Positions 1 to 64,000 of a stretch of DNA of 64,000 nucleotides are shown in pieces; within the stretch, counting starts at the first letter, position 1, and every line of letters starts with the position of its first letter. The stretch comes from Squalus acanthias (taxonomy: Eukaryota). The translations under genes and the position numbers were made by a program. The stretch covers positions 8,742,001 to 8,806,000 of the forward strand of contig CM059452.1 in assembly GCA_030390025.1 (NCBI GenBank), written 5' to 3'. The notes under the pieces were generated by a model. The model saw only the letters and a list, made by a program, of their open reading frames with translations, did not search any database and was not told where the DNA came from.

Positions 1-215
1 ATTCGGCCTCTTGTGCATTCACTATTTTAATCGCCCCACCATTGGCGGCCATGCCTTCAGTTGCCTAGGCCCCACGCTCTCGAATTCCCTCCCTAAACAT
101 CTGTCCTAATATCTCCTTGTGTAGCTCGGTGACACATTTTGTTTGATAACGCTCCCACGAAGCACCTTGGGACGTTTTACTACGTTAAAGGCGCTGAATA
201 AATACAAGTTGTTGT
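1..215 (+). mobile_element. L2-like LINE/SINE 3' end fragment
   Basis: Ends in the L2-type tail 'aagcaccttgggacgttttactacgttaaaggcgct...aaatacaagttgttgtt'. The same tail occurs at ~40390-40445 and, inverted, at ~61040-61100. Confidence 0.6.
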
Positions 216-639
216 TGGGATTGATTGAAAGTTTTCCTATTAGGAAAGGATAAGAAGGAATACGGAACCAAGGCTGGTAGATGGAGTTAAGATACAGATC
301 AGCCATGATCTAATTGAATGGCCGAACAAGCTTCAAGGGTTGCATGGCCGACTCCTATATTCCTACTTCTTTACTAAATTAGGATCCAGAAATAAACGAG
401 ATCGAGATTGTCTGTATTAGCAAATAAAATTAATTAAATAATATGTTCTCTTTTAAAATTACTGATCCTATTTTACAATATTGCTTGAAGGAAATTATCT
501 TTAGTTATTAGTCAATATAAACACTTGCTGTTTAAAAACATTGCTGAATACATTAATTTAATTTTCTTCCAATCCTTATTCAAAATCCTACTGACTCCAC
601 CTAAGTAATAAAATTCAGAAACAACTCGGGCGGTGCAGA

Positions 640-1160
640 GCGCATTTAAGTGGCCCGGTCTGAGCCCACCGCCCCCCCCCCCCCCGCCCCGCCTTGGCCA
701 CAGCCCTGAGTCAGGGGTCACAGGCTGCACAAACTGAGCCTCTTCAATGCCGATCGGAGGCTGGAGACGACCGTGACTCTCCGATCCTGAATCAATGGGA
801 GAAACAGCCAATCACGGCGTTGTGACGCGCGGGATGGATTGTAGCGTCATCCACGGCAGCGCAAACGTGAGTTTGTGTGACGTACAATTGGCTATGTTTG
901 TGTGACGTAACACGCTGCGCATGTCTACCGTTTATTTAAGGAAAGGTGACTTCCGTTTCCACAAAAATAAGCGCTCGATCTTAATCAATAAATCTGCAAG
1001 TTTGGCGCCCGTGAGAATAAAAACGTTGTCGTTGAAGCGGTTTGTGAGGTGCGCATGTGTGAATAGCTCTCCCAGAGTGCAGAGCGGCTCCTGTCACAGA
1101 TGGGGGGTTTTCTCTGCCGCTGTGAATTGTGGGAGTCGCAGCCCTCCATGGCCGAGTCCT
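640..1160 (+). promoter_or_regulatory. CpG-rich promoter-like element, copy A (inverted paralog at 27340-27830)
   Basis: GC box (ccccgccc), CCAAT (~809), several TGACG CRE half-sites and TGCGCATG NRF1-like sites (~916, ~1050). Clear reverse-complement similarity to 27340-27830. Confidence 0.5.
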
Positions 1161-1464
1161 TAACTGAGTGAATCTACACCCAACCTCCTTCCAGCCCGGT
1201 TATTGGTCCGGACAGGCTGCGGTGTCCTGTTGAGCGAAGAGAATCTCTGAGCAGATTGGACATCGAATCCGGGAAATCCAGGAGGTGGTGACCGCTCATC
1301 AACCCAATCGGTGAAAGAGGAATTCAACCAAAGAATAGGAGAGAATAAACTCTACTGGTCCCTGTGGAAACAGGCGGCAAATAAATTTAACCTTCAGGGT
1401 GAAATATGACAAACCAAAAGATACATTTTTATGGTTAGAAAACGTTATTTGGACAGATAGTGTC

Positions 1465-1925
1465 AGCCGTGGCTCAGTTGGTAGCACCCTCGCCTCTGAG
1501 TCATGAAGGTTGTGGATTCAAGTCCCACTCCAGAGACTCGAGCACAAACATCTAAGCTAACACTCCAGTGCAGTACCGAAGGAGTGCTGCACTGTCGGAG
1601 GTGCCGTCTTTCGGATGAGACATTAAACTCAGGCGTCGTCAGCTCCCTCAGGTGGACGTAAAAGATCCCAGGCATTATTTTGAAGAGCAGGGGAGTTCTC
1701 CCCGGTGTCTTGCCCAATATTTAGCCCTCAATCCACATCACTAAAACAGATTATCTGGTCATTCTCACATTGCTGTTTGTGGGAGCTTGCTGTGCTCAAA
1801 TTGGCTGCGCGTTTCCTACATTACAACAGTGACTACACTTCAAAAAGAACTTCATTGGCTGTAAAGCGGTTTGGGACGTCCGGTGGTCGTGAAAGACGCA
1901 ATAGAAATACAAATCTTTCTTTCGT
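1465..1925 (+). mobile_element. tRNA-derived SINE with Deu-domain-like core and L2-type tail
   Basis: A-box tggctcagttgg, B-box-like gattcaagtccc, core 'gtgccgtctttcggatgagac...caggtggacgtaaaagatccca'. Second copy at 36850-37275. Confidence 0.8.
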
Positions 1926-2175
1926 TCAAAGGGAGGTGAGAATGTGGAATTTTCTGTGGATAGTGTTGTTGACTCAGATTCCTGTGGAGGATCAAAGGGA
2001 TTTGGGATTCCAGGGACTTTCCAGATATTTTGAGTCTGTTTATGACACGTTGACGAAACTTTTTGGATGGAAGAATTGTTGTCCTTCTCCGTCGGACTAC
2101 ACGGTGACATTGGACCATGAGATACAATAAACCAGAGAGTTCACTGTCACAGTCTGCCGCGCCGGAGCACCTGTA

Positions 2176-2519
2176 GTTTATTGTCGGCTCTTGCTCTACA
2201 TACAGCACCGTGTGCGGTGTTATGACCCAGAAGTATTTCCTGGAATCCGCAGCTGTCAGCTGTGAAACCCTTAAAATGACGGCTCTGTAAGTTTTGGCCA
2301 AAGATGAGGTGAAGCGCCGTCTTGCAAAGTTCGCATCGTCACTGAACCGGTCGGTGCAGCGGATGAGGATATTCTCCGGGCCCACGGACCGACCCTCCCG
2401 GAACCGGGACAGGCAAACACTGGTCACCTCTGTATAGGAGCAGGTTATTGTCGCGATCTCTCCCTCCTGAGCGGTCACCTCTTCCATTGGCCAATGAGCG
2501 ATCCATCCAATGACGCTGT
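2176..2519 (-). pseudogene. TCR alpha/delta V pseudogene with degenerate RSS
   Basis: Translates as ...EEVTAQEGEIATITCSYT...RFTSSL...ILRVSQLTAADSRKYFW. Conserved Trp lost and second Cys replaced by Trp. Acceptor at 2520-2521. Nonamer ACAATAAAC at 2176-2184 with non-canonical heptamer (CACACGG at 23 nt or CACGGTG at 21 nt). Confidence 0.8.
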
Positions 2520-2689
2520 CTAAAGGACAGAGAGGGAAACGTTTAGATAAAGTTCCAATAACTGTGAGTAATAAATCCCAACAGGCGGTGAGATTGTCGC
2601 TCACACAACAAAAGCAGGATAGCATTTCAGAATAGGAGTTCTCAGAGTGACTGTATCCAAACAGAAATATATGAAGAGTTTTGATGAAG

Positions 2690-2920
2690 TAAATAATGAG
2701 AAACTGTTTCCACTGGCAGCAGGGTCGGTACCCAGAGGACAAACACATTGAAGATACTGGGCAAAAGAACCAGAGAGGAGATGAGGAGATTTGATTTTTT
2801 ACTCAGTGAGTTGTTGTGATCTGGAATTCACTGCCTGAAAGGGCGGTGGAAGCAGATTCAATAATAACATTCAAAGGGGAATTGGATAAATACTTAAAAA
2901 GAGACAAATTGCAGGAATAA
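2690..2920 (+). mobile_element. CR1 LINE 3' fragment
   Basis: 'EKLFPLA...TRGEMRR..F.Q.VV..WN.LP' similarity to the C-terminus of the intact CR1 ORF at 22973-25471. Confidence 0.7.
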
Positions 2921-3079
2921 AGATACCTATATATTAGAATTAACAGCACAATGTCTAATCACAAATACAGGGACCAGCTGAGACTCGCCCCTGATCACAA
3001 TGTCCCTCTGACGCGCTGATATGTTGAGCGACGCTCTGACAGTTTTTGTACAGGTCCAGCCCAGCTCCGTGTCTCTGTG

Positions 3080-3511
3080 GGGCTCAGTGCGCAGTAATAC
3101 ACCGCGGAGTCTGTCATTTGTATTTCAGACACATTCAGCGGGACGGTTCGTCTCGAAACATTCAGCTTCGCTGAAAAACGGTCCCCTGGGAATCTCCCTT
3201 CGTTCTTGCTGTGTCTTGTTCTCTTCAGCAGATACTCTATGGATCCGCTGGGATGTTGACGGTACCAGAATAGGTTAGGATTGCTGATGCTTGTAGCTGT
3301 ATAATTACAGTGCAACTGAACATCGTCTCCTTCACTGACTGTGGTTGCAGCCGGTGTCTGTGAAACGGAATCTCCTCGACAATGTCCTGCAAGAGCCCAG
3401 AGTGATATTAAATTAAACAATGTCACTTCACTGTGTCTATCCCCCAGAATCAGCCCGTCACCCCCAACACTTACCTGAGAAGTAAATCAGGGCAGTTAAA
3501 CAGAAATACAT
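3080..3511 (-). CDS. TRAV/TRDV: TCR alpha/delta V segment, apparently functional (leader 3475-3511, V exon 3080-3386)
   Basis: Leader MYFCLTALIYFS with GTAAGT donor, AG acceptor, DSVSQ...C...WYRQ...YYCALSP in frame. RSS CACAGAG-23-ACAAAAACT at 3041-3079. Confidence 0.92.
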
Positions 3512-3924
3512 TTCCCCACAGCTCAGGGGCTGCTCACGGGATGGTGCTGAGATCGACTGAGTAAAACTTCCTTTAATGAACATTCAGCACCTTCCAACGG
3601 GTTCAGTTCCTCACATTCACCTCTTGTGATGTGAAGGGAAAACTCCAAACTGTCTGTAGGTTTAAGACTCGTGTATCTGTCAAAGTCCGTCATTGACCCC
3701 GGCGGGGCAGAGCAGGTCTGTCTGACATTCGACGGTAATCTCACCCAACTCTTCCGCTTTCCTTCACTGGAGGGTTTTGCCGATTTTCCCCAAACATTGT
3801 TCAGTGTTGAATAAAGGTGGATCCGGATGGTTTTCTTCACTTTGGATCAACATATTGATAATCTTGTGTTCCGGGAACTGATCGCTTAAATATAATGTTT
3901 GATACAGATGTGAAATACAGTGTT

Positions 3925-4330
3925 GTGTAACTTTTGAACTTACCAATTAGGAGAGCTGCAGCTGTGACGAATAAATAAAATGTAACAGCCAACATGTTTG
4001 CAGGGAGTTGATGTCGGATGACGGGTTGAACCTGAATTTGTTTTAGTCAAGAGCTGGGAAGATGTTGACTAATATCCGGCCTCTCTGCCGATTGGTTCAT
4101 TCCTGACAGAGTCAGCAGGAGATATCCAATCAGCTCACTAGTCCTTTGTTCTCCAATTTATCCAATCAGCTCACAGCTCACGTGTTCTCCTCACAACAGA
4201 GAACTGGACGGGGATTAAACCCAATGTTGGCCCTTTAACAGTTTCAGTCTGTGAGGTGGGGCCAGTGAAAGGAATTTGTTAATATTGTTCTGGCAGCAGT
4301 GCCGGAGGCTCCCATTAAAGAGCTGCTCAC
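3925..4330 (+). promoter_or_regulatory. V-gene promoter module (tandem CCAAT plus CTTTGT TCF/LEF-like motifs); orphan copy with no V downstream
   Basis: Paralogous to 14692-15165, which runs into a V leader, and to inverted 17020-17345. Confidence 0.5.
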
Positions 4331-4987
4331 TGACCATTAGAACTACCCACAGCCGATATAAAGGGAGGTAGAGACGGCCAGTAGATCCTGAGGATTTGAA
4401 AACAACGATGCGGTAAATTAGACAAACGCGACCTTTTATATGAATGAAATGGGGAGTGACTGACAGGTTTGAGCAGAATGGGAGGGTGCAGACAACAGAT
4501 AGTTTTACTGATTCTGGGGCGAGCTGCTCATTACAAATATTTACAACGTATTCACGTTAACAATAACCACATTCACAATAACTTAATAGTTAACCATTTG
4601 GAACACAGACTTCCTTTTTGAATTTAATGCCTGCATTTAAAAATGTGTTTCTCTAATTCTTTAGTTAAATAAAATGAACAATGTTCTTAGTCTGTAACTC
4701 GCCCCGACACTCAACCCAACAACGAACTTCCCTCTGATGGCGATTATAGGGAAACGTTTTCAAAGTAAGAAGAGAAAGCGGGAGGCTCAGGGTAATGCGG
4801 GCCGCTTAAAGACACACTCGGGTGATACTGTCATAGAAAATAAGGAAATGGCAGATTTGCTGAATAATTATTTTGTATCGCTCTTCACATCTGCCCGTCG
4901 TTATATCCGGCTTCAGCAGGCGGAGCCTCTGATCTACAAAGCGGAGGGAGTTTCTGTACGAGGGTTTAACTGGTTTCCATCACTGTG

Positions 4988-5535
4988 AGTCCCAGGGCAC
5001 AGTAATAAACTGCAGTGTCGGTCAGCTGCAGCCCCGAGATGGTTAAACTGGTGAATTTAGTGGAGCTGTCGAGTTGTGCTGAAAAACGGGTTTGGGCAAA
5101 ATGTGCTTTATCTTCAGAACCGCTCGCGTATTTCATCAGAATAAACTCGGGCTGTGTGTCTGGGTGTTGCCGGTACCAGTACACATTATAGCTGCCGCCC
5201 TGTGTAGTATCATAGGTACAGTTTAAAGTCACCGCTTCTCCTTCTGTCTTAACTCCTGAGGACAGCGGCTGAGTGACAGAATCTCCAAGGCTCAGATCTG
5301 AAAAACATGTTCAAACAGGAAAAGATCAGACCGGCGGGTGTTTAAAATTCAGATTAAAAACATAATGGAAATGAGAGTAGAGATGAAATGTGCCTAATTC
5401 ACCATCATTATCACCATTTCACCAATAATAACACCTGGGTTACAGCAGTCAGGGGGATAATGGATGTTTACTGGGGAGGAATTACTTACTGAGAAGTGAT
5501 ATAATGATGAGGAGCGGTGCGAGCCGGTTCCGCAT
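4988..5535 (-). CDS. TRAV/TRDV: TCR alpha/delta V segment, apparently functional, with chimeric leader (leader 5490-5535, V exon 4988-5297)
   Basis: Leader MRNRLAPLLIIISLL with GTAAGT. V exon LSLGDSVTQ...NC...WYRQ...YYCALG. RSS CACAGTG-23-ACAGAAACT at 4949-4987. Confidence 0.9.
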
Positions 5536-5733
5536 GATGCTCCGAGTCTGTAACTCTGCAGTCCGGGAAATCCTCTGTCGGAGCAGAAATACAGATCCCC
5601 GCCCCACTGCACTGCTGATCCAACCAATGTCAAACAGGGAACAGCGGCAGCAATCTCTCCAATAACACCGGGCAGGCAAGGCGGGTCAGAGCGAGAGCAG
5701 CAAACGGAAGCTGTGAGCGGGGCTGCCGCGGGA

Positions 5734-5743
5734 AGTGATGTCA
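5734..5743. promoter_or_regulatory. TCR V-promoter decamer/CRE-like element AGTGATGTCA overlapping an Ets GGAAGT site
   Basis: Exact match to the AGTGA(T/C)(G/A)TCA decamer known from TCR V promoters, ~200 bp upstream of the leader ATG at 5535. Confidence 0.55.
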
Positions 5744-6278
5744 CACGTAGGATCCACCTGTGAGGAATTGTCGCGCTGTCCTCACTTTCTCTCACAATGA
5801 TCCCTGCCTTCTTTCTTTGGAATAATCAATTCCAAGGTGACAAACCCAGCGCTTGTGACCTGCTGCTCGCGGATGTGCGAGAGTTTTAATCAGCACCGTT
5901 ACTCAGTGCCTGACTGCAATGACATCTAGAGAAGTATCACACAGTTGATGTATTAAAAACATATCCAGCAATATTACTTTAAATTGAACTGTTTGAAGTA
6001 GAAGAGGGAATCACGGGTTCAAAGTATAAAATGTAATTATAGGACAATATCTTCTTCACACATGGAAACTGGTGAATGTATGGAATAAGTTTCCGAATAC
6101 AGTGGTGGAGGAACATATCCTGGAAACTTTTAAGGAAAAGTTTGAGGCCACAGTGGGGCCGGGAGATAGTATCTCTCTGGATGGATGGGACAATACGGGC
6201 CGAATGACTTCCCTCATTCAGAATGATCTTGTGAACTGGAACAGGGCAGGACTTGTACCTTGTAGTTACAGGCAGTCG

Positions 6279-6293
6279 CCACCAGAGGGCAGT
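6279..6293 (+). promoter_or_regulatory. CTCF-binding motif
   Basis: CCACCAGAGGGCAGT matches the CTCF core consensus. Confidence 0.6.
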
Positions 6294-6814
6294 GCGAGGA
6301 TGTGTTCACTGTGTTGGTTTCAGTATCGAGGCGTGTTACAGCCTGAGAACATTGTTCAGTAACTTTATTGAAGGGATTAAAGAAGCAGATTCGGAAACAG
6401 AGGCATTATTTTGCAATTATTATCAATTTTCATCATGATTTAGCAATGTTATTATTACTATTGATATGTTGTAAATATTAGCATTAAAAATTCCCACTCC
6501 ATCCTTCTGGGAAAGAACACGGGTTAAAATTCTAGAACTGGTATCAGGAAATCCCGCTTCACACACAGACAGTGATCAATGTGTGGAATAAACTTTCAGT
6601 TAGCATGGGGGAGGAAAATACACTGGAATCGTTGGATGCTGCAATGGAAGTCGAGAGCTGGGATCTCACTGAATGACACAGCAATCCCCAGCAGGAGCGA
6701 GTAGCCGTTCTCTCTTATAATTATCTGCGGTACTGCAAATTATCGGGAGTTGGCGTCAATAATTGCACCTCGCAATTAGCAGTACTCGCCACCAGAGGAC
6801 AGGGTGAAACAGGG

Positions 6815-7810
6815 AGAAACACAGAGTGTGAGCGGTCCGGTGTGAGTTCAGAGACAGTGTGAGCTGGTGTCAGTGAGAAACACTGAGTGTGAGCAGCACG
6901 GTGTGAGCTCAGAGACAGTGTGAGCTGGTGTCAGTGAGAGACCTGACTGTGGGCTTCCCGGTGTGAGCTCAGAGACAGTGTGAGCTGGTGTCAGTGAGAA
7001 ACACTGAGTGTGGGCGGTCCGGTGTGAGCTCAGAGACAGTGTGAGCTGGTGTCAGTGAGAAACACTGAGTGTGGGCGGCCCGGTGTGAGCTCAGAGACAG
7101 TGTGAGCTGGTGTCAGTGAGAAACACTGAGTGTGGGCGGCCCGGTGGAGCTAAGAGACAGTGTGAGCTGGTGTCAGTGAGAAACACTGAGTGTGAGCGGC
7201 CCGGTGTGAGCTCAGAGACAGTGTGAGCTAATGTCAGTGAGAAACACTGAGTGTGGGCGGCCCGGTGTGAGCTCAGAGACAGTGTGAGCTGGTGTCAGTG
7301 AGAAACACTGAGTGTGAGCGGCCCGGTGTGAGCTCAGAGACAGTGTGAGCTGGTGTCAGTGAGAAACACTGAGAGTGGGCGGCCCGGTGTGAGCTCAGAG
7401 ACAGTGTAAGCTGGTGTCAGTGAGAAACACTGAGTGTGAGCGGCCCGGTGTTAGCTGAGACAGTGTGAGCTGGTGTCAGTGAGAAACACTGAGTGTGGGT
7501 GGCCCGGTGTGAGCTCAGAGACAGTGTGAGCTGGTGTCAGTGAGAAACACTGAGTGTGAGCGGCCCGGTGTGAGCTCAGAGACAGTGTGAGCTGGTGTCA
7601 GTGAGAAACACTGAGTGTGAGCGGCCCGGTGTGAGCTCAGAGACAGTGTGAGCTGGTGTCAGTGAGAAACACTGAGTGTGAGCGGCCCGGTGTGAGCTCA
7701 GAGACAATGTGAGCTGGTGTCAGTGAGAAACATTGAGTGTGAGCGGCCCGATGTGAGCTCAGAGACAGTGTGAGCTGGTGTCAGTGAGAAACACAAAGTG
7801 GGCAGCCCGG
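6815..7810. repeat. 61-bp minisatellite, ~16 copies
   Basis: Unit cggtgtgagctcagagacagtgtgagctggtgtcagtgagaaacactgagtgtgagcggcc. Confidence 0.95.
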
Positions 7811-7988
7811 GTTGGGTTAACCCAGAGATATAGCTTATTTCGTTAGTTCGACAGGAAGAAACCTCTGCGTTGGACAAGAAGCGCGAGTCGGTCTCTTTGT
7901 TAATTACCCTGAATATAATATTCGTGTTCTGGTTCTAACCCGACCTCTGTGAACAATTCTTTCAGCCTCCTCTTCATCTGATCGGAGA

Positions 7989-8322
7989 ATGCTCCTGATT
8001 TACAGAGTTTCCCTGCTGATTTACACTCTGATCTGCACGGATGTGAGCGGTGAAGATGAGGTGGAGCAGCTCCCTCGGCGGGTGGTTGTTAGTGAAGAGG
8101 GAATCGTGTCCATCAACTGCTCCGCTACTGCTGTGCTTAGCGTCCTGCACTGGTACAGACAGCACCCGGATCAGACCCTCCAGCATCTGGTGATGGCCAC
8201 AAGCGGGGCCGATCAACACGGGAGGATCACTGCTTCAATCGGGGGAGGCAATAAACTCAGTGCCCTGACTGTGAGAGACGCGCGAGTGACAGACAGCGCC
8301 ACCTATCTCTGCGCCGTGAGCC
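7989..8322 (+). CDS. TRAV/TRDV: TCR alpha/delta V segment with leader and V in a single exon (no leader intron), intact
   Basis: Continuous ORF MLLIYRVSLLIYTLICT-DVSG-EDEVEQ...INC...WYRQ...YLCAVS. RSS CACAGTG-23-ACAGAAACC at 8323-8361. Confidence 0.88.
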
Positions 8323-8882
8323 CACAGTGTAACAAACAGGCGGAGAGTCCGCACAGAAACCTGCCCCGAGGGGGAGCGCCGCTCTGCTGTGTTTGGAGTA
8401 ACGGGATTGGGAGGGGCCCGGTTATAATAATCGGAGGGCAGAGAGAATGAACACAGAAAATAATAGGAAATATAGAAGAGAGAGAGTTAAATAAATTCTG
8501 AAATGAAGAGATTTTGAAACACAGACAGAGGAAAACAAAGCGAAGGTACTAAAGAAAGAATGAGAGAAAGAGAAAAATCAATGTAATAATACGTGTCGTG
8601 GACAGCAAATTAGGAAAGGAGGGAAAAAGAAATGAAAGAAAGTGAGAAATAACAAGTGAGAAACATAAATCTTAAAGTTAAGAGAAAGCCATAAAGAAAG
8701 AGATTCAGAAATAAAGTAAAATTTCCCTTCCCTTTAAGCTCACTCATATTATCCTTCCACCTATTTCACAGTTTAATTGTCTGAACCGCCTCTCCCAAAA
8801 CCCGGACGCTGGAAAGTTCGCCATAGATAAACTCACACTTTACTCAATTTATTATCCTAACAGTGTAAAGTTCTCAGAGTGA

Positions 8883-8897
8883 CCGCCAGAGGGCGCC
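8883..8897 (+). promoter_or_regulatory. CTCF-binding motif
   Basis: CCGCCAGAGGGCGCC, upstream of the V promoter at ~8950-9150. Confidence 0.6.
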
Positions 8898-9151
8898 GTG
8901 GTCACATGTTTCTCGCCGTTACCAACTGGAAATGATGGAGTCAAAGCTTGCAGTAACACTGCCCGCGGCAGCCCCGCCCACAGCTTCCGTCTGCTGCTCT
9001 CGCTTTAACCCGCCTTCTGTTATCGGAGAGCTTACTGCCTCTGTTACTTTTTTGGCATTGGTTGGATCAGCAGTGCAGTGCGGCGGGGATCTGTATTTCT
9101 GCTCCTGCAGAGGATTTCCAGGACTGCAGAGTTACAGACTCAGGGAGCGTC

Positions 9152-9627
9152 ATGTACAACCGTCTCGCACCGCTCCTCATCATTATATCACTTCTCAGTA
9201 AGTATTTCCTCCCCAGTTAAAATCCATTCTCGCCCTGACGGCTGTAACCCAGCTATGATAATTGGTGAAATGATCCGAATGATGATGGTGATGGTGATGA
9301 CTGTTACTATTATTTTATATTAGAATGGAGCCATCAAGACGCAGTGGAACAGCCGATTTCTGAAATAACGGTTGAAGAGGAAAGTAACGTCACACTAAAC
9401 TGCACCTTGAAAACAACCGCTGCTACCCTTTATGTGTACTGGTACAGTCAGCACCCCGGGCAGCCTCCACAGTACGTGTTTTATCTCTATGCAGGAATAG
9501 TAAACAGGAACCCTGAATTCACTGACCGATTCTCTTCTACTTTTAATAAAAGCAGCAAGATTACCGAGCTAACGATCAGCAATGCCCTGATCTCGGACAC
9601 CGCCGTGTATTTCTGTGCCATGAGCCC
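9152..9627 (+). CDS. TRAV/TRDV: TCR alpha/delta V segment, intact ORF (leader 9152-9197, V exon 9324-9627)
   Basis: Leader MYNRLAPLLIIISLL with GTAAGT, acceptor 9322-9323, DAVEQ...LNC...WYSQ...YFCAMSP. RSS CACACTG-24-ACAAAAACC at 9628-9667. Confidence 0.9.
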
Positions 9628-9690
9628 CACACTGATGCAGAGATATAGCGGAGCCCGTACAAAAACCACACTCAGAGTTCCAGTTAGTGC

Positions 9691-9705
9691 TCACCAGAGG
9701 GCGCT
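9691..9705 (+). promoter_or_regulatory. CTCF-binding motif just 3' of the V RSS
   Basis: TCACCAGAGGGCGCT ~23 bp after the nonamer. Another motif, CCACCAGAGGGCGTC, is at 10127-10141. Confidence 0.6.
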
Positions 9706-11069
9706 CTCACACCGATAAACACGCGATAATTCCGCCTCCACAGTGAGAGTCACAGGGACCTTCTAAATGTCGACAAAACACAACACTCCACATGAAAAGG
9801 TGAAGTCCACTGGCGGAATTACATTAGTTGGAGATTTCAAAATGCTAAAAATGAAATTCACAAATCCATCTGTAGTTCCTTTCTATGCCCCTTCCGTGCC
9901 TGCCAGTCCTTTCTCATCCCCTGTCTCTACTCTTTACCTATAATCGTATGAACTTTCTTCTTCCAATCTGTAGTTTAACGATGAAAAACATGTGCTGCTG
10001 CTCGGTATATTAATTCAGAACCGCTCTAACCCAGCTTCCCATAAACAGGAATTGCAGACAGTTCAGTGAATACACACAGGATTGCTCACACCCTGTCCAC
10101 CGACATCTGAGCAGTTCTCAGAATATCCACCAGAGGGCGTCAGCTCACAATATCCTTTGTTTGGCTCAGACCCCGGGCAGTGAGTTAAATGCTGTTTCTC
10201 CAACAGTTGTGTATATTTTGGAATGAACTGAAGATTAATGTTTGAAATCCACAATGGGCTGGGTCGGTACATCGGGCAATAATCATCACAAAAAGACATC
10301 CTTCACATCGAAGGATTGAATTTTGATACTAACCAGTGGGCAGGACAAGAGAGTGGAAGGATGTGGAAGATGGGGAAAGCAATAGTAAAATGTGAATGAA
10401 AGACACACCCTGAGATCTGATTTCTGAAGACATTAACTGTACTGATGCTGGAAATCGATGATAAAGGGGCGAAAAACAAATCGAAACTGCCTGTATTGTG
10501 TTTCTTTTTCTGCTCCTCATCATTTGTTAATATGCGAGATAGTTGTCAGGACAGTTTTTCATGCCCTGCTGATGTTGAGCTCTTGGTAACGAGAGCATGC
10601 ACCTCACCCTGGGGGCTTAGAACCCGCTCCCCGCGCTCTGCTCCCGGGCACTTTATACAGATGAGCGGTAAATTCCTGAAAAGCACCGCTAGGCTGTTCC
10701 CTCCATTCTCTCTCATTGGTAATCAAGCATCTGAAGATTATGGATCTTTAAATAAATCATTACAGGCAGAAAGAAGGTCAGAACTTAACAGATAGAATTT
10801 AAACAGCATTTTAATACAAACCACAGAAGGGGACAGTTCTTGAAACTCTGTTTAAATTACAGGGAGAGTTTATTCTTTAATCTGTTCAGTTGTTTGTTCA
10901 GTCACAGCAGACGTCATCATTCTAATATCAGGGATCTATAAATCATTCCGACAACATTGTTATTTCACCAGTGAACTGACCCGTGAGGGGAAAGCTCACT
11001 GGAGTCACGGTTAACAGTGTCCTGACGGTAAAACTAACGGAATTATAGAGAATGAATTGACCCTGGAAT

Positions 11070-11495
11070 AAATCTATACTCTCTGAAGTTTAGAAGAACG
11101 AGAGGTGATCTGATTAAAATGTATAAGATTGTGAAAGGGATTGACCGGGTAGATGCTGAGAGGTTGTTTCCCTCGGCTGGAGTGTCTAGAACTGGGGGTA
11201 TAGTCTCAGGATAAGGGGTCGGCCATTTAAGACTGAGATGAGGAGGAATTTCTTCACTCAGAGGGTTGTGAATCTTTGGAATTCTCTGCCCCAGAGGGCT
11301 GTGAATGCTGAGTCTTGAGAATATTCAATGTTGAGACAGATAGATTTTTGGACTCTAGGGGCATCACGGGATATGGGGATCGGGCGGGAAAGTGGATTTG
11401 AGGTTTAAGATCAGCCATCATCTTATTGAGTGGCGGAGCAGGCTCGAGGGGCCGTATGGCCGACTCCTGCTCCTAATTCTTATGTTCTTATGTTA
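11070..11495 (+). mobile_element. CR1 LINE 3' fragment
   Basis: RT C-terminal similarity plus 3' UTR 'ggcggagcaggctcgaggggcc...cttatgttcttatg'. Confidence 0.85.
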
Positions 11496-13304
11496 ACCAA
11501 ACCCATTAATAATCCTGCGCTTCCCGGTTACAAGACCTAGACATGGGTTTCATTCCCACCCTGGACTCTAAATGAGGGGCCATTCTCCTATAAGGACACA
11601 GACGACAGCCCAGCTCGGCTGTTAGCGGGTTTGATCAGAGATACTGACAGTCACAGCATAAAGTATCGGTCTATGGAGCCGTCACTCAGTGAGGGCATTC
11701 CTTGGTCTGAGGAAAACTTCAGCATTGCTTAATTGTGGGATTACATTCACCGGGGCCGAATCGGTCACACTGAGTATTTATTTTATGCTGGTGTGTGACG
11801 ACTCATCGAGAGCATTAACTTCATTCTCCGGAACATTCGTGTTTACACCGAGGTGTCCACACTGTGTTTGAGGTTTCCTCTGGTCGCTATTTCTAACGAA
11901 ATAATGAACGCATTCTAAAAGAATGAGATTGCGATTTCGTTAAAACAACTTTCAGAGGAGAATTCCACAGAGAGAGCAGAGGAAATCTTCCCCTTGTGTG
12001 TCCCCATCAGAAGGTTAATCAAACCCGACCCCCGTCAACCACCTCAGTCTGATTACTGAGAATGTGTGAAATAAACTGAACATCTTCATCTACATTCAAA
12101 CCGATATATTGTCATTTCGAGATCATATCTTACCGCCATCATCCGACTGTGTTGGCAATAGCTCGGGGGGAATAGGAGCCCCTTTCCTAAATATCTGCTG
12201 AACCCGTTAGATTAAAGTCTGCCTGAAACTAACAGGAGGCGCGGAAATTAATCACACGGGGAGGGGGAAATGGTGGTTGTTAGCAGTCAACCTCCTTTCT
12301 CCTCTGGTTCACAGCAACACGTTTCGAGTAAGCACGAGACTCCGTAGTGGAATACACGGAACAGACCTTATTGCTGCACAGTAAAGGTGATCGGTCTTTA
12401 ACTGTATACAGAGAGTGACTGTTTCGGTTTCAGTATATTTCGAGTACACGCTGAGATACTTTTGAAAACCGCAATCCTTTATACACCATATTTGGACTAC
12501 ATCAAAGGAAAATGTCATAGATAAGCCTGTATGACGTTTTTATTCCCAGACCCTTTGAAAACGGAATATTCATCTAAACAGTTTGTTGTTTGTTTAATTC
12601 ATAACTACGTCCCTTAAACAAGACTTCCTGACAGAACATTTGCCAGCATCTTTGAAGTAAATACTCTACCAACTGCTCTCTGTAGCTAATGTTGCCTTTC
12701 TAACCATGTTTATTACCCTAAAACTAAACCACTCATGGGTGACGTCATTACTATCCCTTATTCCCTAACACAAGCACTTTACATCTCAGAAACAAAGCAC
12801 TGCATTCTTTTTACGACACTTCAAAGTCATTCTGTTCATATCAGGGAAAGCCTGGAAGTTTGTTAATCCAAGATACAAAGAAGTTCGACTGTTAACCCGT
12901 AACTCCCCAAGATGTCCAACATACATCTCTCCAGGCTGTCCAACAGTGGTTAGTGACACGGGAGAAACTCCTCACTCGGGTTACAATCTTGTCCCTCTAA
13001 GTGTGTCGCCCTTACATATTTTTATATATAAGAGATTTTTTTTCAAACTGCAGCTTTACAAAACTACCAAAAATGTCACTTTGCAGTTGCTTTAAGATTT
13101 GCAGTATCTGCAAATCATTCATAAGAGAGGTGGAGAGAGATTGTGACGGTGAAAGCAAGACAGAACAAGCGGGAGGGGAGGTATTTTACTGAACACCAGG
13201 AACACAACACAAATATAAACAGGTTTGAAATGTTGATGGTTTTCGACATATCATGAATAACATGGGACTGAGTGCGAAGGAAGCAGCGAGAAACATATGA
13301 GCAC

Positions 13305-13530
13305 GGCGCCCTCTGGCGGATATAATGGGAACTTTTACACTTTTGAGATCCTGGGTGAAAACAGACAGTCAGTGTGTCTATGGGCAGTTTCCAGTGCCCA
13401 TTTATAGCGAGATGTGTTGCGGTGATGCTGATGGCGAATGTAGAGCCTTTTACATCAACACTTACAGCGACAGAAACATTAATCAGATGAATTCGAGCTC
13501 GGAAATTGACAGCTTGCGCTCGCAGATTTA
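13305..13530 (-). pseudogene. Highly decayed TCR V relic retaining RSS and downstream CTCF motif
   Basis: Minus strand: F-strand-like FAISITAT..., heptamer CACACTG (13370-13376), exactly 23 nt, degenerate nonamer TCAAAAGTG, then CCGCCAGAGGGCGCC (13305-13319). Confidence 0.5.
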
Positions 13531-13839
13531 ACCCTTTCTGATCTGCAAAATAAACAACAACTCACAACCCGCATTCACAACAACTGACTTTCATTTCCTT
13601 TCAGTTCTACTGGTGCCAGATGCTCGTGACCTTTGTGCACAGGCTCCAGACAGTCAGCATGTTTTTCCTCCTGCATTTCCGGGTGTCCAGTGATTCCTTT
13701 CTCTGTGTCTCCGCACTGTGGGAACCCGAATACAAACTGGTCCCCTGCTCAGGGAGAACAAGCGACCGAGGCCCAGACAGGCCGCTGTCCATCTGTTTGT
13801 CAGTCAGCAGCCTGGTTACCTCTATGAAAGACTTTCACT

Positions 13840-14068
13840 NNNNNNNNNNNNNNNNNNNNNNNNNNNNNNNNNNNNNNNNNNNNNNNNNNNNNNNNNNNNN
13901 NNNNNNNNNNNNNNNNNNNNNNNNNNNNNNNNNNNNNNNNNNNNNNNNNNNNNNNNNNNNNNNNNNNNNNNNNNNNNNNNNNNNNNNNNNNNNNNNNNNN
14001 NNNNNNNNNNNNNNNNNNNNNNNNNNNNNNNNNNNNNNNNNNNNNNNNNNNNNNNNNNNNNNNNNNNN
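13840..14068. other. Assembly gap (N run)
   Basis: Ns; truncates the V gene at 14069-14284. Confidence 1.
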
Positions 14069-14284
14069 GGCTGTATAATTACAATACAACTGAACATCGT
14101 CTCCTTCATTTACTGTGGTTGCAGCCGGTGTCTGTGAACCGGAGTCTCCTCGCCCATGTCCTGCAAGAGCCCAGAGCGATATTAAATTAAACAATGTCAC
14201 TTCACTGTGTTTACCGCCCAGAATCAGCCCGTCACCCCAACACTTACCTGTGAAGCAAATCAGGGCAGTTGAACATAAATATAT
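14069..14284 (-). pseudogene. TCR alpha/delta V paralog of 3080-3511; start codon ATG->ATA; 3' part hidden in gap
   Basis: Near-identical leader, intron and FR1 (GHGRGDSGSQTPAATTVNEGDDVQLYCNYTA). Leader begins ATA TAT TTA. 14070-15165 duplicates 3295-4330. Confidence 0.75.
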
Positions 14285-14691
14285 ATCCCCACAGCTCAGG
14301 GGCTGCTCACGGGATGGCGCTGGGATCGACTGAATAAACATCCTTTAATTAACCTTCAGCACCTTCTAACGGGATCAGTTCCTCACCTTCACCTCTTGTG
14401 ATGTGAAGGGAAAACTCCAAACTGTATGTGGGTTTAAGACTCGTGTGTCTGTCAATGTCCGTCATTGACACCGACGGGCTTGTCTGTCTGCCATTCGCCT
14501 GTAATCTCACCTTAACTCATCCGCTTTCATTCACTGAGGGAGTTTGTCGAGTTTCCCCAAACAGTGTTCAGTGTTGAGTCAAGGTGGATCCTGATGGTTT
14601 TCTTCACTTCGGATCAACCTATTGATATTCATGTGTTCAGGGAACTGACCGATTAAATATAATGTATGATACAGATGTGAAACACAATGCT

Positions 14692-15165
14692 GTGTAACTT
14701 GTGAACTTATCAGTTAAGAGAGCTGCAGCTGTGACGAATAAATAAAAAGTAACAGCCAACATGTTTGCAGAGAGTTGGTGGTGGATTTGAACAGAACGGT
14801 TTGAAGCTGAAATTGTCTTGTCAAGAATTGGGAAGATGTTGAGTAATATCCGGTCTCTCTGCCGATTGGTCCGTTCCCGACAGAGTCAGCAGATCACATT
14901 CAATCAGCTCTCGGTCCTTTGTTCTCCAATTTATCCAATCAGTTTGCAGCTCCTTTGTTTTCCAATTCAACCAATCAGCTCACAGCTACTTTGTTCGCCA
15001 ATTCATGACGTCAGAGCGGGGATCAGAGAATGGAGTGAAATTGTTCTCCTCAGAACTGGACGAGGATTAAAGCCAATGTTCGCCCTTTAGCAGCGTCAGT
15101 CTGTGAGATGGGGCCAGTGACCAATAGTTAATGTTGTTCTGGTATCAGAGCCGGAGACTCCCATC
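14692..15165 (+). promoter_or_regulatory. V-gene promoter module: tandem CCAAT/CTTTGT units plus full CRE TGACGTCA
   Basis: TGACGTCA at ~15006-15013; repeated 'ccaatcag..cagct.ctttgtt' units; leads directly to the leader at 15179. Confidence 0.6.
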
Positions 15166-15178
15166 TAAACCAGACACC

Positions 15179-15530
15179 ATGTTTCTTACTGATAATAATG
15201 GTCGTGCTGCCCGGTGAGTCTATGTTTAAAATATCGTATGTATTTCATGGGTTATATTTACTCCCAGACTTCTGACAGATTCAGTATTTTGTTACAATGG
15301 CGAAGCCTCATTTTCCCAGGATCCATCAGAATTAACGGTTCAGGAAGGACAGATCTGAATACTGAGCTCTCGTTACTCCACAGCCGATAGATTTCCCTAC
15401 CTCTTCTGGTACAACCAGTATCCCCGGGGAAGATCCGAGTTATTTAATGAGGAGATACAGCTCGGGGCAGGGAGTGAAGTCTCCAGATTTCCCAGACCGG
15501 TTCTCCGCTGATTTGGGCAAAGACACAGAC
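15179..15530 (+). pseudogene. TCR V pseudogene (family of 20412-20842), truncated in FR3, no RSS
   Basis: Frameshifted leader, mutated acceptor (ttacaa), QDPSELTVQEGQI* stop, then LFWYNQYP...SPDFPDRFSA before homology ends. Confidence 0.85.
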
Positions 15531-15690
15531 ACAAATACAACTCGTTGAAATAGAAACCTGGCTGTCTTTAGTCTCCGTGGGTTTGGGATCAAATTAACCC
15601 CACAGAAAGCAGCACAAAAGAACACTTAATGGAGCTGTAAATTCTCGCTGAGGTTTTTGTCCGGGGCCTTTGCTTTTATCTGACGCTGTG

Positions 15691-16225
15691 CCTCACTGCA
15701 CAGTAATAGACCGCTCCGTCCTCCACACTCAGGCTGCTTATATTGAGGTAACCGTACTTTCTAGACGTGTTAGCAGCTGCCAGATATTGTCCTGAGATTT
15801 CGTCTCCCTTCAGTGCTACCACTTTGCTAATTATCCAGCTTGGTGGCTGTGCCGGTTTCTGCCGATACCATTGCATGTAGTCAATATCCGGGCTTTTATA
15901 TTCACAATCTAACTGCACCGAACCCCCTGTTGACACGGCAATTGTCACCGGAGACTGAGTTACTGGATCTGCACACAGCCCGCCTGTGAAGATAGGGGAA
16001 CAGAAGAGCAGAAGATTAAATCGAAACTTGTGTCTATCTGTATGAGAGTGTGTAACCCTCCATCTACACAGCTGTCCATCATGTGGATATTTCTGATCGG
16101 TAATTGCACTAAATCCCTGCACACGCTCTTTGCATCAACCAGCTAACCTGTGTTTTAAATATAATCCAATACTTACTGTTCAACACAGCCGCCAGTATTA
16201 TTAGAAATTGACTGAATCTCTCACA
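15691..16225 (-). CDS. TRAV/TRDV: TCR alpha/delta V segment: intact V exon (15691-15983) and RSS; leader exon (ends 16177) lacks its own ATG
   Basis: GLCADPVTQSP...LDC...WYRQ...YYCAVR. RSS CACAGCG-23-ACAAAAACC at 15652-15690. Leader ...ERFSQFLIILAAVLN with GTAAGT at 16171-16176. Confidence 0.75.
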
Positions 16226-16242
16226 GTGACTTGGAATTGAAT

Positions 16243-16625
16243 GAACATAAGAACATAAGCAATAGCAGCTGGAGTAGGCCATTCGGCCCTTCGAGCCTGC
16301 TCCGCCATTCAATGAGATCATGGCTGATCTTCTGCCTCAATTCCATTCACCGGCCTTATCGCCATATTCTTTGATGCCCTTACTAGTCAGAAATCTATCG
16401 ACTTCTGTTTTGAATATACCCAATGACTGAGCCTCCACAGCCCTCTGGGGTAGAGAATTCCAAAGATTCACCACCCTCTGTGTGAAGAAATTTCTTCTCA
16501 TCTCAGTCCTGAATGGCCTAACCTTTATCCTGAGGCTGTGGCCCCTGGTTCTAGACTCCCCAGCCAAGGGAAACATTCTCCCAGCATCCACCCTATCAAG
16601 CCCTGTAATAATTTTGTATGCTTCA
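16243..16625 (-). mobile_element. CR1 LINE 3' fragment inserted between V promoter and leader
   Basis: ORF DAGRMFPLAGESRTRGHSL...WN and tail cttatgttcttatgttc. Confidence 0.9.
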
Positions 16626-16788
16626 ATGAGGCAGAGATTGAGAAGGAGAGCGGTAACCCGGGCTGTTCAGCTCATTGTTCCACCCACACACTGCAGGGGG
16701 CGTCCCCATTGTGACCTCATTCAGGCTTCGATTGCTGTTGGCCTTGGCGTTTGCATCACATGACTTTTTAATTATCATTCTTGAGTTT

Positions 16789-16803
16789 GGCGCCCTCTGC
16801 TGG
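16789..16803 (-). promoter_or_regulatory. CTCF-binding motif
   Basis: Reverse complement CCAGCAGAGGGCGCC. Confidence 0.6.
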
Positions 16804-17019
16804 CGCATTGTATTACCTAAGCCTTAGAATGAGGTCATTGAGGAGATTTAAGGTTTTTGGTCATGTATAAAAACACGATTGCCAGCTATTGGCTCTCAAA
16901 GATCAAGATTATAGCTGATTAAAGCCGCTCATTATTTCTGATGCGGTATAATCCCTTAATTACGCACTCACTCTATTTCTTCCCAGTCGCTTGTTCAGTG
17001 AGCAAGAGCATTTTGACCA

Positions 17020-17345
17020 CAGACGTCATGAAGTGACGAACAAAGGAGCTATGAGCTGATTGGATGAATTGGAGAACAAAGTAGCTGTGAGTTGATTGGA
17101 AGAATTGGAGTAAAAAGGAGCTGTGAGCTGCTTGGATCTCACCTGTTGACTCTGTCAGGATGAACCAATCGGCAGAGACGCCGGATATCATTCAACACCT
17201 TCCCAAGTCTTGACTAAAATATTTCAGGTTTAACCCGTTCTGTTCAAATCTGTCATCAACTCTCTGCAAACATGTTAGGAGTTACTTTTTATTCATTCGT
17301 CACAGCTGCGGCTCTCTTAACTGGTAAAGTTTACAAGTTACACAA
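17020..17345 (-). promoter_or_regulatory. Third copy of the CCAAT/TCF/CRE promoter module, inverted
   Basis: Reverse complement aligns with 14692-15012; points toward the V leader at 16177-16225. Confidence 0.55.
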
Positions 17346-17489
17346 TCTTCCCTCTTGTCACTGCCATAGAGAATCTTCCTTTTAACTGTATTTTCTCTCT
17401 ATTTCCTGTATGTTCCGTCACCTTGATGCTATCAGTTATAATAAAATGATAATAAAAGTTTAAAGTTGTGTATTTCTATATTTCTGCAG

Positions 17490-17835
17490 GTGCTGTGGTG
17501 CGGACTCGGTCTCACAGGGGCCGCTTGCAGCGATGCAGTTTGAAGGAGACTCGGTGACCAGTAATTACAGCAATTCGACCACTGCTCCTTCACATTCCTT
17601 ACAACTGTACCGTCAGGACCGCGACAATGGGCCAACATTGCTGATCTACAGTCCTTCTTTACGGAGATGTTTTCAAAGCAGAGGGCACGGGGGCTCGAAT
17701 TTCCGCATTTCACGACATTTCAGAAAGTGAGGGGAATTTCACCATCCGCGGCCTACGGCTGTCTGACAGCGCGGTGTATCACTGCGGGCTGAGAGACACA
17801 GTGACAGGAACCAGAGGGAGCCCCGTACACACACA
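17490..17835 (+). pseudogene. TCR alpha/delta V pseudogene; frameshifted, no leader exon seen, degenerate nonamer
   Basis: ADSVSQ...QFEGDSVTSNYS...LQLYRQD...[frameshift]...SEGNFTIRGLRLSDSAVYHCGLR. CACAGTG-23-ACACACACA at 17797-17835. Confidence 0.85.
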
Positions 17836-18585
17836 CTGCCGAAATGTGACAAGGACAACTGGATAGCGGGCACTGTGGGGAGAAACGGGGACTGTCAGTA
17901 CTTCTCACAGGAGAGTGTCTGTGTAAAAATGACAAATCAATCGCTATCCAACTAACAGTACAGAACAGGAAACATCATGTTTATTATTAATAAAAATAAT
18001 TGTGTTACTAATTTGATAATAAGGTATTCGATGGGACGGTGCTACCAAACCCTTTTCATGTAATGGGCACCTCAACTTTCAAACTTAGTGAAACAAATAT
18101 AAACCAGTTCTCATTCCGTGTCAGAATCGCACTCAGAGATGGCGCTCCAGTCGGCAGGAAATGAACTGAACGGAAGGAACACATTCAGTGACGATGTAAT
18201 AAACCATTGAGGAGTCAAAAACCCTTCAGAACAAAGAAGTCTCGGCTGAACTCTGACCCCGCGAGACTCCCATTCCCCAGCTGGTGCGCAAACTCAGAGA
18301 AAACTGTCCAGAAAACAGGCAAAAGAGCAACAGTCAATAGTCTGAAGATGAAGGTGGCAGTGATTCAGGAGAGACAGTTCCCAGTGAGTAACAGGGAAAA
18401 CAACGCGGAAACTGCACAGCCTGAACCCAACCGACAAATGAGAGACTTTGGGAACAGTTCTCAGGATGGCCGGCACCGCAAACAGCACAAAGTGAGCCTT
18501 ATATCCGGCTTCAGCAGGCGGAGCCTCTGATCTACAAAGCGGCGGGAGTTTCTGTACCAGGGTTTAACTGGTTTCCATCAGTGTG

Positions 18586-19060
18586 GTCTCAGGGCGCAGT
18601 AATAAACTGCAGTGTCGGTCAGCTGCAGCCCCGAGATGGTTAAACTGGTGAATTTAGTCCAGGTCTGGATTTCTGCAGAGAAACGGGTTTTATCAAAATC
18701 TGCTTTATGCTCAACACCATCAACTCCATCATGATCCTTCCACAGTATAAACTCGGGCTGTGTGTCTGGGTGGTTCCGGTACCAGTATAAATAATTAAAG
18801 GTGCTCCATTTAGTGTCATAGGTACAGTTTACAGTCACCGCTTCTCCTTCTGTCTTAACTCCCGGGGACAGCGGCTGAGTGACAGAATCTCCAAGACTCA
18901 GATCTGAAAAACATGTTCAAACAGGAAAAGATCAGACCGGCGGGTGTTTAAAATTCAGATTCAAACCATGTTAGAAATGAGAGAAAAGATTAAATGTGTT
19001 TGGTCCACAATTACCTGTCAGAAATGCCCCCCACACAGCCCAGATGCTGAGTAGCCGCAT
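18586..19060 (-). CDS. TRAV/TRDV: TCR alpha/delta V segment, apparently functional (leader 19015-19060, V exon 18586-18903)
   Basis: Leader MRLLSIWAVWGAFLT with GTAATT, DSVTQ...NC...WYRN...YYCALR. RSS CACACTG-23-ACAGAAACT at 18547-18585. Confidence 0.92.
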
Positions 19061-19609
19061 TGTCGCTGTCCGCTCTGTAAAAGGGGGGTTGGATATTTGA
19101 AGACACCCGTTCTAATCCCCGCCCTCAATAATCTGCTGTCGTGTCTCAGGATGCTCTCACCTCACTTCCTTGTGTCCCCAGTGGTGCTGTGAGACCGGTA
19201 GGTGGTGAGCTGGCTGCCAGTGAATGGAAACACCCCGAGCTGGGCTATCGTCAGTGTCCTTTTGGGGAATGGTTCCGCTTTTAGAGACCGGGGGTGGGAA
19301 TGAAACTCTTGCCTGGTTATTGGAACCCGGAAGCTGAGGGATTGTTAATGGTGACGGAACATATTCCAGCATTAAAGAGACATTCTGAAGGACAATGGAC
19401 ATTGGGGGAACTCTGTGCTTGGGGCCTGTTTTAAAGAGCACAATCACTACCTTGTGAAATCTGTTCATTGTGTATAAACTGTCTCTGACCCAGCAACATA
19501 CTCTGATCAAATAAACCCTGTGTACAGGCCACGATCAATGGGTCCGGGACACTGACAGGGGAGATGTGTAAAGGGCTGCACAATATTGCAGGCAGGCACG
19601 GAAGGGGCA

Positions 19610-20125
19610 TCATAGATTCATAGAATCTTACAGCACAGAAGGGGTATTCGGCCCGTCGTGCCTGTTTAGTCCCATATCCCAGCTTTTTCTCCATAACCCT
19701 GCAAATTAGTCCTCTTCAAGTACATGTCCAATTGCCTTTTGAAAGTTCCCATGAAATCTGATTCCACCACCCTTTCAGGCATTGCCTTTCAGATCTTAAC
19801 AACCTCTTTGTGAAGAAATGTCTCCTCATTTTCCCTCTAGTTCTTTTTCCAATTATTTTAAATCTATTCCCTCTGGTTATCAACCCACTTGCCAGAGGAA
19901 ATAGTTTCTCCCTATTTGCTCTGTCAAAACCCCTCATAATTTTGAATACTTCTAATAGGTCTCCCCTTAACCTTCTCTGCTCTTAGGAGAACAATCCCGG
20001 CTTCTACAATCTCTCCACATAACTGAAGTCCCTCATCCCTGGTATCATCCTGGTAAACCTCCTCTGTACCCTCTCCAGGGCCTTGGCATCCTTCCTAACG
20101 TGTGGTGCCCAGAAATGTACACAAT
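19610..20125 (-). mobile_element. CR1 LINE 3' fragment
   Basis: MRGFDRANREKLFPLA...RGNRFKIIGKRTRG similarity; tail gattctatgaatctatg. Confidence 0.85.
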
Positions 20126-20411
20126 AGAGAAAGGACAAAAGGGGAGTTAAGGCGCCACAGACATGATTTGTGAAGTTCATTTTTATTATAAATACGAGTT
20201 GAAATCACCTAAAAGATCCCCAAGTGGACCTGACCTGTTCTTGCTGAGTGTTGTGACTTGTCGCTCTGTTAAGAATCTCCCTGTGACTCTCGCTGTGGAG
20301 GCTGAATTATCGCTGCTGGTTATCGATGTGAGAGCGCCCTCTGGTGATCACTAACTGGAACTCTCAGTGTGGGTTTTTGTACGGGATCCGCTATATCTCT
20401 GCAGCAGTGTG

Positions 20412-20842
20412 GGGCTCATGGCACAGAAATACACGGCGCTGTCGGTGACAAGAACCGCGGTGATATTTAAAGGAACCGTTTTGCTGTCTCTGTGCAAAAC
20501 AGCAGAGAACCGGACTGGGAAATCTGGAGACCGGTCTACCGTCCCCGAGCTATATATCCTCAGTAAATATCTCGGAGCTTCCCGGGATACTGGATGTACC
20601 AGAACAGAGTTGGAGCAGCTGCCGAGTAACTGCAGTTCAATATAATGTTTTTTCCTTGCTGAACCATTAATTCAGACGGATCCTGGGACACTGAATCTTT
20701 GCCACTCGTTCCTGTAACAAAACACAGAATGTGTCAAAAGTCTGGGAGTAAGGATAATCCGCGAAACACACAATGACCATTTACACATGTACTCACTGGA
20801 CAGCACGACCATTATTATCAGTATGGAACACGGGGAGCACAT
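20412..20842 (-). pseudogene. TCR alpha/delta V segment with a single 1-nt frameshift in a G run (leader 20797-20842, V exon 20412-20711)
   Basis: Leader MCSPCSILIIMVVLS, then DSVSQDPSEL...LNC...WYIQYPG[-1 at ~20580]APRYLLR...YFCAMSP. RSS CACACTG-24-ACAAAAACC at 20372-20411. CTCF motif at 20333-20347. Confidence 0.8.
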
Positions 20843-20884
20843 GGTGTCTGGTTTAGAATTAGACAGAAAACAGCAGATCATTTT

Positions 20885-22916
20885 AGAAGCATAGAAGATA
20901 GGAGCAGGAGTAGGCCATTCGGCCCCTCGAGCCTGCTCCGCCATTTAATGAGATCATGGCTGATCATCCAAATTCAGTACCCTGTCCCTGCTTTCTCCCC
21001 ATATCCCTTGATCCCTTTAGTCTTAAGAAATATATCTATCTCCTTCTTGAATATATTTAATGAATTGGCCTCAACTGCCTTCTGTGGTAGAGAATTCCAC
21101 AGGTTCACCACTCTCTGGGTGAAGAAATTCCTCCTCATCTCAGTCCTAAATGGCTTAGCCCTTATCCTTAGACTGTGACCTCTGGTTCTGGACTCCCCCG
21201 CCATCGGGAACATCCTTCCTGCCTCTAGTCTGTCTAGTCCTGTTAGAATTTTATAAGTTTCAATGAGATCCCCTCTCATTCTTCTAAACTCTAGCGAATA
21301 TAAGCCTAATCGACCCAATCTCTCTTCATACGTCATTCATGCCATCCCAGGTATCAGTCTGGTGAATCTTCGCTAAACTCCCTCCATGGCAAGAACATCC
21401 TTCCTCAGATAAGACTACCAACACTGCACACAATACTCAAGGTGTGGTCTCACAAAGGCCGTGTACAACTGCAGCAAGACATCATTGCTCCTGTACTCGA
21501 ATCCTCTCGCTATGAAGGCCAACATACCATTTGCCTTCTTAACCGCCTGCTGCACCTGTATGCTTACCTTCAGCGACTGGTGCACAAGGGCACCCAGGTC
21601 TCGTTGCACTTCCCCTTTTCCCAATCTATTGCCGTTCAGATAATAATCTGCCTTCCTGTTTTTGCCAACAAAGTGGATAACCTCGCATTTATCCACATTA
21701 TACTGCATCTGCCATGCATCTGCCCAATCACCCAACCTGTCCAAATCATACTGGAGTTTCTCTGCATCCTCTTCACAGCACACACGCCCACCCAGCTTTG
21801 TGTCGTCTGCAAACTTGGAGATATTACATCTAGTTCCCTCGCCTAGATCATTAATATATATTGTGAATAGCTGGGGTCCCAGCACCGATCCCAGCGGTAC
21901 CCCACTAGTCACTGCCTGCCACTCGGAAAAAAGACCCGTTTATTCCAACTCTTTGCTTCCTGTCTGCCAACCAGTTCTCTATCCAAGTACCCTTGGATGT
22001 AGATTATCAGGCCCTGGGGATTTATCGGCCTTCAATCCCGTCAATTTCCCTAACACCATTTCCCTACAAATACTGATTTCATTCAGTTCCTCCCTCTCAT
22101 TGGACCCTATGTTCCCCGACATCTCTGGGAGGTTATTTGTGTCCTCCTTTGTGAAGACAGAGCCAAAGTATGTATTTAATTGGTCTGCCATTTCTTTGTT
22201 CCCCATTATAAATTCCCCTGATTCTGACTGCAAGGGACCTACGCTTGACTTCACCAATCTTTTTCTCTTTACATATATATAGAAGCTTTTACAGTCAGTT
22301 TTTATGTTCCCTGCAAGCTTACTCTCATACTCTGTTTCCCCCCTCTTAATTAATCCCTTTGTCCTCCTTTGCTGAATCCTAAACTGCTCCCAAACCTGAG
22401 GTTTGCTGCTTTTTCTGGCCAATTTATATGTCATCTCTTTGGATTTTATGCTATCCCTAATTTCCCTTGTTAGCCACGGTTGAGTCAACTTTTTTGTTTT
22501 ATTTTTATGCCAAACAGGGATGAACAAATTCTGTAGTTCATCCATGCGATCTTTAAATGTTTGCCATTGCCTATCCACCGTCAACCCTTTAAGTAACGTC
22601 CCCCAATCCATCCTAGCCAACCCGCGCCTCATACCATCGTAGTTTCCTTTATTTAAATTCAGGTCCCTAGTCTCTGAGTCAACTAATTCACTCTCCATCT
22701 TAATGAAGAATTCTGTCATATTATGATCGCTCCTCCCCAAGGGGCCTCGCACAACAAGATTGCAAATAAATCCTTTCTCATTACAAAATACCCAGTCTAA
22801 GATGGCCTGGTCTCTAGTTGGTTCCTCGACATATTGGTCCAGGAAACCATCCCGTATACACTCTAGGAATTCCTCCTCCACGGTATTGTTACTAATTTGG
22901 TTAGCCCAATCTATAT
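20885..22916 (-). mobile_element. CR1 LINE, degenerate with internal deletion near 21980; host of a nested insertion; its 5' remainder is at 25669-25705
   Basis: Fragmented ORF2 (EEEFLECIRDGF..., GVPLGSVLGP...FADD, C-terminus) and 3' UTR at ~20885-20970. Confidence 0.92.
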
Positions 22917-25668
22917 CAGGATAATGAAACAGTTTGGGTAGAGATTAGGAATAATAAGGGGAAAAAACACTGGTGGGCGTAGTATATAGGCCTCCTAATA
23001 GTTGCAACTCTGTTGGAAGAAGTATTAATCAGGAAATAGTTGGGGCATGTAATAAGGGAACAGCTATAATTATGGGGGATTTTAACTATCATATTAACTG
23101 GACAAATCAAATTGGGCAGAGCAGCCTTGAGGAAGAGTTTATTGAGTGTCTTAGGGATGGATTTCTTGAGCAGTATGTAACTGATCCTACAAGGGGGCAA
23201 GCAACCTTGGACCTGGTACTGTGTAATGAGTCTGGATTAATTAATAATGTCCTAGTTAAGGATCCCCTTGGAATGAGTGACCATAACATGGTTGAATTCC
23301 ATATCCAATTAGAGGGTGAGAAGGTTGGTTCTCAAACAAGGATACTGAGCTTGAATAAAGGAGACTATGATGGCATGAGAGCAGAATTGATTAAAGTGGA
23401 CTGGGAAAATAGATTAAAGGGTAAGACGGTACATGAGCAGTGGTGTTCATTCAAGGAGTTATTTTACAACTTTCAAAATAAATATATTCCACTGAGGAAA
23501 AAAGGGTGTAAAAGAAATGACAGCCATCCATGGCTAAGTAAAGAAATTAAAGAAAGTATCCAACTAAAAACAAGGACATATAAGGTAGCCAAAGTTAGTG
23601 GGAGGATAGAAGATTGGGAAGTCTTCAAAAGACAACAAAAAGTAACTAAAGGATTGATTAAGAAAGGGAAAATAGACTATGAAAATAAATTAGCAAAAAA
23701 TATAAAAACAGATAGCAAGAGTTTCTATAGTTATATAAAAAGAAAAAGGGTGGTTAAGGCAAACGTAGGTCCCTTAGAGGATGAGACCGGGAAATTAATG
23801 GTGGGAAACATGGAGATGGCAAAAATGCTGAACAAATATTTTGTTTCAGTCTTTACGGTAGAGGACACTAAGAATATCCCAACACTGGACAAACAGGGGG
23901 CTCTAGTGGGGGAGGAGCTAAATACGATTAAAATCACTAAGGAATTGGTACTCAGTAAAATAATGGGACTCAAGGCGGATAAATCCCCTGGACCTGATGG
24001 CTTACATCCTAGGGTCTTGAGGGAAGTGGCAGTAGGAATTGTGGATGCTTTGGTAATAATTTTCCAAAACTCCCTGAACTCAGCAAAGGTCCCGGCAGAT
24101 TGGAAAACTGCTAATGTAACACCCTTATTTAAAAAGGGTTGTAGGCAGAAGGCTGGAAATTATAGACCAGTTAGCCTAACATCTGTGGTGGGTAAAATTT
24201 TGGAGTCTATTATTAAGGAGACAGTAACGGAACATTTAGATAAACATAATTTAATAGGACAAAGTCAGCATGGCTTTATGAAGGGGAAGTCATGTCTGAC
24301 AAATTTGCTCGAGTTCTTTGAGGACATAACGTACAGGGTGGATAAAGGGGAACCAGTGGATGTAGTGTATTTAGACTTCCAGAAGGCATTCGACAAGGTG
24401 CCACATAAAAGATTATTACTCAAGATAAAAAATCACTGGATTGGGGGTAATATTCTGGCATGGGTGGAGGATTGGTTATCTAACAGGAAGCAGAGAGTTG
24501 GGATAAATGGTTCATTCTCGGACTGGCAACCAGCAGCCAGTGGTGTTCCGCAGGGGTCGGTGCTGGGTCCCCAACTCTTTACAATCTATATTAACGATTT
24601 GGAGGAGGGGACCGAGTGTAACATATCAAAGTTTGCAGATGATACAAAGATGGGAGGGAAAGTAGAAAGTGAGGAGGACATAAAAAACCTACAAGGGGAT
24701 ATCGACAGGCTGGGTGAGTGGGCAGAGATTTGGCAGATGCAATACAATATTCGAAAATGTGAGGTTATGCACTTTGGCAGGAAAAATCAGAGAGCAAGTT
24801 ATTATCTTAATGGCGAGAAACTGGAAAGTACTGCAGTACAAAGGGATCTGGGGGTCTTGGTGCAAGAAAATCAAAAAGTTAGTATGCAGGTGCAGCAGGT
24901 GATCAAGAAAGCCAATGGAATGTTGGCTTTTATTGCTAGGGGGATAGAATATAAAAACAGGGAGGTATTGCTGCAGTTGTATAGGGTATTGGTGAGACCG
25001 CACCTGGAGTACTGCATACAGTTTTGGTGTCCATACTTAAGAAAAGACCTACTTGCTCTCGAGGCAGTACAAAGAAGGTACACTCGGTTAATTCCGGGGA
25101 TGAGGGGGTGGACATACGAGGAGAGGTTGAGTAGATTGGGACTCTACTCATTGGAGTTCAGAAGAATGAGAGGCGATCTTATTGAAACATATAAGATTGT
25201 GAAGGGGCTTGATCGGGTGGACGCGGTGAGGATGTTCCCAATGATGGGTGAAACTAGAACTAGGGGACATAATCTTAGAATAAGGGGCTGCTCTTTCAAA
25301 ACTGAGATGAGGAGAAACTTTTTCACTCAGAGGGTAGTAGGTCTGTGGAATTTGCTACCCCAGGAAGCTGTGGAAGCTACTTCATTAAATAAATTTAAAA
25401 CAGAAATAGACCGTTTCCTAGAAGTAAAGGGAATCAGGGGTTACGGGGAGCGGGCTGGAAATTGGACATGAGTTTGAGTTCGGATCGGTCAAGGCCCTGT
25501 GGGTGGCGGAGCGGGCCCAGGGGCTGAGTGGCCTGGTCCTGCTCCTGCTTCTTGTGTTCTTTAGAGTTGAGGTTGGATCAGATCAGCCATGATCTCATTG
25601 AATGGCGGAGCAGGCTCGAGGGGCCGATTGGCCTACTCCTGCTCCTATTTCTTATGTTCTTATGTTCT
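22917..25668 (+). mobile_element. Young 5'-truncated CR1 LINE with uninterrupted 832-aa ORF2 (C-terminal endonuclease plus RT)
   Basis: YRPP, GDFN and SDH endonuclease motifs; [19 protein letters not shown] and FADD RT motifs; tail (cttatgtt)n; TATAT target-site duplication. Confidence 0.97.
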
Positions 25669-25704
25669 TATATGTAGATTAAAATCACTCATGATAACTC
25701 GCCA

Positions 25705-26260
25705 CAGAATACCCAGCCTCTGACCTGCTCTTGTTGCCACAGTATTTATGTGGCTGGTCCAGTTAAGTTTATGGTCAACGGTGACCCCCCCCCCCCACCC
25801 CCCAGGATATTGATGGTGGGGGATTCGGCGATGGTAATGCCATTGAATGTCAAGGGGTGGTGGTTAGACTGTCGCTTGTTGGAGATAGTCATTGCCTGGT
25901 CTTGTTGCATGCGGGCATGGACTGCTTCATTATCTGAGGAGTTGCGAATGGCACTGAGCACTGTGCAGTCATCAGCGAACATCCCCATTTCTGACCTTAT
26001 GTTGGAGGGAAGGTCATTGATGAAGCAGCTGGAGATGGTTGGGCCTAGGACACTGCCCTGAGGAACTCCTGCAGCGATGTCCTGGGGCTGTGATGATTGA
26101 CCTTCAACCACCACAACCATCTTCCTTTGTGCTAGGTATGACTCTAGCCAGTGGAGAGTTTTCCCCCTGATTCCCATTGACTTCCCTTTTACTAGGGCTC
26201 CTTGATGCCACACTCGGTCAAATGCTGCCTTGATATCAAGGGCACTCACTCTCACTTTCA
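25705..26260 (-). mobile_element. RT fragment of a different CR1/L2-group LINE family
   Basis: ALDIKAAFDRVWH...[10 protein letters not shown]...FADD. Confidence 0.85.
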
Positions 26261-26297
26261 TTCTGTTTCCATGGGAAACCAGGAATGTTTTCTGCAG

Positions 26298-26425
26298 AAC
26301 TGAGTTCTGGAGACTCCTTCAAGCAGTGGCCAACAGAAGCCCAATATCTGGAAGGAACCTCAATGAGCATTAATTGTAACTATTCAACGTCCCTAGTGTA
26401 CCAAAACGCACACTGAGAGGGCGCT
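26298..26425 (+). pseudogene. TCR V fragment: FR1 only, deleted through to nonamer/CTCF flank
   Basis: Acceptor ttttctgcag, then LSSGDSFKQWPTEAQYLEGTSMSINCNYSTS, then gt-ACCAAAACG (26400-26408). Flank 26416-26820 is homologous to 9697-10070. Confidence 0.75.
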
Positions 26426-27339
26426 CTCACACCGATAACCAGAAGCAATAATTCAGCCTCCACAGTGAGAGTCACACGGACCTCCTTAAAAGTACAAAAA
26501 AACACAGCACTCAACAAGAACAGGTGAGGTCCCCTGGCCGAATTATATTAGTTTGTGATTTCAACTCGCATTTATACTAAAAATGAACTTCAGCAATCAT
26601 GTCTGTGGTTCCACAACTCACCTTTTGTCTTTTGATGTAATTTCCGGGCCTGCCTGTCTCTTCTCATCCCTTGTCTCCACTCTTTACTAATCGTATGGAC
26701 TTTCTTCTTCCAGTCTTTAGTTTAACGATGTAAAACCTTTACTGCTGCACGGCATATTAATTCAGAACCGCTCTAACCCAGCTTCCCATAAACAGGAACT
26801 GCAGACAGGTCAGTGAATAATGTTAAGATCAGCTCCGAGAAAGAGGTTGCTGACAGCGCCAGGAACCTCCTGCTGGTCGCTCCGTTAATGGGACAGGATC
26901 TGGTTCCCATATTCTGCCTGTGTGTGTTATTTCATCTCGTGTATTCCTTCAAAACCAAGTACTTAATGTATTGAGGTGCTCGGGAAATCCTCCGACCCAT
27001 TACTCTATTTTAGTTTCACTATATTTAGATGCAACTTTCCAAGCTTGAAAACAGAGGTGTTGGAAACCCACAACCGAATGGGAGAGGACATGAAAGAGAA
27101 AATTAGTTGAATGTTTCGGGAGATCTGTGGAGAAAATAGAGAGATTTCTGAACTCTTTCGCTATTCTTGCTGTTCCGGTCACTGGCTGCCTCATTGAACT
27201 TCCGTGCGTCAGTTAACCTGCAATAAATCTGACCAAGTGCTATTGGCCTGTAAGGAGAACTCTGACTGTGTGGCAGTTTCCCCGAGGGAGGCTGTAATAA
27301 ATTGCTATTCAGTGGTTCAGTTGGCTCACACCCTGTCAG

Positions 27340-27830
27340 TGATTTAAGCAGCCATGAAGGACAGAGATTCCCACAATGCACAGCGGGCCAGAATAGGCCC
27401 AATGTAGACCACGGGCCGTGCTGCTCCCTGGGAGCACTGTTCGCACATGCGCAACTCGCCAACCGCTTCAATTATCGCTGTCTGTATCTTTATCTCTGTC
27501 GCATATTTTCTCCTTTTTATTAAGAAAGGGAGACCGTTTCTTTTGTGGGAATTGAAGTCACACGTCACACCGCACGTCACACAAACATGGCCGTCACCGC
27601 TTTGCCCTGCACTGGATGACGCCACAATGCTTTTCGCATGTCACAGCACCGCGATTGGCTGTTTTTCACATTCATTGAGGGTCAGAGGTCACGGGCAGTC
27701 TCCAGGCTCCGCTCAGCGCTAAAGATTCCCGTGTGTGCAGCCTGTGACCCCTGACCCAGGGCTGTGACCCCGGGGGGTCAGCTCGGAAAGTCTTCAATGG
27801 GCCCTGCACCGCCCGATATTCTCGGAGCCT
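27340..27830 (-). promoter_or_regulatory. CpG-rich promoter-like element, copy B (inverted relative to 640-1160)
   Basis: Reverse complement contains cacagccctgggtcaggggtcacaggctgcac, aacagccaatc, tgtgacgt (twice) and tgcgcatgtgcgaa, all shared with copy A. Confidence 0.5.
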
Positions 27831-28699
27831 GGGGACAGGATACAGAGCCGGGAGACACAGCGATGGTGGCTGAAGGTATTTGTCGCTTTGAGGGGAGGGA
27901 GAGAGATTGGGGCAGAGACATAGTTTAAACAGCAACTCAAACCATTTGCAAAGTTCCTTCTCAGCCCTTCAGAAGGGCCGCCTAATTCTTCCGTTCCTCA
28001 ACCCGATCATATATTCAACCACAGGAGACCTCGCGCCTGGACTCCAGGAGCTCAGAGGGAAAGCAGCACTGCATCAAAAGGAGAATGCCGGAAGATACTC
28101 GGGTCTGGCCAGAAACCTCTGGAGATGTTCCCGGGGCGGGGAGGCATCGAAAGAGTCCGAGGATCCGGTTAAGGACGTGGAGCAAAACTGCAGGGAAACA
28201 GGGATCAGAGATCTGAAGGTCACTGGCGGTACACAGTAGTGATGTTCACTGAGTTCATGGAGATGGTACAAGAGGGAATGGAGCAGAGCAGGGAGAAAGG
28301 TCGTCAGGGATACAGGAGACAGATGGTCAGGGTAAATGGGTGTGGCTCAGATTGGAGAAGGGTTGGAAGTGGTTACCCCAGTGCTGGGCCTACTCTTTCA
28401 TTGGTCTGTGTGGACCATTTGGACTCGGGACTCCATTAAAGGGGCTAATCCAAAACAAAAAATACATTCTATAGCGCCCTCCCCGAGAGGAGGGCTACAC
28501 TCGCTCACTTGGCCTGAACAAAACTGGAACGATATTCCATCAGAATTTGATTTTGTCCGACTGTCACACAACCTGTGTCCAGCGATGACCAAATATACCT
28601 GAGGACACCGCGTGATCCCTCATCCCCTCTCCCTCAAATACAATCTCTCCTTTCCTCTCTGCCCTGGGTGTCTGTGTGCGTATATAACAAGTGTGCAGC

Positions 28700-28880
28700 T
28701 GCCGTGGGAGTGTTTGATGGGACAGTGTAGAGGGAGCTTTGCTCTGTATCTAACACGTGCTGTACCTGCCCTGGGAGTGTTTGATGGGACAGTGTAGGGG
28801 GAGCTTCACTCTGTATCTAACCCGTGCTGTACCTGCCCTGGAAGTGTTTGATGGGACAGTTTAAAGGGAGTTTTACTCTG
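28700..28880. repeat. Short inverted copy (~3 units) of the 67-bp satellite
   Basis: gggagtgtttgatgggacagtgtagagggagcttt... is the reverse complement of the 42940-45030 unit. Confidence 0.85.
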
Positions 28881-29257
28881 CCATATGTTGTTCTCTATCA
28901 GGCTGTGATGGAGCAGAGCATACATCACTGCTTGTTAATAGAACCTGGCATGTGACTGTGACAGAGCATAATATTGGAAGAGACTGCGAGGTGAGCCTGG
29001 TCGTTGTGCAGTCATTCCGCCTCTGGGTCTTGACATGAAAAGGCAGGGGTAAAGGTGTCGTTACTCTGATGGAACACTGGGTGGCGCAGTAGCTACTTAT
29101 CCGAAGGGACTTGGGTTCAAACACAACCCAGACAGGACGGGTGAAAAATACCTGTCAGGGAAATAAAGCAAAGTGTGACTGGGAAAATGGAGCGGTGTGG
29201 AGGGGCCTTGGCGGAAGGAATTCAGCAAAGTCCAAGTAGTCAATTTGTCATTCCAGA

Positions 29258-29263
29258 TTTATT
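29258..29263 (-). terminator. Probable polyadenylation signal for membrane IgM mRNA
   Basis: AATAAA on the minus strand ~460 nt after the TM2 stop. Confidence 0.55.
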
Positions 29264-29719
29264 AACAATTTCACAGAGAACAATTTACAGTGAAGTTTTT
29301 AAAAAGTTAACACAAAGTGAATATAACAACAGAGCGTCACATTGAGACCAGAACACAGGCGGTCTGAGCTGCCAGTTATCTGTACAACTGTAACAGACAC
29401 CAGGGAGAGAAAACAGGGGCTCAGCATAAAGGGAAGGGAACAATTGTCAATTACGAATGAGAAAAGTGACTTATTTACACATGAAATATTCAAACAACGG
29501 TGAAACTCTAAGATACATTTATATTATAGCCACGATTATCTCACACATTTCAAACAGAGAGACGGAAATCCCGGTTCTGATTTTCTCAGCTACAGATTCG
29601 GATCTATTAACTGAAGGCATTTGACTCTGAGAATCACCAAGAGGACATATTTTATTTTCATGACACAGAGATGTTAATAAACAGATGAGGAAAATCCACG
29701 GCGTCCGAAATTCAACCGT

Positions 29720-29728
29720 TCACTTGAT
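29720..29728 (-). CDS. IGHM: IgM TM2 exon (IK-stop)
   Basis: cttttacag|ATC AAG TGA. Confidence 0.9.
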   Translation of the reverse strand: MK

Positions 29729-29868
29729 CTGTAAAAGAGGGATAAAAGAATGAAGCAGAGATTTAGTGGTTTGGGGCATTTATCTCAGGGTATTTATCAA
29801 TGAAACTTTTAGAGATTTGTCAAACCGCTTCAGTCAGATCGAAGTGTGAGTGGATTGAATCTTCTCAC

Positions 29869-29996
29869 CTTCACTAGAGTGACGGCAGCGCTGTAGGACA
29901 TGCTCAGGAAGAACAGGATGATGAATGTGGAAGCGGTTGTCCAGATGTTGCCGCTCTCTTCCTCATAGTCTTCAATCAAGATGTGGTCTGAGGAAT
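29869..29996 (-). CDS. IGHM: IgM TM1 exon
   Basis: (D)SSDHILIEDYEEESGNIWTTASTFIILFFLSMSYSAAVTLVK, a CART-type TM motif; AG and GTGAGA splice sites. Confidence 0.93.
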
Positions 29997-30639
29997 CTAC
30001 GGGGATGTAGAGGCGGAAATATATTCAGATCGTTTATTAATCCAAGATATCATGTTATTATTATATATTCCCTTCTTTTCCTTAAGGTATTAGTTTGTTC
30101 TCTAATTGAATTTTCAATGTATATCTTGTGTTAAGTTAATCTCTCTCAGCAATCTATCTCTGTTCCTAACTCCACAGTCGCTCTTCCTTTATGATCCTCC
30201 TATAGTCCGTGTTGGAAAAAACGACAGTTTTTTCTTCAATGTCACACGCTAATTGATTTTGCATCAATTTCATACAATCGATGATTCGGGAATAATATGA
30301 TGAAATATCGAGGGAGGTTTACTGATTGATATCGGTTATTTTAACGATAGTTTTAGATAGCTACTTATTTGAAGACTATCAAGGAGGCTGGGTAAGAGAT
30401 CAGATGTGAGTTATAATCTTGTTTATTTATTTGTTATGGCAATGCTCTGAACATAATTAACTTGTATCAGATTCCAACAAGAACATTGATTCAGTGTATG
30501 TGTAGGACCAGAATAGAGAAATGTGAGATTAAATGGTATCAGGAATTATTCATTCAGAACAATCGTTGGAAACTGTGTTCGTTCAAAAAGTGCATTTTAA
30601 TTCTACATTCGTCTATAGCCTGAGGTTTTTTCGCGCATT

Positions 30640-31395
30640 CGTGTTTGCGTATGTGTGTCTGACAATCTCTTGTTTTGTTTTAGTCTGTGTTTGTGTGTTA
30701 ATGTGTGTGTTGCTGTGTAAGTGTGTGTGTGTTGGTGTGTAATTTTGTGTGTGTTGATGTGTAAGTGTGTGTGTTTGCATAATTCTATTTATGTGTATTT
30801 ATGTGTAAGTGTGTGATTATGTGTAAGTGTGCGTGTATTTTTGTCAGTTTGTGTATGTTTATGTGTAAGTCTTTGTATAAGTGTGTGTGTTTATTTGTAA
30901 TTGTGTTTATGTTTAATTGTGTGTTTGTTTTTTGTGTATGTGCGTCCATGTGTGTGTTTATGTGTATGTTTATGGTTATGTGTAAGTGATTGTGTATGTT
31001 CAGGTGTAAGCGTGTGTGTGTTTATGTGTACATGTGTGTGTTTGCATGTAAGTGTGTGTGTTTGTATGTGTGTGTGTTTGTGTTCATGTTTGAGTTTATG
31101 GGTGTGTAAGTGTGTGTATGTTAATGCATGTGTTTGTGTGTGCTTTGTTTAAGGGTGTGCGCGTGTGTATTTCCGGTACTGTTCAAAGTTTCAGAGATTA
31201 CCAATAACTGGGTCTGACAATGACGGTGTGTATTATATTCTGGGTATGTGTAATATTCTATGTCAATGTGTTAATTCGTGTCTTATGTGTAAGTCTGTGT
31301 GTGTTTATGTGTAAGTGTGCACTTACACAAAACACACACACTTACACAAAATCGCAAACGCACTGACACATAAACACACACACTCACTTTACACG
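30640..31395. repeat. Degenerate (TG)-rich microsatellite region ending in an inverted (CA) tract
   Basis: Low-complexity GT repeats; strand switch at ~31320. Confidence 0.85.
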
Positions 31396-31719
31396 CATTC
31401 TTCCCCGCTCTGTGTAAATGTGTTCTGTGTGAGACGCAATGTGACGTCAACCGATGGGCCTCAAACCATCAGGGACAGAACCGTGAGAAACCCGCAGAGG
31501 ATTCAATCACCAGTTCAAATTTGGACTATTAAAATTCAATCTGTTAGTTTATGAATAACAGGGACAGATTTACCCCAAACACTAGTTAAAGATAAGTTGT
31601 TGAATAAATATTTATTTTACAATATGATTCTCATCCGGCAACTTTAACGTTTTTAGACTGTGAGTTAAAGCTGACTTTTTACTGATGGCAACTAAGTTCA
31701 TATAATAGAGATTGGTTCA

Positions 31720-33320
31720 CCTCCCCTCTCTCTGGTGGTGGAGTGGGAGGTACAGTGGGTTAACAATTGCCCTTTCCCTCTCTCTGGTGGGGGAGTGGGA
31801 GGTACAGTGGGTTAACAATTGCCCTTTCCCCTCTCTCTGGTGGGGGAGTGGGAGGTACAGTGGGTTAACAATTGCCCTTTCCCCTCTCTCTGGTGGGGGA
31901 GTGGGGGTACAGTGGGTTAACAATTGCCCTTTCCCCTCTCTCTGGTGGGGGAGTGGGGGTACAGTGGGTTAACAATTGCCCTTTCCCCTCTCTCTGGTGG
32001 GGGAGTGGGGGTACAGTGGGTTAACAATTGCCCTTTCCCCTCTCTCTGGTGGGGAGTGGGGGTACAGTGGGTTAACAATTGCCCTTTCCCCTCTCTCTGG
32101 TGGGGGAGTGGGAGGTACAGTGGGTTAACAATTGCCCTTTCCCCTCTCTCTGGTGGGGGAGTGGGAGGTACAGTGGGTTAACAATTGCCCTTTCCCCTCT
32201 CTCTGGTGGGGGAGTGGGAGGTACAGTGGGTTAACAATTGCCCTTTCCCCTCTCTCTGGTGGGGGAGTGGGGGTACAGTGGGTTAACAATTGCCCTTTCC
32301 CCTCTCTCTGGTGGGGGAGTGGGGGTACAGTGGGTTAACAATTGCCCTTTCCCATCTCTGGTGGGGAGTGGGAGGTACAGTGGGTTAACAATTGCCCTTT
32401 CCCCTCTCTCTGGTGGGGGAGTGGGGGTACAGTGGGTTAACAATTGCCCTTTCCCCTCTCTGGTGGGGGAGTGGGAGGTACAGTGGGTTAACAATTGCCC
32501 TTTCCCCTCTCTCTGGTGGGGGAGTGGGGGTACAGTGGGTTAACAATTGCCCTTTCCCCTCTCTCTGGTGGGGGAGTGGGGGTACAGTGGGTTAACAATT
32601 GCCCTTTCCCCTCTCTCTGGTGGGGGAGTGGGAGGTACAGTGGGTTAACAATTGCCCTTTCCCCTCTCTCTGGTGGGGGAGTGGGGTACAGTGGGTTAAC
32701 AATTGCCCTTTCCCCTCTCTCTGGTGGGGGAGTGGGAGGTACAGTGGGTTAACAATTGCCCTTTCCCCTCTCTCTGGTGTGGGAGTGGGGGTACAGTGGG
32801 TTAACAATTGCCCTTTCCCCTCTCTCTGGTGGGGGAGTGGGGGTACAGTGGGTTAACAATTGCCCTTTCCCCTCTCTCTGGTGGGGAGTGGGAGGTACAG
32901 TGGGTTAACAATTGCCCTTTCCCCTCTCTCTGGTGGGGGAGTGGGGGTACAGTGGGTTAACAATTACCCTTTCCCCTCTCTCTGGTGGGGGAGTGGGAGG
33001 TACAGTGGGTTAACAATTGCCCTTTCCCCTCTCTCTGGTGGGGGAGTGGGGGTACAGTGGGTTAACAATTGCCCTTTCCCCTCTCTCTGGTGGGGGAGTG
33101 GGGGTACAGTGGGTTAACAATTGCCCTTTCCCCTCTCTCTGGTGGGGGAGTGGGAGGTACAGTGGGTTAACAATTACCCTTTCCCCTCTCTCTGGTGGGG
33201 GAGTGGGGGTACAGTGGGTTAACAATTGCCCTTTCCCCTCTCTCTGGTGCGGGAGTGGGGGTACAGTGGGTTAACAATTGCCCTTTCCCCCTCTCTCTGG
33301 TGGGGGATTGGGGGTTACAG
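31720..33320. repeat. ~52-bp G-run minisatellite, ~30 copies, in the Cmu4-TM1 intron
   Basis: Unit ggtacagtgggttaacaattgccctttcccctctctctggtgggggagtggg(a). Confidence 0.95.
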
Positions 33321-33707
33321 TTCGTTTTCGTGTGCGGCCGTATTTCAGATCGCAGAGGATGTGATGCTGCAAAATAAAACTGGCCCCAATTCTGAAGGGA
33401 TGGACAACACGAGAAACAGGGACACCGAGATCTAAATGTGCTGCGTTTGTTTGTCGGAAATGGGAACTTTTTGATTCCCCCCAGCGGGACGAAAGTTGCT
33501 GAAGTGACTTTGAGGAATCCTGTCATGAAGAGCTTCAGTCTGTCTCTAACCCGTGGTGTATCTGAGCTGGGAGCGCTGGCTGTACAAGCCTTGGGCCCGA
33601 GACCGGCAAATATCCTGCTTCAGATAAACAGCCCTCCCCTTGGCAAAACTGGGAAACGAAATTAATTGAGCGGTTGTGTGTGTAACTGACGATTGGAAGA
33701 AAAGGCC

Positions 33708-33723
33708 TTTATTGGTTTTTATT
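33708..33723 (-). terminator. Tandem polyadenylation signals of secretory IgM mRNA
   Basis: Two AATAAA (33718-33723, 33708-33713) just after the secretory stop. Confidence 0.75.
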
Positions 33724-33751
33724 CAAGAACTGAAATGCAATCGAGAGATTC

Positions 33752-34143
33752 TCATTGACAAGAATTGACGGTGTCCATCAGAACAAGGGAAATGTTGACA
33801 AAACTGGGTTTACCGCTGGATTTATTAACCGTTCTGTTGATGATCTTCAAGGGGATCGCTTCATGTCCCACCACACAGGAGTAAGAAGCGCCGCTGGCCC
33901 ACTCCTCCGCTGCAATGGATAACAGGCTGTACATGAAGAAGGAACTGCTGCCGTTCTCCGCCATCACCTCGGTGTTCTTGTAGTTGCCGGAATTCACCGG
34001 CTTGTCATTGACGGTCCACTTGACGAAGATCTCTCGGGGGGAGAAACCTCTCACTAAGCAGGTGAGACTGACGAACCTCTGAGCGGAGACTTCTTCTGCC
34101 GGGGGCAGGAGGACAGACACGGACGGTTCCCGCGGATCTTTAG
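33752..34143 (-). CDS. IGHM: IgM Cmu4 exon plus secretory tailpiece (internal TM donor after 33814)
   Basis: [13 protein letters not shown]...[16 protein letters not shown]...[11 protein letters not shown]...SS|[20 protein letters not shown], with NIS glycosylation site and penultimate Cys. Confidence 0.97.
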
Positions 34144-34661
34144 CTGCAGAACAATCACAACAAAGGTCAATAAACTGGAGAATTCCAGAGACAATGAAAC
34201 CGGCGGTTAGATGTGAGAGAAATGTGCTTTACGCTGAATTTTAAAGGATTCCCTTTTCCCCTCTGTGTCCTGTCCGGTTTTCCGGCCCGGAGCAGAGGGT
34301 GATACAATCCTTCTCTGTGGGAGCTTGAAGAGTTGGACTGGAAAATTGTATAGAATTTATATTATAGAAACAGACCATTCGGCCCAACTGGTCAATGGCG
34401 CTGTTTATGCTCCACACGAGACTCCTCCCACCTTACTTCATCTAACCCTAATAACATATCCTTCTATTCCTTTTTCCCTCACTGACTTATCCAGCTCCCC
34501 CTTAAATGCATCATCTCTGGTCCCAGAGGGTTTAGTTAGTGGAATTACCCATTGAATTATTAGAGCAGTCCATTAAAACACTTAATATTATGAATTGGGC
34601 CGTGCACAAGCACCGGAAATAGTCACAGAGTCTCACTAATTGCTACAATCTCACCGCTCAC

Positions 34662-34970
34662 CTTTTTCCTTGTGGATGGAATCTCTTATAGGAGTCGGCA
34701 TATCCTGATGGCTCACCACGCAGTAGAACTCATCCCCACTCAGCCAGGCTTGTGTCGAGATGTTTAAGTTGCTGATCACGCTGTTGGGAGCCTCTCCGGG
34801 TTGGACGGCAATCTCTGATTTCAAAGTCTCCTTTTCTCGGGTCCAGGACACGTTGACTCCATAAGGAGCATTAGACACGACGCAGGTTAAGGTCACCGTC
34901 GCCTCCAGTAAAACCTGTTCTAGTGACGGTTGCGGAAGAGTGATTTCTGGATCGTTGCATTGGATCTCAT
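34662..34970 (-). CDS. IGHM: IgM Cmu3 exon
   Basis: [33 protein letters not shown]...W...[22 protein letters not shown]; 309 nt, phase-1 splice sites. Confidence 0.95.
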
Positions 34971-35429
34971 CTGTGAACAGAAATGAAAGTCAAGCAAAGC
35001 TTCATCTTCAGAATCAGGACACCAGTATTCAGCCTTCACTCTCTCAGGGAGAATAAATCAACTTTGAGAGATTAACCTCTCGCTGTTGCATAAACACCAT
35101 CGTTATTGGAAGGACAACGAATTGACAACGATTCCGGGAGACTCTTTAACATTTCCTGTGTATTTGTTCCCAGATCCTCCTGTAATGGGCTGTGAAGCAA
35201 ATACCCCGCGTAAAAACATTGAATAAATTCGGCCGCAATTTTATTAGGCAGTAAATAGCGATCTTCCCGAAATCCCTTGCTCCTTTACGCCCGTCTATAG
35301 ATCCTTGTGCCCGAACGCATTCCCGCTCATTTTAATGGCTCCGCCCCCAGGGTCAAGAGCTCTACACGAATATTACGCTGGTTCAAACCGAGTCTCAAAT
35401 GAAATCCAGGATTTATGGTGCAACAGGAA

Positions 35430-35705
35430 ACAAAGTTCGAATCCGGCCTCGGGTGACTGTCTGTGTGGAGTTTGCACATTCTCCCCGTGTCTGCGTGGGT
35501 TTCCTCCGGGTGCTCCGGTTTCCTCCCACAGTCCAAAGATGTGCGGGTTAGGTTGATTTGGCTATGATAAATTGACCCTTAGTGTTAGGGGGGATTAAAT
35601 ACGTGGGGTTACGGGGATAGGGTGGGATATGTGTCGGTGCAGGCTCGATGGGCCGAAATGGCCTCTATCTGCACTGTGGGGATTCTGTGTGGTTCTGTGA
35701 TTCTG
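35430..35705 (+). mobile_element. V-SINE (HE1-like) element
   Basis: B-box gttcgaatcc; V-domain core 'gtgtggagtttgcacattctccccgtgtctgcgtgggtttcctccgggtgctccggtttcctccca'. Confidence 0.85.
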
Positions 35706-35949
35706 TGAAAGTTAATTTTCTGATGTCTTGTTGCGATTTTGGGGGCGATGAAAATGTGCAGGAATCAGTTGCGGCCCCCGTCAGAGGAGAAGTGAAAGGT
35801 CGGGAGAATGGAGTTCCAAGGGGTCTTTGGGTGGAGAATAATGTGTAATGCCGATGTGAAGTAGTTTGTTCATTTCTGTCATTAGTGAGCACTTAACATG
35901 TCTGGTGAGAGAGAATCAGAAGGAAATATGACCGCAGGGCAGTAATAAC

Positions 35950-36640
35950 AACATAGGAACAGGAGCAGGCCATTCGGCCCATCCAGCCTGTTCCGACATT
36001 CAATGAGATCATGGCTGATCTACACCTCAACACCATCTACCCGCCTTGTTTCTGTAACCCTTGGTACCTTTGCCTAACAAACATCTTACAATCTCAGTTT
36101 TGAAATTTGCAATTGGCCCACAGCCTCAACAGCTTTTGGGGGAGCGAGTTCCAGATTTCCACTGTCCTTTGTGTGAAGAAGTGTTTCCTGACATCACCCC
36201 TGAACGGCTCGGTTCTAATTTGAAGGTTATGCCCCTTGTTCTGGACTCCCGCACCAGAGGAAATAGTTTCTCTCTATCTCCCCTCGCAATTCAATTTATC
36301 AGCTTAAACACCTCAATTAGATCACCTCTTAATCTTCTATATTCAGAGGAATACGAGTCTATCCTGTGCAGCCTCTCCTCATTATTTAACACTTTTATCC
36401 CCGGTATCACAGAATCCCCACAGTGCAGATAGAGGCCGTTTCGGCCCATCGAGCCTGCACCGACACATATCCCACCCTATCCCCGTAACCCCACCTATTT
36501 AATCCCCCTAACACTAAGGGTCAATTTATCATAGCCAAATCAACCTAACCCGCACATCATTCTATTAAATCTGCACTGCGACCCATCCAAGGCCAATATA
36601 TCCTTCCTGATGGGCGGTGCCCAGAATTGAACGCAGTTCT
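35950..36640 (-). mobile_element. CR1 3' fragment interrupted by an inverted V-SINE 3' piece (36407-36558)
   Basis: CR1 3' UTR and C-terminal similarity on both sides of the insert. Confidence 0.75.
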
Positions 36641-36849
36641 CTAAATAGAACAGATGCCCTTTCTAGCAGTGGGTCCCGAGACAGTTACCAGTAAAGAGTT
36701 CCAGACACCTACTGTCGCTCCGAATATGATCAGCCAACTCAGGATAAACCTGAGACCGAGGACACCTCACTCACTGACGGACATCAGAGCAGAGAGAAAC
36801 CTTCTTTGGCGAGGTTATGGAATCATGAACCTGAGGAATCCTGATTCAG

Positions 36850-37275
36850 AAGATAGTGGGTTCAAGTCTCACTCCAGATACTTGAACACAAAATGTAAAT
36901 TGACACACCCAGTGCAGCACTGAGGGAGAGCTGCACTGTCGGAGGTGCCGTCTTTCGCTTGAGAAGTTAAACCGAAGCCCCGTCTGCCCTCTCAGGTGGA
37001 CGCCAAAGATCCCATGGCACTATTTGGAGGAGAGCGGGGGAGTTCTCCCAGGTGTCCTGGCCAATATTTCTCCCTCAACAAACATCACTAAACAACAGGA
37101 TTATCTGATCATTATCACATTGCTGTTTGTGGGACTTTACTGTCTGCAAATTGGCCGATGCGATTTCTACATTACAACAGTGACCACATTTCAGGAAGTA
37201 CTTCCTTGGCGGTAAAGTGCTTTGGGACGTCTGGAGGTCGGGAATGGCGCTATGTAAAGGCAGTTCTTTCTTTTA
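36850..37275 (+). mobile_element. Deu-domain-like SINE, second copy
   Basis: Similar to 1465-1925; lies between two copies of a ~130-bp local duplication (36715-36845, 37325-37440). Confidence 0.8.
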
Positions 37276-37578
37276 TTTTATATTGGAAGAAAACACAAAC
37301 AGCATGATTGGAAATTAGAATTAGAGCTTTCTCAGGGTAAACCTGAGACTAAGAACACCTCACTCACTGTCTGACATCACAGCTGAGGGAAACCTTTGGC
37401 GAAGTGATGGAATCCTGAACCGTGAGGAACCCTGAGTCAGCACTGACATCGGAAGGAAACATAAACTGTATGATTGGAAATTAGAAACAGTTCTGCGCTT
37501 TTTACTAATTCCAATAAAAGTCCTGACTGAGATCGGCGCTCAGAATGATCTGGAACTTCCCGGGGTTGTGTCACTTAC

Positions 37579-37896
37579 CCTTAGATCTGGAGATGTTTCT
37601 GCTTTGGGTGACCCCTTGATGAGAGACCTGGCAGGTATAGACTGAGTCGGCGAACCAATCCCTGGCGGGGAATGTCAGCCGACTGGTCGCCGAGAAGTTC
37701 CCGTTCACTTCAAAGACGGGAGAGGTAACGAAGCCTAAATCCATGAGTTGTCCTTTCTTCAGCCAATTCACGGTCAGTGACTTTGGACGGAAATCGATGA
37801 TTGAACAGACGGCGGTTACAGACCTGCTGCTGATGATTTCTTCATTGGAACTCAGGGTGAGGATCACAGTTGGAGGGACGATATCACGTTTCCAAC
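37579..37896 (-). CDS. IGHM: IgM Cmu2 exon
   Basis: [12 protein letters not shown]...VCSIIDFRP...VNW...[20 protein letters not shown]; 318 nt, AG/GTAAGT. Confidence 0.95.
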
Positions 37897-38019
37897 CTTC
37901 AAAAGAACACATGTTAATGAAATTCCTTATAAAATAAATGATTAAGAAATGCAAAGTGTCCTTATATTTTAACAGGCCCTTTACTGTCAGGCTCACACTA
38001 ACCTGGCACTTCCAGAGAG

Positions 38020-39420
38020 CAGAACTTTGCACAGTATTCTAAGAGCGATATGGAGACCGGAACTCTACACAGTACAGGAAGTGTGCTATGGAGACCAGAA
38101 CTCTACACAGTACTCTAAGTGTGATATGGAGAACAGAACTGTGCACAGTACACTAAGTGTGATATGGAGAACAGAACTGTGCACAGTACACTAAGTGTGA
38201 TATGGAGAACAGAACTGTGCACAGTACACTAAGTGTGATATGGAGAACAGAACTGTGCACAGTACACTAAGTGTGATATGGAGAACAGAACTGTGCACAG
38301 TACACTAAGTGTGATATGGAGAACAGAACTGTGCACAGTACTCTAAGTGTGATATGGAGACGAGAACTGTGCACAGTACACTAAGTGTGATATGGAGAAC
38401 AGAACTGTGCACAGTACACTAAGTGTGATATGGAGAACAGAACTGTGCACAGTACACTAAGTGTGATATGGAGAACAGAACTGTGCACAGTACACTAAGT
38501 GTGATATGGAGAACAGAACTGTGCACAGTACACTAAGTGTGATATGGAGAACAGAACTGTGCACAGTACACTAAGTGTGATATGGAGAACAGAACTGTGC
38601 ACAGTACTCTAAGTGTGATATGGAGACGAGAACTGTGCACAGTACACTAAGTGTGATATGGAGAACAGAACTGTGCACAGTACATTAAGTGTGATATGGA
38701 GAACAGAACTGTGCACAGTACATTAAGTGTGATATGGAGAACAGAACTGTGCACAGAATTGTAAGTGTGATATGGAGACCAGAACTGTGCACAGTACACT
38801 AAGTGTGATATGGAGAACAGAACTGTGCACAGTACACTAAGTGTGATATGCAGAACAGAACTGTGCACAGTACATTAAGTGTGATATGGAGAACAGAACT
38901 GTGCACAGAATTGTAAGTGTGATATGGAGAACAGGACTGTGCACAGTACACTAAGTGTGATATGGAGAACAGAACTGTGCACAGTACACTAAGTGTGACA
39001 TGGAGACCAGAACTGTGCTCAGCACTCCAAGTGTGATATGGAGACCAGGACTGTGCACAGTATTGTAAGTGTGATATGGAGAACAGAACTGTGCACAGAA
39101 TTGTAAGTGTAATATGGAGACGAGAACTGTGCACAGTACACTAAGTGTGATATGGAGACTACAACTGTTCACAATACTCTAAGTATGTTGTGGAGACCAG
39201 AACTGTGCACAGTATTGTAAATCTGATATGGAGGCCAGAAATGCGCTCAGCACTCCAAGTGTGATATGGAGACCAGAACTGTGCTCAATGCACTAAGTGT
39301 AATATGGAGACTGGAACTCTGCAAAGTACACTAAGTGTGATATGGAGACCAGAAGTGTGCACAGTACTCTATACGTGGGATATGGAGACCAAAACTGTCC
39401 ACAATACTCCAAGTGTGGAC
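38020..39420. repeat. 38-bp minisatellite (~36 copies) in the Cmu1-Cmu2 intron, apparently CR1-derived
   Basis: Unit gtgtgatatggagaacagaactgtgcacagtacactaa. The minus strand reads HL.YCAQF(W/C)SPY, like CR1 ORF2 HLEYCVQFWSPY. Confidence 0.92.
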
Positions 39421-39495
39421 TAACCAGGTTTCGGCAAAAGTTGAGCATAACGCCTCACCTTTTCACAGCTCCCCCCTGTATCCCACAAAACTGAC

Positions 39496-39795
39496 CTGGC
39501 ATTTTGACGCTTAAGTCCGACCCACTTTGTCGAACCTGGCAGTAGATTGTGCTGCTCCCCACCTCTGACTCGGTGATGGTTAACTGGCTGCTCAGGGTGT
39601 AGGTTCCCTTCTTGTTGAACACTGACGGGTAGGTCTTCAATCCAGTGGTGATCGGCTCTTTATCTTTACTCCAGGAAAGGCTGGTGATTTCCGGGAAGTA
39701 GTCCATCGCCAAACAGCCGTAGGTGACGGGGCCGCCGGTGTTGGGTTGTTCACAGGAGGAGAGCAGGGCGTAGAGGGTGGGAGGAGACTGTGTCG
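39496..39795 (-). CDS. IGHM: IgM Cmu1 exon
   Basis: [34 protein letters not shown]...SW...IYCQVR...MP; 300 nt, AG/GTCAGT; light-chain-linking Cys position retained. Confidence 0.95.
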
Positions 39796-41489
39796 CTGGG
39801 AAAGAATGGCCAATTGAACAAGTTAGACTCTGTAATCCGTGCTTACAACATAACCAACAACTCGAAATGTGACTACAGGATGAACTAATTCCATCATTTG
39901 CCGATCAAAACCTAGATCAGCATTTGAGTTTCTGTGAGTTGTGAGACCCGACGTGAAACGCCTTCATGTGACTCCAGTCTTGTACATAAGAAAAGTCAGG
40001 AGTCTGAAAGGGGCATTCTGTCCATGAGGCCCCTTTATACCGAGTGAATGCTGGAATATTGTATCGTGGACTTCCTCCAGCTCTTGATCCCCTGTTATGG
40101 AACACTCCCCTCATTCCTCAACCACTTTCACATTAGATTCTTTCACATTCTGTCCACTGAGCTCCTCCCTACATCCTTTTGCTGTCAGCCTCTTATTATC
40201 AGCACAGAATCAGGCCATTCCATGATATCAAAGTGTCGTCATCTCTCCATTGTAAGATGCTGCCTTAAAACCTACCTCTTTGACCAAGCTTTTGGTCAAC
40301 TGTCAGAGTAATTACCAACCATACTAAAGAATAAAATTATGTGTCTAATGTGGCTCGGTGTCAGATTGTATCTGCTTCCGCTCCTGTGAATCGTCTTGGG
40401 AGGTTTTACTACGTTAAAGGCGCTATATAAATGCAAGTTGTTGTTTTCAGGGGATAGACTTGTTTGAATAGCGGTGGGATTAGTTCTCCTAATCACACAA
40501 CTCCTACAGCTAGATCTACTAGTTGTATTACCTTTAAAACAAATCCCAGCATGTTTATAGAGCATGACCAGAATTATAAAATATTACAACTTTACAGCAC
40601 AGAAGGAGGCCATTCGGCACATCACGCCTCTGAAAGATCTCTCCACCAATCCCGTGCAACTTCCAATTCCCAATCATCTCAACTGTGCAATTTTATCGAG
40701 CTATTGTGGATTCTGCATGCAGCCCTCTTTCTGATAGGACATCCCATGTTCAACAGCCCCCTGTGTAGAAAAGTAGAATAATACCCTCTCCCTTCATTCT
40801 GTTGCTGCTGATTTTCAATCAGTGCCAGTTACTCACCAACTCACCGACCCGGGGAAATATGTTTCCCGAATCCCTTCATAAAACCCTTCATAATTCCAAA
40901 CCCCTCTATCAGACCTCATCTAAATCTTCTTTGTTCCCATGACAATAAAGGACGTTTACAATAAATGGTTGAAGTCTCCTTTAAAATGTGAACGGAATAA
41001 TTCAGCGCACAGATTTGAATCGGGAACTTTTGCACAGCCTGGTTTCTAAGATTCAAGCTTTAGATGAATCGGGATTGATTCGAGTTTCTCTCTTTCCTTC
41101 TCAGAATTGGAGGGAGAGCGATGCAGTGTGACTTGTGCTCTGTCCCATTCTACTGAATGGATGTCTCCTGAGTTCCCTCCTCCCACTCACTCAATTAAAT
41201 AACCCGAATTAAGTACAATTCCCAAAGCCGATTATATGGAACGATGCTCTTTAAATGGTCCATTTCATTTTCCAAATTACTTTCCAACCTCCCACCAGTG
41301 AGAACAGGCGCTGCTTTCTGGGTCGTTACAGTCACTTCTTGTTGCTGTTTGTACCGAACATAATCTAAACATCGGACAGGTTTCTTCTCTAAATATCTAA
41401 TATTGGCAATCCTTAAACATTATAAATCGATTGGATATCAGCGGGTTCTATGCAAGGAAGGACAAACAATAACTAATGTGCTGACTGCT

Positions 41490-42180
41490 GATATGGGCAA
41501 CTCTCGCTTCTGGTTTGTGGGGGAAGCAAGAGCAGAGGGACCTGGGTGCTTATTCACAAATCTGTGAAGGTGGCAGGGCAAGTTGATCAGGCGGTTACGG
41601 AAGTGTGTGGGATACTTGCCACTGTAAAAGGGGCATTGAATACAAAAACAAGGAAGTCCTGCTAAACCTTTACAAATCACTGGTTAGGCATCAGATGGAG
41701 TAGTGTATACAATTCTGACACCACAATTTAGGAAGGATGACAAGGCCTTGAGGGTACAGAGGAGGTTGACCAGGATGATACCAGGGATGAGAGACTTCAG
41801 TTATGTGGAGAGATTGGATAAGCTGGGATTGTTCCTTGGAGCAGAGAAGGTTAAGGGGAGACCTAATAGAGCTGTTCAAAATTGTGAGAGGTTTTGTCAG
41901 AGCAAGTCGGGAGAAACGGTTTCTTCTGGCGAGTATGTCGGTAACCAAAGGTCACAGATTTAAAATAATTGGCAAAATATCTAGAGGGGAAATGAGGCTC
42001 ATTTTTTCAAACAGAGGGTTGTTAATTTCTGGAATGTACGAGGCAACTGGACATGTTCTTGAAGAGGACTCATTGGAGGGTTACGAGGAAAAGTTGGGAT
42101 TTGATTGGACAGCTCGTTCAGAGCCAGCACAGGCAAGACGGGCCGAACGGCCCCTTCTGTGCTCTGAGATTCTGTGATTC
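41490..42180 (+). mobile_element. CR1 LINE 3' fragment
   Basis: RVQRRLTRMIPGMRDFSYVERL..., RRLRGDLIELFKI. Confidence 0.85.
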
Positions 42181-42939
42181 TACACGGCTCAGCGGAATTA
42201 GTTCTTCCCGATTTAATGGAAGGAAACGCTTCATAATGTTGAACACCTCTATCAGATCTATTTTATTGTTTGTTATAATGCAAGAGGATGTTTAAAATAA
42301 AGGAACTGAGGAATTTGACACAAATGATTCAATCGGATACCGTCACAGAGTCTTAAAGCTTATTGTGAATGACGACTCATCGCAGGCTGACTGTTTCTCT
42401 TTAAATGTTTCACAGAGGTGCGGCTCAGTGACTGTGAGCCTTGTGCTGTGACCCAGTCCAATAGCTGCACCTCACCCGAGTTTGTCCCTGCCTGTTACCT
42501 TTTTAAAAACAATTGAACGAAATAATGCTTTCAAACATAAGGTTCCCATGATGGTTATTTGGAGCGGGAGTCTCGACATTCTCCATTTAAATTCTCAAAA
42601 TAACTTCCCGCCTCCCATCAGATCAGAACAGGCGCTGCTTTCTGGAGCGTTACAGTCACTTCCTGAAACTGTTTGTTCTGAAAGTGAGCTCAGGATCAGG
42701 CCAATCTCATTCAATCATTATCTGATACTCAAAATGTTTAAAGTTTATCAATTCATTAAAAAATGGGCAGTTTTATTTGCAATGAGGTTAAACTCAATTA
42801 ATGCGCGGTTGTTTCATCGGAGCAATGGAAAGTTTTATTTTTATATATCTGGCTCGGAGAACTCACACTTTATTAGTTGGATGCACATTAAGGTTCCTTG
42901 AACAACACGGGACAAAGCACTCACAGATCTGTTACAGTA

Positions 42940-45030
42940 CAGATACAGAGTAAAGCTCCCTCTGCACTGCCCTGCCATACGCTGTACCCTCAGGTATAGG
43001 AAGGGATTGATTCCGAGCAACGCCAAGTCTGCACAGCACTGTCAAACACTCCGGGTAAGGCACCGCACTGGTTAAATACAGAGTAAAGCCCCATCTACAT
43101 TGCACAATCAAACATTCCCAGGGCAGGTACAACATGGGCTAGATACAGAGTAAATTCTCCCTCTACACTGAACCATCAAAGATTCACGGGGCATAACAGC
43201 ACGGGTTAGATACAGAGTAAAGCTCCGTCTACACTGTCCAATCAAATCAAACACTCCCAGGGCAGGTACAGCACGGGTTCGATACAGAGTAAAGCTCCGT
43301 CTACACTTTCCAATCAAACACTCCCAGGGCAGGTACAGTACGGTTAGATACAGAGTAAATCGCCCTCTAAACTGTCCCATCAAACAATTCTGGGGCAGCT
43401 ACAGCATGGGTTACACACAGTAAAGCTCCCTCTACACTGTCCCATCAAACACTCCCAGGGCAGGTACAGCACGGGTTAGATACAGAGTAAAGCTCCCATC
43501 AAACACTCCCAGGGCAGGTACAGCACGGATTAGATGCAGAGTAAAGCTCCCTCTACACTGTCCCATCAAGCACTCCCAGGACAAGTACAGCACGGGTTAG
43601 ATACAGAGTAAAGCTCCCACTACACTGTCCCATCAAACACTCCCAGGACAGGTACAGCACGGGTTAGATACAGAGTAAAGCTCCCTCTACACTGTCCCAT
43701 CAAACACTCCCAGGACAAGTACAGCACGGGTTAGATACAGAGTAAAGCTCCCTCTACACTGTCCCATCAAACACTCCCAGGGCAGGTACAGCACGGTTAG
43801 ATACAGAGTAAAGCTCCCTCTACACTGTCCCATCAAACACTCCCAGGGCAGGTACAGCACGGGTTAGATACAGAGTAAAGCTCCCTCTACACTGTCCCAT
43901 CAAACACTCCCAGGGCAGGTACAGCACGGGTTAGATACAGAGTAAAGCTCCCTCTACACTGTCCCATCAAACACTCCCAGGGCAGGTACAGCACGGGTTA
44001 GATACAGAGTAAAGCTCCCTCTACACTGTCCCATCAAACACTCCCAGGGCAGGTACAGCACGGGTTAGATACAGAGTAAAGCTCCCTCTACACTGTCCCA
44101 TCAAACACTCCCAGGGCAGGTACAGCACGGGTTAGATACAGAGTAAAGCTCCCTCTACACTGTCCCATCAAACACTCCCAGGGCAGGTACAGCACGGGTT
44201 AGATACAGAGTAAAGCTCCCTCTACACTGTCCCATCAAACACTCCCAGGGCAGGTACAGCACGGGTTAGATACAGAGTAAAGCTCCTCTACACTGTCCCA
44301 TCAAACACTCCCAGGGCAGGTACAGCACGGGTTAGATACAGAGTAAAGCTCCCTCTACACTGTCCCATCAAACACTCCCAGGGCAGGTACAGCACGGATT
44401 AGATGCAGAGTAAAGCTCCCTCTACACTGTCCCATCAAGCACTCCCAGGACAGGTACAGCACGGGTTAGATACAGAGTAAAGTTCCCTCTACACTGTCCC
44501 ATCAAACACTCCCAGGGCAGGTACAGCACGGGTTAGATACAGAGTAAAGCTCCCTCTACACTGTCCCATCAAGCACTCCCAGGACAGGTACAGCACGGGT
44601 TAGATACAGAGTAAAGCTCCCTCTACACTGTCCCATCAAACACTCCCAGGGCAGGTACAGCACGGGTTAGATACAGAGTAAAGCTCCCTCTACACTGTCC
44701 CATCAAACACTCCCAGGGCAGGTACAGCACGGATTAGATGCAGAGTAAAGCTCCCTCTACACTGTCCATCAAACACTCCCAGGGCAGGTACAGCACGGGT
44801 TAGATACAGAGTAAAGCTCCCTCTACACTGTCCCATCAAACACTCCCAGGGCAGGTACAGCACGGGTTAGATACAGAGTAAAGCTCCCTCTACACTGTCC
44901 CATCAAACACTCCCAGGGCAGGTACAGCACGGGTTAGATACAGAGTAAAGCTCCCTCTACACTGTCCCATCAAACACTCCCAGGGCAGGTACGGCACGGG
45001 TTAGAAACTGATTAAAGCTCCTTCTACAGT
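42940..45030. repeat. 67-bp satellite, ~30 copies, in the JH-Cmu1 intron
   Basis: Unit cagagtaaagctccctctacactgtcccatcaaacactcccagggcaggtacagcacgggttagata. Confidence 0.95.
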
Positions 45031-47199
45031 CTGCCAGACGTGTTTCTGAAATGCTCCTTCTGAATGTCACAAACTGGGTTACTGAGTCCAGTTCGGAGGC
45101 GCCTCCTCAAACTTAAAGTCAAACTATCGCATTTCTCACAGATACAAGCTTCTGAAATAAATGAGTCGAATTGTACTCCATGAAACACAAGAGAACAAAC
45201 CAGCAGGTTTACAACCAGTCAGGAGGACTCCTGATTCTCACACAGTGAGCAGGCGCACAGAAACAGAACAGACACAAACGGTGCAACAATCGTGCTCTCA
45301 GCAGATAGATCTGTTCAATCTGTCAATTTCAATGAAGCTGATTTCTGATTGATCTCTTGTCAATTTCCGACCACCTCAAGTCTGCACGTTTTTTGAAATT
45401 AAACTGATATTAATTTGAAAAACTCTCTTCGACTTCCAACCATTTCTCCCTCCCTGTCTACAATCTTACAAACAAATAAGATTTAGCTTCCCTGAAAACT
45501 AGTTTACTGAAATAATTCACATTACAGGGTAATTTGCTGCATATAACAGGGACTCCGTGACAGAGCAAGAATTTAACGAACTAGGAACCACTGGGTTAAT
45601 ATAATTTCATAATTAAATATAACCGGTAAAATCATCGAGGCAAAACACGAAGTTAATTCATTAAAATCTGCGGCGACACCTTCTCGAGCTGAGCACAGCT
45701 GAGTAAGACATGTATTGTTTCTAAATTAATTTTAGACATAATTTAAAATTCTCTCCAACCCTTGAGATTTTACAGTAACTGTAATCCTGTCCAGTATACA
45801 ACGCAATTGTGGGAGGTCATTTATGTTTAATAAATTCGCACTCATATTATATTCTAAGTTAATATTGATGTTAGCTGCATTATAATAAAATTAGTTGATA
45901 TTAATTTTAATCCTGTTTCTGCCTGGTAACTTGTGAACTTATAGGGTTTCAATTAAATTAACATGACACTTATCAATATTAAAATATTAAGAATCATATT
46001 AATAGATAAAGACATTCAGACAAATATATTACTTTTACTTAAATCAAATCACATTTGAATAAGTTAAAATGGTCACTAACTTCTAATACATTCCCGCTCT
46101 CTATCTACACACTTGTAAACTCTGCATGTTTCTGAACTCTCTGATACAACATAAACTCCATCTTTTCTCAGAGTGGATTTCACATGATGGATTTAGGAGT
46201 GGACTATTTTAAATAGTTCAAAGTCTGGCCGTGGTCACATCTCACTAACTACCGATGGACTGTAACACCGTATGTTTACTAAAGCAGGGCTCTCGAGTTT
46301 AAACATTGTCCTCAATCTTAACTATAAATACTATTTTCGTGAATTAAAAGACAACCGGCCAGTTTGCAGTCAGTAACAGAGACTCCGCTATTTAATAACA
46401 CAGACAATCTTTTTATACTTTACTCCCGTAATTCACACAATGCTCGTAAATTAATTATTAAATATATTCTGCTATTTATTGAAAATCAGTTCCAGAATGA
46501 TCAATGTAAAACTGGCGGAGAACAAATCAATCAGACCATCTGCGACACTGAAATTTAATGAGCAAATGGAGGAGAGATTTTGTTGATCAATTTAACATTA
46601 ATGAGAATTAAACATAACTCTCAGATGTAATCTGTTCACTGTCTATAATTCTATCCCGTATACAGCACAGCTATGGGAGACAGGATGTTGTTATTAAATT
46701 CAAAACTAATATTAACCTTTTGTAATTAAATTAATCTGCTTGAATGTCAATGGGTTATTTGTCTGTCTCCAGCCTTACGCAGTCTGCACCTTCCGTGAAT
46801 TTAAATAGAATCATATGAACAATTCTTTGACTGCCAGCGACCGCTCAGCCTATGATCTTACAAACTGTTTAAGATTAGTTTAGTGATAATTGTCTCGCTA
46901 TCAAACAACAAATAATATTGAAGGAATAACATGGTTTCCGCTGCACAGTAAGAATTTAATAACCCGGCAGATTTATTACATTTACAAACTGCAATTTATA
47001 CTCGCATTTAATGCATAATTAAATACAATCTGTCATTCATCTGTGTGAAACAGGGAGATAACAATTAATTTCAAACCCCTCATTAAACTGAACACTGCGG
47101 TGGAATCAGTCTGCTGTTATTAAAATAATTTCAGACATAATCAGAAATTGTCTCCAGCCTCTAAAATTCTCCGCTCAGGTTAATTGTGACCAGTGCACA

Positions 47200-48476
47200 G
47201 CAGAATTGTGGAAGGCGAATAATGTTTAATACATTAATATTAATACTACAGCATATTGAGTGATATTGGGCAATATTACCGCATTATAATCGTTTGAGTT
47301 ATATTAATTTAACTCTCCTTCAACCTGCAAATTGTTAATTATATAATTCGTAATTTCAGTAACATTTCACCTATTAAATGTGAGCACCGTAAACCATAGA
47401 TTAATAGTTTAATCTGTAATTCTCACTTAAATAAAAACATGCATTAAATTATTTTTAAATGATTTTTGATTTATAAAACCTACTTGTTGTCTGCCTACAA
47501 TCATCTTTCAAACAGTTTAAACAGATCAGAAAACCTGCAGCAGTTCGATGTCACCGAGATTAAACATTGCAGAAACTCCAAACAGTTTCACAAACTTTAG
47601 TTATTCAAAGTAACCCAGGCACACACTCTCCTCAGCAGATAAACAGCAAATCACATCACTGAGGGGCTGAATCCCGCAACAGAACGTTTTGTGGAGAAGC
47701 AGCTTCATTCTATAAACCCTTTCAGCAGAATCAAATGTAACATTGCAAAAAAATCTCAATACAGAATCCAGCGAACCCATCTATCACTGAACGAATTAAT
47801 TATTGAAATAAACAAAAATATAAAATAATGACAGCGGAATTGTGAGTAGACGGATCATGGTTAATAAATTACTATTGATATAGCATATTGTTGTAATATT
47901 GGGTGATATTACTACATATGATAACTTTATTTATATTAATTTAAATCTGATTCAGGCTACAAATTTGTTAATTATGTAGTTATAAATTACAGTAACATTT
48001 CACGTATTGAATATGACCGTTGGTGAACATTAGATTAAAAGCTGACAATGTAAATATCACAAATAAAAATACATTAAAATATCTTAAGATTATTTTTGAC
48101 CGCTAAAGCTTTCTGTTTTCTGCCTACAATCTTATTTCAAACACATTTAGTCACATAATGTTTACATTTGATCAGAAAACCTACAACCATTAGATGTCAC
48201 GGAGATTAAACATTGTAGAAAAGCCAAACAGTTCAACAACCGTTGGGTATTTAAAGTAACCCAGGCGCACAGTCTCATCAGCAGATAAACACCAAATCAC
48301 ATCAATCAGGGGCTCAATCCCTCAGCAACAATTCTTTCTGAAGAAACTGTTTAATTCTATTTTCCCTTTGCAGCAGAATCAAATGCAACAGAGCAAAAAA
48401 TCTCAATACAGAATCCACCGAACCCAAGTTTCAGTGAATGAATGAATTATTGAAATAAACAGAAATATAAAATAAA
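47200..48476. repeat. Tandem ~640-bp duplication immediately 3' of JH, with an older partial copy at ~45700-46100
   Basis: Shared blocks such as 'aaagtaacccaggc..cagcagataaac..aaatcacatca' and 'aatctcaatacagaatcca..tgaaataaaca.aaatataaaataa'. Confidence 0.75.
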
Positions 48477-48518
48477 GGCACAAATACAACAGTTGCTGAA
48501 AGAGTTAATGTTTCTTAC

Positions 48519-48566
48519 CTGCAGTCACCGTCACCATGGTGCCTTGGCCCCAGTAGTCCATGGCGT
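48519..48566 (-). CDS. IGHJ: IgH JH segment
   Basis: AMDYWGQGTMVTVTA with GTAAGA donor. 23-RSS: heptamer 48567-48573, nonamer ACAATAACC at 48597-48605. Confidence 0.97.
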
Positions 48567-48957
48567 CACAGTGTTACATTCCCCGGGCTGGGTCACACAA
48601 TAACCGGCTCTGTGTAAAACAGAGAGAAATCCAACATTAGTTTAAATATTCACATCCCAGAGACAAAGTAAAGTCACGATGGATCTTCATAAAATGATAA
48701 ATGTGTTAATGGATACTTTTCACTCTTTATAAATTCCCTGATGTTTTATATTTCACAGAGTAACCCTTGAACAGTTAATGAAATCACCAACTGATCAATG
48801 ATTAATTATCACAGTTTATCCATGTTAAACTGTGCTAGTGGACAGTGCTGGACACAAATAGGACTTCACTGCATCTACAGTTGGATTGTGAAAGCGACAC
48901 TGACCCAGCCTCACTCAATTAGTGCTGATGGTTTTTGTATTGACAGTAACTGCTGTG

Positions 48958-48970
48958 CCACCCAGTGTAC
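48958..48970 (-). other. IGHD: IgH D2 segment (GTACACTGGGTGG), 12/12 RSS
   Basis: V-side CACAGTG-12-CCAAATACT (48971-48998); J-side CACAGCA-12-ACAAAAACC (48930-48957). Confidence 0.93.
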
Positions 48971-49348
48971 CACAGTGAGACACGCCGTGCCAAATACTCC
49001 GGCGGACTGTTAACAGTAAAATACAGAGATGAAATTCCAGAGCCTCTCAAAACCCTGATTCCGACTCCCCTAAGAGTGCATCAGTGAGATATTTCAGTTT
49101 GTGCTGGTCATTATCTTTATAAAGGGGATTGGAAAACTTCTGAAGCATCTGTGCAGATTTAACACGACAATCAACACTAATAAAGCAGAACACTTTTACA
49201 CATTTTGAGACATCTTCATTCATTTTACCCATTATATTAATTTAAGCCTCATTTTCTCCGCCGCTCCTGCCGTGGCAGTGATCGCAGGTGTGAGCAAACT
49301 CGCTGTCTGGGGTTTTTGTATGAGGAGCTCGCTCTGTACAGCACCGTG

Positions 49349-49362
49349 ACCCACTGTAGTAC
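49349..49362 (-). other. IGHD: IgH D1 segment (GTACTACAGTGGGT), 12/22 RSS
   Basis: V-side CACAGTG-12-ATAAATACT (49363-49390); J-side CACGGTG-22-ACAAAAACC (49311-49348). Confidence 0.93.
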
Positions 49363-49792
49363 CACAGTGACAGGAACCCGCATAAATACTGCACTCACTC
49401 CCTGTTCAGTGCCGCCTCTCAACATTCACTTCAAATAGACATTCACTTCTGATCTAGTTTAGAATTTATCCAACAGTTTACACAACGTATTAGAAAGTGA
49501 ACACAGTCCCAGCCCACTCCCTCCAGGTATCAATCATATTGAAACGAGCATTAACTCCAGCTCTGCCATTGCTGACACTGTGAACAGTAAACATGAGCAC
49601 AGCCAAAACCTCTCTTCAGTACATCGGTTACTGTGCTAGATTTTTACCATTGAATTTTCACTCTGTTAATTCAGTAAGAAGCTGTTAAGATCGCGTTTAA
49701 TACAATTACTGACCGTCAGATTATGATGGAAGTTGTTGAATTTCCCCTCGTTCTGTTCTTGTACGGGTCCAGCCCTGGTTCCTCTCGCTGTG

Positions 49793-50274
49793 ACCCCCAT
49801 CTTGCACAGTAATAGATGGCGGTGTCTTCGGTCCTCAGGTTCGTCATGTCCAAAGCGAAGATGCTGTTTGAAGTGTCTTTGGACGCAGTAAATCGACTCT
49901 GGATCCCTGGGGCGTAGTTATTGCTCGATGACCTGAGGTACTCAAGCAGCCACTCCAGCCCCTGTCCGGGAACCTGTCGGACCCAGAACATCCAGTGGCT
50001 GCCAAGAGTGAACCCGCTGGTTTTACAGGTCAGTCTCAGGGAGCCTCCGGGACTCCCGGTCTCTGCCACTGGCTGAGTCAACACGATATCCGACTGGACA
50101 CCTGTCAAAACAATCAAAAACCCCGAGGATTAATCCTGGAGAAATGATTCCTGACACTGTAACATTCCAGAGTGGGACTAACACTGAGACAGTAACAGTG
50201 AGAGACTTGGACAATAAAAACTACTCACGGGATAAGAAAGCAAGCAACAGACTGAGAGAAATCGCCGACCTCAT
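49793..50274 (-). CDS. IGHV: IgH VH segment of the IgM cluster (leader 50229-50274, V exon 49793-50101)
   Basis: Leader [22 protein letters not shown]...LTCKTSGF...[12 protein letters not shown]...YYCAR. RSS CACAGCG-23-ACAAGAACA at 49754-49792. Confidence 0.97.
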
Positions 50275-50359
50275 CCTCCTGGCAATGTGTGGGAAATGGT
50301 TCTGGCAAGAACTCACTGAGCAAACCCGCTCCCGGACTGTTGTATTCCGGTCCCAGTGA

Positions 50360-50455
50360 CCGGCCATTAAATACCCGGTAGAAGGGGCGAGGTTACAGGC
50401 GCCGCCTATTGATTCCCTGATTGAGGCGGCTACTGGATCCACGTCACACCTTCCA
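50360..50455 (-). promoter_or_regulatory. VH promoter: TATA-like TATTTAAT, CAAT-like motifs and CRE/decamer-like GTGTGACGTG; no octamer seen
   Basis: Motifs at 50366-50373, ~50405-50425 and 50440-50449, upstream of ATG 50274. Confidence 0.6.
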
Positions 50456-52109
50456 CATCACCAAATGGATGGACTTATATCTTTACACTAGTTTATTGTT
50501 AAAGGTGGACTCTGTATCTGTATCAAGGGATAATTATTTGTCTGTATGGTTACAATGCAATATGTTACTTGATACTAAATGGTGATATTGCTGTCGTGAG
50601 TGTGTTTAGTAATAATTAATTACATCGTGGATTGTAAATTAAATCCCTGTATTTCCACACTCTTTCAGAGGTGATGTGAATCTCTAAAATGAAATTACAT
50701 TGTTGGGGTCTAAATTACCTCCAGTACGTGTTTCTCTATCTCTCGCTGTCTATCCCCGCACTCTGTAACAGTACAGTATGACCTATAATATGAATTGCTA
50801 TTGATTTGTGCAACTGAATGCGGGAGATGGGTAATGTGATTCTATTTACAATGTGGATGGCTATAGCTACACGATTTGGGTCCGGAGATGAGTAGAAATA
50901 CAAATGTCTCTGATTGTATTTCTCTAACTGCCCCTGAGTCTGTGACCCAGTCCTTTGAAAATTACCTGTAAAAGTGGTCCGCTTGCCTGATAAATAAGGA
51001 GTGAGCTGACAGAGAAACATAAGAATTTGGGGCCCGCCCGCTTCAGATCAACTTCTGAAAAAGGGAAGCTGGTGAATCAGAACCGATAATGCGATCAGCA
51101 AACCCCGGCATCCAAATCCTTGCAGCAAACTTTAATATCGACCGACTGTATAACATACACTGGTATCAGGAACACAATATATCAGGACATAGCGGTATGT
51201 TACAGCATATCACAAGAATAAACGCTTCATCTCCCGCTGAAACAGATCACAAACTGGGCATTTCTCTGCCCATTGGTAGCCGGGCTCTGAGACGGGTTGT
51301 TTAGGAATTCAAATTAGCACAAATTAAACTGCGCAGTGCGCGGCTGCTAATCAGTAATAAGGGAGCGCTTAGTCTCAATCAGGCTCACAACTCGGAGAAT
51401 ATTCAAGGAAGTGCAGCGGGATCGAGGCAATTCCACCTATTGTTTTATTTACTTTGCGATTCCCACTGATCTCATTGCAGTGTGGGTGTGGGGTCAATAA
51501 AATCTCTCTCCAGCACTTCGTGCAGTGCTGAATAAACCGACTGAATTATCTGGAATTATCTTTATTAGGATTTTTTTAAATTAATTAGCATATGGATCAA
51601 TTTACTTTTTCTGCTCCTATTTTATAATATTGTGAGCAAGGAATTTACCCAAAATCATCCTTTAGATGTTATACCATGTAAAATGTTTCTTTCTTGTAAG
51701 AGCGCTGCTGAATAATTTAATGTTCAAATAGTTAAATCCTATCTTGTTTCCCAATTCATATTCACGCCTATCTGCCCCACACAGTACTTGGCAGCAGCCC
51801 AGCCGACTGCCGTCAGGGAGGCTCGAACACCCAATGTCATTTACAGGAAGCATCTGGGGGTTCTGTGCAGTGAATTAAAGATCTGTTTCCTCAGTGCTGA
51901 CCGCTTGGCTGAAAGCCAACTTCAAACCCTTAACATTGTGAGTGAGGCCTATTGATAAACAAATCTGCCCAGCAACAGTACTGGAGTCAATTTAATGATT
52001 TAGTTGTGTAACTGTGTGTAACTGTTCCCATCTCTCAGGATAGGAAATATATCCAGCTTCTCAGACACCCTGTCAGCAGCAGCAGTCAGCTGGAGGGTCA
52101 GTCCAGCAC

Positions 52110-52304
52110 NNNNNNNNNNNNNNNNNNNNNNNNNNNNNNNNNNNNNNNNNNNNNNNNNNNNNNNNNNNNNNNNNNNNNNNNNNNNNNNNNNNNNNNNNNN
52201 NNNNNNNNNNNNNNNNNNNNNNNNNNNNNNNNNNNNNNNNNNNNNNNNNNNNNNNNNNNNNNNNNNNNNNNNNNNNNNNNNNNNNNNNNNNNNNNNNNNN
52301 NNNN
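52110..52304. other. Assembly gap (N run)
   Basis: Ns. Confidence 1.
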
Positions 52305-54629
52305 GGACCTCAGAGAGAGTATACATTCCGAAATAAATAAGTATGCGTGTTTGCATGGATGGATAGATGGATGTAGCGATGCAGGAATATATGGATTGTT
52401 AGATGTCTGAATATTTAGTAATGGGTCGATGAACGGATTAATGGATGGATGAATGGATGGATGGATGGGCCTGAAAGTTGCTGTTAGAACATAAGAACAT
52501 AAGAAATAGGAGCAGGAGTAGGCCATTCGGCCCATCGAGCCTGCCCCGCCATTCAATAATATCATGGCAGATCTGATCTTGGCCTCAACGCCACTTTCCC
52601 GCTAGCTCCCCATAACCCTTGACTCCCCTGTAGCTCAAGTATATGTCTACATTCTCATCTTTGTGAGTCTCTACTTCCTAGCACGAGGCAATCCCTTTAC
52701 ATTTGTGTCAGTATTGGCGCCTCCAGTCCTTCCTGATTTTCTGTATCGTTTCACTCCATACAGTGTCCATTTCTACCGAGCTGGACATCACGAAGAGAAG
52801 CCTGAAGGTATCCACACGGTACCGATGGTCCTTCTGTGGTGATGGGAAATCTCCATCTCAAAGATATAAAGCGAGCACATGTCTGGGTTGAGAAGAGACA
52901 AGTGTAATATTTGGAGCATGTGGTCCTTTCATGTACAACAAAGCACTCAATATATCCTCACCCGAATTACTTCAATCAATGCGGAAATATAGCAGATCAA
53001 TGTGTACGTCATTTTTCCCTTCGCTACCTAAATCTTTGCTCCTTTGTGAGACTGGTGCAGTCACACCATTCTGAACACACGGATAAAAGGAGCATCAACT
53101 CTGACTTTCTTTACCACCATATAGTCATTGTAAGTCATTGCCGCAGTGAAATATGTCTCGTGGGTTTTGGACATTGTGCTTGCAAATTGAAATACCCTTA
53201 ACTCCTTTAACCGCACTCCCCAGAGCCTTTCCATTCAGTCCAGTCATGCACTGAATTAATTGTTCACCAGTTGGGCGGGTAAGGTCAGTACATCACTGAG
53301 ATGTGCTCAGGTTGATGGGGCCACTGTGATGTAGATATATGGTTAGAGTGGACATGGTACTTCATGCAGACAGAGCTGGGTCAGTGAAGTTGTTGAATTT
53401 GGTGATTTGAATGCTAATTTTGGACAAGATTATAGACTCAACGCTCTATGACATGAGGTTAAAGCAGACTCTTATTTCTCAGAAGGTTGTACTTTTTTGA
53501 GCAACTTGTTCAGGTTCGTGGAGAACTGGTGTAGGGATATATAGACTGGAATAAGGTGCTATTATGGCCATATTTAGAAATTACTTATCCATGTAATTTT
53601 CTGGTCCAAATGTATAGCTTCAAACCCTTTCTTAATGTCCCAAAGTGCTTTAAAATGAATTGTTATTTTTGGTAATGTGATTTTCGGCGAATGGCTCCGA
53701 GGTGACTGATTCCTGATTGACCCCCTCCCCCTTGTACAAGAGGCGCTCTCCCATAATCCAGGGATTAATAATGTGGTTTGTGTACAGTTCCCATTCCCGC
53801 TCAATACCCCACAATCAGGAGTAACAATCTGTCTCTGGGCCAACTAACAGAAATAATGACAGATGGAAGGAGAGAGATTGCCGGACCCATTGTTATTTCG
53901 CAGGAAATCATATTACTAAACAAATATATTTCTCAATACTGTCGGCCTTCATCATATTTTTCAAAGGCTAAGGGATCGAATCGAGTTTTTCTTAATTGTA
54001 AAAGAGTTTTACTGGTGGGAAGAAGGAAAGTCTGATTCCTCTGATTGAGGAGTCTGTAAGCAAAACTTCGCCAAATTAAAATTGTCAATAAGAAAGAGAG
54101 AGGTCAGGAGATTTCTGTATAGGGGGCTGTTGAAGCATTGGAATACTTTGCCACGTTGAATGGCCGAGGCAGAGAATATAAAAGGATGCAGTAATGTATT
54201 GGTAATGTTACTGGATTAGCAATCCCGAGGCCTGGGCTAATAATTAATCAATTAACATCCCACCATGGCATTTCAATTCAGATTTTTAAAAGTTGGAAAT
54301 AAATAACCTGCTATAAGTAAGAATGAGAAACCCCTCTGGGTGAACGTAACTCTGTAAATACGGGATTATGAATCATGTTTAATAAACTCAGGGGCCTGTA
54401 GTAGATGGTGTTTATCAACAGGTGCCGACAGTGATCTTATTGAAACATGAATCATGCAGTGGCCGATGTTGCTGTGCACACAAGTCACTGTCAGCACTGT
54501 CAGAACAAGTCATAACATTGCTATCAATATTGATCATACTCAGATTACTGCTCAGTCCAATTTTAAGAGAACATGTATCCTTAGAAATAAGCTGAAGGAG
54601 AAATAAAGATTGAATTTATTTCAATCCAC

Positions 54630-55150
54630 ACATTAGGAAGGATGTCAAAGTCTTGGAGAGGGTGCAGAGGAGATTTACTGGAATTATACCAGGGATGAGG
54701 GACTTCAGTTATGTGGAGAGACTGGAGAAGCTGGGGTTGTTCTCCTTAGAGCAGATGAAGTTAAAGGGAGTTAAATAGAGGTGTTCAAAATCATGACGTT
54801 TTTTGATAGAGTTGATAGTGAGATATTGTTTCCTCTGGCAGGAGTGTCGGTAACCAAGGGATACAGATTTAAGATAATTGGCAAAAAAACAGCGGGGATA
54901 TGAGGAGATTTTTTTACGCAGCGAGTTGTTATGATGTGGATTGCACTGCCTGAAAGGGTCGCGGAAGCAGATTCTACAGTATCTTTCAAAAGGGAATTGG
55001 ATAAATACTTGAAAGGAAACATTCGCAGGGCTTTGTAGATAGAACAGGCGAGTGGAACTAATTGGTTTAGCTCATTCACAGAGCTGTAATAGGCACAGGC
55101 ACGATGGGCCGAGTGGCCTCCTTCTGTGCCGTAAGATCCCATGATTCTGT
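54630..55150 (+). mobile_element. CR1 LINE 3' fragment
   Basis: ttggagagggtgcagaggagattt...gatgggccgagtggcctccttctgtg; same family as 19610-20125. Confidence 0.85.
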
Positions 55151-55772
55151 GAATTTCAATTGCATTAATCAAAAGTTTTGTAATTGAAATCTTGAAGTTA
55201 CTATTTGTGATATTAGGCTGTGGATGCTTAATGGCAACGGTAATAACCGATGTTTTTTTCAAAATACTGGATATAATATATCACCTGAGCGCATTAAGCA
55301 TTTTAGTAACAGCTTGGCTAAAGTCACTTTATTCTGGTTTCAGAATCAGTAGATTGTGGACTTCACCTCAACTTCAGCACCTGAGCACAATAACTAGGTG
55401 TCCAATCGGTGCAGCACTGAAAAGGAACGACCTTTCCTGAACCAATAATCTCTCCCCGCCCGCCGCACCTTTCTGTTGAAGTGGACATTAAAGCTCCCAG
55501 GGCCCCACAGTTTTTCCGGGACAACATTCCTCCCTTCAACCAAGTTCAACAGAAATACATTAACAGGAATCGAGCCACTTTGCTCTTTTGCTGATCTTTC
55601 TGAGCGCGAATCGGCCACGTTCACCTGTAATTAGTTGCACTTTAAATCCTTTGGGAGCTCCCGCAAAATGTGATGAGGTGGTACATCAATGCAAGGTGTT
55701 TCTTGATATATTAATATCAGAAACAGTAATTGACATAATCATTTTCCCAATAGAAGCAATGGCAAACCTTGG

Positions 55773-55787
55773 TCACCAGGTGGCAGC
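55773..55787 (+). promoter_or_regulatory. CTCF-like motif
   Basis: TCACCAGGTGGCAGC. Confidence 0.45.
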
Positions 55788-55849
55788 GAAACTCGATTGT
55801 TTACATCACACTGAACAGGTGCTGCCTCAGTTATGACTACGCTACAATC

Positions 55850-56425
55850 TGTCCCTATTTATATTACACTAGGCCCTGTCTCTATTTATATTACACTACA
55901 GCCTGCCTCAATTATAACTGCACTAGGACCTGTCTCTGCTTATATTACATTAGACCCTGTCTCATTTATTACTGCACTAGACCCTGTCTCTGTTTATATT
56001 ACACTCGACCCTGTCTCTGTTTATATTACACTGGGCCCTGTCTCTGTTTATATTATACTAGACCCTGTCTCTGTTTATATTACACTAAACCCTGTCTCTG
56101 TTTATAATACACTGGACCCTGTCTCTGTTTATATTATACTAGACCCTGTCTCGCTTTATATTACACTTGGCCCTGTCTCTGTTTATATTATACTAGACCC
56201 TGTCTCTGTTTATATTACACTAAACCCTTTCTCTGTTTGTATTACACTATACCCTGTCTCTGTTTATATTACACTAGACCCTGTCTCTGTTTATATTACA
56301 CTATACCCTGTCTCTGCTTATATTACACTAGACCCTGTCTCTTTTTATATTACACTAGACACTGTCTCTGTTAATATTACACTAAACCCTGTCTCTGTTT
56401 ATATTACACTAGGCCCTGTCTCAGC
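55850..56425. repeat. 27-bp minisatellite, ~21 copies
   Basis: Unit ccctgtctctgtttatattacactaga. Confidence 0.93.
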
Positions 56426-56699
56426 TATCACTGTTCTAGACTATTTGTCTGTTAAATGGATAGATAGGTAATAATATAAATAAAGATATATATGTGAGTG
56501 GGTGGCAGGATGCAATACTTTTTTGGATGGAAGCAGTTGTTTAGTCCTGTTAATAGGTATCAGCTGCTGCGTGCAATTTCTAATTGATCTGGTATTTTGT
56601 CGGTAATATTTGTCTTGAAAGGATGGGGTGAATCTTGGAACAATCTCCCAGAGATGAACTGGGTATGAGGAACAGGACTAATAATAAATACTCAAGTGT

Positions 56700-58350
56700 C
56701 TATAGGGAGGGGGGAACTTCAAGCAATCACTATAACTAAAGAAAAAGTACTCGGTAAAATAATGGGACTAAAGGTGGACTAGTGCCCTGGACCTGATGGC
56801 CTGCCTCCTCGGGTCTTAAAAGAGGTGGCTGCAGAGATAGTGGATGCATTGGTTGCTATCTACCAAAATTCCCTGGATCTGGAGAGTTCCCAGCGGCTTG
56901 GAAAACCGCAAATGTAACGCCCCTATTTCAGAACGGAGGGAGGCAGAAAGCAGGATACTATAAACCAGTTAGCATAACATCTGTCATTGGGAAAATGTTG
57001 GATTCCTTTATTAAGGAAGCAGTAGCAGGACATTTAGAAAATCATAATCCAGTCAAGCAGAGTTAGCATGATTTTATGAAAGGGAAATCATGTTTGACAA
57101 ATTTGCTGCAGTTCTTTGAGGATGTAACGAGCAAGGTGGATTAAGGGGAACCAGTGCATGTGGTGTATTTGGTTTTCCAGAAGGCATTCGATAAGGTGCC
57201 AGATAAAAGGTTATTGCACAAGATAAGAGCTCACGGAGTTGGAGCAAATATATTAGCATGGATAAAGAATTGGTTAACTAACAGATAGCAGAGAGTCGGG
57301 ATAAATGGGTCATTTTCCGGGTGGCAAACGCTAACTAGTTCGATGCCACAGGGATCAGTGCTGGGGCCTTAACTATTTACAATCTATATTAATGAATTGT
57401 ATGAAGGGACCGAGTATAATGTAGCAAATTTGCTGATGATACAAAGATAGGTGCGAAAGCAAGTTGTGTAGAGAACACAAATAATCTGCAAAGGGATATA
57501 GACAGGCTAAGTGAGTGGGAAAACATTGGAGTATAATGTGGAAAAGTGTGAGTTTATCCACTTTGGTAGGAAAAATAAAAAAGCAAATTATTATTTAAAT
57601 GGAGAGATTACAAAATGCTACAGTTCAGAGGGACCTGGGGGTCCTTCTGCGTGAAAGACAAAACGTTAGCATGCAGGTACAGCAAGTAATCAGGAAGGCA
57701 AATGGAATGTTGGCCTTTATTGCAAGGGGGTTGGAGTATAAAAGCAGGGAGGCCCTGCTACAACTGTACAGGGCATTGGTGAGACCACACTTGGAGTACT
57801 GCGTACAGTTTTGGTCTCCTTATTTAAGGAGGGATATATTTGCATTGAACGCAGTTCAGAGAAGTTTCACGAGGTTGATTCTTGAGATGAAGGGGTTGAT
57901 TTATGAAGAAAGGTTGAGCAGGTTGGGCCTATACTCATTGGAGTTTAGAAGAATGAGAGGTGATCATATTGAAACATATAAGATACTGAGGGGCTCGATA
58001 AGATAGATGCAGAGAGGATGTTTCACCTCATGGGGGAATCTAGAACTAGGGGGCACAGTTTCAGAATAAGGGGTCGCCCATTTAAAACTGAGATGAGGAG
58101 GAATTTCTTCTCTCAGAGGGTCGTAAATCTGTGGAATTCTCTGCCCCAGAGAGCTGTGGAGGCTGGGTCATTGAATATATTTAAAGTGGAGATAGACAGA
58201 TTTTTGAACAATAAGGGAGTGAAGGGTTATGGGGAGCGGGCAGTGAAATGGAGCTGAGCCCAAGATCAGATCAGCCATGATCTCATTAAATAGCGGAGCA
58301 GGCTCGAGGGAACAAATGGCCTACTCCTGCTCTTTTTCTAATGTTCTTGT
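56700..58350 (+). mobile_element. Degenerate CR1 LINE (RT region to 3' UTR)
   Basis: Colinear with 23900-25660 but with stops and frameshifts. Confidence 0.92.
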
Positions 58351-58647
58351 AAAGGTGAGCAATATGCACTGCATTTTGCACTACTCAGTGACAAACTCTG
58401 TGCTGTTAAAGTTTACTAATTCACACTTGTGTTATCCTGTGCCAGTTGCTCATAGTTTTTAATGTTATGGATTGTTTTTCCTGCAGTATTTTCTATTGAG
58501 CTTTCACGTGACAGACTGATTGTGTGACAGAGCCTGGAACAGTGACCTCACAGCATCGCCGGATGGGCTGCCGCAGGGTCCTAATGTCCACTGAGTTCAT
58601 TTACTCACATCTGGTTACGAGGAACAACTGAAAATAGCGCACACGGA

Positions 58648-60400
58648 GGCCGCGATTTCGCCTACCGTGTCAGGCTCAATGAGACCGAGGTAGGTGGCGT
58701 GTTGCGACCCCGCTTCCGGCTCCATCCCGCTCTGTGAGAAGAATTTTCCGTCGATTGGGCTTGTTAATCCCGCCCTGCGAGGTTCCCGGCCAATTAAAAG
58801 GAAGCGGGGTTGATTACGTCATTTGAAGACACGTGATCTGGCGGTTTCGTTAAAGGGACGACGTCCACAATCATTTTGACAGTTGTGCTGTAAGCATTCA
58901 GGTGTTGCAAACACTGACAAGCACTGCACAAAGGTGCACGGCTGCACCAAGGCTCTTCCATGATCCCTCCGTGTGCTTATGAGGGAGTCACAGCGCTCGG
59001 GGAGGTTCTCTTCCCTTTCAATGGGCGGATGAGACCTCACCAGGAGAGCAACGCAGCCTTGTTGCACATTGCACAGGAGGGCACAAGCAAGAATGTCGTC
59101 AGAAGTCCCTAGTTGCAGTGGTGCAAACTTTTCAATGATCGCAGTAGATCACAAACCGTTAATGCCAAGCCACACTCAACCTCAACCTTCTGTGCAACTC
59201 ACCACATCCCCATCACTCTGCCTTCCTTACCCTACTCCTGCACATCCTTACTCACACCAAATTACCTTGTGCCTCCACCCATCCCTCTCTATCTACATTA
59301 TCACTTCCCCATCTCACTAGTCACCCCTCACACTCGCCCTCATCCTACCAACTGAGAACACACAAGGGTTGGCACTTGGGTGGTTTAGCCAATGTTCATG
59401 TGTAGTTTCTGCTGATGTTCTGTCAACAATTGAAGTCTTTATTTACAACACTTTACGTTCTTTGAAAGATTTGTATGCACCTTTGGCTTAGTACGTTCCA
59501 GTGAATGGTGTGGTGTAAGGGTAGCCCCACCCCCCGCAATGCTGATGAGTGTGAAAGGAATGGCTTGGACTTTGTTGGGATGCTTTATGGTGCTGTTGTG
59601 AGGTGGTGCCAACTTGGCTCTTCTTGTGGCAGCCAGGGTGTATAGCGTCAAGTGAAGTAAATCATGGTGGGGGCATCGCTGGCGTCCCGGGCAGCAACGT
59701 AGTCGGGTTTTGATGCCCTGTGGCCTGTGCAGCATCAGGTGATTGCTGAGAAGGTTGGTGCTGTTATTGGTCGTGCTGGTGTGCCTGGTGATGTTGGTGT
59801 TGGCGCTGATCGTGGTGGGATTCTGAGGACACAGCTGAGATGTTTTCAAGGGCACCGATGCTGCTGAAATAGATGGCAGCTGAAGTTGAGATGACAGAAG
59901 TAATCTGTTAATGATGAGAGAGCTTGTTCCAAGAAGGTGACAGTGGATAGAGAGTTTACTCCAAACACTTCCAAACTGCATAAAGCTCAAAAGTGGGTTC
60001 CAAATCATGAAGGCTCCAGCTTCTAACATTGGAAAGTGAACAGCTGTGAAATGGTAGGTTTTATACCACTTTTGCAGCTGTCACCTGTTCACAGCAATCC
60101 ACAGTCATTGAGAACACAACATACTTACCTGACTTGATAGCCGCTCTCCGGGAACCTCATTAAAAACCTGGCAAAATGGTAAGTACATGGGAAAATGGTA
60201 CCTTTTAACAAGCTTATACGTATCTATATTGGCTGACGCGCCGCTTGGTGTCGGGTCTGTTCAGAGATGACAGACCCGACACTTGGGAAATGATAAGGAG
60301 GCGGGTTTACAGCGGGATACCGGCCCGCTTTCAATCTTTGTGATTTTGACAGCTGACCCGCCTCCAAACCCGCACTCTGAGCGCCGGCAAAATTCCGGCC
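58648..60400 (+). mobile_element. Non-autonomous PIF/Harbinger-like DNA transposon with decayed Myb/SANT-like ORF
   Basis: Imperfect TIRs ggccgcgatttcgcc (58648-58662) and ggcaaaattccggcc (60386-60400). The inverted paralog at 62090-62790 translates AAPRF...GV..RK.VL.P...AAW..IA......RRT.LQW...FND. Confidence 0.6.
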
Positions 60401-60409
60401 AAGGTGTGA

Positions 60410-60950
60410 ACTAGAATGTTACATGCCTCTCTGCTCCTCTACTCCTTTCAAAGTTTTACCATTTCATGCACATTTCCTACAGTTTTCTTCCTCCTAAATC
60501 TATCACCTCACATTTCTCGGCGTGACATTTCATCTGCCATCTCCCTGTCCAATTTACTAACCTGTGTATTCACACTGAAGTCACTGACAGGCCTTTCACA
60601 CTTGGCCATAGACCCTTTTTGGTGTCATCTAGATATTTTTATCTTGCCCCATATACCCAAGCCCAGATCATGTCTCTATATTGAGAAGAGCAATGGTCCC
60701 AACACTGACCCTGGGGGACACCACTGTTTACATTCCTCCAATCTGAAGAACATCCATTACCCACTACTCTCTGTTTTCTGCCCTTTACCCAACTTCCTAT
60801 CCACGCTGCTCCACTCCCTTTAATATCGTGAATCTTACTTTTATCAACAAGCCCCCTATCCGGCACCTTATCAAACACCTTTTGACAATCAATCTCCACA
60901 ACGTCCACTGCATTTCCTTTCTCACCACACTGTGTTATTTCCTGAAATAA
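60410..60950 (-). mobile_element. Old CR1 RT fragment
   Basis: KGNAVDVVEIDCQKVFDKVP...SGVPQG. Confidence 0.75.
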
Positions 60951-61019
60951 TCCCTGCTGTCTGTCCTGAATCAATCCATTTCACTACCAAATGTTGCAAT
61001 GTTTGCTCCACACCACAGG

Positions 61020-62050
61020 GTTTCATCTGTTTAAAGCCACAACAACAACAACTTGTATTTGTATAGCGCCTTTAGCGTAGTAAAACGTCCCAAGGCGCTT
61101 CACAGGAGTATTAAAAGACAAACAATTTGACACTGAGCCACATAAGGAGATATTGGGGCAGGTAACTATAAGCTTGGTCAAAGATGTAGGTTTTAAGGAG
61201 CGTCTTAAAGGAGGAAGGAGAGGTAGCGAGGCAGAGAGGTTTAGGTAGGGAATTTATCTCGGGGGCGGGGGGAGGTGGTTGTTGTGGGGCTGAATGAGAT
61301 TACACAGACAGGGATAGTCTAAGCCATGGAGGGATTTGGCCTCGACCGTCCCTATCTCTGTAATCTCCTTCAGGATGAGAATTTTGAAATCGAGGCGTTG
61401 CTTAACTGGAAGCCAATGTAGGTCAGCGAGCACAGGGGTGATGGGCGAACAGGACTTGGTGCGAGTTCGGACACGGGCAGCTGAGTTTTGGATCACCTCA
61501 AGTTTACTTAGGCTAGAATGTGGGCGGCCAGCCAGGAGTGCGTTGTAATAGTCAAAACTGGAGGTAACATAGGCATGGATGAGGGTTTCAGCAGCGGATG
61601 AGCTGAGGCAAGGGCGGAGACGGCCGATGTTACGGAGGTGGAAATAGGCGGTCTTAGTTATGCTGTGGATATGTGTTCGGAAGCTCATTTCAGGATCAAA
61701 TATGATACCAAGTTTGCGGACAGTGTGGTTCTGCCTCAGACAGATGTTAGGGAGAGGGTTAATTAGTGACTAGGGAACGGAGTTTGTGGCGGGGACTGAA
61801 AACAATGGCTTCGGTCTTCCCAATATTTAATTGGGGAAAATTTATGCTCATCCAGAACTGTATGTCGGAGAAGCAGTCTCACAATTTAGAGATCGTGGAG
61901 GGGTCGAGAGAAGAGGGGTAGAGCTGGGTGTCGACAGCGAACATGTGGGAATTGACGTTGTGTTTTCGGCTGATGTCGCCAAGGGGGAGCATGTAGATGA
62001 GAAATAGGAGGCGGCCAAGGACAGATCCTTGGGGGACAACAGAGGTAAAG
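61020..62050 (-). mobile_element. L2 LINE 3' portion
   Basis: [18 protein letters not shown]; SFRTHIHSITKTAYFHLRNI...LHWLPVKQR; tail (gtt)n. Confidence 0.88.
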
Positions 62051-62089
62051 TGCCTACACTTATGAGTTGTTAGTTGGTATGATTGGACC

Positions 62090-62790
62090 ACGTTAAGGGT
62101 GAGTGTGAGGGGTGGCTAGTGAGATGGGGCAGTGTTAAGATAGATAGAGAGGGATGGGTGGAGGTGCAAGGTAAGATTGTGTGAGTAACGATGTGCAGGA
62201 GTAGGGTAGGGAAGGCAGAGTGATGGGGATGTGATGAGTGGCACAGCAGGATGAGGTTGACTGTGGCTTGGCAGTAACGTTTCGTGATCTACTGGGATCA
62301 TTGAAAGGGTTGTGCCACTGCAGCCTGGTCCTCCTCACGACATCCCTGCTTATGCCCTTGAGTGCAATGTGAAACCAGGCTGCGTTGGTCTCCTGGGGAG
62401 GACTCTTCCACCCATTGGAAGGGTAGAGAACCTGCTTGCGTGCTGTGACTCCCTCCATAAGCATATGGAGGGAACCTGGGTGCAGCCGTGCACCTTTGTG
62501 CAGTGCTTGTCAGTATTTGCCGCACCTCAGCGCTGTAGAACACTGACAGCAGAACTGTTTATATCAATTGTGGGCATGACCCCTTTGAGGAAACCGGCTG
62601 ATGATGCGTCAACAGATGACGTCATCAGACCCGCTTCATTTTAATTGGCCGGGAACCTCGCAGGGCGGGTTTGACAAGCTCAGTCAGAGCAAAATCACTT
62701 GGAAGAGGTGGGATGACGACGGTTGTGGTTTTTGCGGACGCTTTCTACTCAGGCAGCACCGGACTCGCCTTGGCTGGCGAAATCGCGTCC
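62090..62790 (-). mobile_element. Second, truncated Harbinger-like copy, inverted
   Basis: TIR at 62776-62790; reverse complement aligns with ~58650-59340. Confidence 0.6.
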
Positions 62791-63909
62791 TTCGTATTCG
62801 TAATAAATTCGAATAACAAATCCATAAAATATGTGTAAAGTTCAGCATATTGCTTCCAAGCTTGTAGCTTTAACAGTAGGACTGCGTGATCTCATAGAAC
62901 ATCCTCCTTCCGATTCCGCAGTGCTAGAGTTGGCTGACCCGCCTCCCTCTGGTCACTCGTGGTCACCTCTAGTTCGGCCTGGTCTGTAGCTGTAGTATTT
63001 CTTCTTTCTCCCGCCAGTTCCTTTCTCCCGGGTGGACCGAACTTGCCGTCTGTTCTCAGAAACGTCACTGTTACAATCCCAATGGTTCACTTAAAACATT
63101 ACCGGCAACTGGTTGGACAACTCAAACTTTAAGTCTCACTCTTAACAGTGTATTAACTAAGAAACTCCGATTCACAAACTGTTCCTTTCTTTAAACCTCT
63201 GAATACATCTCTAGAAATATTTAAACATTTATGAGCACCTGTCACCTTCTTTCTCCCTCAAAACCTGTCTGCTTTAGGTGTCAAAAATACTCTATCATAT
63301 AAATTAATTTTAAAAGAACGATCCCCCTTTCTCGTCTATTCCCATATCTGCCCAACGGAAGTGATCTGTTGTATTGTGAGATACTATTTTGTCAATCGCT
63401 AATCATACGTCAAAAATTTATATTGAGCCAGCCTTGCTCATAAGCTGTGAAACTCCTTTGACTTTTTCTCACATAAAGTTAAGGCAACAAGACATTAGAT
63501 ATAAAGCATTGCTTTCCATTACTTATCCCAGATACTTCCTATCTTGGTCACTCAACATTCCCTCATTAAACCGTGTAAAACTTCTGACGAAAGGTCAGCG
63601 ACCTGAAACGTTAACTCTGTTTCTTTCTCCACAGATGCTGCCTCACCTGCTGTGTATTTCCAGCACTTTCTCTTTGTATTTTTGTAAAACTTGGGTGTGC
63701 CCGTTCTCTGGACTCTAATTGGAACCAGCTGCTACCTGTGAAAATGTCTTTTTTTCTAGCACAACTTTCTGAAGTACCCACGGTTCGTAGTATCAACGCT
63801 CTCAATTTCCCCAAGGTTCCACGGGACTGCTGCTAATCCCATTTTAGGTCCACTTCCCTATATACCGCTGCTCCATTATTCGGAATGTTGCGTCAATTTC
63901 AGCTGCGAG

Positions 63910-63924
63910 CCACTAGATGGCAGC
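63910..63924 (+). promoter_or_regulatory. CTCF-binding motif
   Basis: CCACTAGATGGCAGC. Confidence 0.55.
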
Positions 63925-64000
63925 GTTTTACTGTAATGAGATTGATACAGTTTGCTGTATTGCATTTCCTACCATTTAACATTATGGCAACAATGCTTGA

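Follow-up and report, generated by a model that had tools for sequence, protein, structure and literature searches.

The 64-kb stretch of Squalus acanthias DNA analysed here (the window, on scaffold C29) very probably holds an ordinary IgM minicluster lying inside a TCR alpha/delta V array, one that recurs together with its neighbouring V segments as a duplicated cassette and is likely to serve mainly B cells. The arrangement is the elasmobranch antigen receptor complex (AgRC) that Flajnik et al. described in 2025 (Sci Adv, PMC12227049).

An intact IgM minicluster

The window contains a complete L-V-D1-D2-J-Cmu1-4-sec-TM1-TM2 IgM gene on the minus strand, intact from 50274 to 29720. Its leader exon (50229-50274) provides the ATG and a GT donor with V in frame, and the leader-V splice appears in contigs of the family. 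The VH exon (49793-50101) has an open frame, matches the Pfam V-set and encodes a protein identical to one on the unplaced scaffold C449; the letters of CDR1 and CDR2 read as they had in an earlier note on this DNA. The VH 23-RSS (49754-49792) has the form CACAGCG-23-ACAAGAACA, with a non-consensus nonamer core. D1 (49362-49349) is flanked by a V-side 12-RSS and a J-side 22-RSS (49311-49390 with its signals), D2 (48970-48958) by a 12-RSS on each side (48930-48998), and JH (48566-48519) shows a WGQG motif, a GT donor and a 23-RSS (48519-48605). These four elements are co-oriented, and only 1.3 kb separates the V end at 49793 from the J end at 48519. The constant exons lie on the same strand at 39496-39795 (Cmu1), 37579-37896 (Cmu2), 34662-34970 (Cmu3) and 33752-34143, the last comprising Cmu4, a C1-set domain, and a secretory tail with a penultimate Cys. 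Cmu4 includes the membrane-form donor at 33814 and the secretory stop at 33752, with AATAAA motifs at 33723 and 33713, and heavy constant mu is named in seven of its ten best matches in a PDB search. TM1 (29869-29996) and TM2 with its stop (29720-29728) complete the gene, with AATAAA at 29656 and 29263. All IgM exons have AG/GT ends, and both the secretory and the membrane spliced forms are stop-free.

The reviewed shark IgM minicluster has the order VH-D1-D2-JH-Cmu and occurs in open and germline-joined forms (PMC5192425). The window gene resembles it in having one V, two D and one J within about 2 kb and a single C set, as well as four C exons, a penultimate-Cys tail and membrane exons reached through the Cmu4 donor, and the gene itself shows no differences. 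By its sequence, this shark IgM minicluster is an ordinary, unrearranged one and should be B-cell-competent. The earlier note had described a complete, B-cell-competent gene with intact frames, splice sites and RSSs, and this description is borne out, the VH nonamer ACAAGAACA being the sole blemish. Within 400 bp upstream of VH a TGACGT motif is present and an octamer absent. A promoter common to VH and the TCR V segments was considered and set aside, as the frequency of a CRE-like motif 5' of V exons (6 of 18) is not clearly above that in random windows (0.23).

TCR-type V segments on both sides of the IgM gene

Twelve TCR-type V pieces occupy 2.2-26.4 kb of the window, on both strands. Six of them have an open V exon, the conserved Cys and Trp, and a 23- or 24-RSS: on the minus strand those at 3080-3372 (23-RSS at 3079), 4988-5292 (23-RSS at 4987), 15691-15969 (23-RSS at 15690) and 18586-18904 (RSS at 18585), and on the plus strand those at 7989-8322, whose leader lies within the same exon (23-RSS at 8323), and 9323-9627 (24-RSS at 9628). 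The other six are broken or unreadable. They comprise a degenerate segment at 2218-2499 (minus strand; frame open, but without the conserved Trp and the second Cys), the 5' part of a V at 14069-14146 (minus strand), the remainder of which is unreadable in the window copy, pseudogenes at 15308-15533 and 17503-17797 (both plus strand), a frameshifted V with a 24-RSS at 20411-20697 (minus strand), which has an open paralog at C29:5985509, and a remnant at 26312-26392 (plus strand). This remnant retains framework 1 only, followed by a deletion to an RSS-side remnant, and its family also has a longer copy at C29:8565478. It is genuine and 3.3 kb from the IgM TM2 stop, in agreement with the fragment that the earlier note had placed about 3 kb from the end of the IgM gene. 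The near-intact V reported there at about 9 kb does lie 9.0 kb away (20411-20697), but it is frameshifted, and the closest intact V (18586-18904) is 10.8 kb from the IgM gene. Over the 40 kb left of the window, most V segments have open frames and good RSSs.

The window V families compared are 68-76% identical to V domains that public shark proteins (P0005, P0009, P0011) carry on delta-type C regions, including 70% to the P0005 V for 18586-18904 and 68% for 4988-5292, while some window V segments reach only about 41-44% to the same references. A PDB search with one of the window's TCR V segments did not classify it, most of the matches being antibody fragments. The flank on the VH side of the IgM cluster also carries TCR V segments, together with a NAR-TCR cassette at C29:8.829-8.833 Mb, about 40 kb past VH and outside the window. 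This cassette consists of a leader, a NAR-type V, a 12-RSS, a J with a 23-RSS and a supporting V-delta, the last being 74-76% identical to the supporting V of public three-domain delta chains. A NAR-TCR cassette needs the D-J-C of TCR delta. Both the cassette and the presence of the same V families on delta-type C regions support, at the level of sequence, an array of the TCR alpha/delta kind and speak against its being an orphon, an alternative that the earlier note had left room for. That note had also seen the IgM cluster as abutting the array, whereas it is embedded in it.

A cassette repeated along the scaffold

Thirty-one Cmu4 exons, 18 on the plus and 13 on the minus strand, are spread over 4.3 Mb of C29 (5.97-10.27 Mb) with a median spacing of 103 kb, slightly below the 120 to >200 kb given in PMC5192425, and here the interspace is filled with TCR V segments. 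At least 109 TCR V matches lie on C29 among the 150 scored of 1607 candidates; a TCR alpha/delta V match falls in at least 24 of the 30 intervals between Cmu4 exons, and within 20 kb 3' of Cmu4 in at least 20 of 31 cases. A 48-kb block of the window comprising IgM and TCR V (7401-55277) recurs inverted at C29:8520633-8563851 with 90-98% identity, and 11623-49112 also matches C29:5961532-5994263, likewise inverted. The junction itself (26280-30000) recurs as a whole, at 98%, at two further sites, and at several others it is split in two. These junction copies differ by 2-8% and by indels, and the sister copies vary in germline-joining state and in VH family. The IgM gene and the neighbouring V segments were thus duplicated together, which argues against a one-off misassembly. 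This co-duplicated cassette is possibly a new observation.

Similar clusters are found on the unplaced scaffolds C449, C559, C1780, C3620 and C3332. C449 matches window 28824-53885 at 94-98%, but its left flank beyond 28824 is a different one, and it was therefore ruled out as independent support for the junction. The range C29:8702001-8836000 contains two short N runs and no other N; the earlier note had taken 14069-52109 as one gap-free contig, and these runs give no ground for placing contig ends there. A 500-N run resembling a scaffold gap lies at C29:5802929, where it cuts a cluster after a VH-D1-D2. Elsewhere on C29, at 16.7-17.7 Mb, a second heavy-chain isotype is present (last exon 45% identical to Cmu4), another is found on scaffold C284, and scaffold C3243 carries many C1-type exons.

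Recombination signals and germline joining

The RSS set of the window cluster (V 23; 12-D1-22; 12-D2-12; J 23) permits V-D1-D2-J joining under the 12/23 rule. The VH nonamer deviates from the RSS consensus, its central A run being altered, and the gene's own D1 lies only 0.4 kb from VH. Among 28 VH matches on C29, eight belong to unjoined clusters, the window cluster included, and in ten the V-side signal is still free. The majority of sister clusters are joined in the germline and no longer carry it; partial or full joining of many clusters is itself a likeness to the known shark IgM system. That only 8 of the 28 VH clusters on C29 are unjoined is possibly a new observation.

TCR delta and alpha D, J and C segments on an unplaced scaffold

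Neither C-delta nor C-alpha was found on C29. The D-J-C of TCR delta and alpha were located on the unplaced scaffold C911, read at 0-30, 365-385, 500-605, 640-650, 770-800 and 854-864 kb. The earlier note had proposed to locate them on the scaffold of the window; in this assembly they were found elsewhere. C911 opens with the same order as the window, namely an IgM 3' end (Cmu1 120-419, Cmu4 4560-4951, TM2 18772) and then a TCR V of the same family: an intact V lies at 23092, 86% identical to the window V at 4988-5292, and 24 TCR V matches extend to 317 kb. A VH-like array follows (30 matches, 374-519 kb) directly upstream of D-delta, with near-consensus 23-RSSs. D-delta is a 12-D-23 element at 557898-557905, and is followed by 15 J motifs at 558-577 kb, C-delta at 582985, eight J motifs at 770-778 kb and C-alpha at 782356. 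The window VH is 55-61% identical to the VH-like array, in which five matches make up the sister clade of the IgM VH rows. Both the VH 23-RSS and the D1 22-RSS of the window are 12/23-compatible with the 12-RSSs on the 5' side of D-delta and at J-delta, in line with the compatibility that the earlier note had pointed out.

In Table S1 of PMC12227049, which has the interleaving in the stingray too, a single stingray chromosome (26) carries V/IgM/NARTCR and Ig-TCRd V together with C-delta and C-alpha, and by analogy we infer that C911 would adjoin the C29 array. Attempts to place C911 more directly gave no usable anchor. DAD1 lies on scaffold C8. Joining C911, which begins just before a Cmu1, to the 500-N gap after the VH-D1-D2 at C29:5802929 is an unproven fit in satellite-rich surroundings. 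A search for proteasome-family exons, informative at the family level only, gave 28 matches, some on small scaffolds and none on C29 or C911.

Transcripts and public proteins

Comparison of four contig sets with the V-D-J stretch revealed rearranged IgM transcripts at the family level, with V-N-J joints and a J-to-Cmu1 splice, the latter visible in the loose end of a contig, which agrees with the opening 27 nt of Cmu1. The CDR letters of these transcripts differ from those of the window VH, and their joints are of the IgM type only. No VH-to-TCR-delta joint occurs among the listed loose ends of the four sets, which cover contigs only and so speak neither for nor against such joining. Of two protein searches for natural chains with an IgM-type V on C-delta, one returned a single match and the other 18. 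An Ig-like V stood on a delta-type C in 2 of 14 proteins compared, both of them automatic gene models, and these two are 63-69% identical to the best rows of the C911 VH-like array against 54-57% to the window VH.

Discussion

In PMC12227049, IgH miniclusters show linkage with TCR alpha/delta, TCR-type V exons lying in between, and this closeness is proposed as the basis for joining of IgM/W VH to TCR delta D. Table S1 of that paper shows IgM, TCRa/dV and NARTCR V alternating over 8.9-17.1 Mb in the great white shark, where in one case an IgM V and a TCRa/dV are 7 kb apart, and a catshark scaffold has the order IgM-TAILV-TCRD-TCRA. C29 likewise has TCR alpha/delta V exons between IgH clusters, and the order on C911 resembles that of the catshark. 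The published complex further includes IgW and IgNAR in its linkage group, synteny with PSMB5 and a linked UrIg2. The two accounts differ in that the PSMB5 synteny of the AgRC was not recovered on C29 or C911, and in that the published description, in the portion available to this comparison, consists of gene models and does not describe the co-duplicated IgM and V cassette or its joining states. The earlier note had presented a singular and surprising hybrid locus; the window is instead one of about 31 repeats, and with the arrangement and the idea of a VH donor already published in that paper, it holds no surprise for a specialist.

Our preferred reading assigns the window cluster mainly to B cells, in which V-D1-D2-J joining within the cluster would be its likely main role. 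In T cells, V segments of the array would recombine with the 12-RSS at D-delta, J-delta or J-alpha, through deletion or inversion, since the segments face both ways. With its 23-RSS free, the window VH could act as an extra V-delta. That it is really used in this way is slightly less likely than not. It would differ from TAILV (2019, cited in PMC12227049), an IgH-like V that belongs with TCR delta and lacks an Ig D-J-C of its own, a description that the C911 array fits; the window VH is no TAILV because it has its own D-D-J-Cmu.

A dual-lineage gene, as the earlier note had proposed, would have its VH or VH-D1 routinely joined in cis to D-delta or J-delta and so supply both antibody and TCR delta chains. 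This adds to the preferred reading without excluding it, and we regard the proposal as nearly balanced, leaning slightly to the negative. The compatible signals and the unjoined state of the window cluster are consistent with it, as are Ig-TCR delta chimeric chains of the nurse shark, reported as 'trans-rearrangements' (Criscitiello et al. 2010, cited in PMC5931798, PMC6795676 and PMC12227049), in which IgM and IgW V exons stand on TCR D-J-C according to PMC5931798 and PMC12227049. The window RSSs would permit the same joining of an IgM V to TCR delta D-J-C. Against it stand the off-consensus VH nonamer, the nearby D1 and the rival supply of 30 VH-like segments directly before D-delta; the greater closeness of the two automatic Ig-V/C-delta models to the C911 array weighs lightly on the same side, and the lack of a chimeric joint among the listed contig loose ends hardly at all. 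The TCR V segments might also have been mere passengers of IgM multiplication, mostly unused as too far from D/J/C or shielded from them. Half of the window pieces are indeed broken, a scan of 72 kb of flanks yielded no TCR J motif, and D/J/C were not found on C29. This appears unlikely, however, given the open frames and good RSSs of the other half and of most V segments within 40 kb on the left side, the occurrence of window V families on delta-type chains in other sharks, and a NAR-TCR cassette nearby that depends on TCR delta D-J-C.

An assembly artefact, with the junction misjoined or haplotypes stacked on one scaffold as copies, is very improbable. Satellites and near-identical repeats abound in the region, several unplaced scaffolds carry similar clusters, C449 departs from the window on the left, and the 500-N gap cuts a cluster. 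Yet the junction DNA recurs in many diverged copies that differ in joining state and VH family, C911 independently shows an IgM 3' end followed by V, and other species share the interleaving (PMC12227049). Even with a real junction, the copy number of 31 may be somewhat inflated.

Returning to the preferred reading, we tentatively extend it to a model that is possible but rather doubtful as a whole. The unit of growth would be an IgM cluster with its neighbouring TCR V segments, antibody and V repertoires expanding jointly over more than 4 Mb; the few unjoined clusters, including the one in the window, would serve as ordinary cis V-delta, and germline joining would remove most others from T-cell use. 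The present analysis adds to the known arrangement a base-level view, in which IgM clusters and TCR V segments are duplicated together and the clusters with a free VH signal on C29 (10 of 28) are named. The source of chimeric chains thereby becomes testable as complete IgM genes, a dedicated VH-like array, or both, and so does the dependence of chimeric use on distance, orientation or joining state. If mixed cassettes and cis V-delta use hold true, 'trans-rearrangement' in this shark would be plain V use inside one locus.

RESULTS AND DISCUSSION

The minus-strand gene at 50274–29720 is an intact, unjoined IgM cluster lying within an array of TCR V segments, and it is repeated along the scaffold as a cassette. 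Its leader (50274–50229), VH exon (50101–49793), D1, D2 and JH (48566–48519) are followed by four constant exons, a secretory tail and two membrane exons, the last ending at 29720. All exon ends carry AG/GT, both spliced forms are open, and a scan based on the RSS consensus yielded the set V 23, 12-D1-22, 12-D2-12 and J 23, with the central A run of the VH nonamer altered. The complete V-D-D-J-Cmu1-4-sec-TM1-TM2 anatomy with intact frames, splice sites and RSSs described in an earlier note is thereby confirmed, and among the ten best PDB matches to the last constant exon, seven carry mu-chain names. Tandem repeats occur in and around the locus (6800–7800, 31720–33320, 38015–39420, 43030–45030 and 55850–56420). 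The J-Cmu1 intron repeat, with a unit of about 67 bases, reappears at 5.755–5.845 Mb of the same scaffold (C29), where it extends as satellite over tens of kb.

Twelve TCR-type V pieces lie on both strands to the left of the IgM gene, six of them with an open exon, the conserved Cys and Trp and an RSS. The earlier note placed the last TCR V fragment about 3 kb away and the nearest near-intact V about 9 kb away, and both distances hold: 3.3 kb separate a remnant at 26312–26392 from the TM2 stop, a frameshifted V is at 9.0 kb and the nearest intact V at 10.8 kb. The V at 4987 shares 86% identity with a V on C911, the TCR delta scaffold, and 68% with the V of a public protein chain, one with a constant region that matches the C911 C-delta, and other flank families reach 74–76% to V domains of public delta-type chains. 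Judged by sequence, the window V segments are of TCR alpha/delta type, an assignment made by context for those families with only ∼41–44% to the public delta-type reference V. Further V segments sit on the VH side, between the VH and a NAR-TCR cassette ∼40 kb past it (leader, NAR-type V, 12-RSS, J with 23-RSS, and a supporting V). The IgM gene thus has array V segments on both sides and is embedded among them; the adjoining V pieces that had been described are real, the edge position is not. Within this cassette (C29:8828863–8833100, minus strand, locus L028) the NAR V runs directly into the 12-RSS, followed by a single J, and V and D are apparently germline-joined.

The window spans C29:8742001–8806000. 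Cmu4 exons match C29 at 31 sites between 5.97 and 10.27 Mb (89–100% identity; 18 plus, 13 minus; one broken; median spacing 103 kb), a count that leaves out more distant, stop-bearing matches at 16.6–18.2 Mb. A single query returned at least 109 TCR V matches on C29, present in at least 24 of the 30 intervals between Cmu4 exons, and at least 20 of the 31 exons have a V match within 20 kb on the 3′ side. The co-duplication test took in two sister blocks on C29: window 7401–55277, which takes in V segments as well as IgM, aligns colinearly in inverted orientation with C29:8520633–8563851 (90–98%), and 11623–49112 does likewise with C29:5961532–5994263. Among 40 candidates scored, two further sites carry the junction 26280–30000 whole at 98%, and several others carry it split in two. 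A one-off misjoin of IgM gene and V array would therefore be unlikely, although C449, with a VH identical in protein to the window's, differs in its left flank, which counts the other way.

The VHs at C29:5801887, 5961091 and 9126106 reach only 55–58% to the window VH, yet their D/J regions reach 94–98%. Cmu4 is 95–100% alike in almost every array cluster, and the pattern as a whole suggests V exchange or D-J-C homogenisation among clusters.

Joining state was judged for 28 VH matches on C29 (5.80–10.25 Mb) by V-D1-D2 spacing and D/J matches. Full spacing is kept in eight clusters, the window's included (one cut by a gap, one with a broken VH), and in 18 at least one intervening segment is missing, as would be expected of germline joining, a known trait in sharks according to passages of PMC5192425 and PMC4279169. 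These 18 comprise one VD-D-J, two VD-DJ, eight VDD-J, two V-DDJ and five VDDJ; the remaining two VHs had no D/J match beside them. Direct reading of the sequence established the joins for three clusters, two on C29 and one on scaffold C559, and ten of the 28 VHs retain a free V-side signal.

A delta-type constant query had no match on C29 and matched unplaced C911 (863,720 bases) at 582985 and 782356, besides a relic on C559. The TRDD, TRDJ, TRDC and TRAC that the earlier note sought on the window's scaffold thus have counterparts on C911, and no C match on C29. Pieced together from the parts of C911 read, the order runs from IgM Cmu1 to TM2 (base 120 to 18.8 kb), an intact V 4.3 kb after TM2, 24 TCR V matches up to 317 kb, and 30 VH-like matches in tandem (374–519 kb, ∼4 kb period) directly before a 12-D-23 D-delta at 557.9 kb, the only one found in 500–605 kb. 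Fifteen J motifs and C-delta (582985, TM at 586264) follow, and then eight more J motifs, in the 770–778 kb sampled, and a second C at 782356, taken to be C-alpha because it comes after the second J array, in line with the canonical locus order. A second scaffold therefore has IgM exons within a V array upstream of TCR delta. All five main-family VH-like segments read carry a 23-RSS, and RSS scans gave no D signal beside the VH-like segments. DAD1, which usually adjoins TCR C-alpha in bony vertebrates, lies on another scaffold (C8:78893176–78895029), and neither it nor proteasome markers placed C911. A 500-N gap at C29:5802929–5803428 directly follows a VH-D1-D2, and C911 starts ∼120 bases ahead of a Cmu1 exon; the gap is a possible, unproven joining point of the two scaffolds.

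A third TCR alpha/delta-like C exon (C1-set) lies on the plus strand at C559:90279–90590 (L004/L031), with a TM-like exon bearing an early stop 2 kb downstream (92672–92770). It reaches 27% to C-delta over 82 aa and 45% to C-alpha over 33 aa, a protein search found no close relative, and C559:70–110 kb holds no J motif. The C exon of its paralog at C29:8630358–8639583 (minus strand), ∼100 kb left of the window, is disrupted. This third C is likely a relic TCR C gene within the IgM/V array. Elsewhere, C29:16.6–18.2 Mb carries a second heavy-chain isotype along with stop-bearing Cmu4-like copies, C284 carries another isotype, and C3243 many C1-type exons, a candidate UrIg2.

No sequencing run recorded as RNA contains the stretch, and expression was followed in contigs from three runs guessed as RNA, from two studies. 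Leader, V and J are covered far more deeply than introns, and V-N-J joints, the leader splice and the J end running into Cmu1 are seen. The CDR letters differ from those of the window VH, so these contigs show rearranged IgM expression of the VH family, not of this gene. The loose ends listed include no joint to TCR delta.

In B cells the IgM gene would rearrange within its own cluster, as reviewed for sharks in part of PMC5192425, and in T cells deletional or inversional joining would bring array V segments to D-delta, J-delta or J-alpha. On C911 both D-delta and J-delta carry a 12-RSS, with which the VH 23-RSS and the D1 22-RSS are compatible, as had been claimed, so the proposal that this VH, or VH-D1, serves as a cis donor to TCR delta is allowed. 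The VH-like array of C911 is a competing V supply for Ig-V/C-delta chains: two automatic gene models of such chains reach 63–69% to this array versus 54–57% to the window VH. The 30 matches of the array far exceed the six Ig-TCRd V listed for stingray in PMC12227049 Table S1. Between the RSS fit and this competitor, actual use of the window VH in TCR delta seems plausible, with the balance tipping slightly against it.

Sections of PMC12227049 (Flajnik et al. 2025) describe TCR alpha/delta-type V exons between IgH clusters, a proximity said there to support IgM/W VH joining to TCR delta D. In its Table S1, IgM entries alternate with those for TCRa/dV and NARTCR V in great white shark; catshark has a scaffold that runs IgM-TAILV-TCRD-TCRA, and in stingray a single chromosome carries the complete order. 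Ig-TCR delta chimeric chains (parts of PMC5931798 and PMC6795676) and close Ig-TCR linkage in elephant shark (part of PMC3964593) are also described. We found no literature description of IgM and TCR V as a co-duplicated cassette, which Deiss 2019, Ott 2021, Criscitiello 2010 or supplements may cover. The window locus thus exists as the earlier note described it and is intact, but it is a further example of an arrangement already published; the cassette structure and the few clusters identified as keeping a free VH signal are useful details that sharpen a repertoire test.

Follow-up and report, generated by a model that had tools for sequence, protein, structure and literature searches.

Organization of the locus

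The window, a 64,000-nucleotide stretch of Squalus acanthias DNA, contains an IgM minicluster on the minus strand and TCR-type V genes on both strands. It also contains predicted CTCF-type motifs, scored against what we take to be their consensus.

3041..3369, minus strand: TCR-type V exon with 23-RSS
4949..5280, minus strand: TCR-type V exon with 23-RSS
7989..8322, plus strand: V7989, TCR alpha/delta V gene, with one open frame spanning leader and V
8323..8361, plus strand: 23-spacer RSS of V7989 (consensus heptamer, nonamer with one mismatch)
9152..9627, plus strand: V9152, TCR alpha/delta V gene, open, leader 9152-9197 spliced to V exon 9324-9627
9628..9667, plus strand: 24-spacer RSS of V9152 (heptamer with one mismatch, consensus nonamer)
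13306..20347, minus strand: three predicted reverse CTCF-type motifs (13306, 16790, 20334), between V7989/V9152 and the IgM cluster
15652..15969, minus strand: TCR-type V exon with 23-RSS
18547..18886, minus strand: TCR-type V exon with 23-RSS
29720..29996, minus strand: IgM TM1 (29996-29869) and TM2 (29728-29720) exons
33752..34970, minus strand: IgM CH3 (34970-34662), CH4 with secretory tail (34143-33752)
37579..37896, minus strand: IgM CH2
39496..39795, minus strand: IgM CH1, 60-74% identical to named shark mu chains
48519..48605, minus strand: JH (48566-48519) with 23-RSS (48567-48605)
48930..48998, minus strand: D2 (48970-48958), 5' 12-RSS (48971-48998), 3' 12-RSS (48957-48930)
49311..49390, minus strand: D1 (49362-49349), 5' 12-RSS (49363-49390), 3' 22-RSS (49348-49311)
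49754..50274, minus strand: IgM leader (50274-50229), VH exon (50101-49793), 23-RSS (49792-49754); VH ~0.4 kb from D1
55773..55786, plus strand: predicted CTCF-type motif upstream of VH, directed away from the cluster

The IgM cluster is complete from the leader, VH, D1, D2 and JH through CH1-4, the secretory tail, TM1 and TM2, with open secreted and membrane frames. VH, D1, D2 and JH lie within ~2 kb and carry RSSs in the order 23 / 12-D-22 / 12-D-12 / 23, and the Cmu1-4, secretory tail and TM exons are open and have splice sites, the pattern of a functional shark IgM minicluster. The 5' RSSs of D1 and D2 both read on the plus strand, each with a consensus heptamer, a 12-nucleotide spacer and a nonamer with three mismatches. 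Contigs of runs X1-X7, which come from two coded organisms and are RNA by our guess, were also searched; in X1-X4, VH-to-JH joints occur in 11 of 15 among the matches listed (of 47), together with leader and JH-CH1 splices; the joints are not assignable to the window's copy or to its species. Germline-joined shark IgM clusters are known (PMC5192425), and similarly VD-DJ, VDD-J, V-DDJ and VDDJ arrangements are common among the paralogs here, with at least one join in 28 of 40 loci (L001-L040). Unlike these, the cluster in the window has no germline join at all.

The original prediction that both plus-strand V genes are intact and carry 23/24-spacer RSSs is borne out at the sequence level. The top solved-structure matches of V7989 are nearly all human and mouse TCR alpha chains, and its close family has about 40 members on the same contig. 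V9152 belongs to a large family and clusters with a shark TCR-alpha-like protein (support 100/91), while its solved-structure matches are mostly scFv with a few TCR chains. A protein search for longer relatives of V9152 returned three gene models, weak evidence in which a C domain is present in 0 of 3. The 3' end of V9152 is covered by 0, 1, 0 and 3 contigs in X1, X3, X6 and X7, too thin a cover to count either way; three of these four contigs read through the unrearranged RSS, one ends in adapter and none contains a V-(D)-J junction. As TCR alpha/delta-type V genes with 23/24-RSSs, V7989 and V9152 have the makeup of the TCR V array of the elasmobranch AgRC, in which TCR V exons between IgH clusters have already been published (Flajnik et al. 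2025, PMC12227049).

The window is part of a 4.3-Mb array in which 27 Cmu1 exons (5.97-10.26 Mb; 16 on the plus strand and 11 on the minus strand) are mixed with TCR V genes on both strands, and a V7989-family gene occupies 19 of the 26 gaps between Cmu1 exons. Elsewhere in the array, at L101 and L102, IgM tails likewise lie next to TCR V genes. The TCR D-delta, J-delta, C-delta, J-alpha and C-alpha segments are found on a separate contig, C911, which is unjoined to that of the window and on which the constant exons are putatively named, from their position. The V families recur on C911, and so does Cmu1, in a single copy at the contig start that lacks upstream sequence and has no part in the counts below. 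The D-delta of C911 has a 12-D-23 layout like that of IgM D1. Many paralogs match the blocks at 92-99% identity, and the V genes are separated from the IgM cluster by an N stretch; V9152 and both flanks keep the same order and orientation in all six paralogous blocks fetched.

RSS geometry and predicted routes to a TCR V-D-D-JH-Cmu gene

RSSs were scored against motifs that we take to be the consensus. Near-consensus RSSs with 22-24-nucleotide spacers number six versus zero expected by chance (30 shuffles), and perfect-heptamer 12-RSSs two versus 0.03. The 23/24-RSSs of V7989 and V9152 share the orientation of the 5' 12-RSSs of D1 and D2, as predicted. A 12/23-legal inversion of 39-41 kb would yield TCR V-D-D-JH-Cmu, and our outcome table includes such RSS pairs, for which the coding joint would stay chromosomal and read in the same sense as JH-Cmu. 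For the four minus-strand V exons the table agrees with the original prediction: joined to the 5' RSS of D1 or D2, they would leave the coding joint on a circle. V7989 and V9152 also face the 3' 12-RSS of D2, and a join there would delete JH-Cmu.

How special is this permission? To the right of the window, four plus-strand V matches 17-36 kb from D1 reach the same product by inversion, and one minus-strand V, 37.5 kb away, reaches it by deletion. Because shorter inversions and a plain deletion give the same product, the permission is not particular to V7989 or V9152. The 12/23 and orientation logic of the original prediction stands, but it is generic to the region and no product was found. An insulating boundary at 27-29 kb, named as a result that would speak against the chimera, was rejected: no CTCF-type motif occurs there at up to one mismatch, and the reverse motifs sit at 13.3-20.3 kb.

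Search for the reverse chimera

At 24 of 41 other JH loci a V is joined to D, and the V is an IgH V in every case, with about 15 distinct junctions by our reading. The joined V genes score 90-177 bits to IgH V and at most 62 bits to TCR V, and their clade has support of 98/93. A germline-fixed TCR V-D-JH join is therefore present at 0 of 24 joined loci, although 0 of about 15 junctions bounds the TCR V share only below ~18% (our arithmetic, 95%), and lymphocytes may behave differently from germ cells. The pattern-based JH list holds at least 40 loci, and at least three further JH, diverged ones that it had missed, were added separately. Four Cmu1-upstream stretches (L050-L053) contain no V or JH match within 10 kb and were omitted from the counts; four C130 clusters and two C3 clusters, with VH-like matches beside JH, are also outside the join counts.

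Among public CH1-bearing proteins, mostly gene models and thus weak evidence, 7 of 13 have a V in front, always VH. A TCR V on shark Cmu was not found in the literature surveyed, an incomplete survey that does not establish absence from print, and the available portions of PMC2191748, PMC3632137 and PMC2901073 do not describe a TCR V-JH-Cmu product.

Discussion

The locus combines an intact IgM minicluster with the shark array of TCR alpha/delta V genes that surrounds it. We consider it likely that the RSS geometry permits reverse joins incidentally, as a result of IgM clusters and V blocks having been duplicated and flipped together. In B cells, the window's cluster probably rearranges internally because its VH is so close to D1, and TCR delta may also borrow this VH, which is the direction already known. 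Reverse joins, whether inversions or deletions, would be at most rare by-products of thymocytes, whose IgH D segments RAG can reach, and would not contribute to the antibody repertoire. The original prediction describes correctly the geometry of a layout that had already been published, and the product was not found.

IgH-TCR chimeras in mouse were reportedly described by Callen in 2009. In human lymphocytes, RAG-mediated inv(14) produces IgH-TCR alpha/delta chimeras such as IGHV3-69-1 with TRAJ7 (PMC10014221, in the part available). This is likewise a 12/23-legal inversion of IgH with TCR alpha/delta segments on a single chromosome, but it joins an IgH V to a TCR J, spans a chromosome arm and is aberrant. 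The mouse Trdv5 gene lies 3' of the constant exons in opposite orientation and joins the 12-RSS of Trdd2 by inverting a segment that includes J and C delta (PMC4995090). Trdv5 belongs to one locus and is demonstrably used, whereas the window combines V and C of different receptor classes and offers geometry alone. By analogy, the physiological Trdv5 inversion, being of the same shape, would count against the incidental reading. In sharks, trans-rearrangement of IgM/IgW VH to TCR delta D-J-C, and TAILV, are cited in PMC12227049 and PMC5931798. This system shares with the window the locus and the 12/23 compatibility of IgH and TCR delta segments. However, the VH-to-TCR delta direction is documented in transcripts, and the geometry of the window runs in the opposite direction, as the original prediction had stated. 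The AgRC paper, in its accessible text, treats only joins of IgH V to TCR delta; the present analysis counts the interleaving and tabulates the RSS routes.

It is possible, though doubtful, that thymocyte DNA often carries reverse joins. TCR V genes accessible for alpha/delta rearrangement would then invert or delete the intervening DNA and so capture IgH D segments in their vicinity. The resulting V-D-D-JH-Cmu genes would be sterile or their products degraded, using up V genes or IgM clusters. According to the nurse shark work (PMC2435157, as far as available), IgH D segments are extensively cut in thymocytes and many IgH loci per thymocyte are partly rearranged. The cutting of D, together with common VH-to-TCR delta joins, indicates a region shared by RAG, which counts against an incidental geometry. 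Frequent joins also accord with the flanks of D1 (12-D-22/23, as in D-delta), with V-to-cluster distances of only 17-41 kb and with the interleaving of 27 clusters with V genes. However, in the same study only 1 of 58 thymic VDD-J clones is an apparent interlocus join, and even this is IgH-to-IgH, in data that cover about 15 loci with flanking TCR V genes outside the assay. Moreover, VH competes at 0.4 kb, and the predicted CTCF-type motifs, by mammalian rules, would place the cluster outside the V loops. In favour of the incidental reading, nurse shark IgH rearrangement is described as staying in the minilocus, and thymocytes as rearranging IgH while lacking Ig transcripts (PMC2435157). The transcripts in question start from VH promoters; a joined TCR V would come with a promoter of its own, and their absence may not carry over to reverse joins.

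Antibody heavy chains with a V domain from the TCR pool, whether because RAG joins a TCR V to IgM D-D-JH by inversion or deletion or because a NARTCR V-D-J is spliced to the VH-less Cmu of locus L030, appear improbable. We regard it as quite improbable that B cells produce TCR V-D-D-JH-Cmu chains in particular and that these chains assemble with light chains and join the antibody repertoire. Every part is intact and the joins are 12/23-legal, but TCR V is absent from all 24 germline V-D joins and all seven V-bearing public mu proteins, and the accessible text of PMC2435157 describes B-cell IgH rearrangement as confined to the minilocus. Such chains would also need TCR V chromatin and promoters to be open in B cells, plus pairing of the V with VL. 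Finally, an assembly artefact of this highly duplicated region in adjacency or relative orientation, to which the near-identity of the blocks, the N stretch and the placement of the TCR D-J-C end on C911 might point, is scarcely credible, given six of six paralogous blocks collinear across the N stretch, IgM tails adjoining TCR V genes at L101 and L102 as well and the layout published for four other elasmobranchs.

A TCR V on IgM would mean that V exchange between shark B- and T-cell receptors runs both ways, and the rule that shark IgH rearranges only inside its minicluster would fail. It would also provide a living model of the step by which IgNAR is proposed to have arisen (PMC12227049, in the part available), the transfer of a TCR-type V to an IgH constant region. 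If the joins are absent, despite 27 clusters tens of kilobases from legal partners, the locus becomes a clean one for asking what confines RAG to the minicluster.

NARTCR-type cassettes and VH-less JH loci

The window holds no TCR V and JH together within 20 kb. Simple inversion of a window-type cluster was rejected as the origin of VH-less JH loci, since no inverted VH or D occurs in the 10 kb past the TM exons. A protein search with NAR-type V returned 53 proteins, weak evidence in which a C1-set domain occurs in none. Among 40 JH loci, the only TCR-type V segments within 9.5 kb upstream belong to NARTCR-type cassettes. These cassettes lie directly upstream of VH-less JH-Cmu genes, and at L030 a VH-less but intact Cmu gene is located downstream of a NARTCR V-D-J.

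Joining geometry of the window

The original prediction held that the RSS layout of the window permits a reverse chimera, in which a TCR V is joined to IgM D-D-JH-Cmu by an inversion of ~40 kb; the documented shark direction is IgH VH to TCR delta. An RSS scan located each of the elements concerned at the expected position.

TCR alpha/delta V genes and 5' 12-RSSs of the IgM cluster (RSS scan)
7989-8322, plus strand: V7989, with a 23-RSS at 8323-8361
9152-9627, plus strand: V9152, with a 24-RSS at 9628-9667
49363-49390, reads on the plus strand: 5' 12-RSS of D1
48971-48998, reads on the plus strand: 5' 12-RSS of D2

Near-consensus RSSs with 22-24 spacers number six in the window versus none in 30 shuffles, and perfect-heptamer 12-spacer sites number two versus 0.03. 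Both V genes have an open reading frame. The top solved-structure matches of V7989 are nearly all TCR alpha chains and those of V9152 are mostly scFv; in a tree from which none of the 36 rows was dropped, V9152 clusters with a TCR-alpha-like protein from shark. V7989 is intronless, with leader and V in one open frame, and thereby differs from its neighbour V9152. The minus-strand IgM cluster (VH-D1-D2-JH-Cmu) is complete, its secreted and membrane frames are both open, and its CH1 shares 60-74% identity with named shark mu chains.

Joining outcomes were tabulated for pairings of 15 V RSSs with the three 12-RSSs of the IgM cluster. As anticipated, V7989 or V9152 would reach D1 or D2 by an inversion of 39-41 kb that yields a sense V-D-JH-Cmu, and six left V genes or pseudogenes on the minus strand would put the coding joint on a circle. 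An inversion spanning J and C is physiological for mouse Trdv5 (PMC4995090). The prediction overlooked the V genes that lie a short way beyond the right edge of the window, which are a cheaper route to V-D-JH-Cmu than V7989 and V9152: the same product would arise from four plus-strand candidate V matches via shorter inversions (17-36 kb) and from one minus-strand candidate via a plain 37.5 kb deletion. It also overlooked that V7989 and V9152 are oriented toward a third site, the 3' 12-RSS of D2; its nonamer is consensus, and joining to it would delete JH and Cmu. The VH of the cluster lies 0.4 kb from D1.

V usage in germline-joined IgM clusters

Germline joining is frequent in shark IgM clusters (PMC5192425), and such clusters thus provide a fossil record of RAG choices. 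For 40 other JH segments (L001-L040) we fetched ~9.5 kb of upstream sequence, and we added one further JH from L049; together with the window's own, these 41 loci cover all 27 Cmu1 (CH1 exon) copies of the array on the contig carrying the window. The 40 loci comprise eight that are unjoined, five with D or J joins and a free V, 23 with a V-D join and four that lack VH. With L049, a V-D join is present in 24 of 41 loci, and the joined V domain is an IgH V, from one of two families, in all 24. These domains score 90-177 bits against IgH references and at most 62 against TCR references, and they group with mu chains of nurse shark in a single clade (support 98/93). TCR V queries on the same JH loci found none adjoining D or JH. 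By our own reading, the joins represent ~15 distinct junctions; since all use IgH V, the 95% upper bound on the TCR-V share is ~18%. The germline joins rule out TCR-V dominance, not rarity, and germ cells differ from lymphocytes. The second VH family, found on IgM clusters L001, L003, L005, L006, L013, L023, L026, L035 and L038, is 45-57% identical to the window's VH, and its eight joined members form a separate clade (100/100).

An interleaved IgM and TCR V array

The window occupies 8,742,001-8,806,000 of contig C29. This contig carries 27 close Cmu1 copies at 5.97-10.26 Mb (16 plus, 11 minus), and TCR V matches, whose counts are minimum values, extend across the same interval on both strands. 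A V7989-family gene is present in 19 of the 26 gaps separating Cmu1 copies. A separate contig (C911) contains the same V families, one Cmu1 and, at 401-519 kb, an Ig-like V run. It also has a 12-D-23 segment, J segments that carry a 12-RSS, and two C exons, which from position we take to be TCR delta and then alpha, the expected order. The run (L081-L092) consists of more than 20 tandem Ig-like V genes at ~4 kb spacing upstream of the TCR D-J-C and is presumably the array known as TAILV. D-delta and IgM D1 have the 12-D-22/23 layout in common, so any unjoined cluster could legally pair with nearly every V in the array. Flajnik et al. have described TCR V exons positioned between IgH clusters (PMC12227049).

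The geometry and 12/23 logic of the prediction stand, and its interpretation is supported in part. No TCR V occurs in the 24 germline V-D joins. We consider it probable that the geometry is incidental to the known interleaved locus and that reverse joins arise, at most, as rare by-products. Such joins would matter if true.

RAG accessibility and expression

Nurse shark thymocytes carry many partial IgH rearrangements without Ig transcripts (PMC2435157); D segments are thus RAG-accessible in a cell type that also has its TCR V genes open, and rare reverse joins are still plausible. The same study describes IgH rearrangement as staying within the minilocus, with an apparent interlocus join in one of 58 thymus VDD-J clones. 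In the mouse study including Trdv5, RAG activity is mostly kept inside CTCF loops and off-target joins favour convergent sites (PMC4995090). CTCF-type sequence motifs, which are predicted sites, number 10 in the window versus 0.75 expected.

CTCF-type motifs in the window (motif scan, predicted)
6.3-10.1 kb (first at 6279), forward: five motifs
13.3-20.3 kb (to 20347), reverse: three motifs
55773 and 63910, forward: two motifs

The window scan found none between 20.3 and 55.7 kb, hence none across the IgM cluster, which is predicted to fall outside the V loops under mammalian CTCF rules. The motifs are concentrated in the V array, one lying 24 bases beyond the V9152 nonamer. A single motif lies upstream of VH in 15 of the 40 paralogous loci and points away from the cluster in all 15; the 15 motifs probably go back to a single duplicated site.

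That reverse joins are frequent yet silent in thymocytes is an unlikely alternative, and an expressed antibody with a TCR V is less probable still. Contigs from four sequencing runs (X1-X4), RNA by our guess, are dense over leader, VH and JH; VH-JH joints account for 11 of the 15 joints listed (47 in total), and loose contig ends show JH spliced to CH1. These contigs support normal use of the IgM gene family rather than of the window's copy specifically. The 3' end of V9152 was almost uncovered, with 0, 1, 0 and 3 contigs from runs X1, X3, X6 and X7; of these four, three continue across an unrearranged RSS, one runs into adapter, and no V-(D)-J junction is present. Seven of 13 public CH1-bearing proteins, mostly gene models, have a V domain in front, and it is VH in all seven. 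A literature search found no report of a TCR V on shark Cmu, though the review and the original articles closest to the subject were outside its reach. An assembly artefact is scarcely credible. A stretch of N separates the V genes from the IgM cluster, and collinearity across it is seen in six of six paralogous blocks.

NARTCR-type cassettes and other features

The four JH loci without VH (L011, L012, L025 and L030) also lack D, and in them a 67-bp repeat fused to JH replaces its RSS. A leaderless V with a 23-RSS lies on the same strand 2.4-4.5 kb upstream of JH, and NAR-type V, D and J lie still further upstream, an order that we take to be the NARTCR layout. The cassette (NAR V, D, J, support V) is tandemly repeated at three of the four loci. 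The name NARTCR also appears in PMC12227049. RAG joining of the cassette V genes to these JH segments is impossible because JH has no RSS. A splice from NAR J to CH1 is conceivable, since donor and acceptor agree in phase. L056 and L057 lie downstream of L030, and L012 was read with L054-L055; across L030 and L056-L057, the sequence matching NAR V, the support V, CH1-4 and TM1 is free of stops, and the NAR V of L012 is broken. A C1 domain was found in none of 53 public relatives of NAR V. Another fetched locus carries a minus-strand NARTCR-type cassette (L047:2868-6882) with NAR V germline-joined to D, whose support V could reach IgM D1 by plain deletion.

The window also contains an open frame of 837 codons (22958-25468), presumably a LINE-type reverse transcriptase from its motifs, and four long tandem arrays, with units of 52 bp (31722-33321), 38 bp (38015-39417), 67 bp (43042-45028) and 61 bp (6810-7794), three of which lie within IgM introns.
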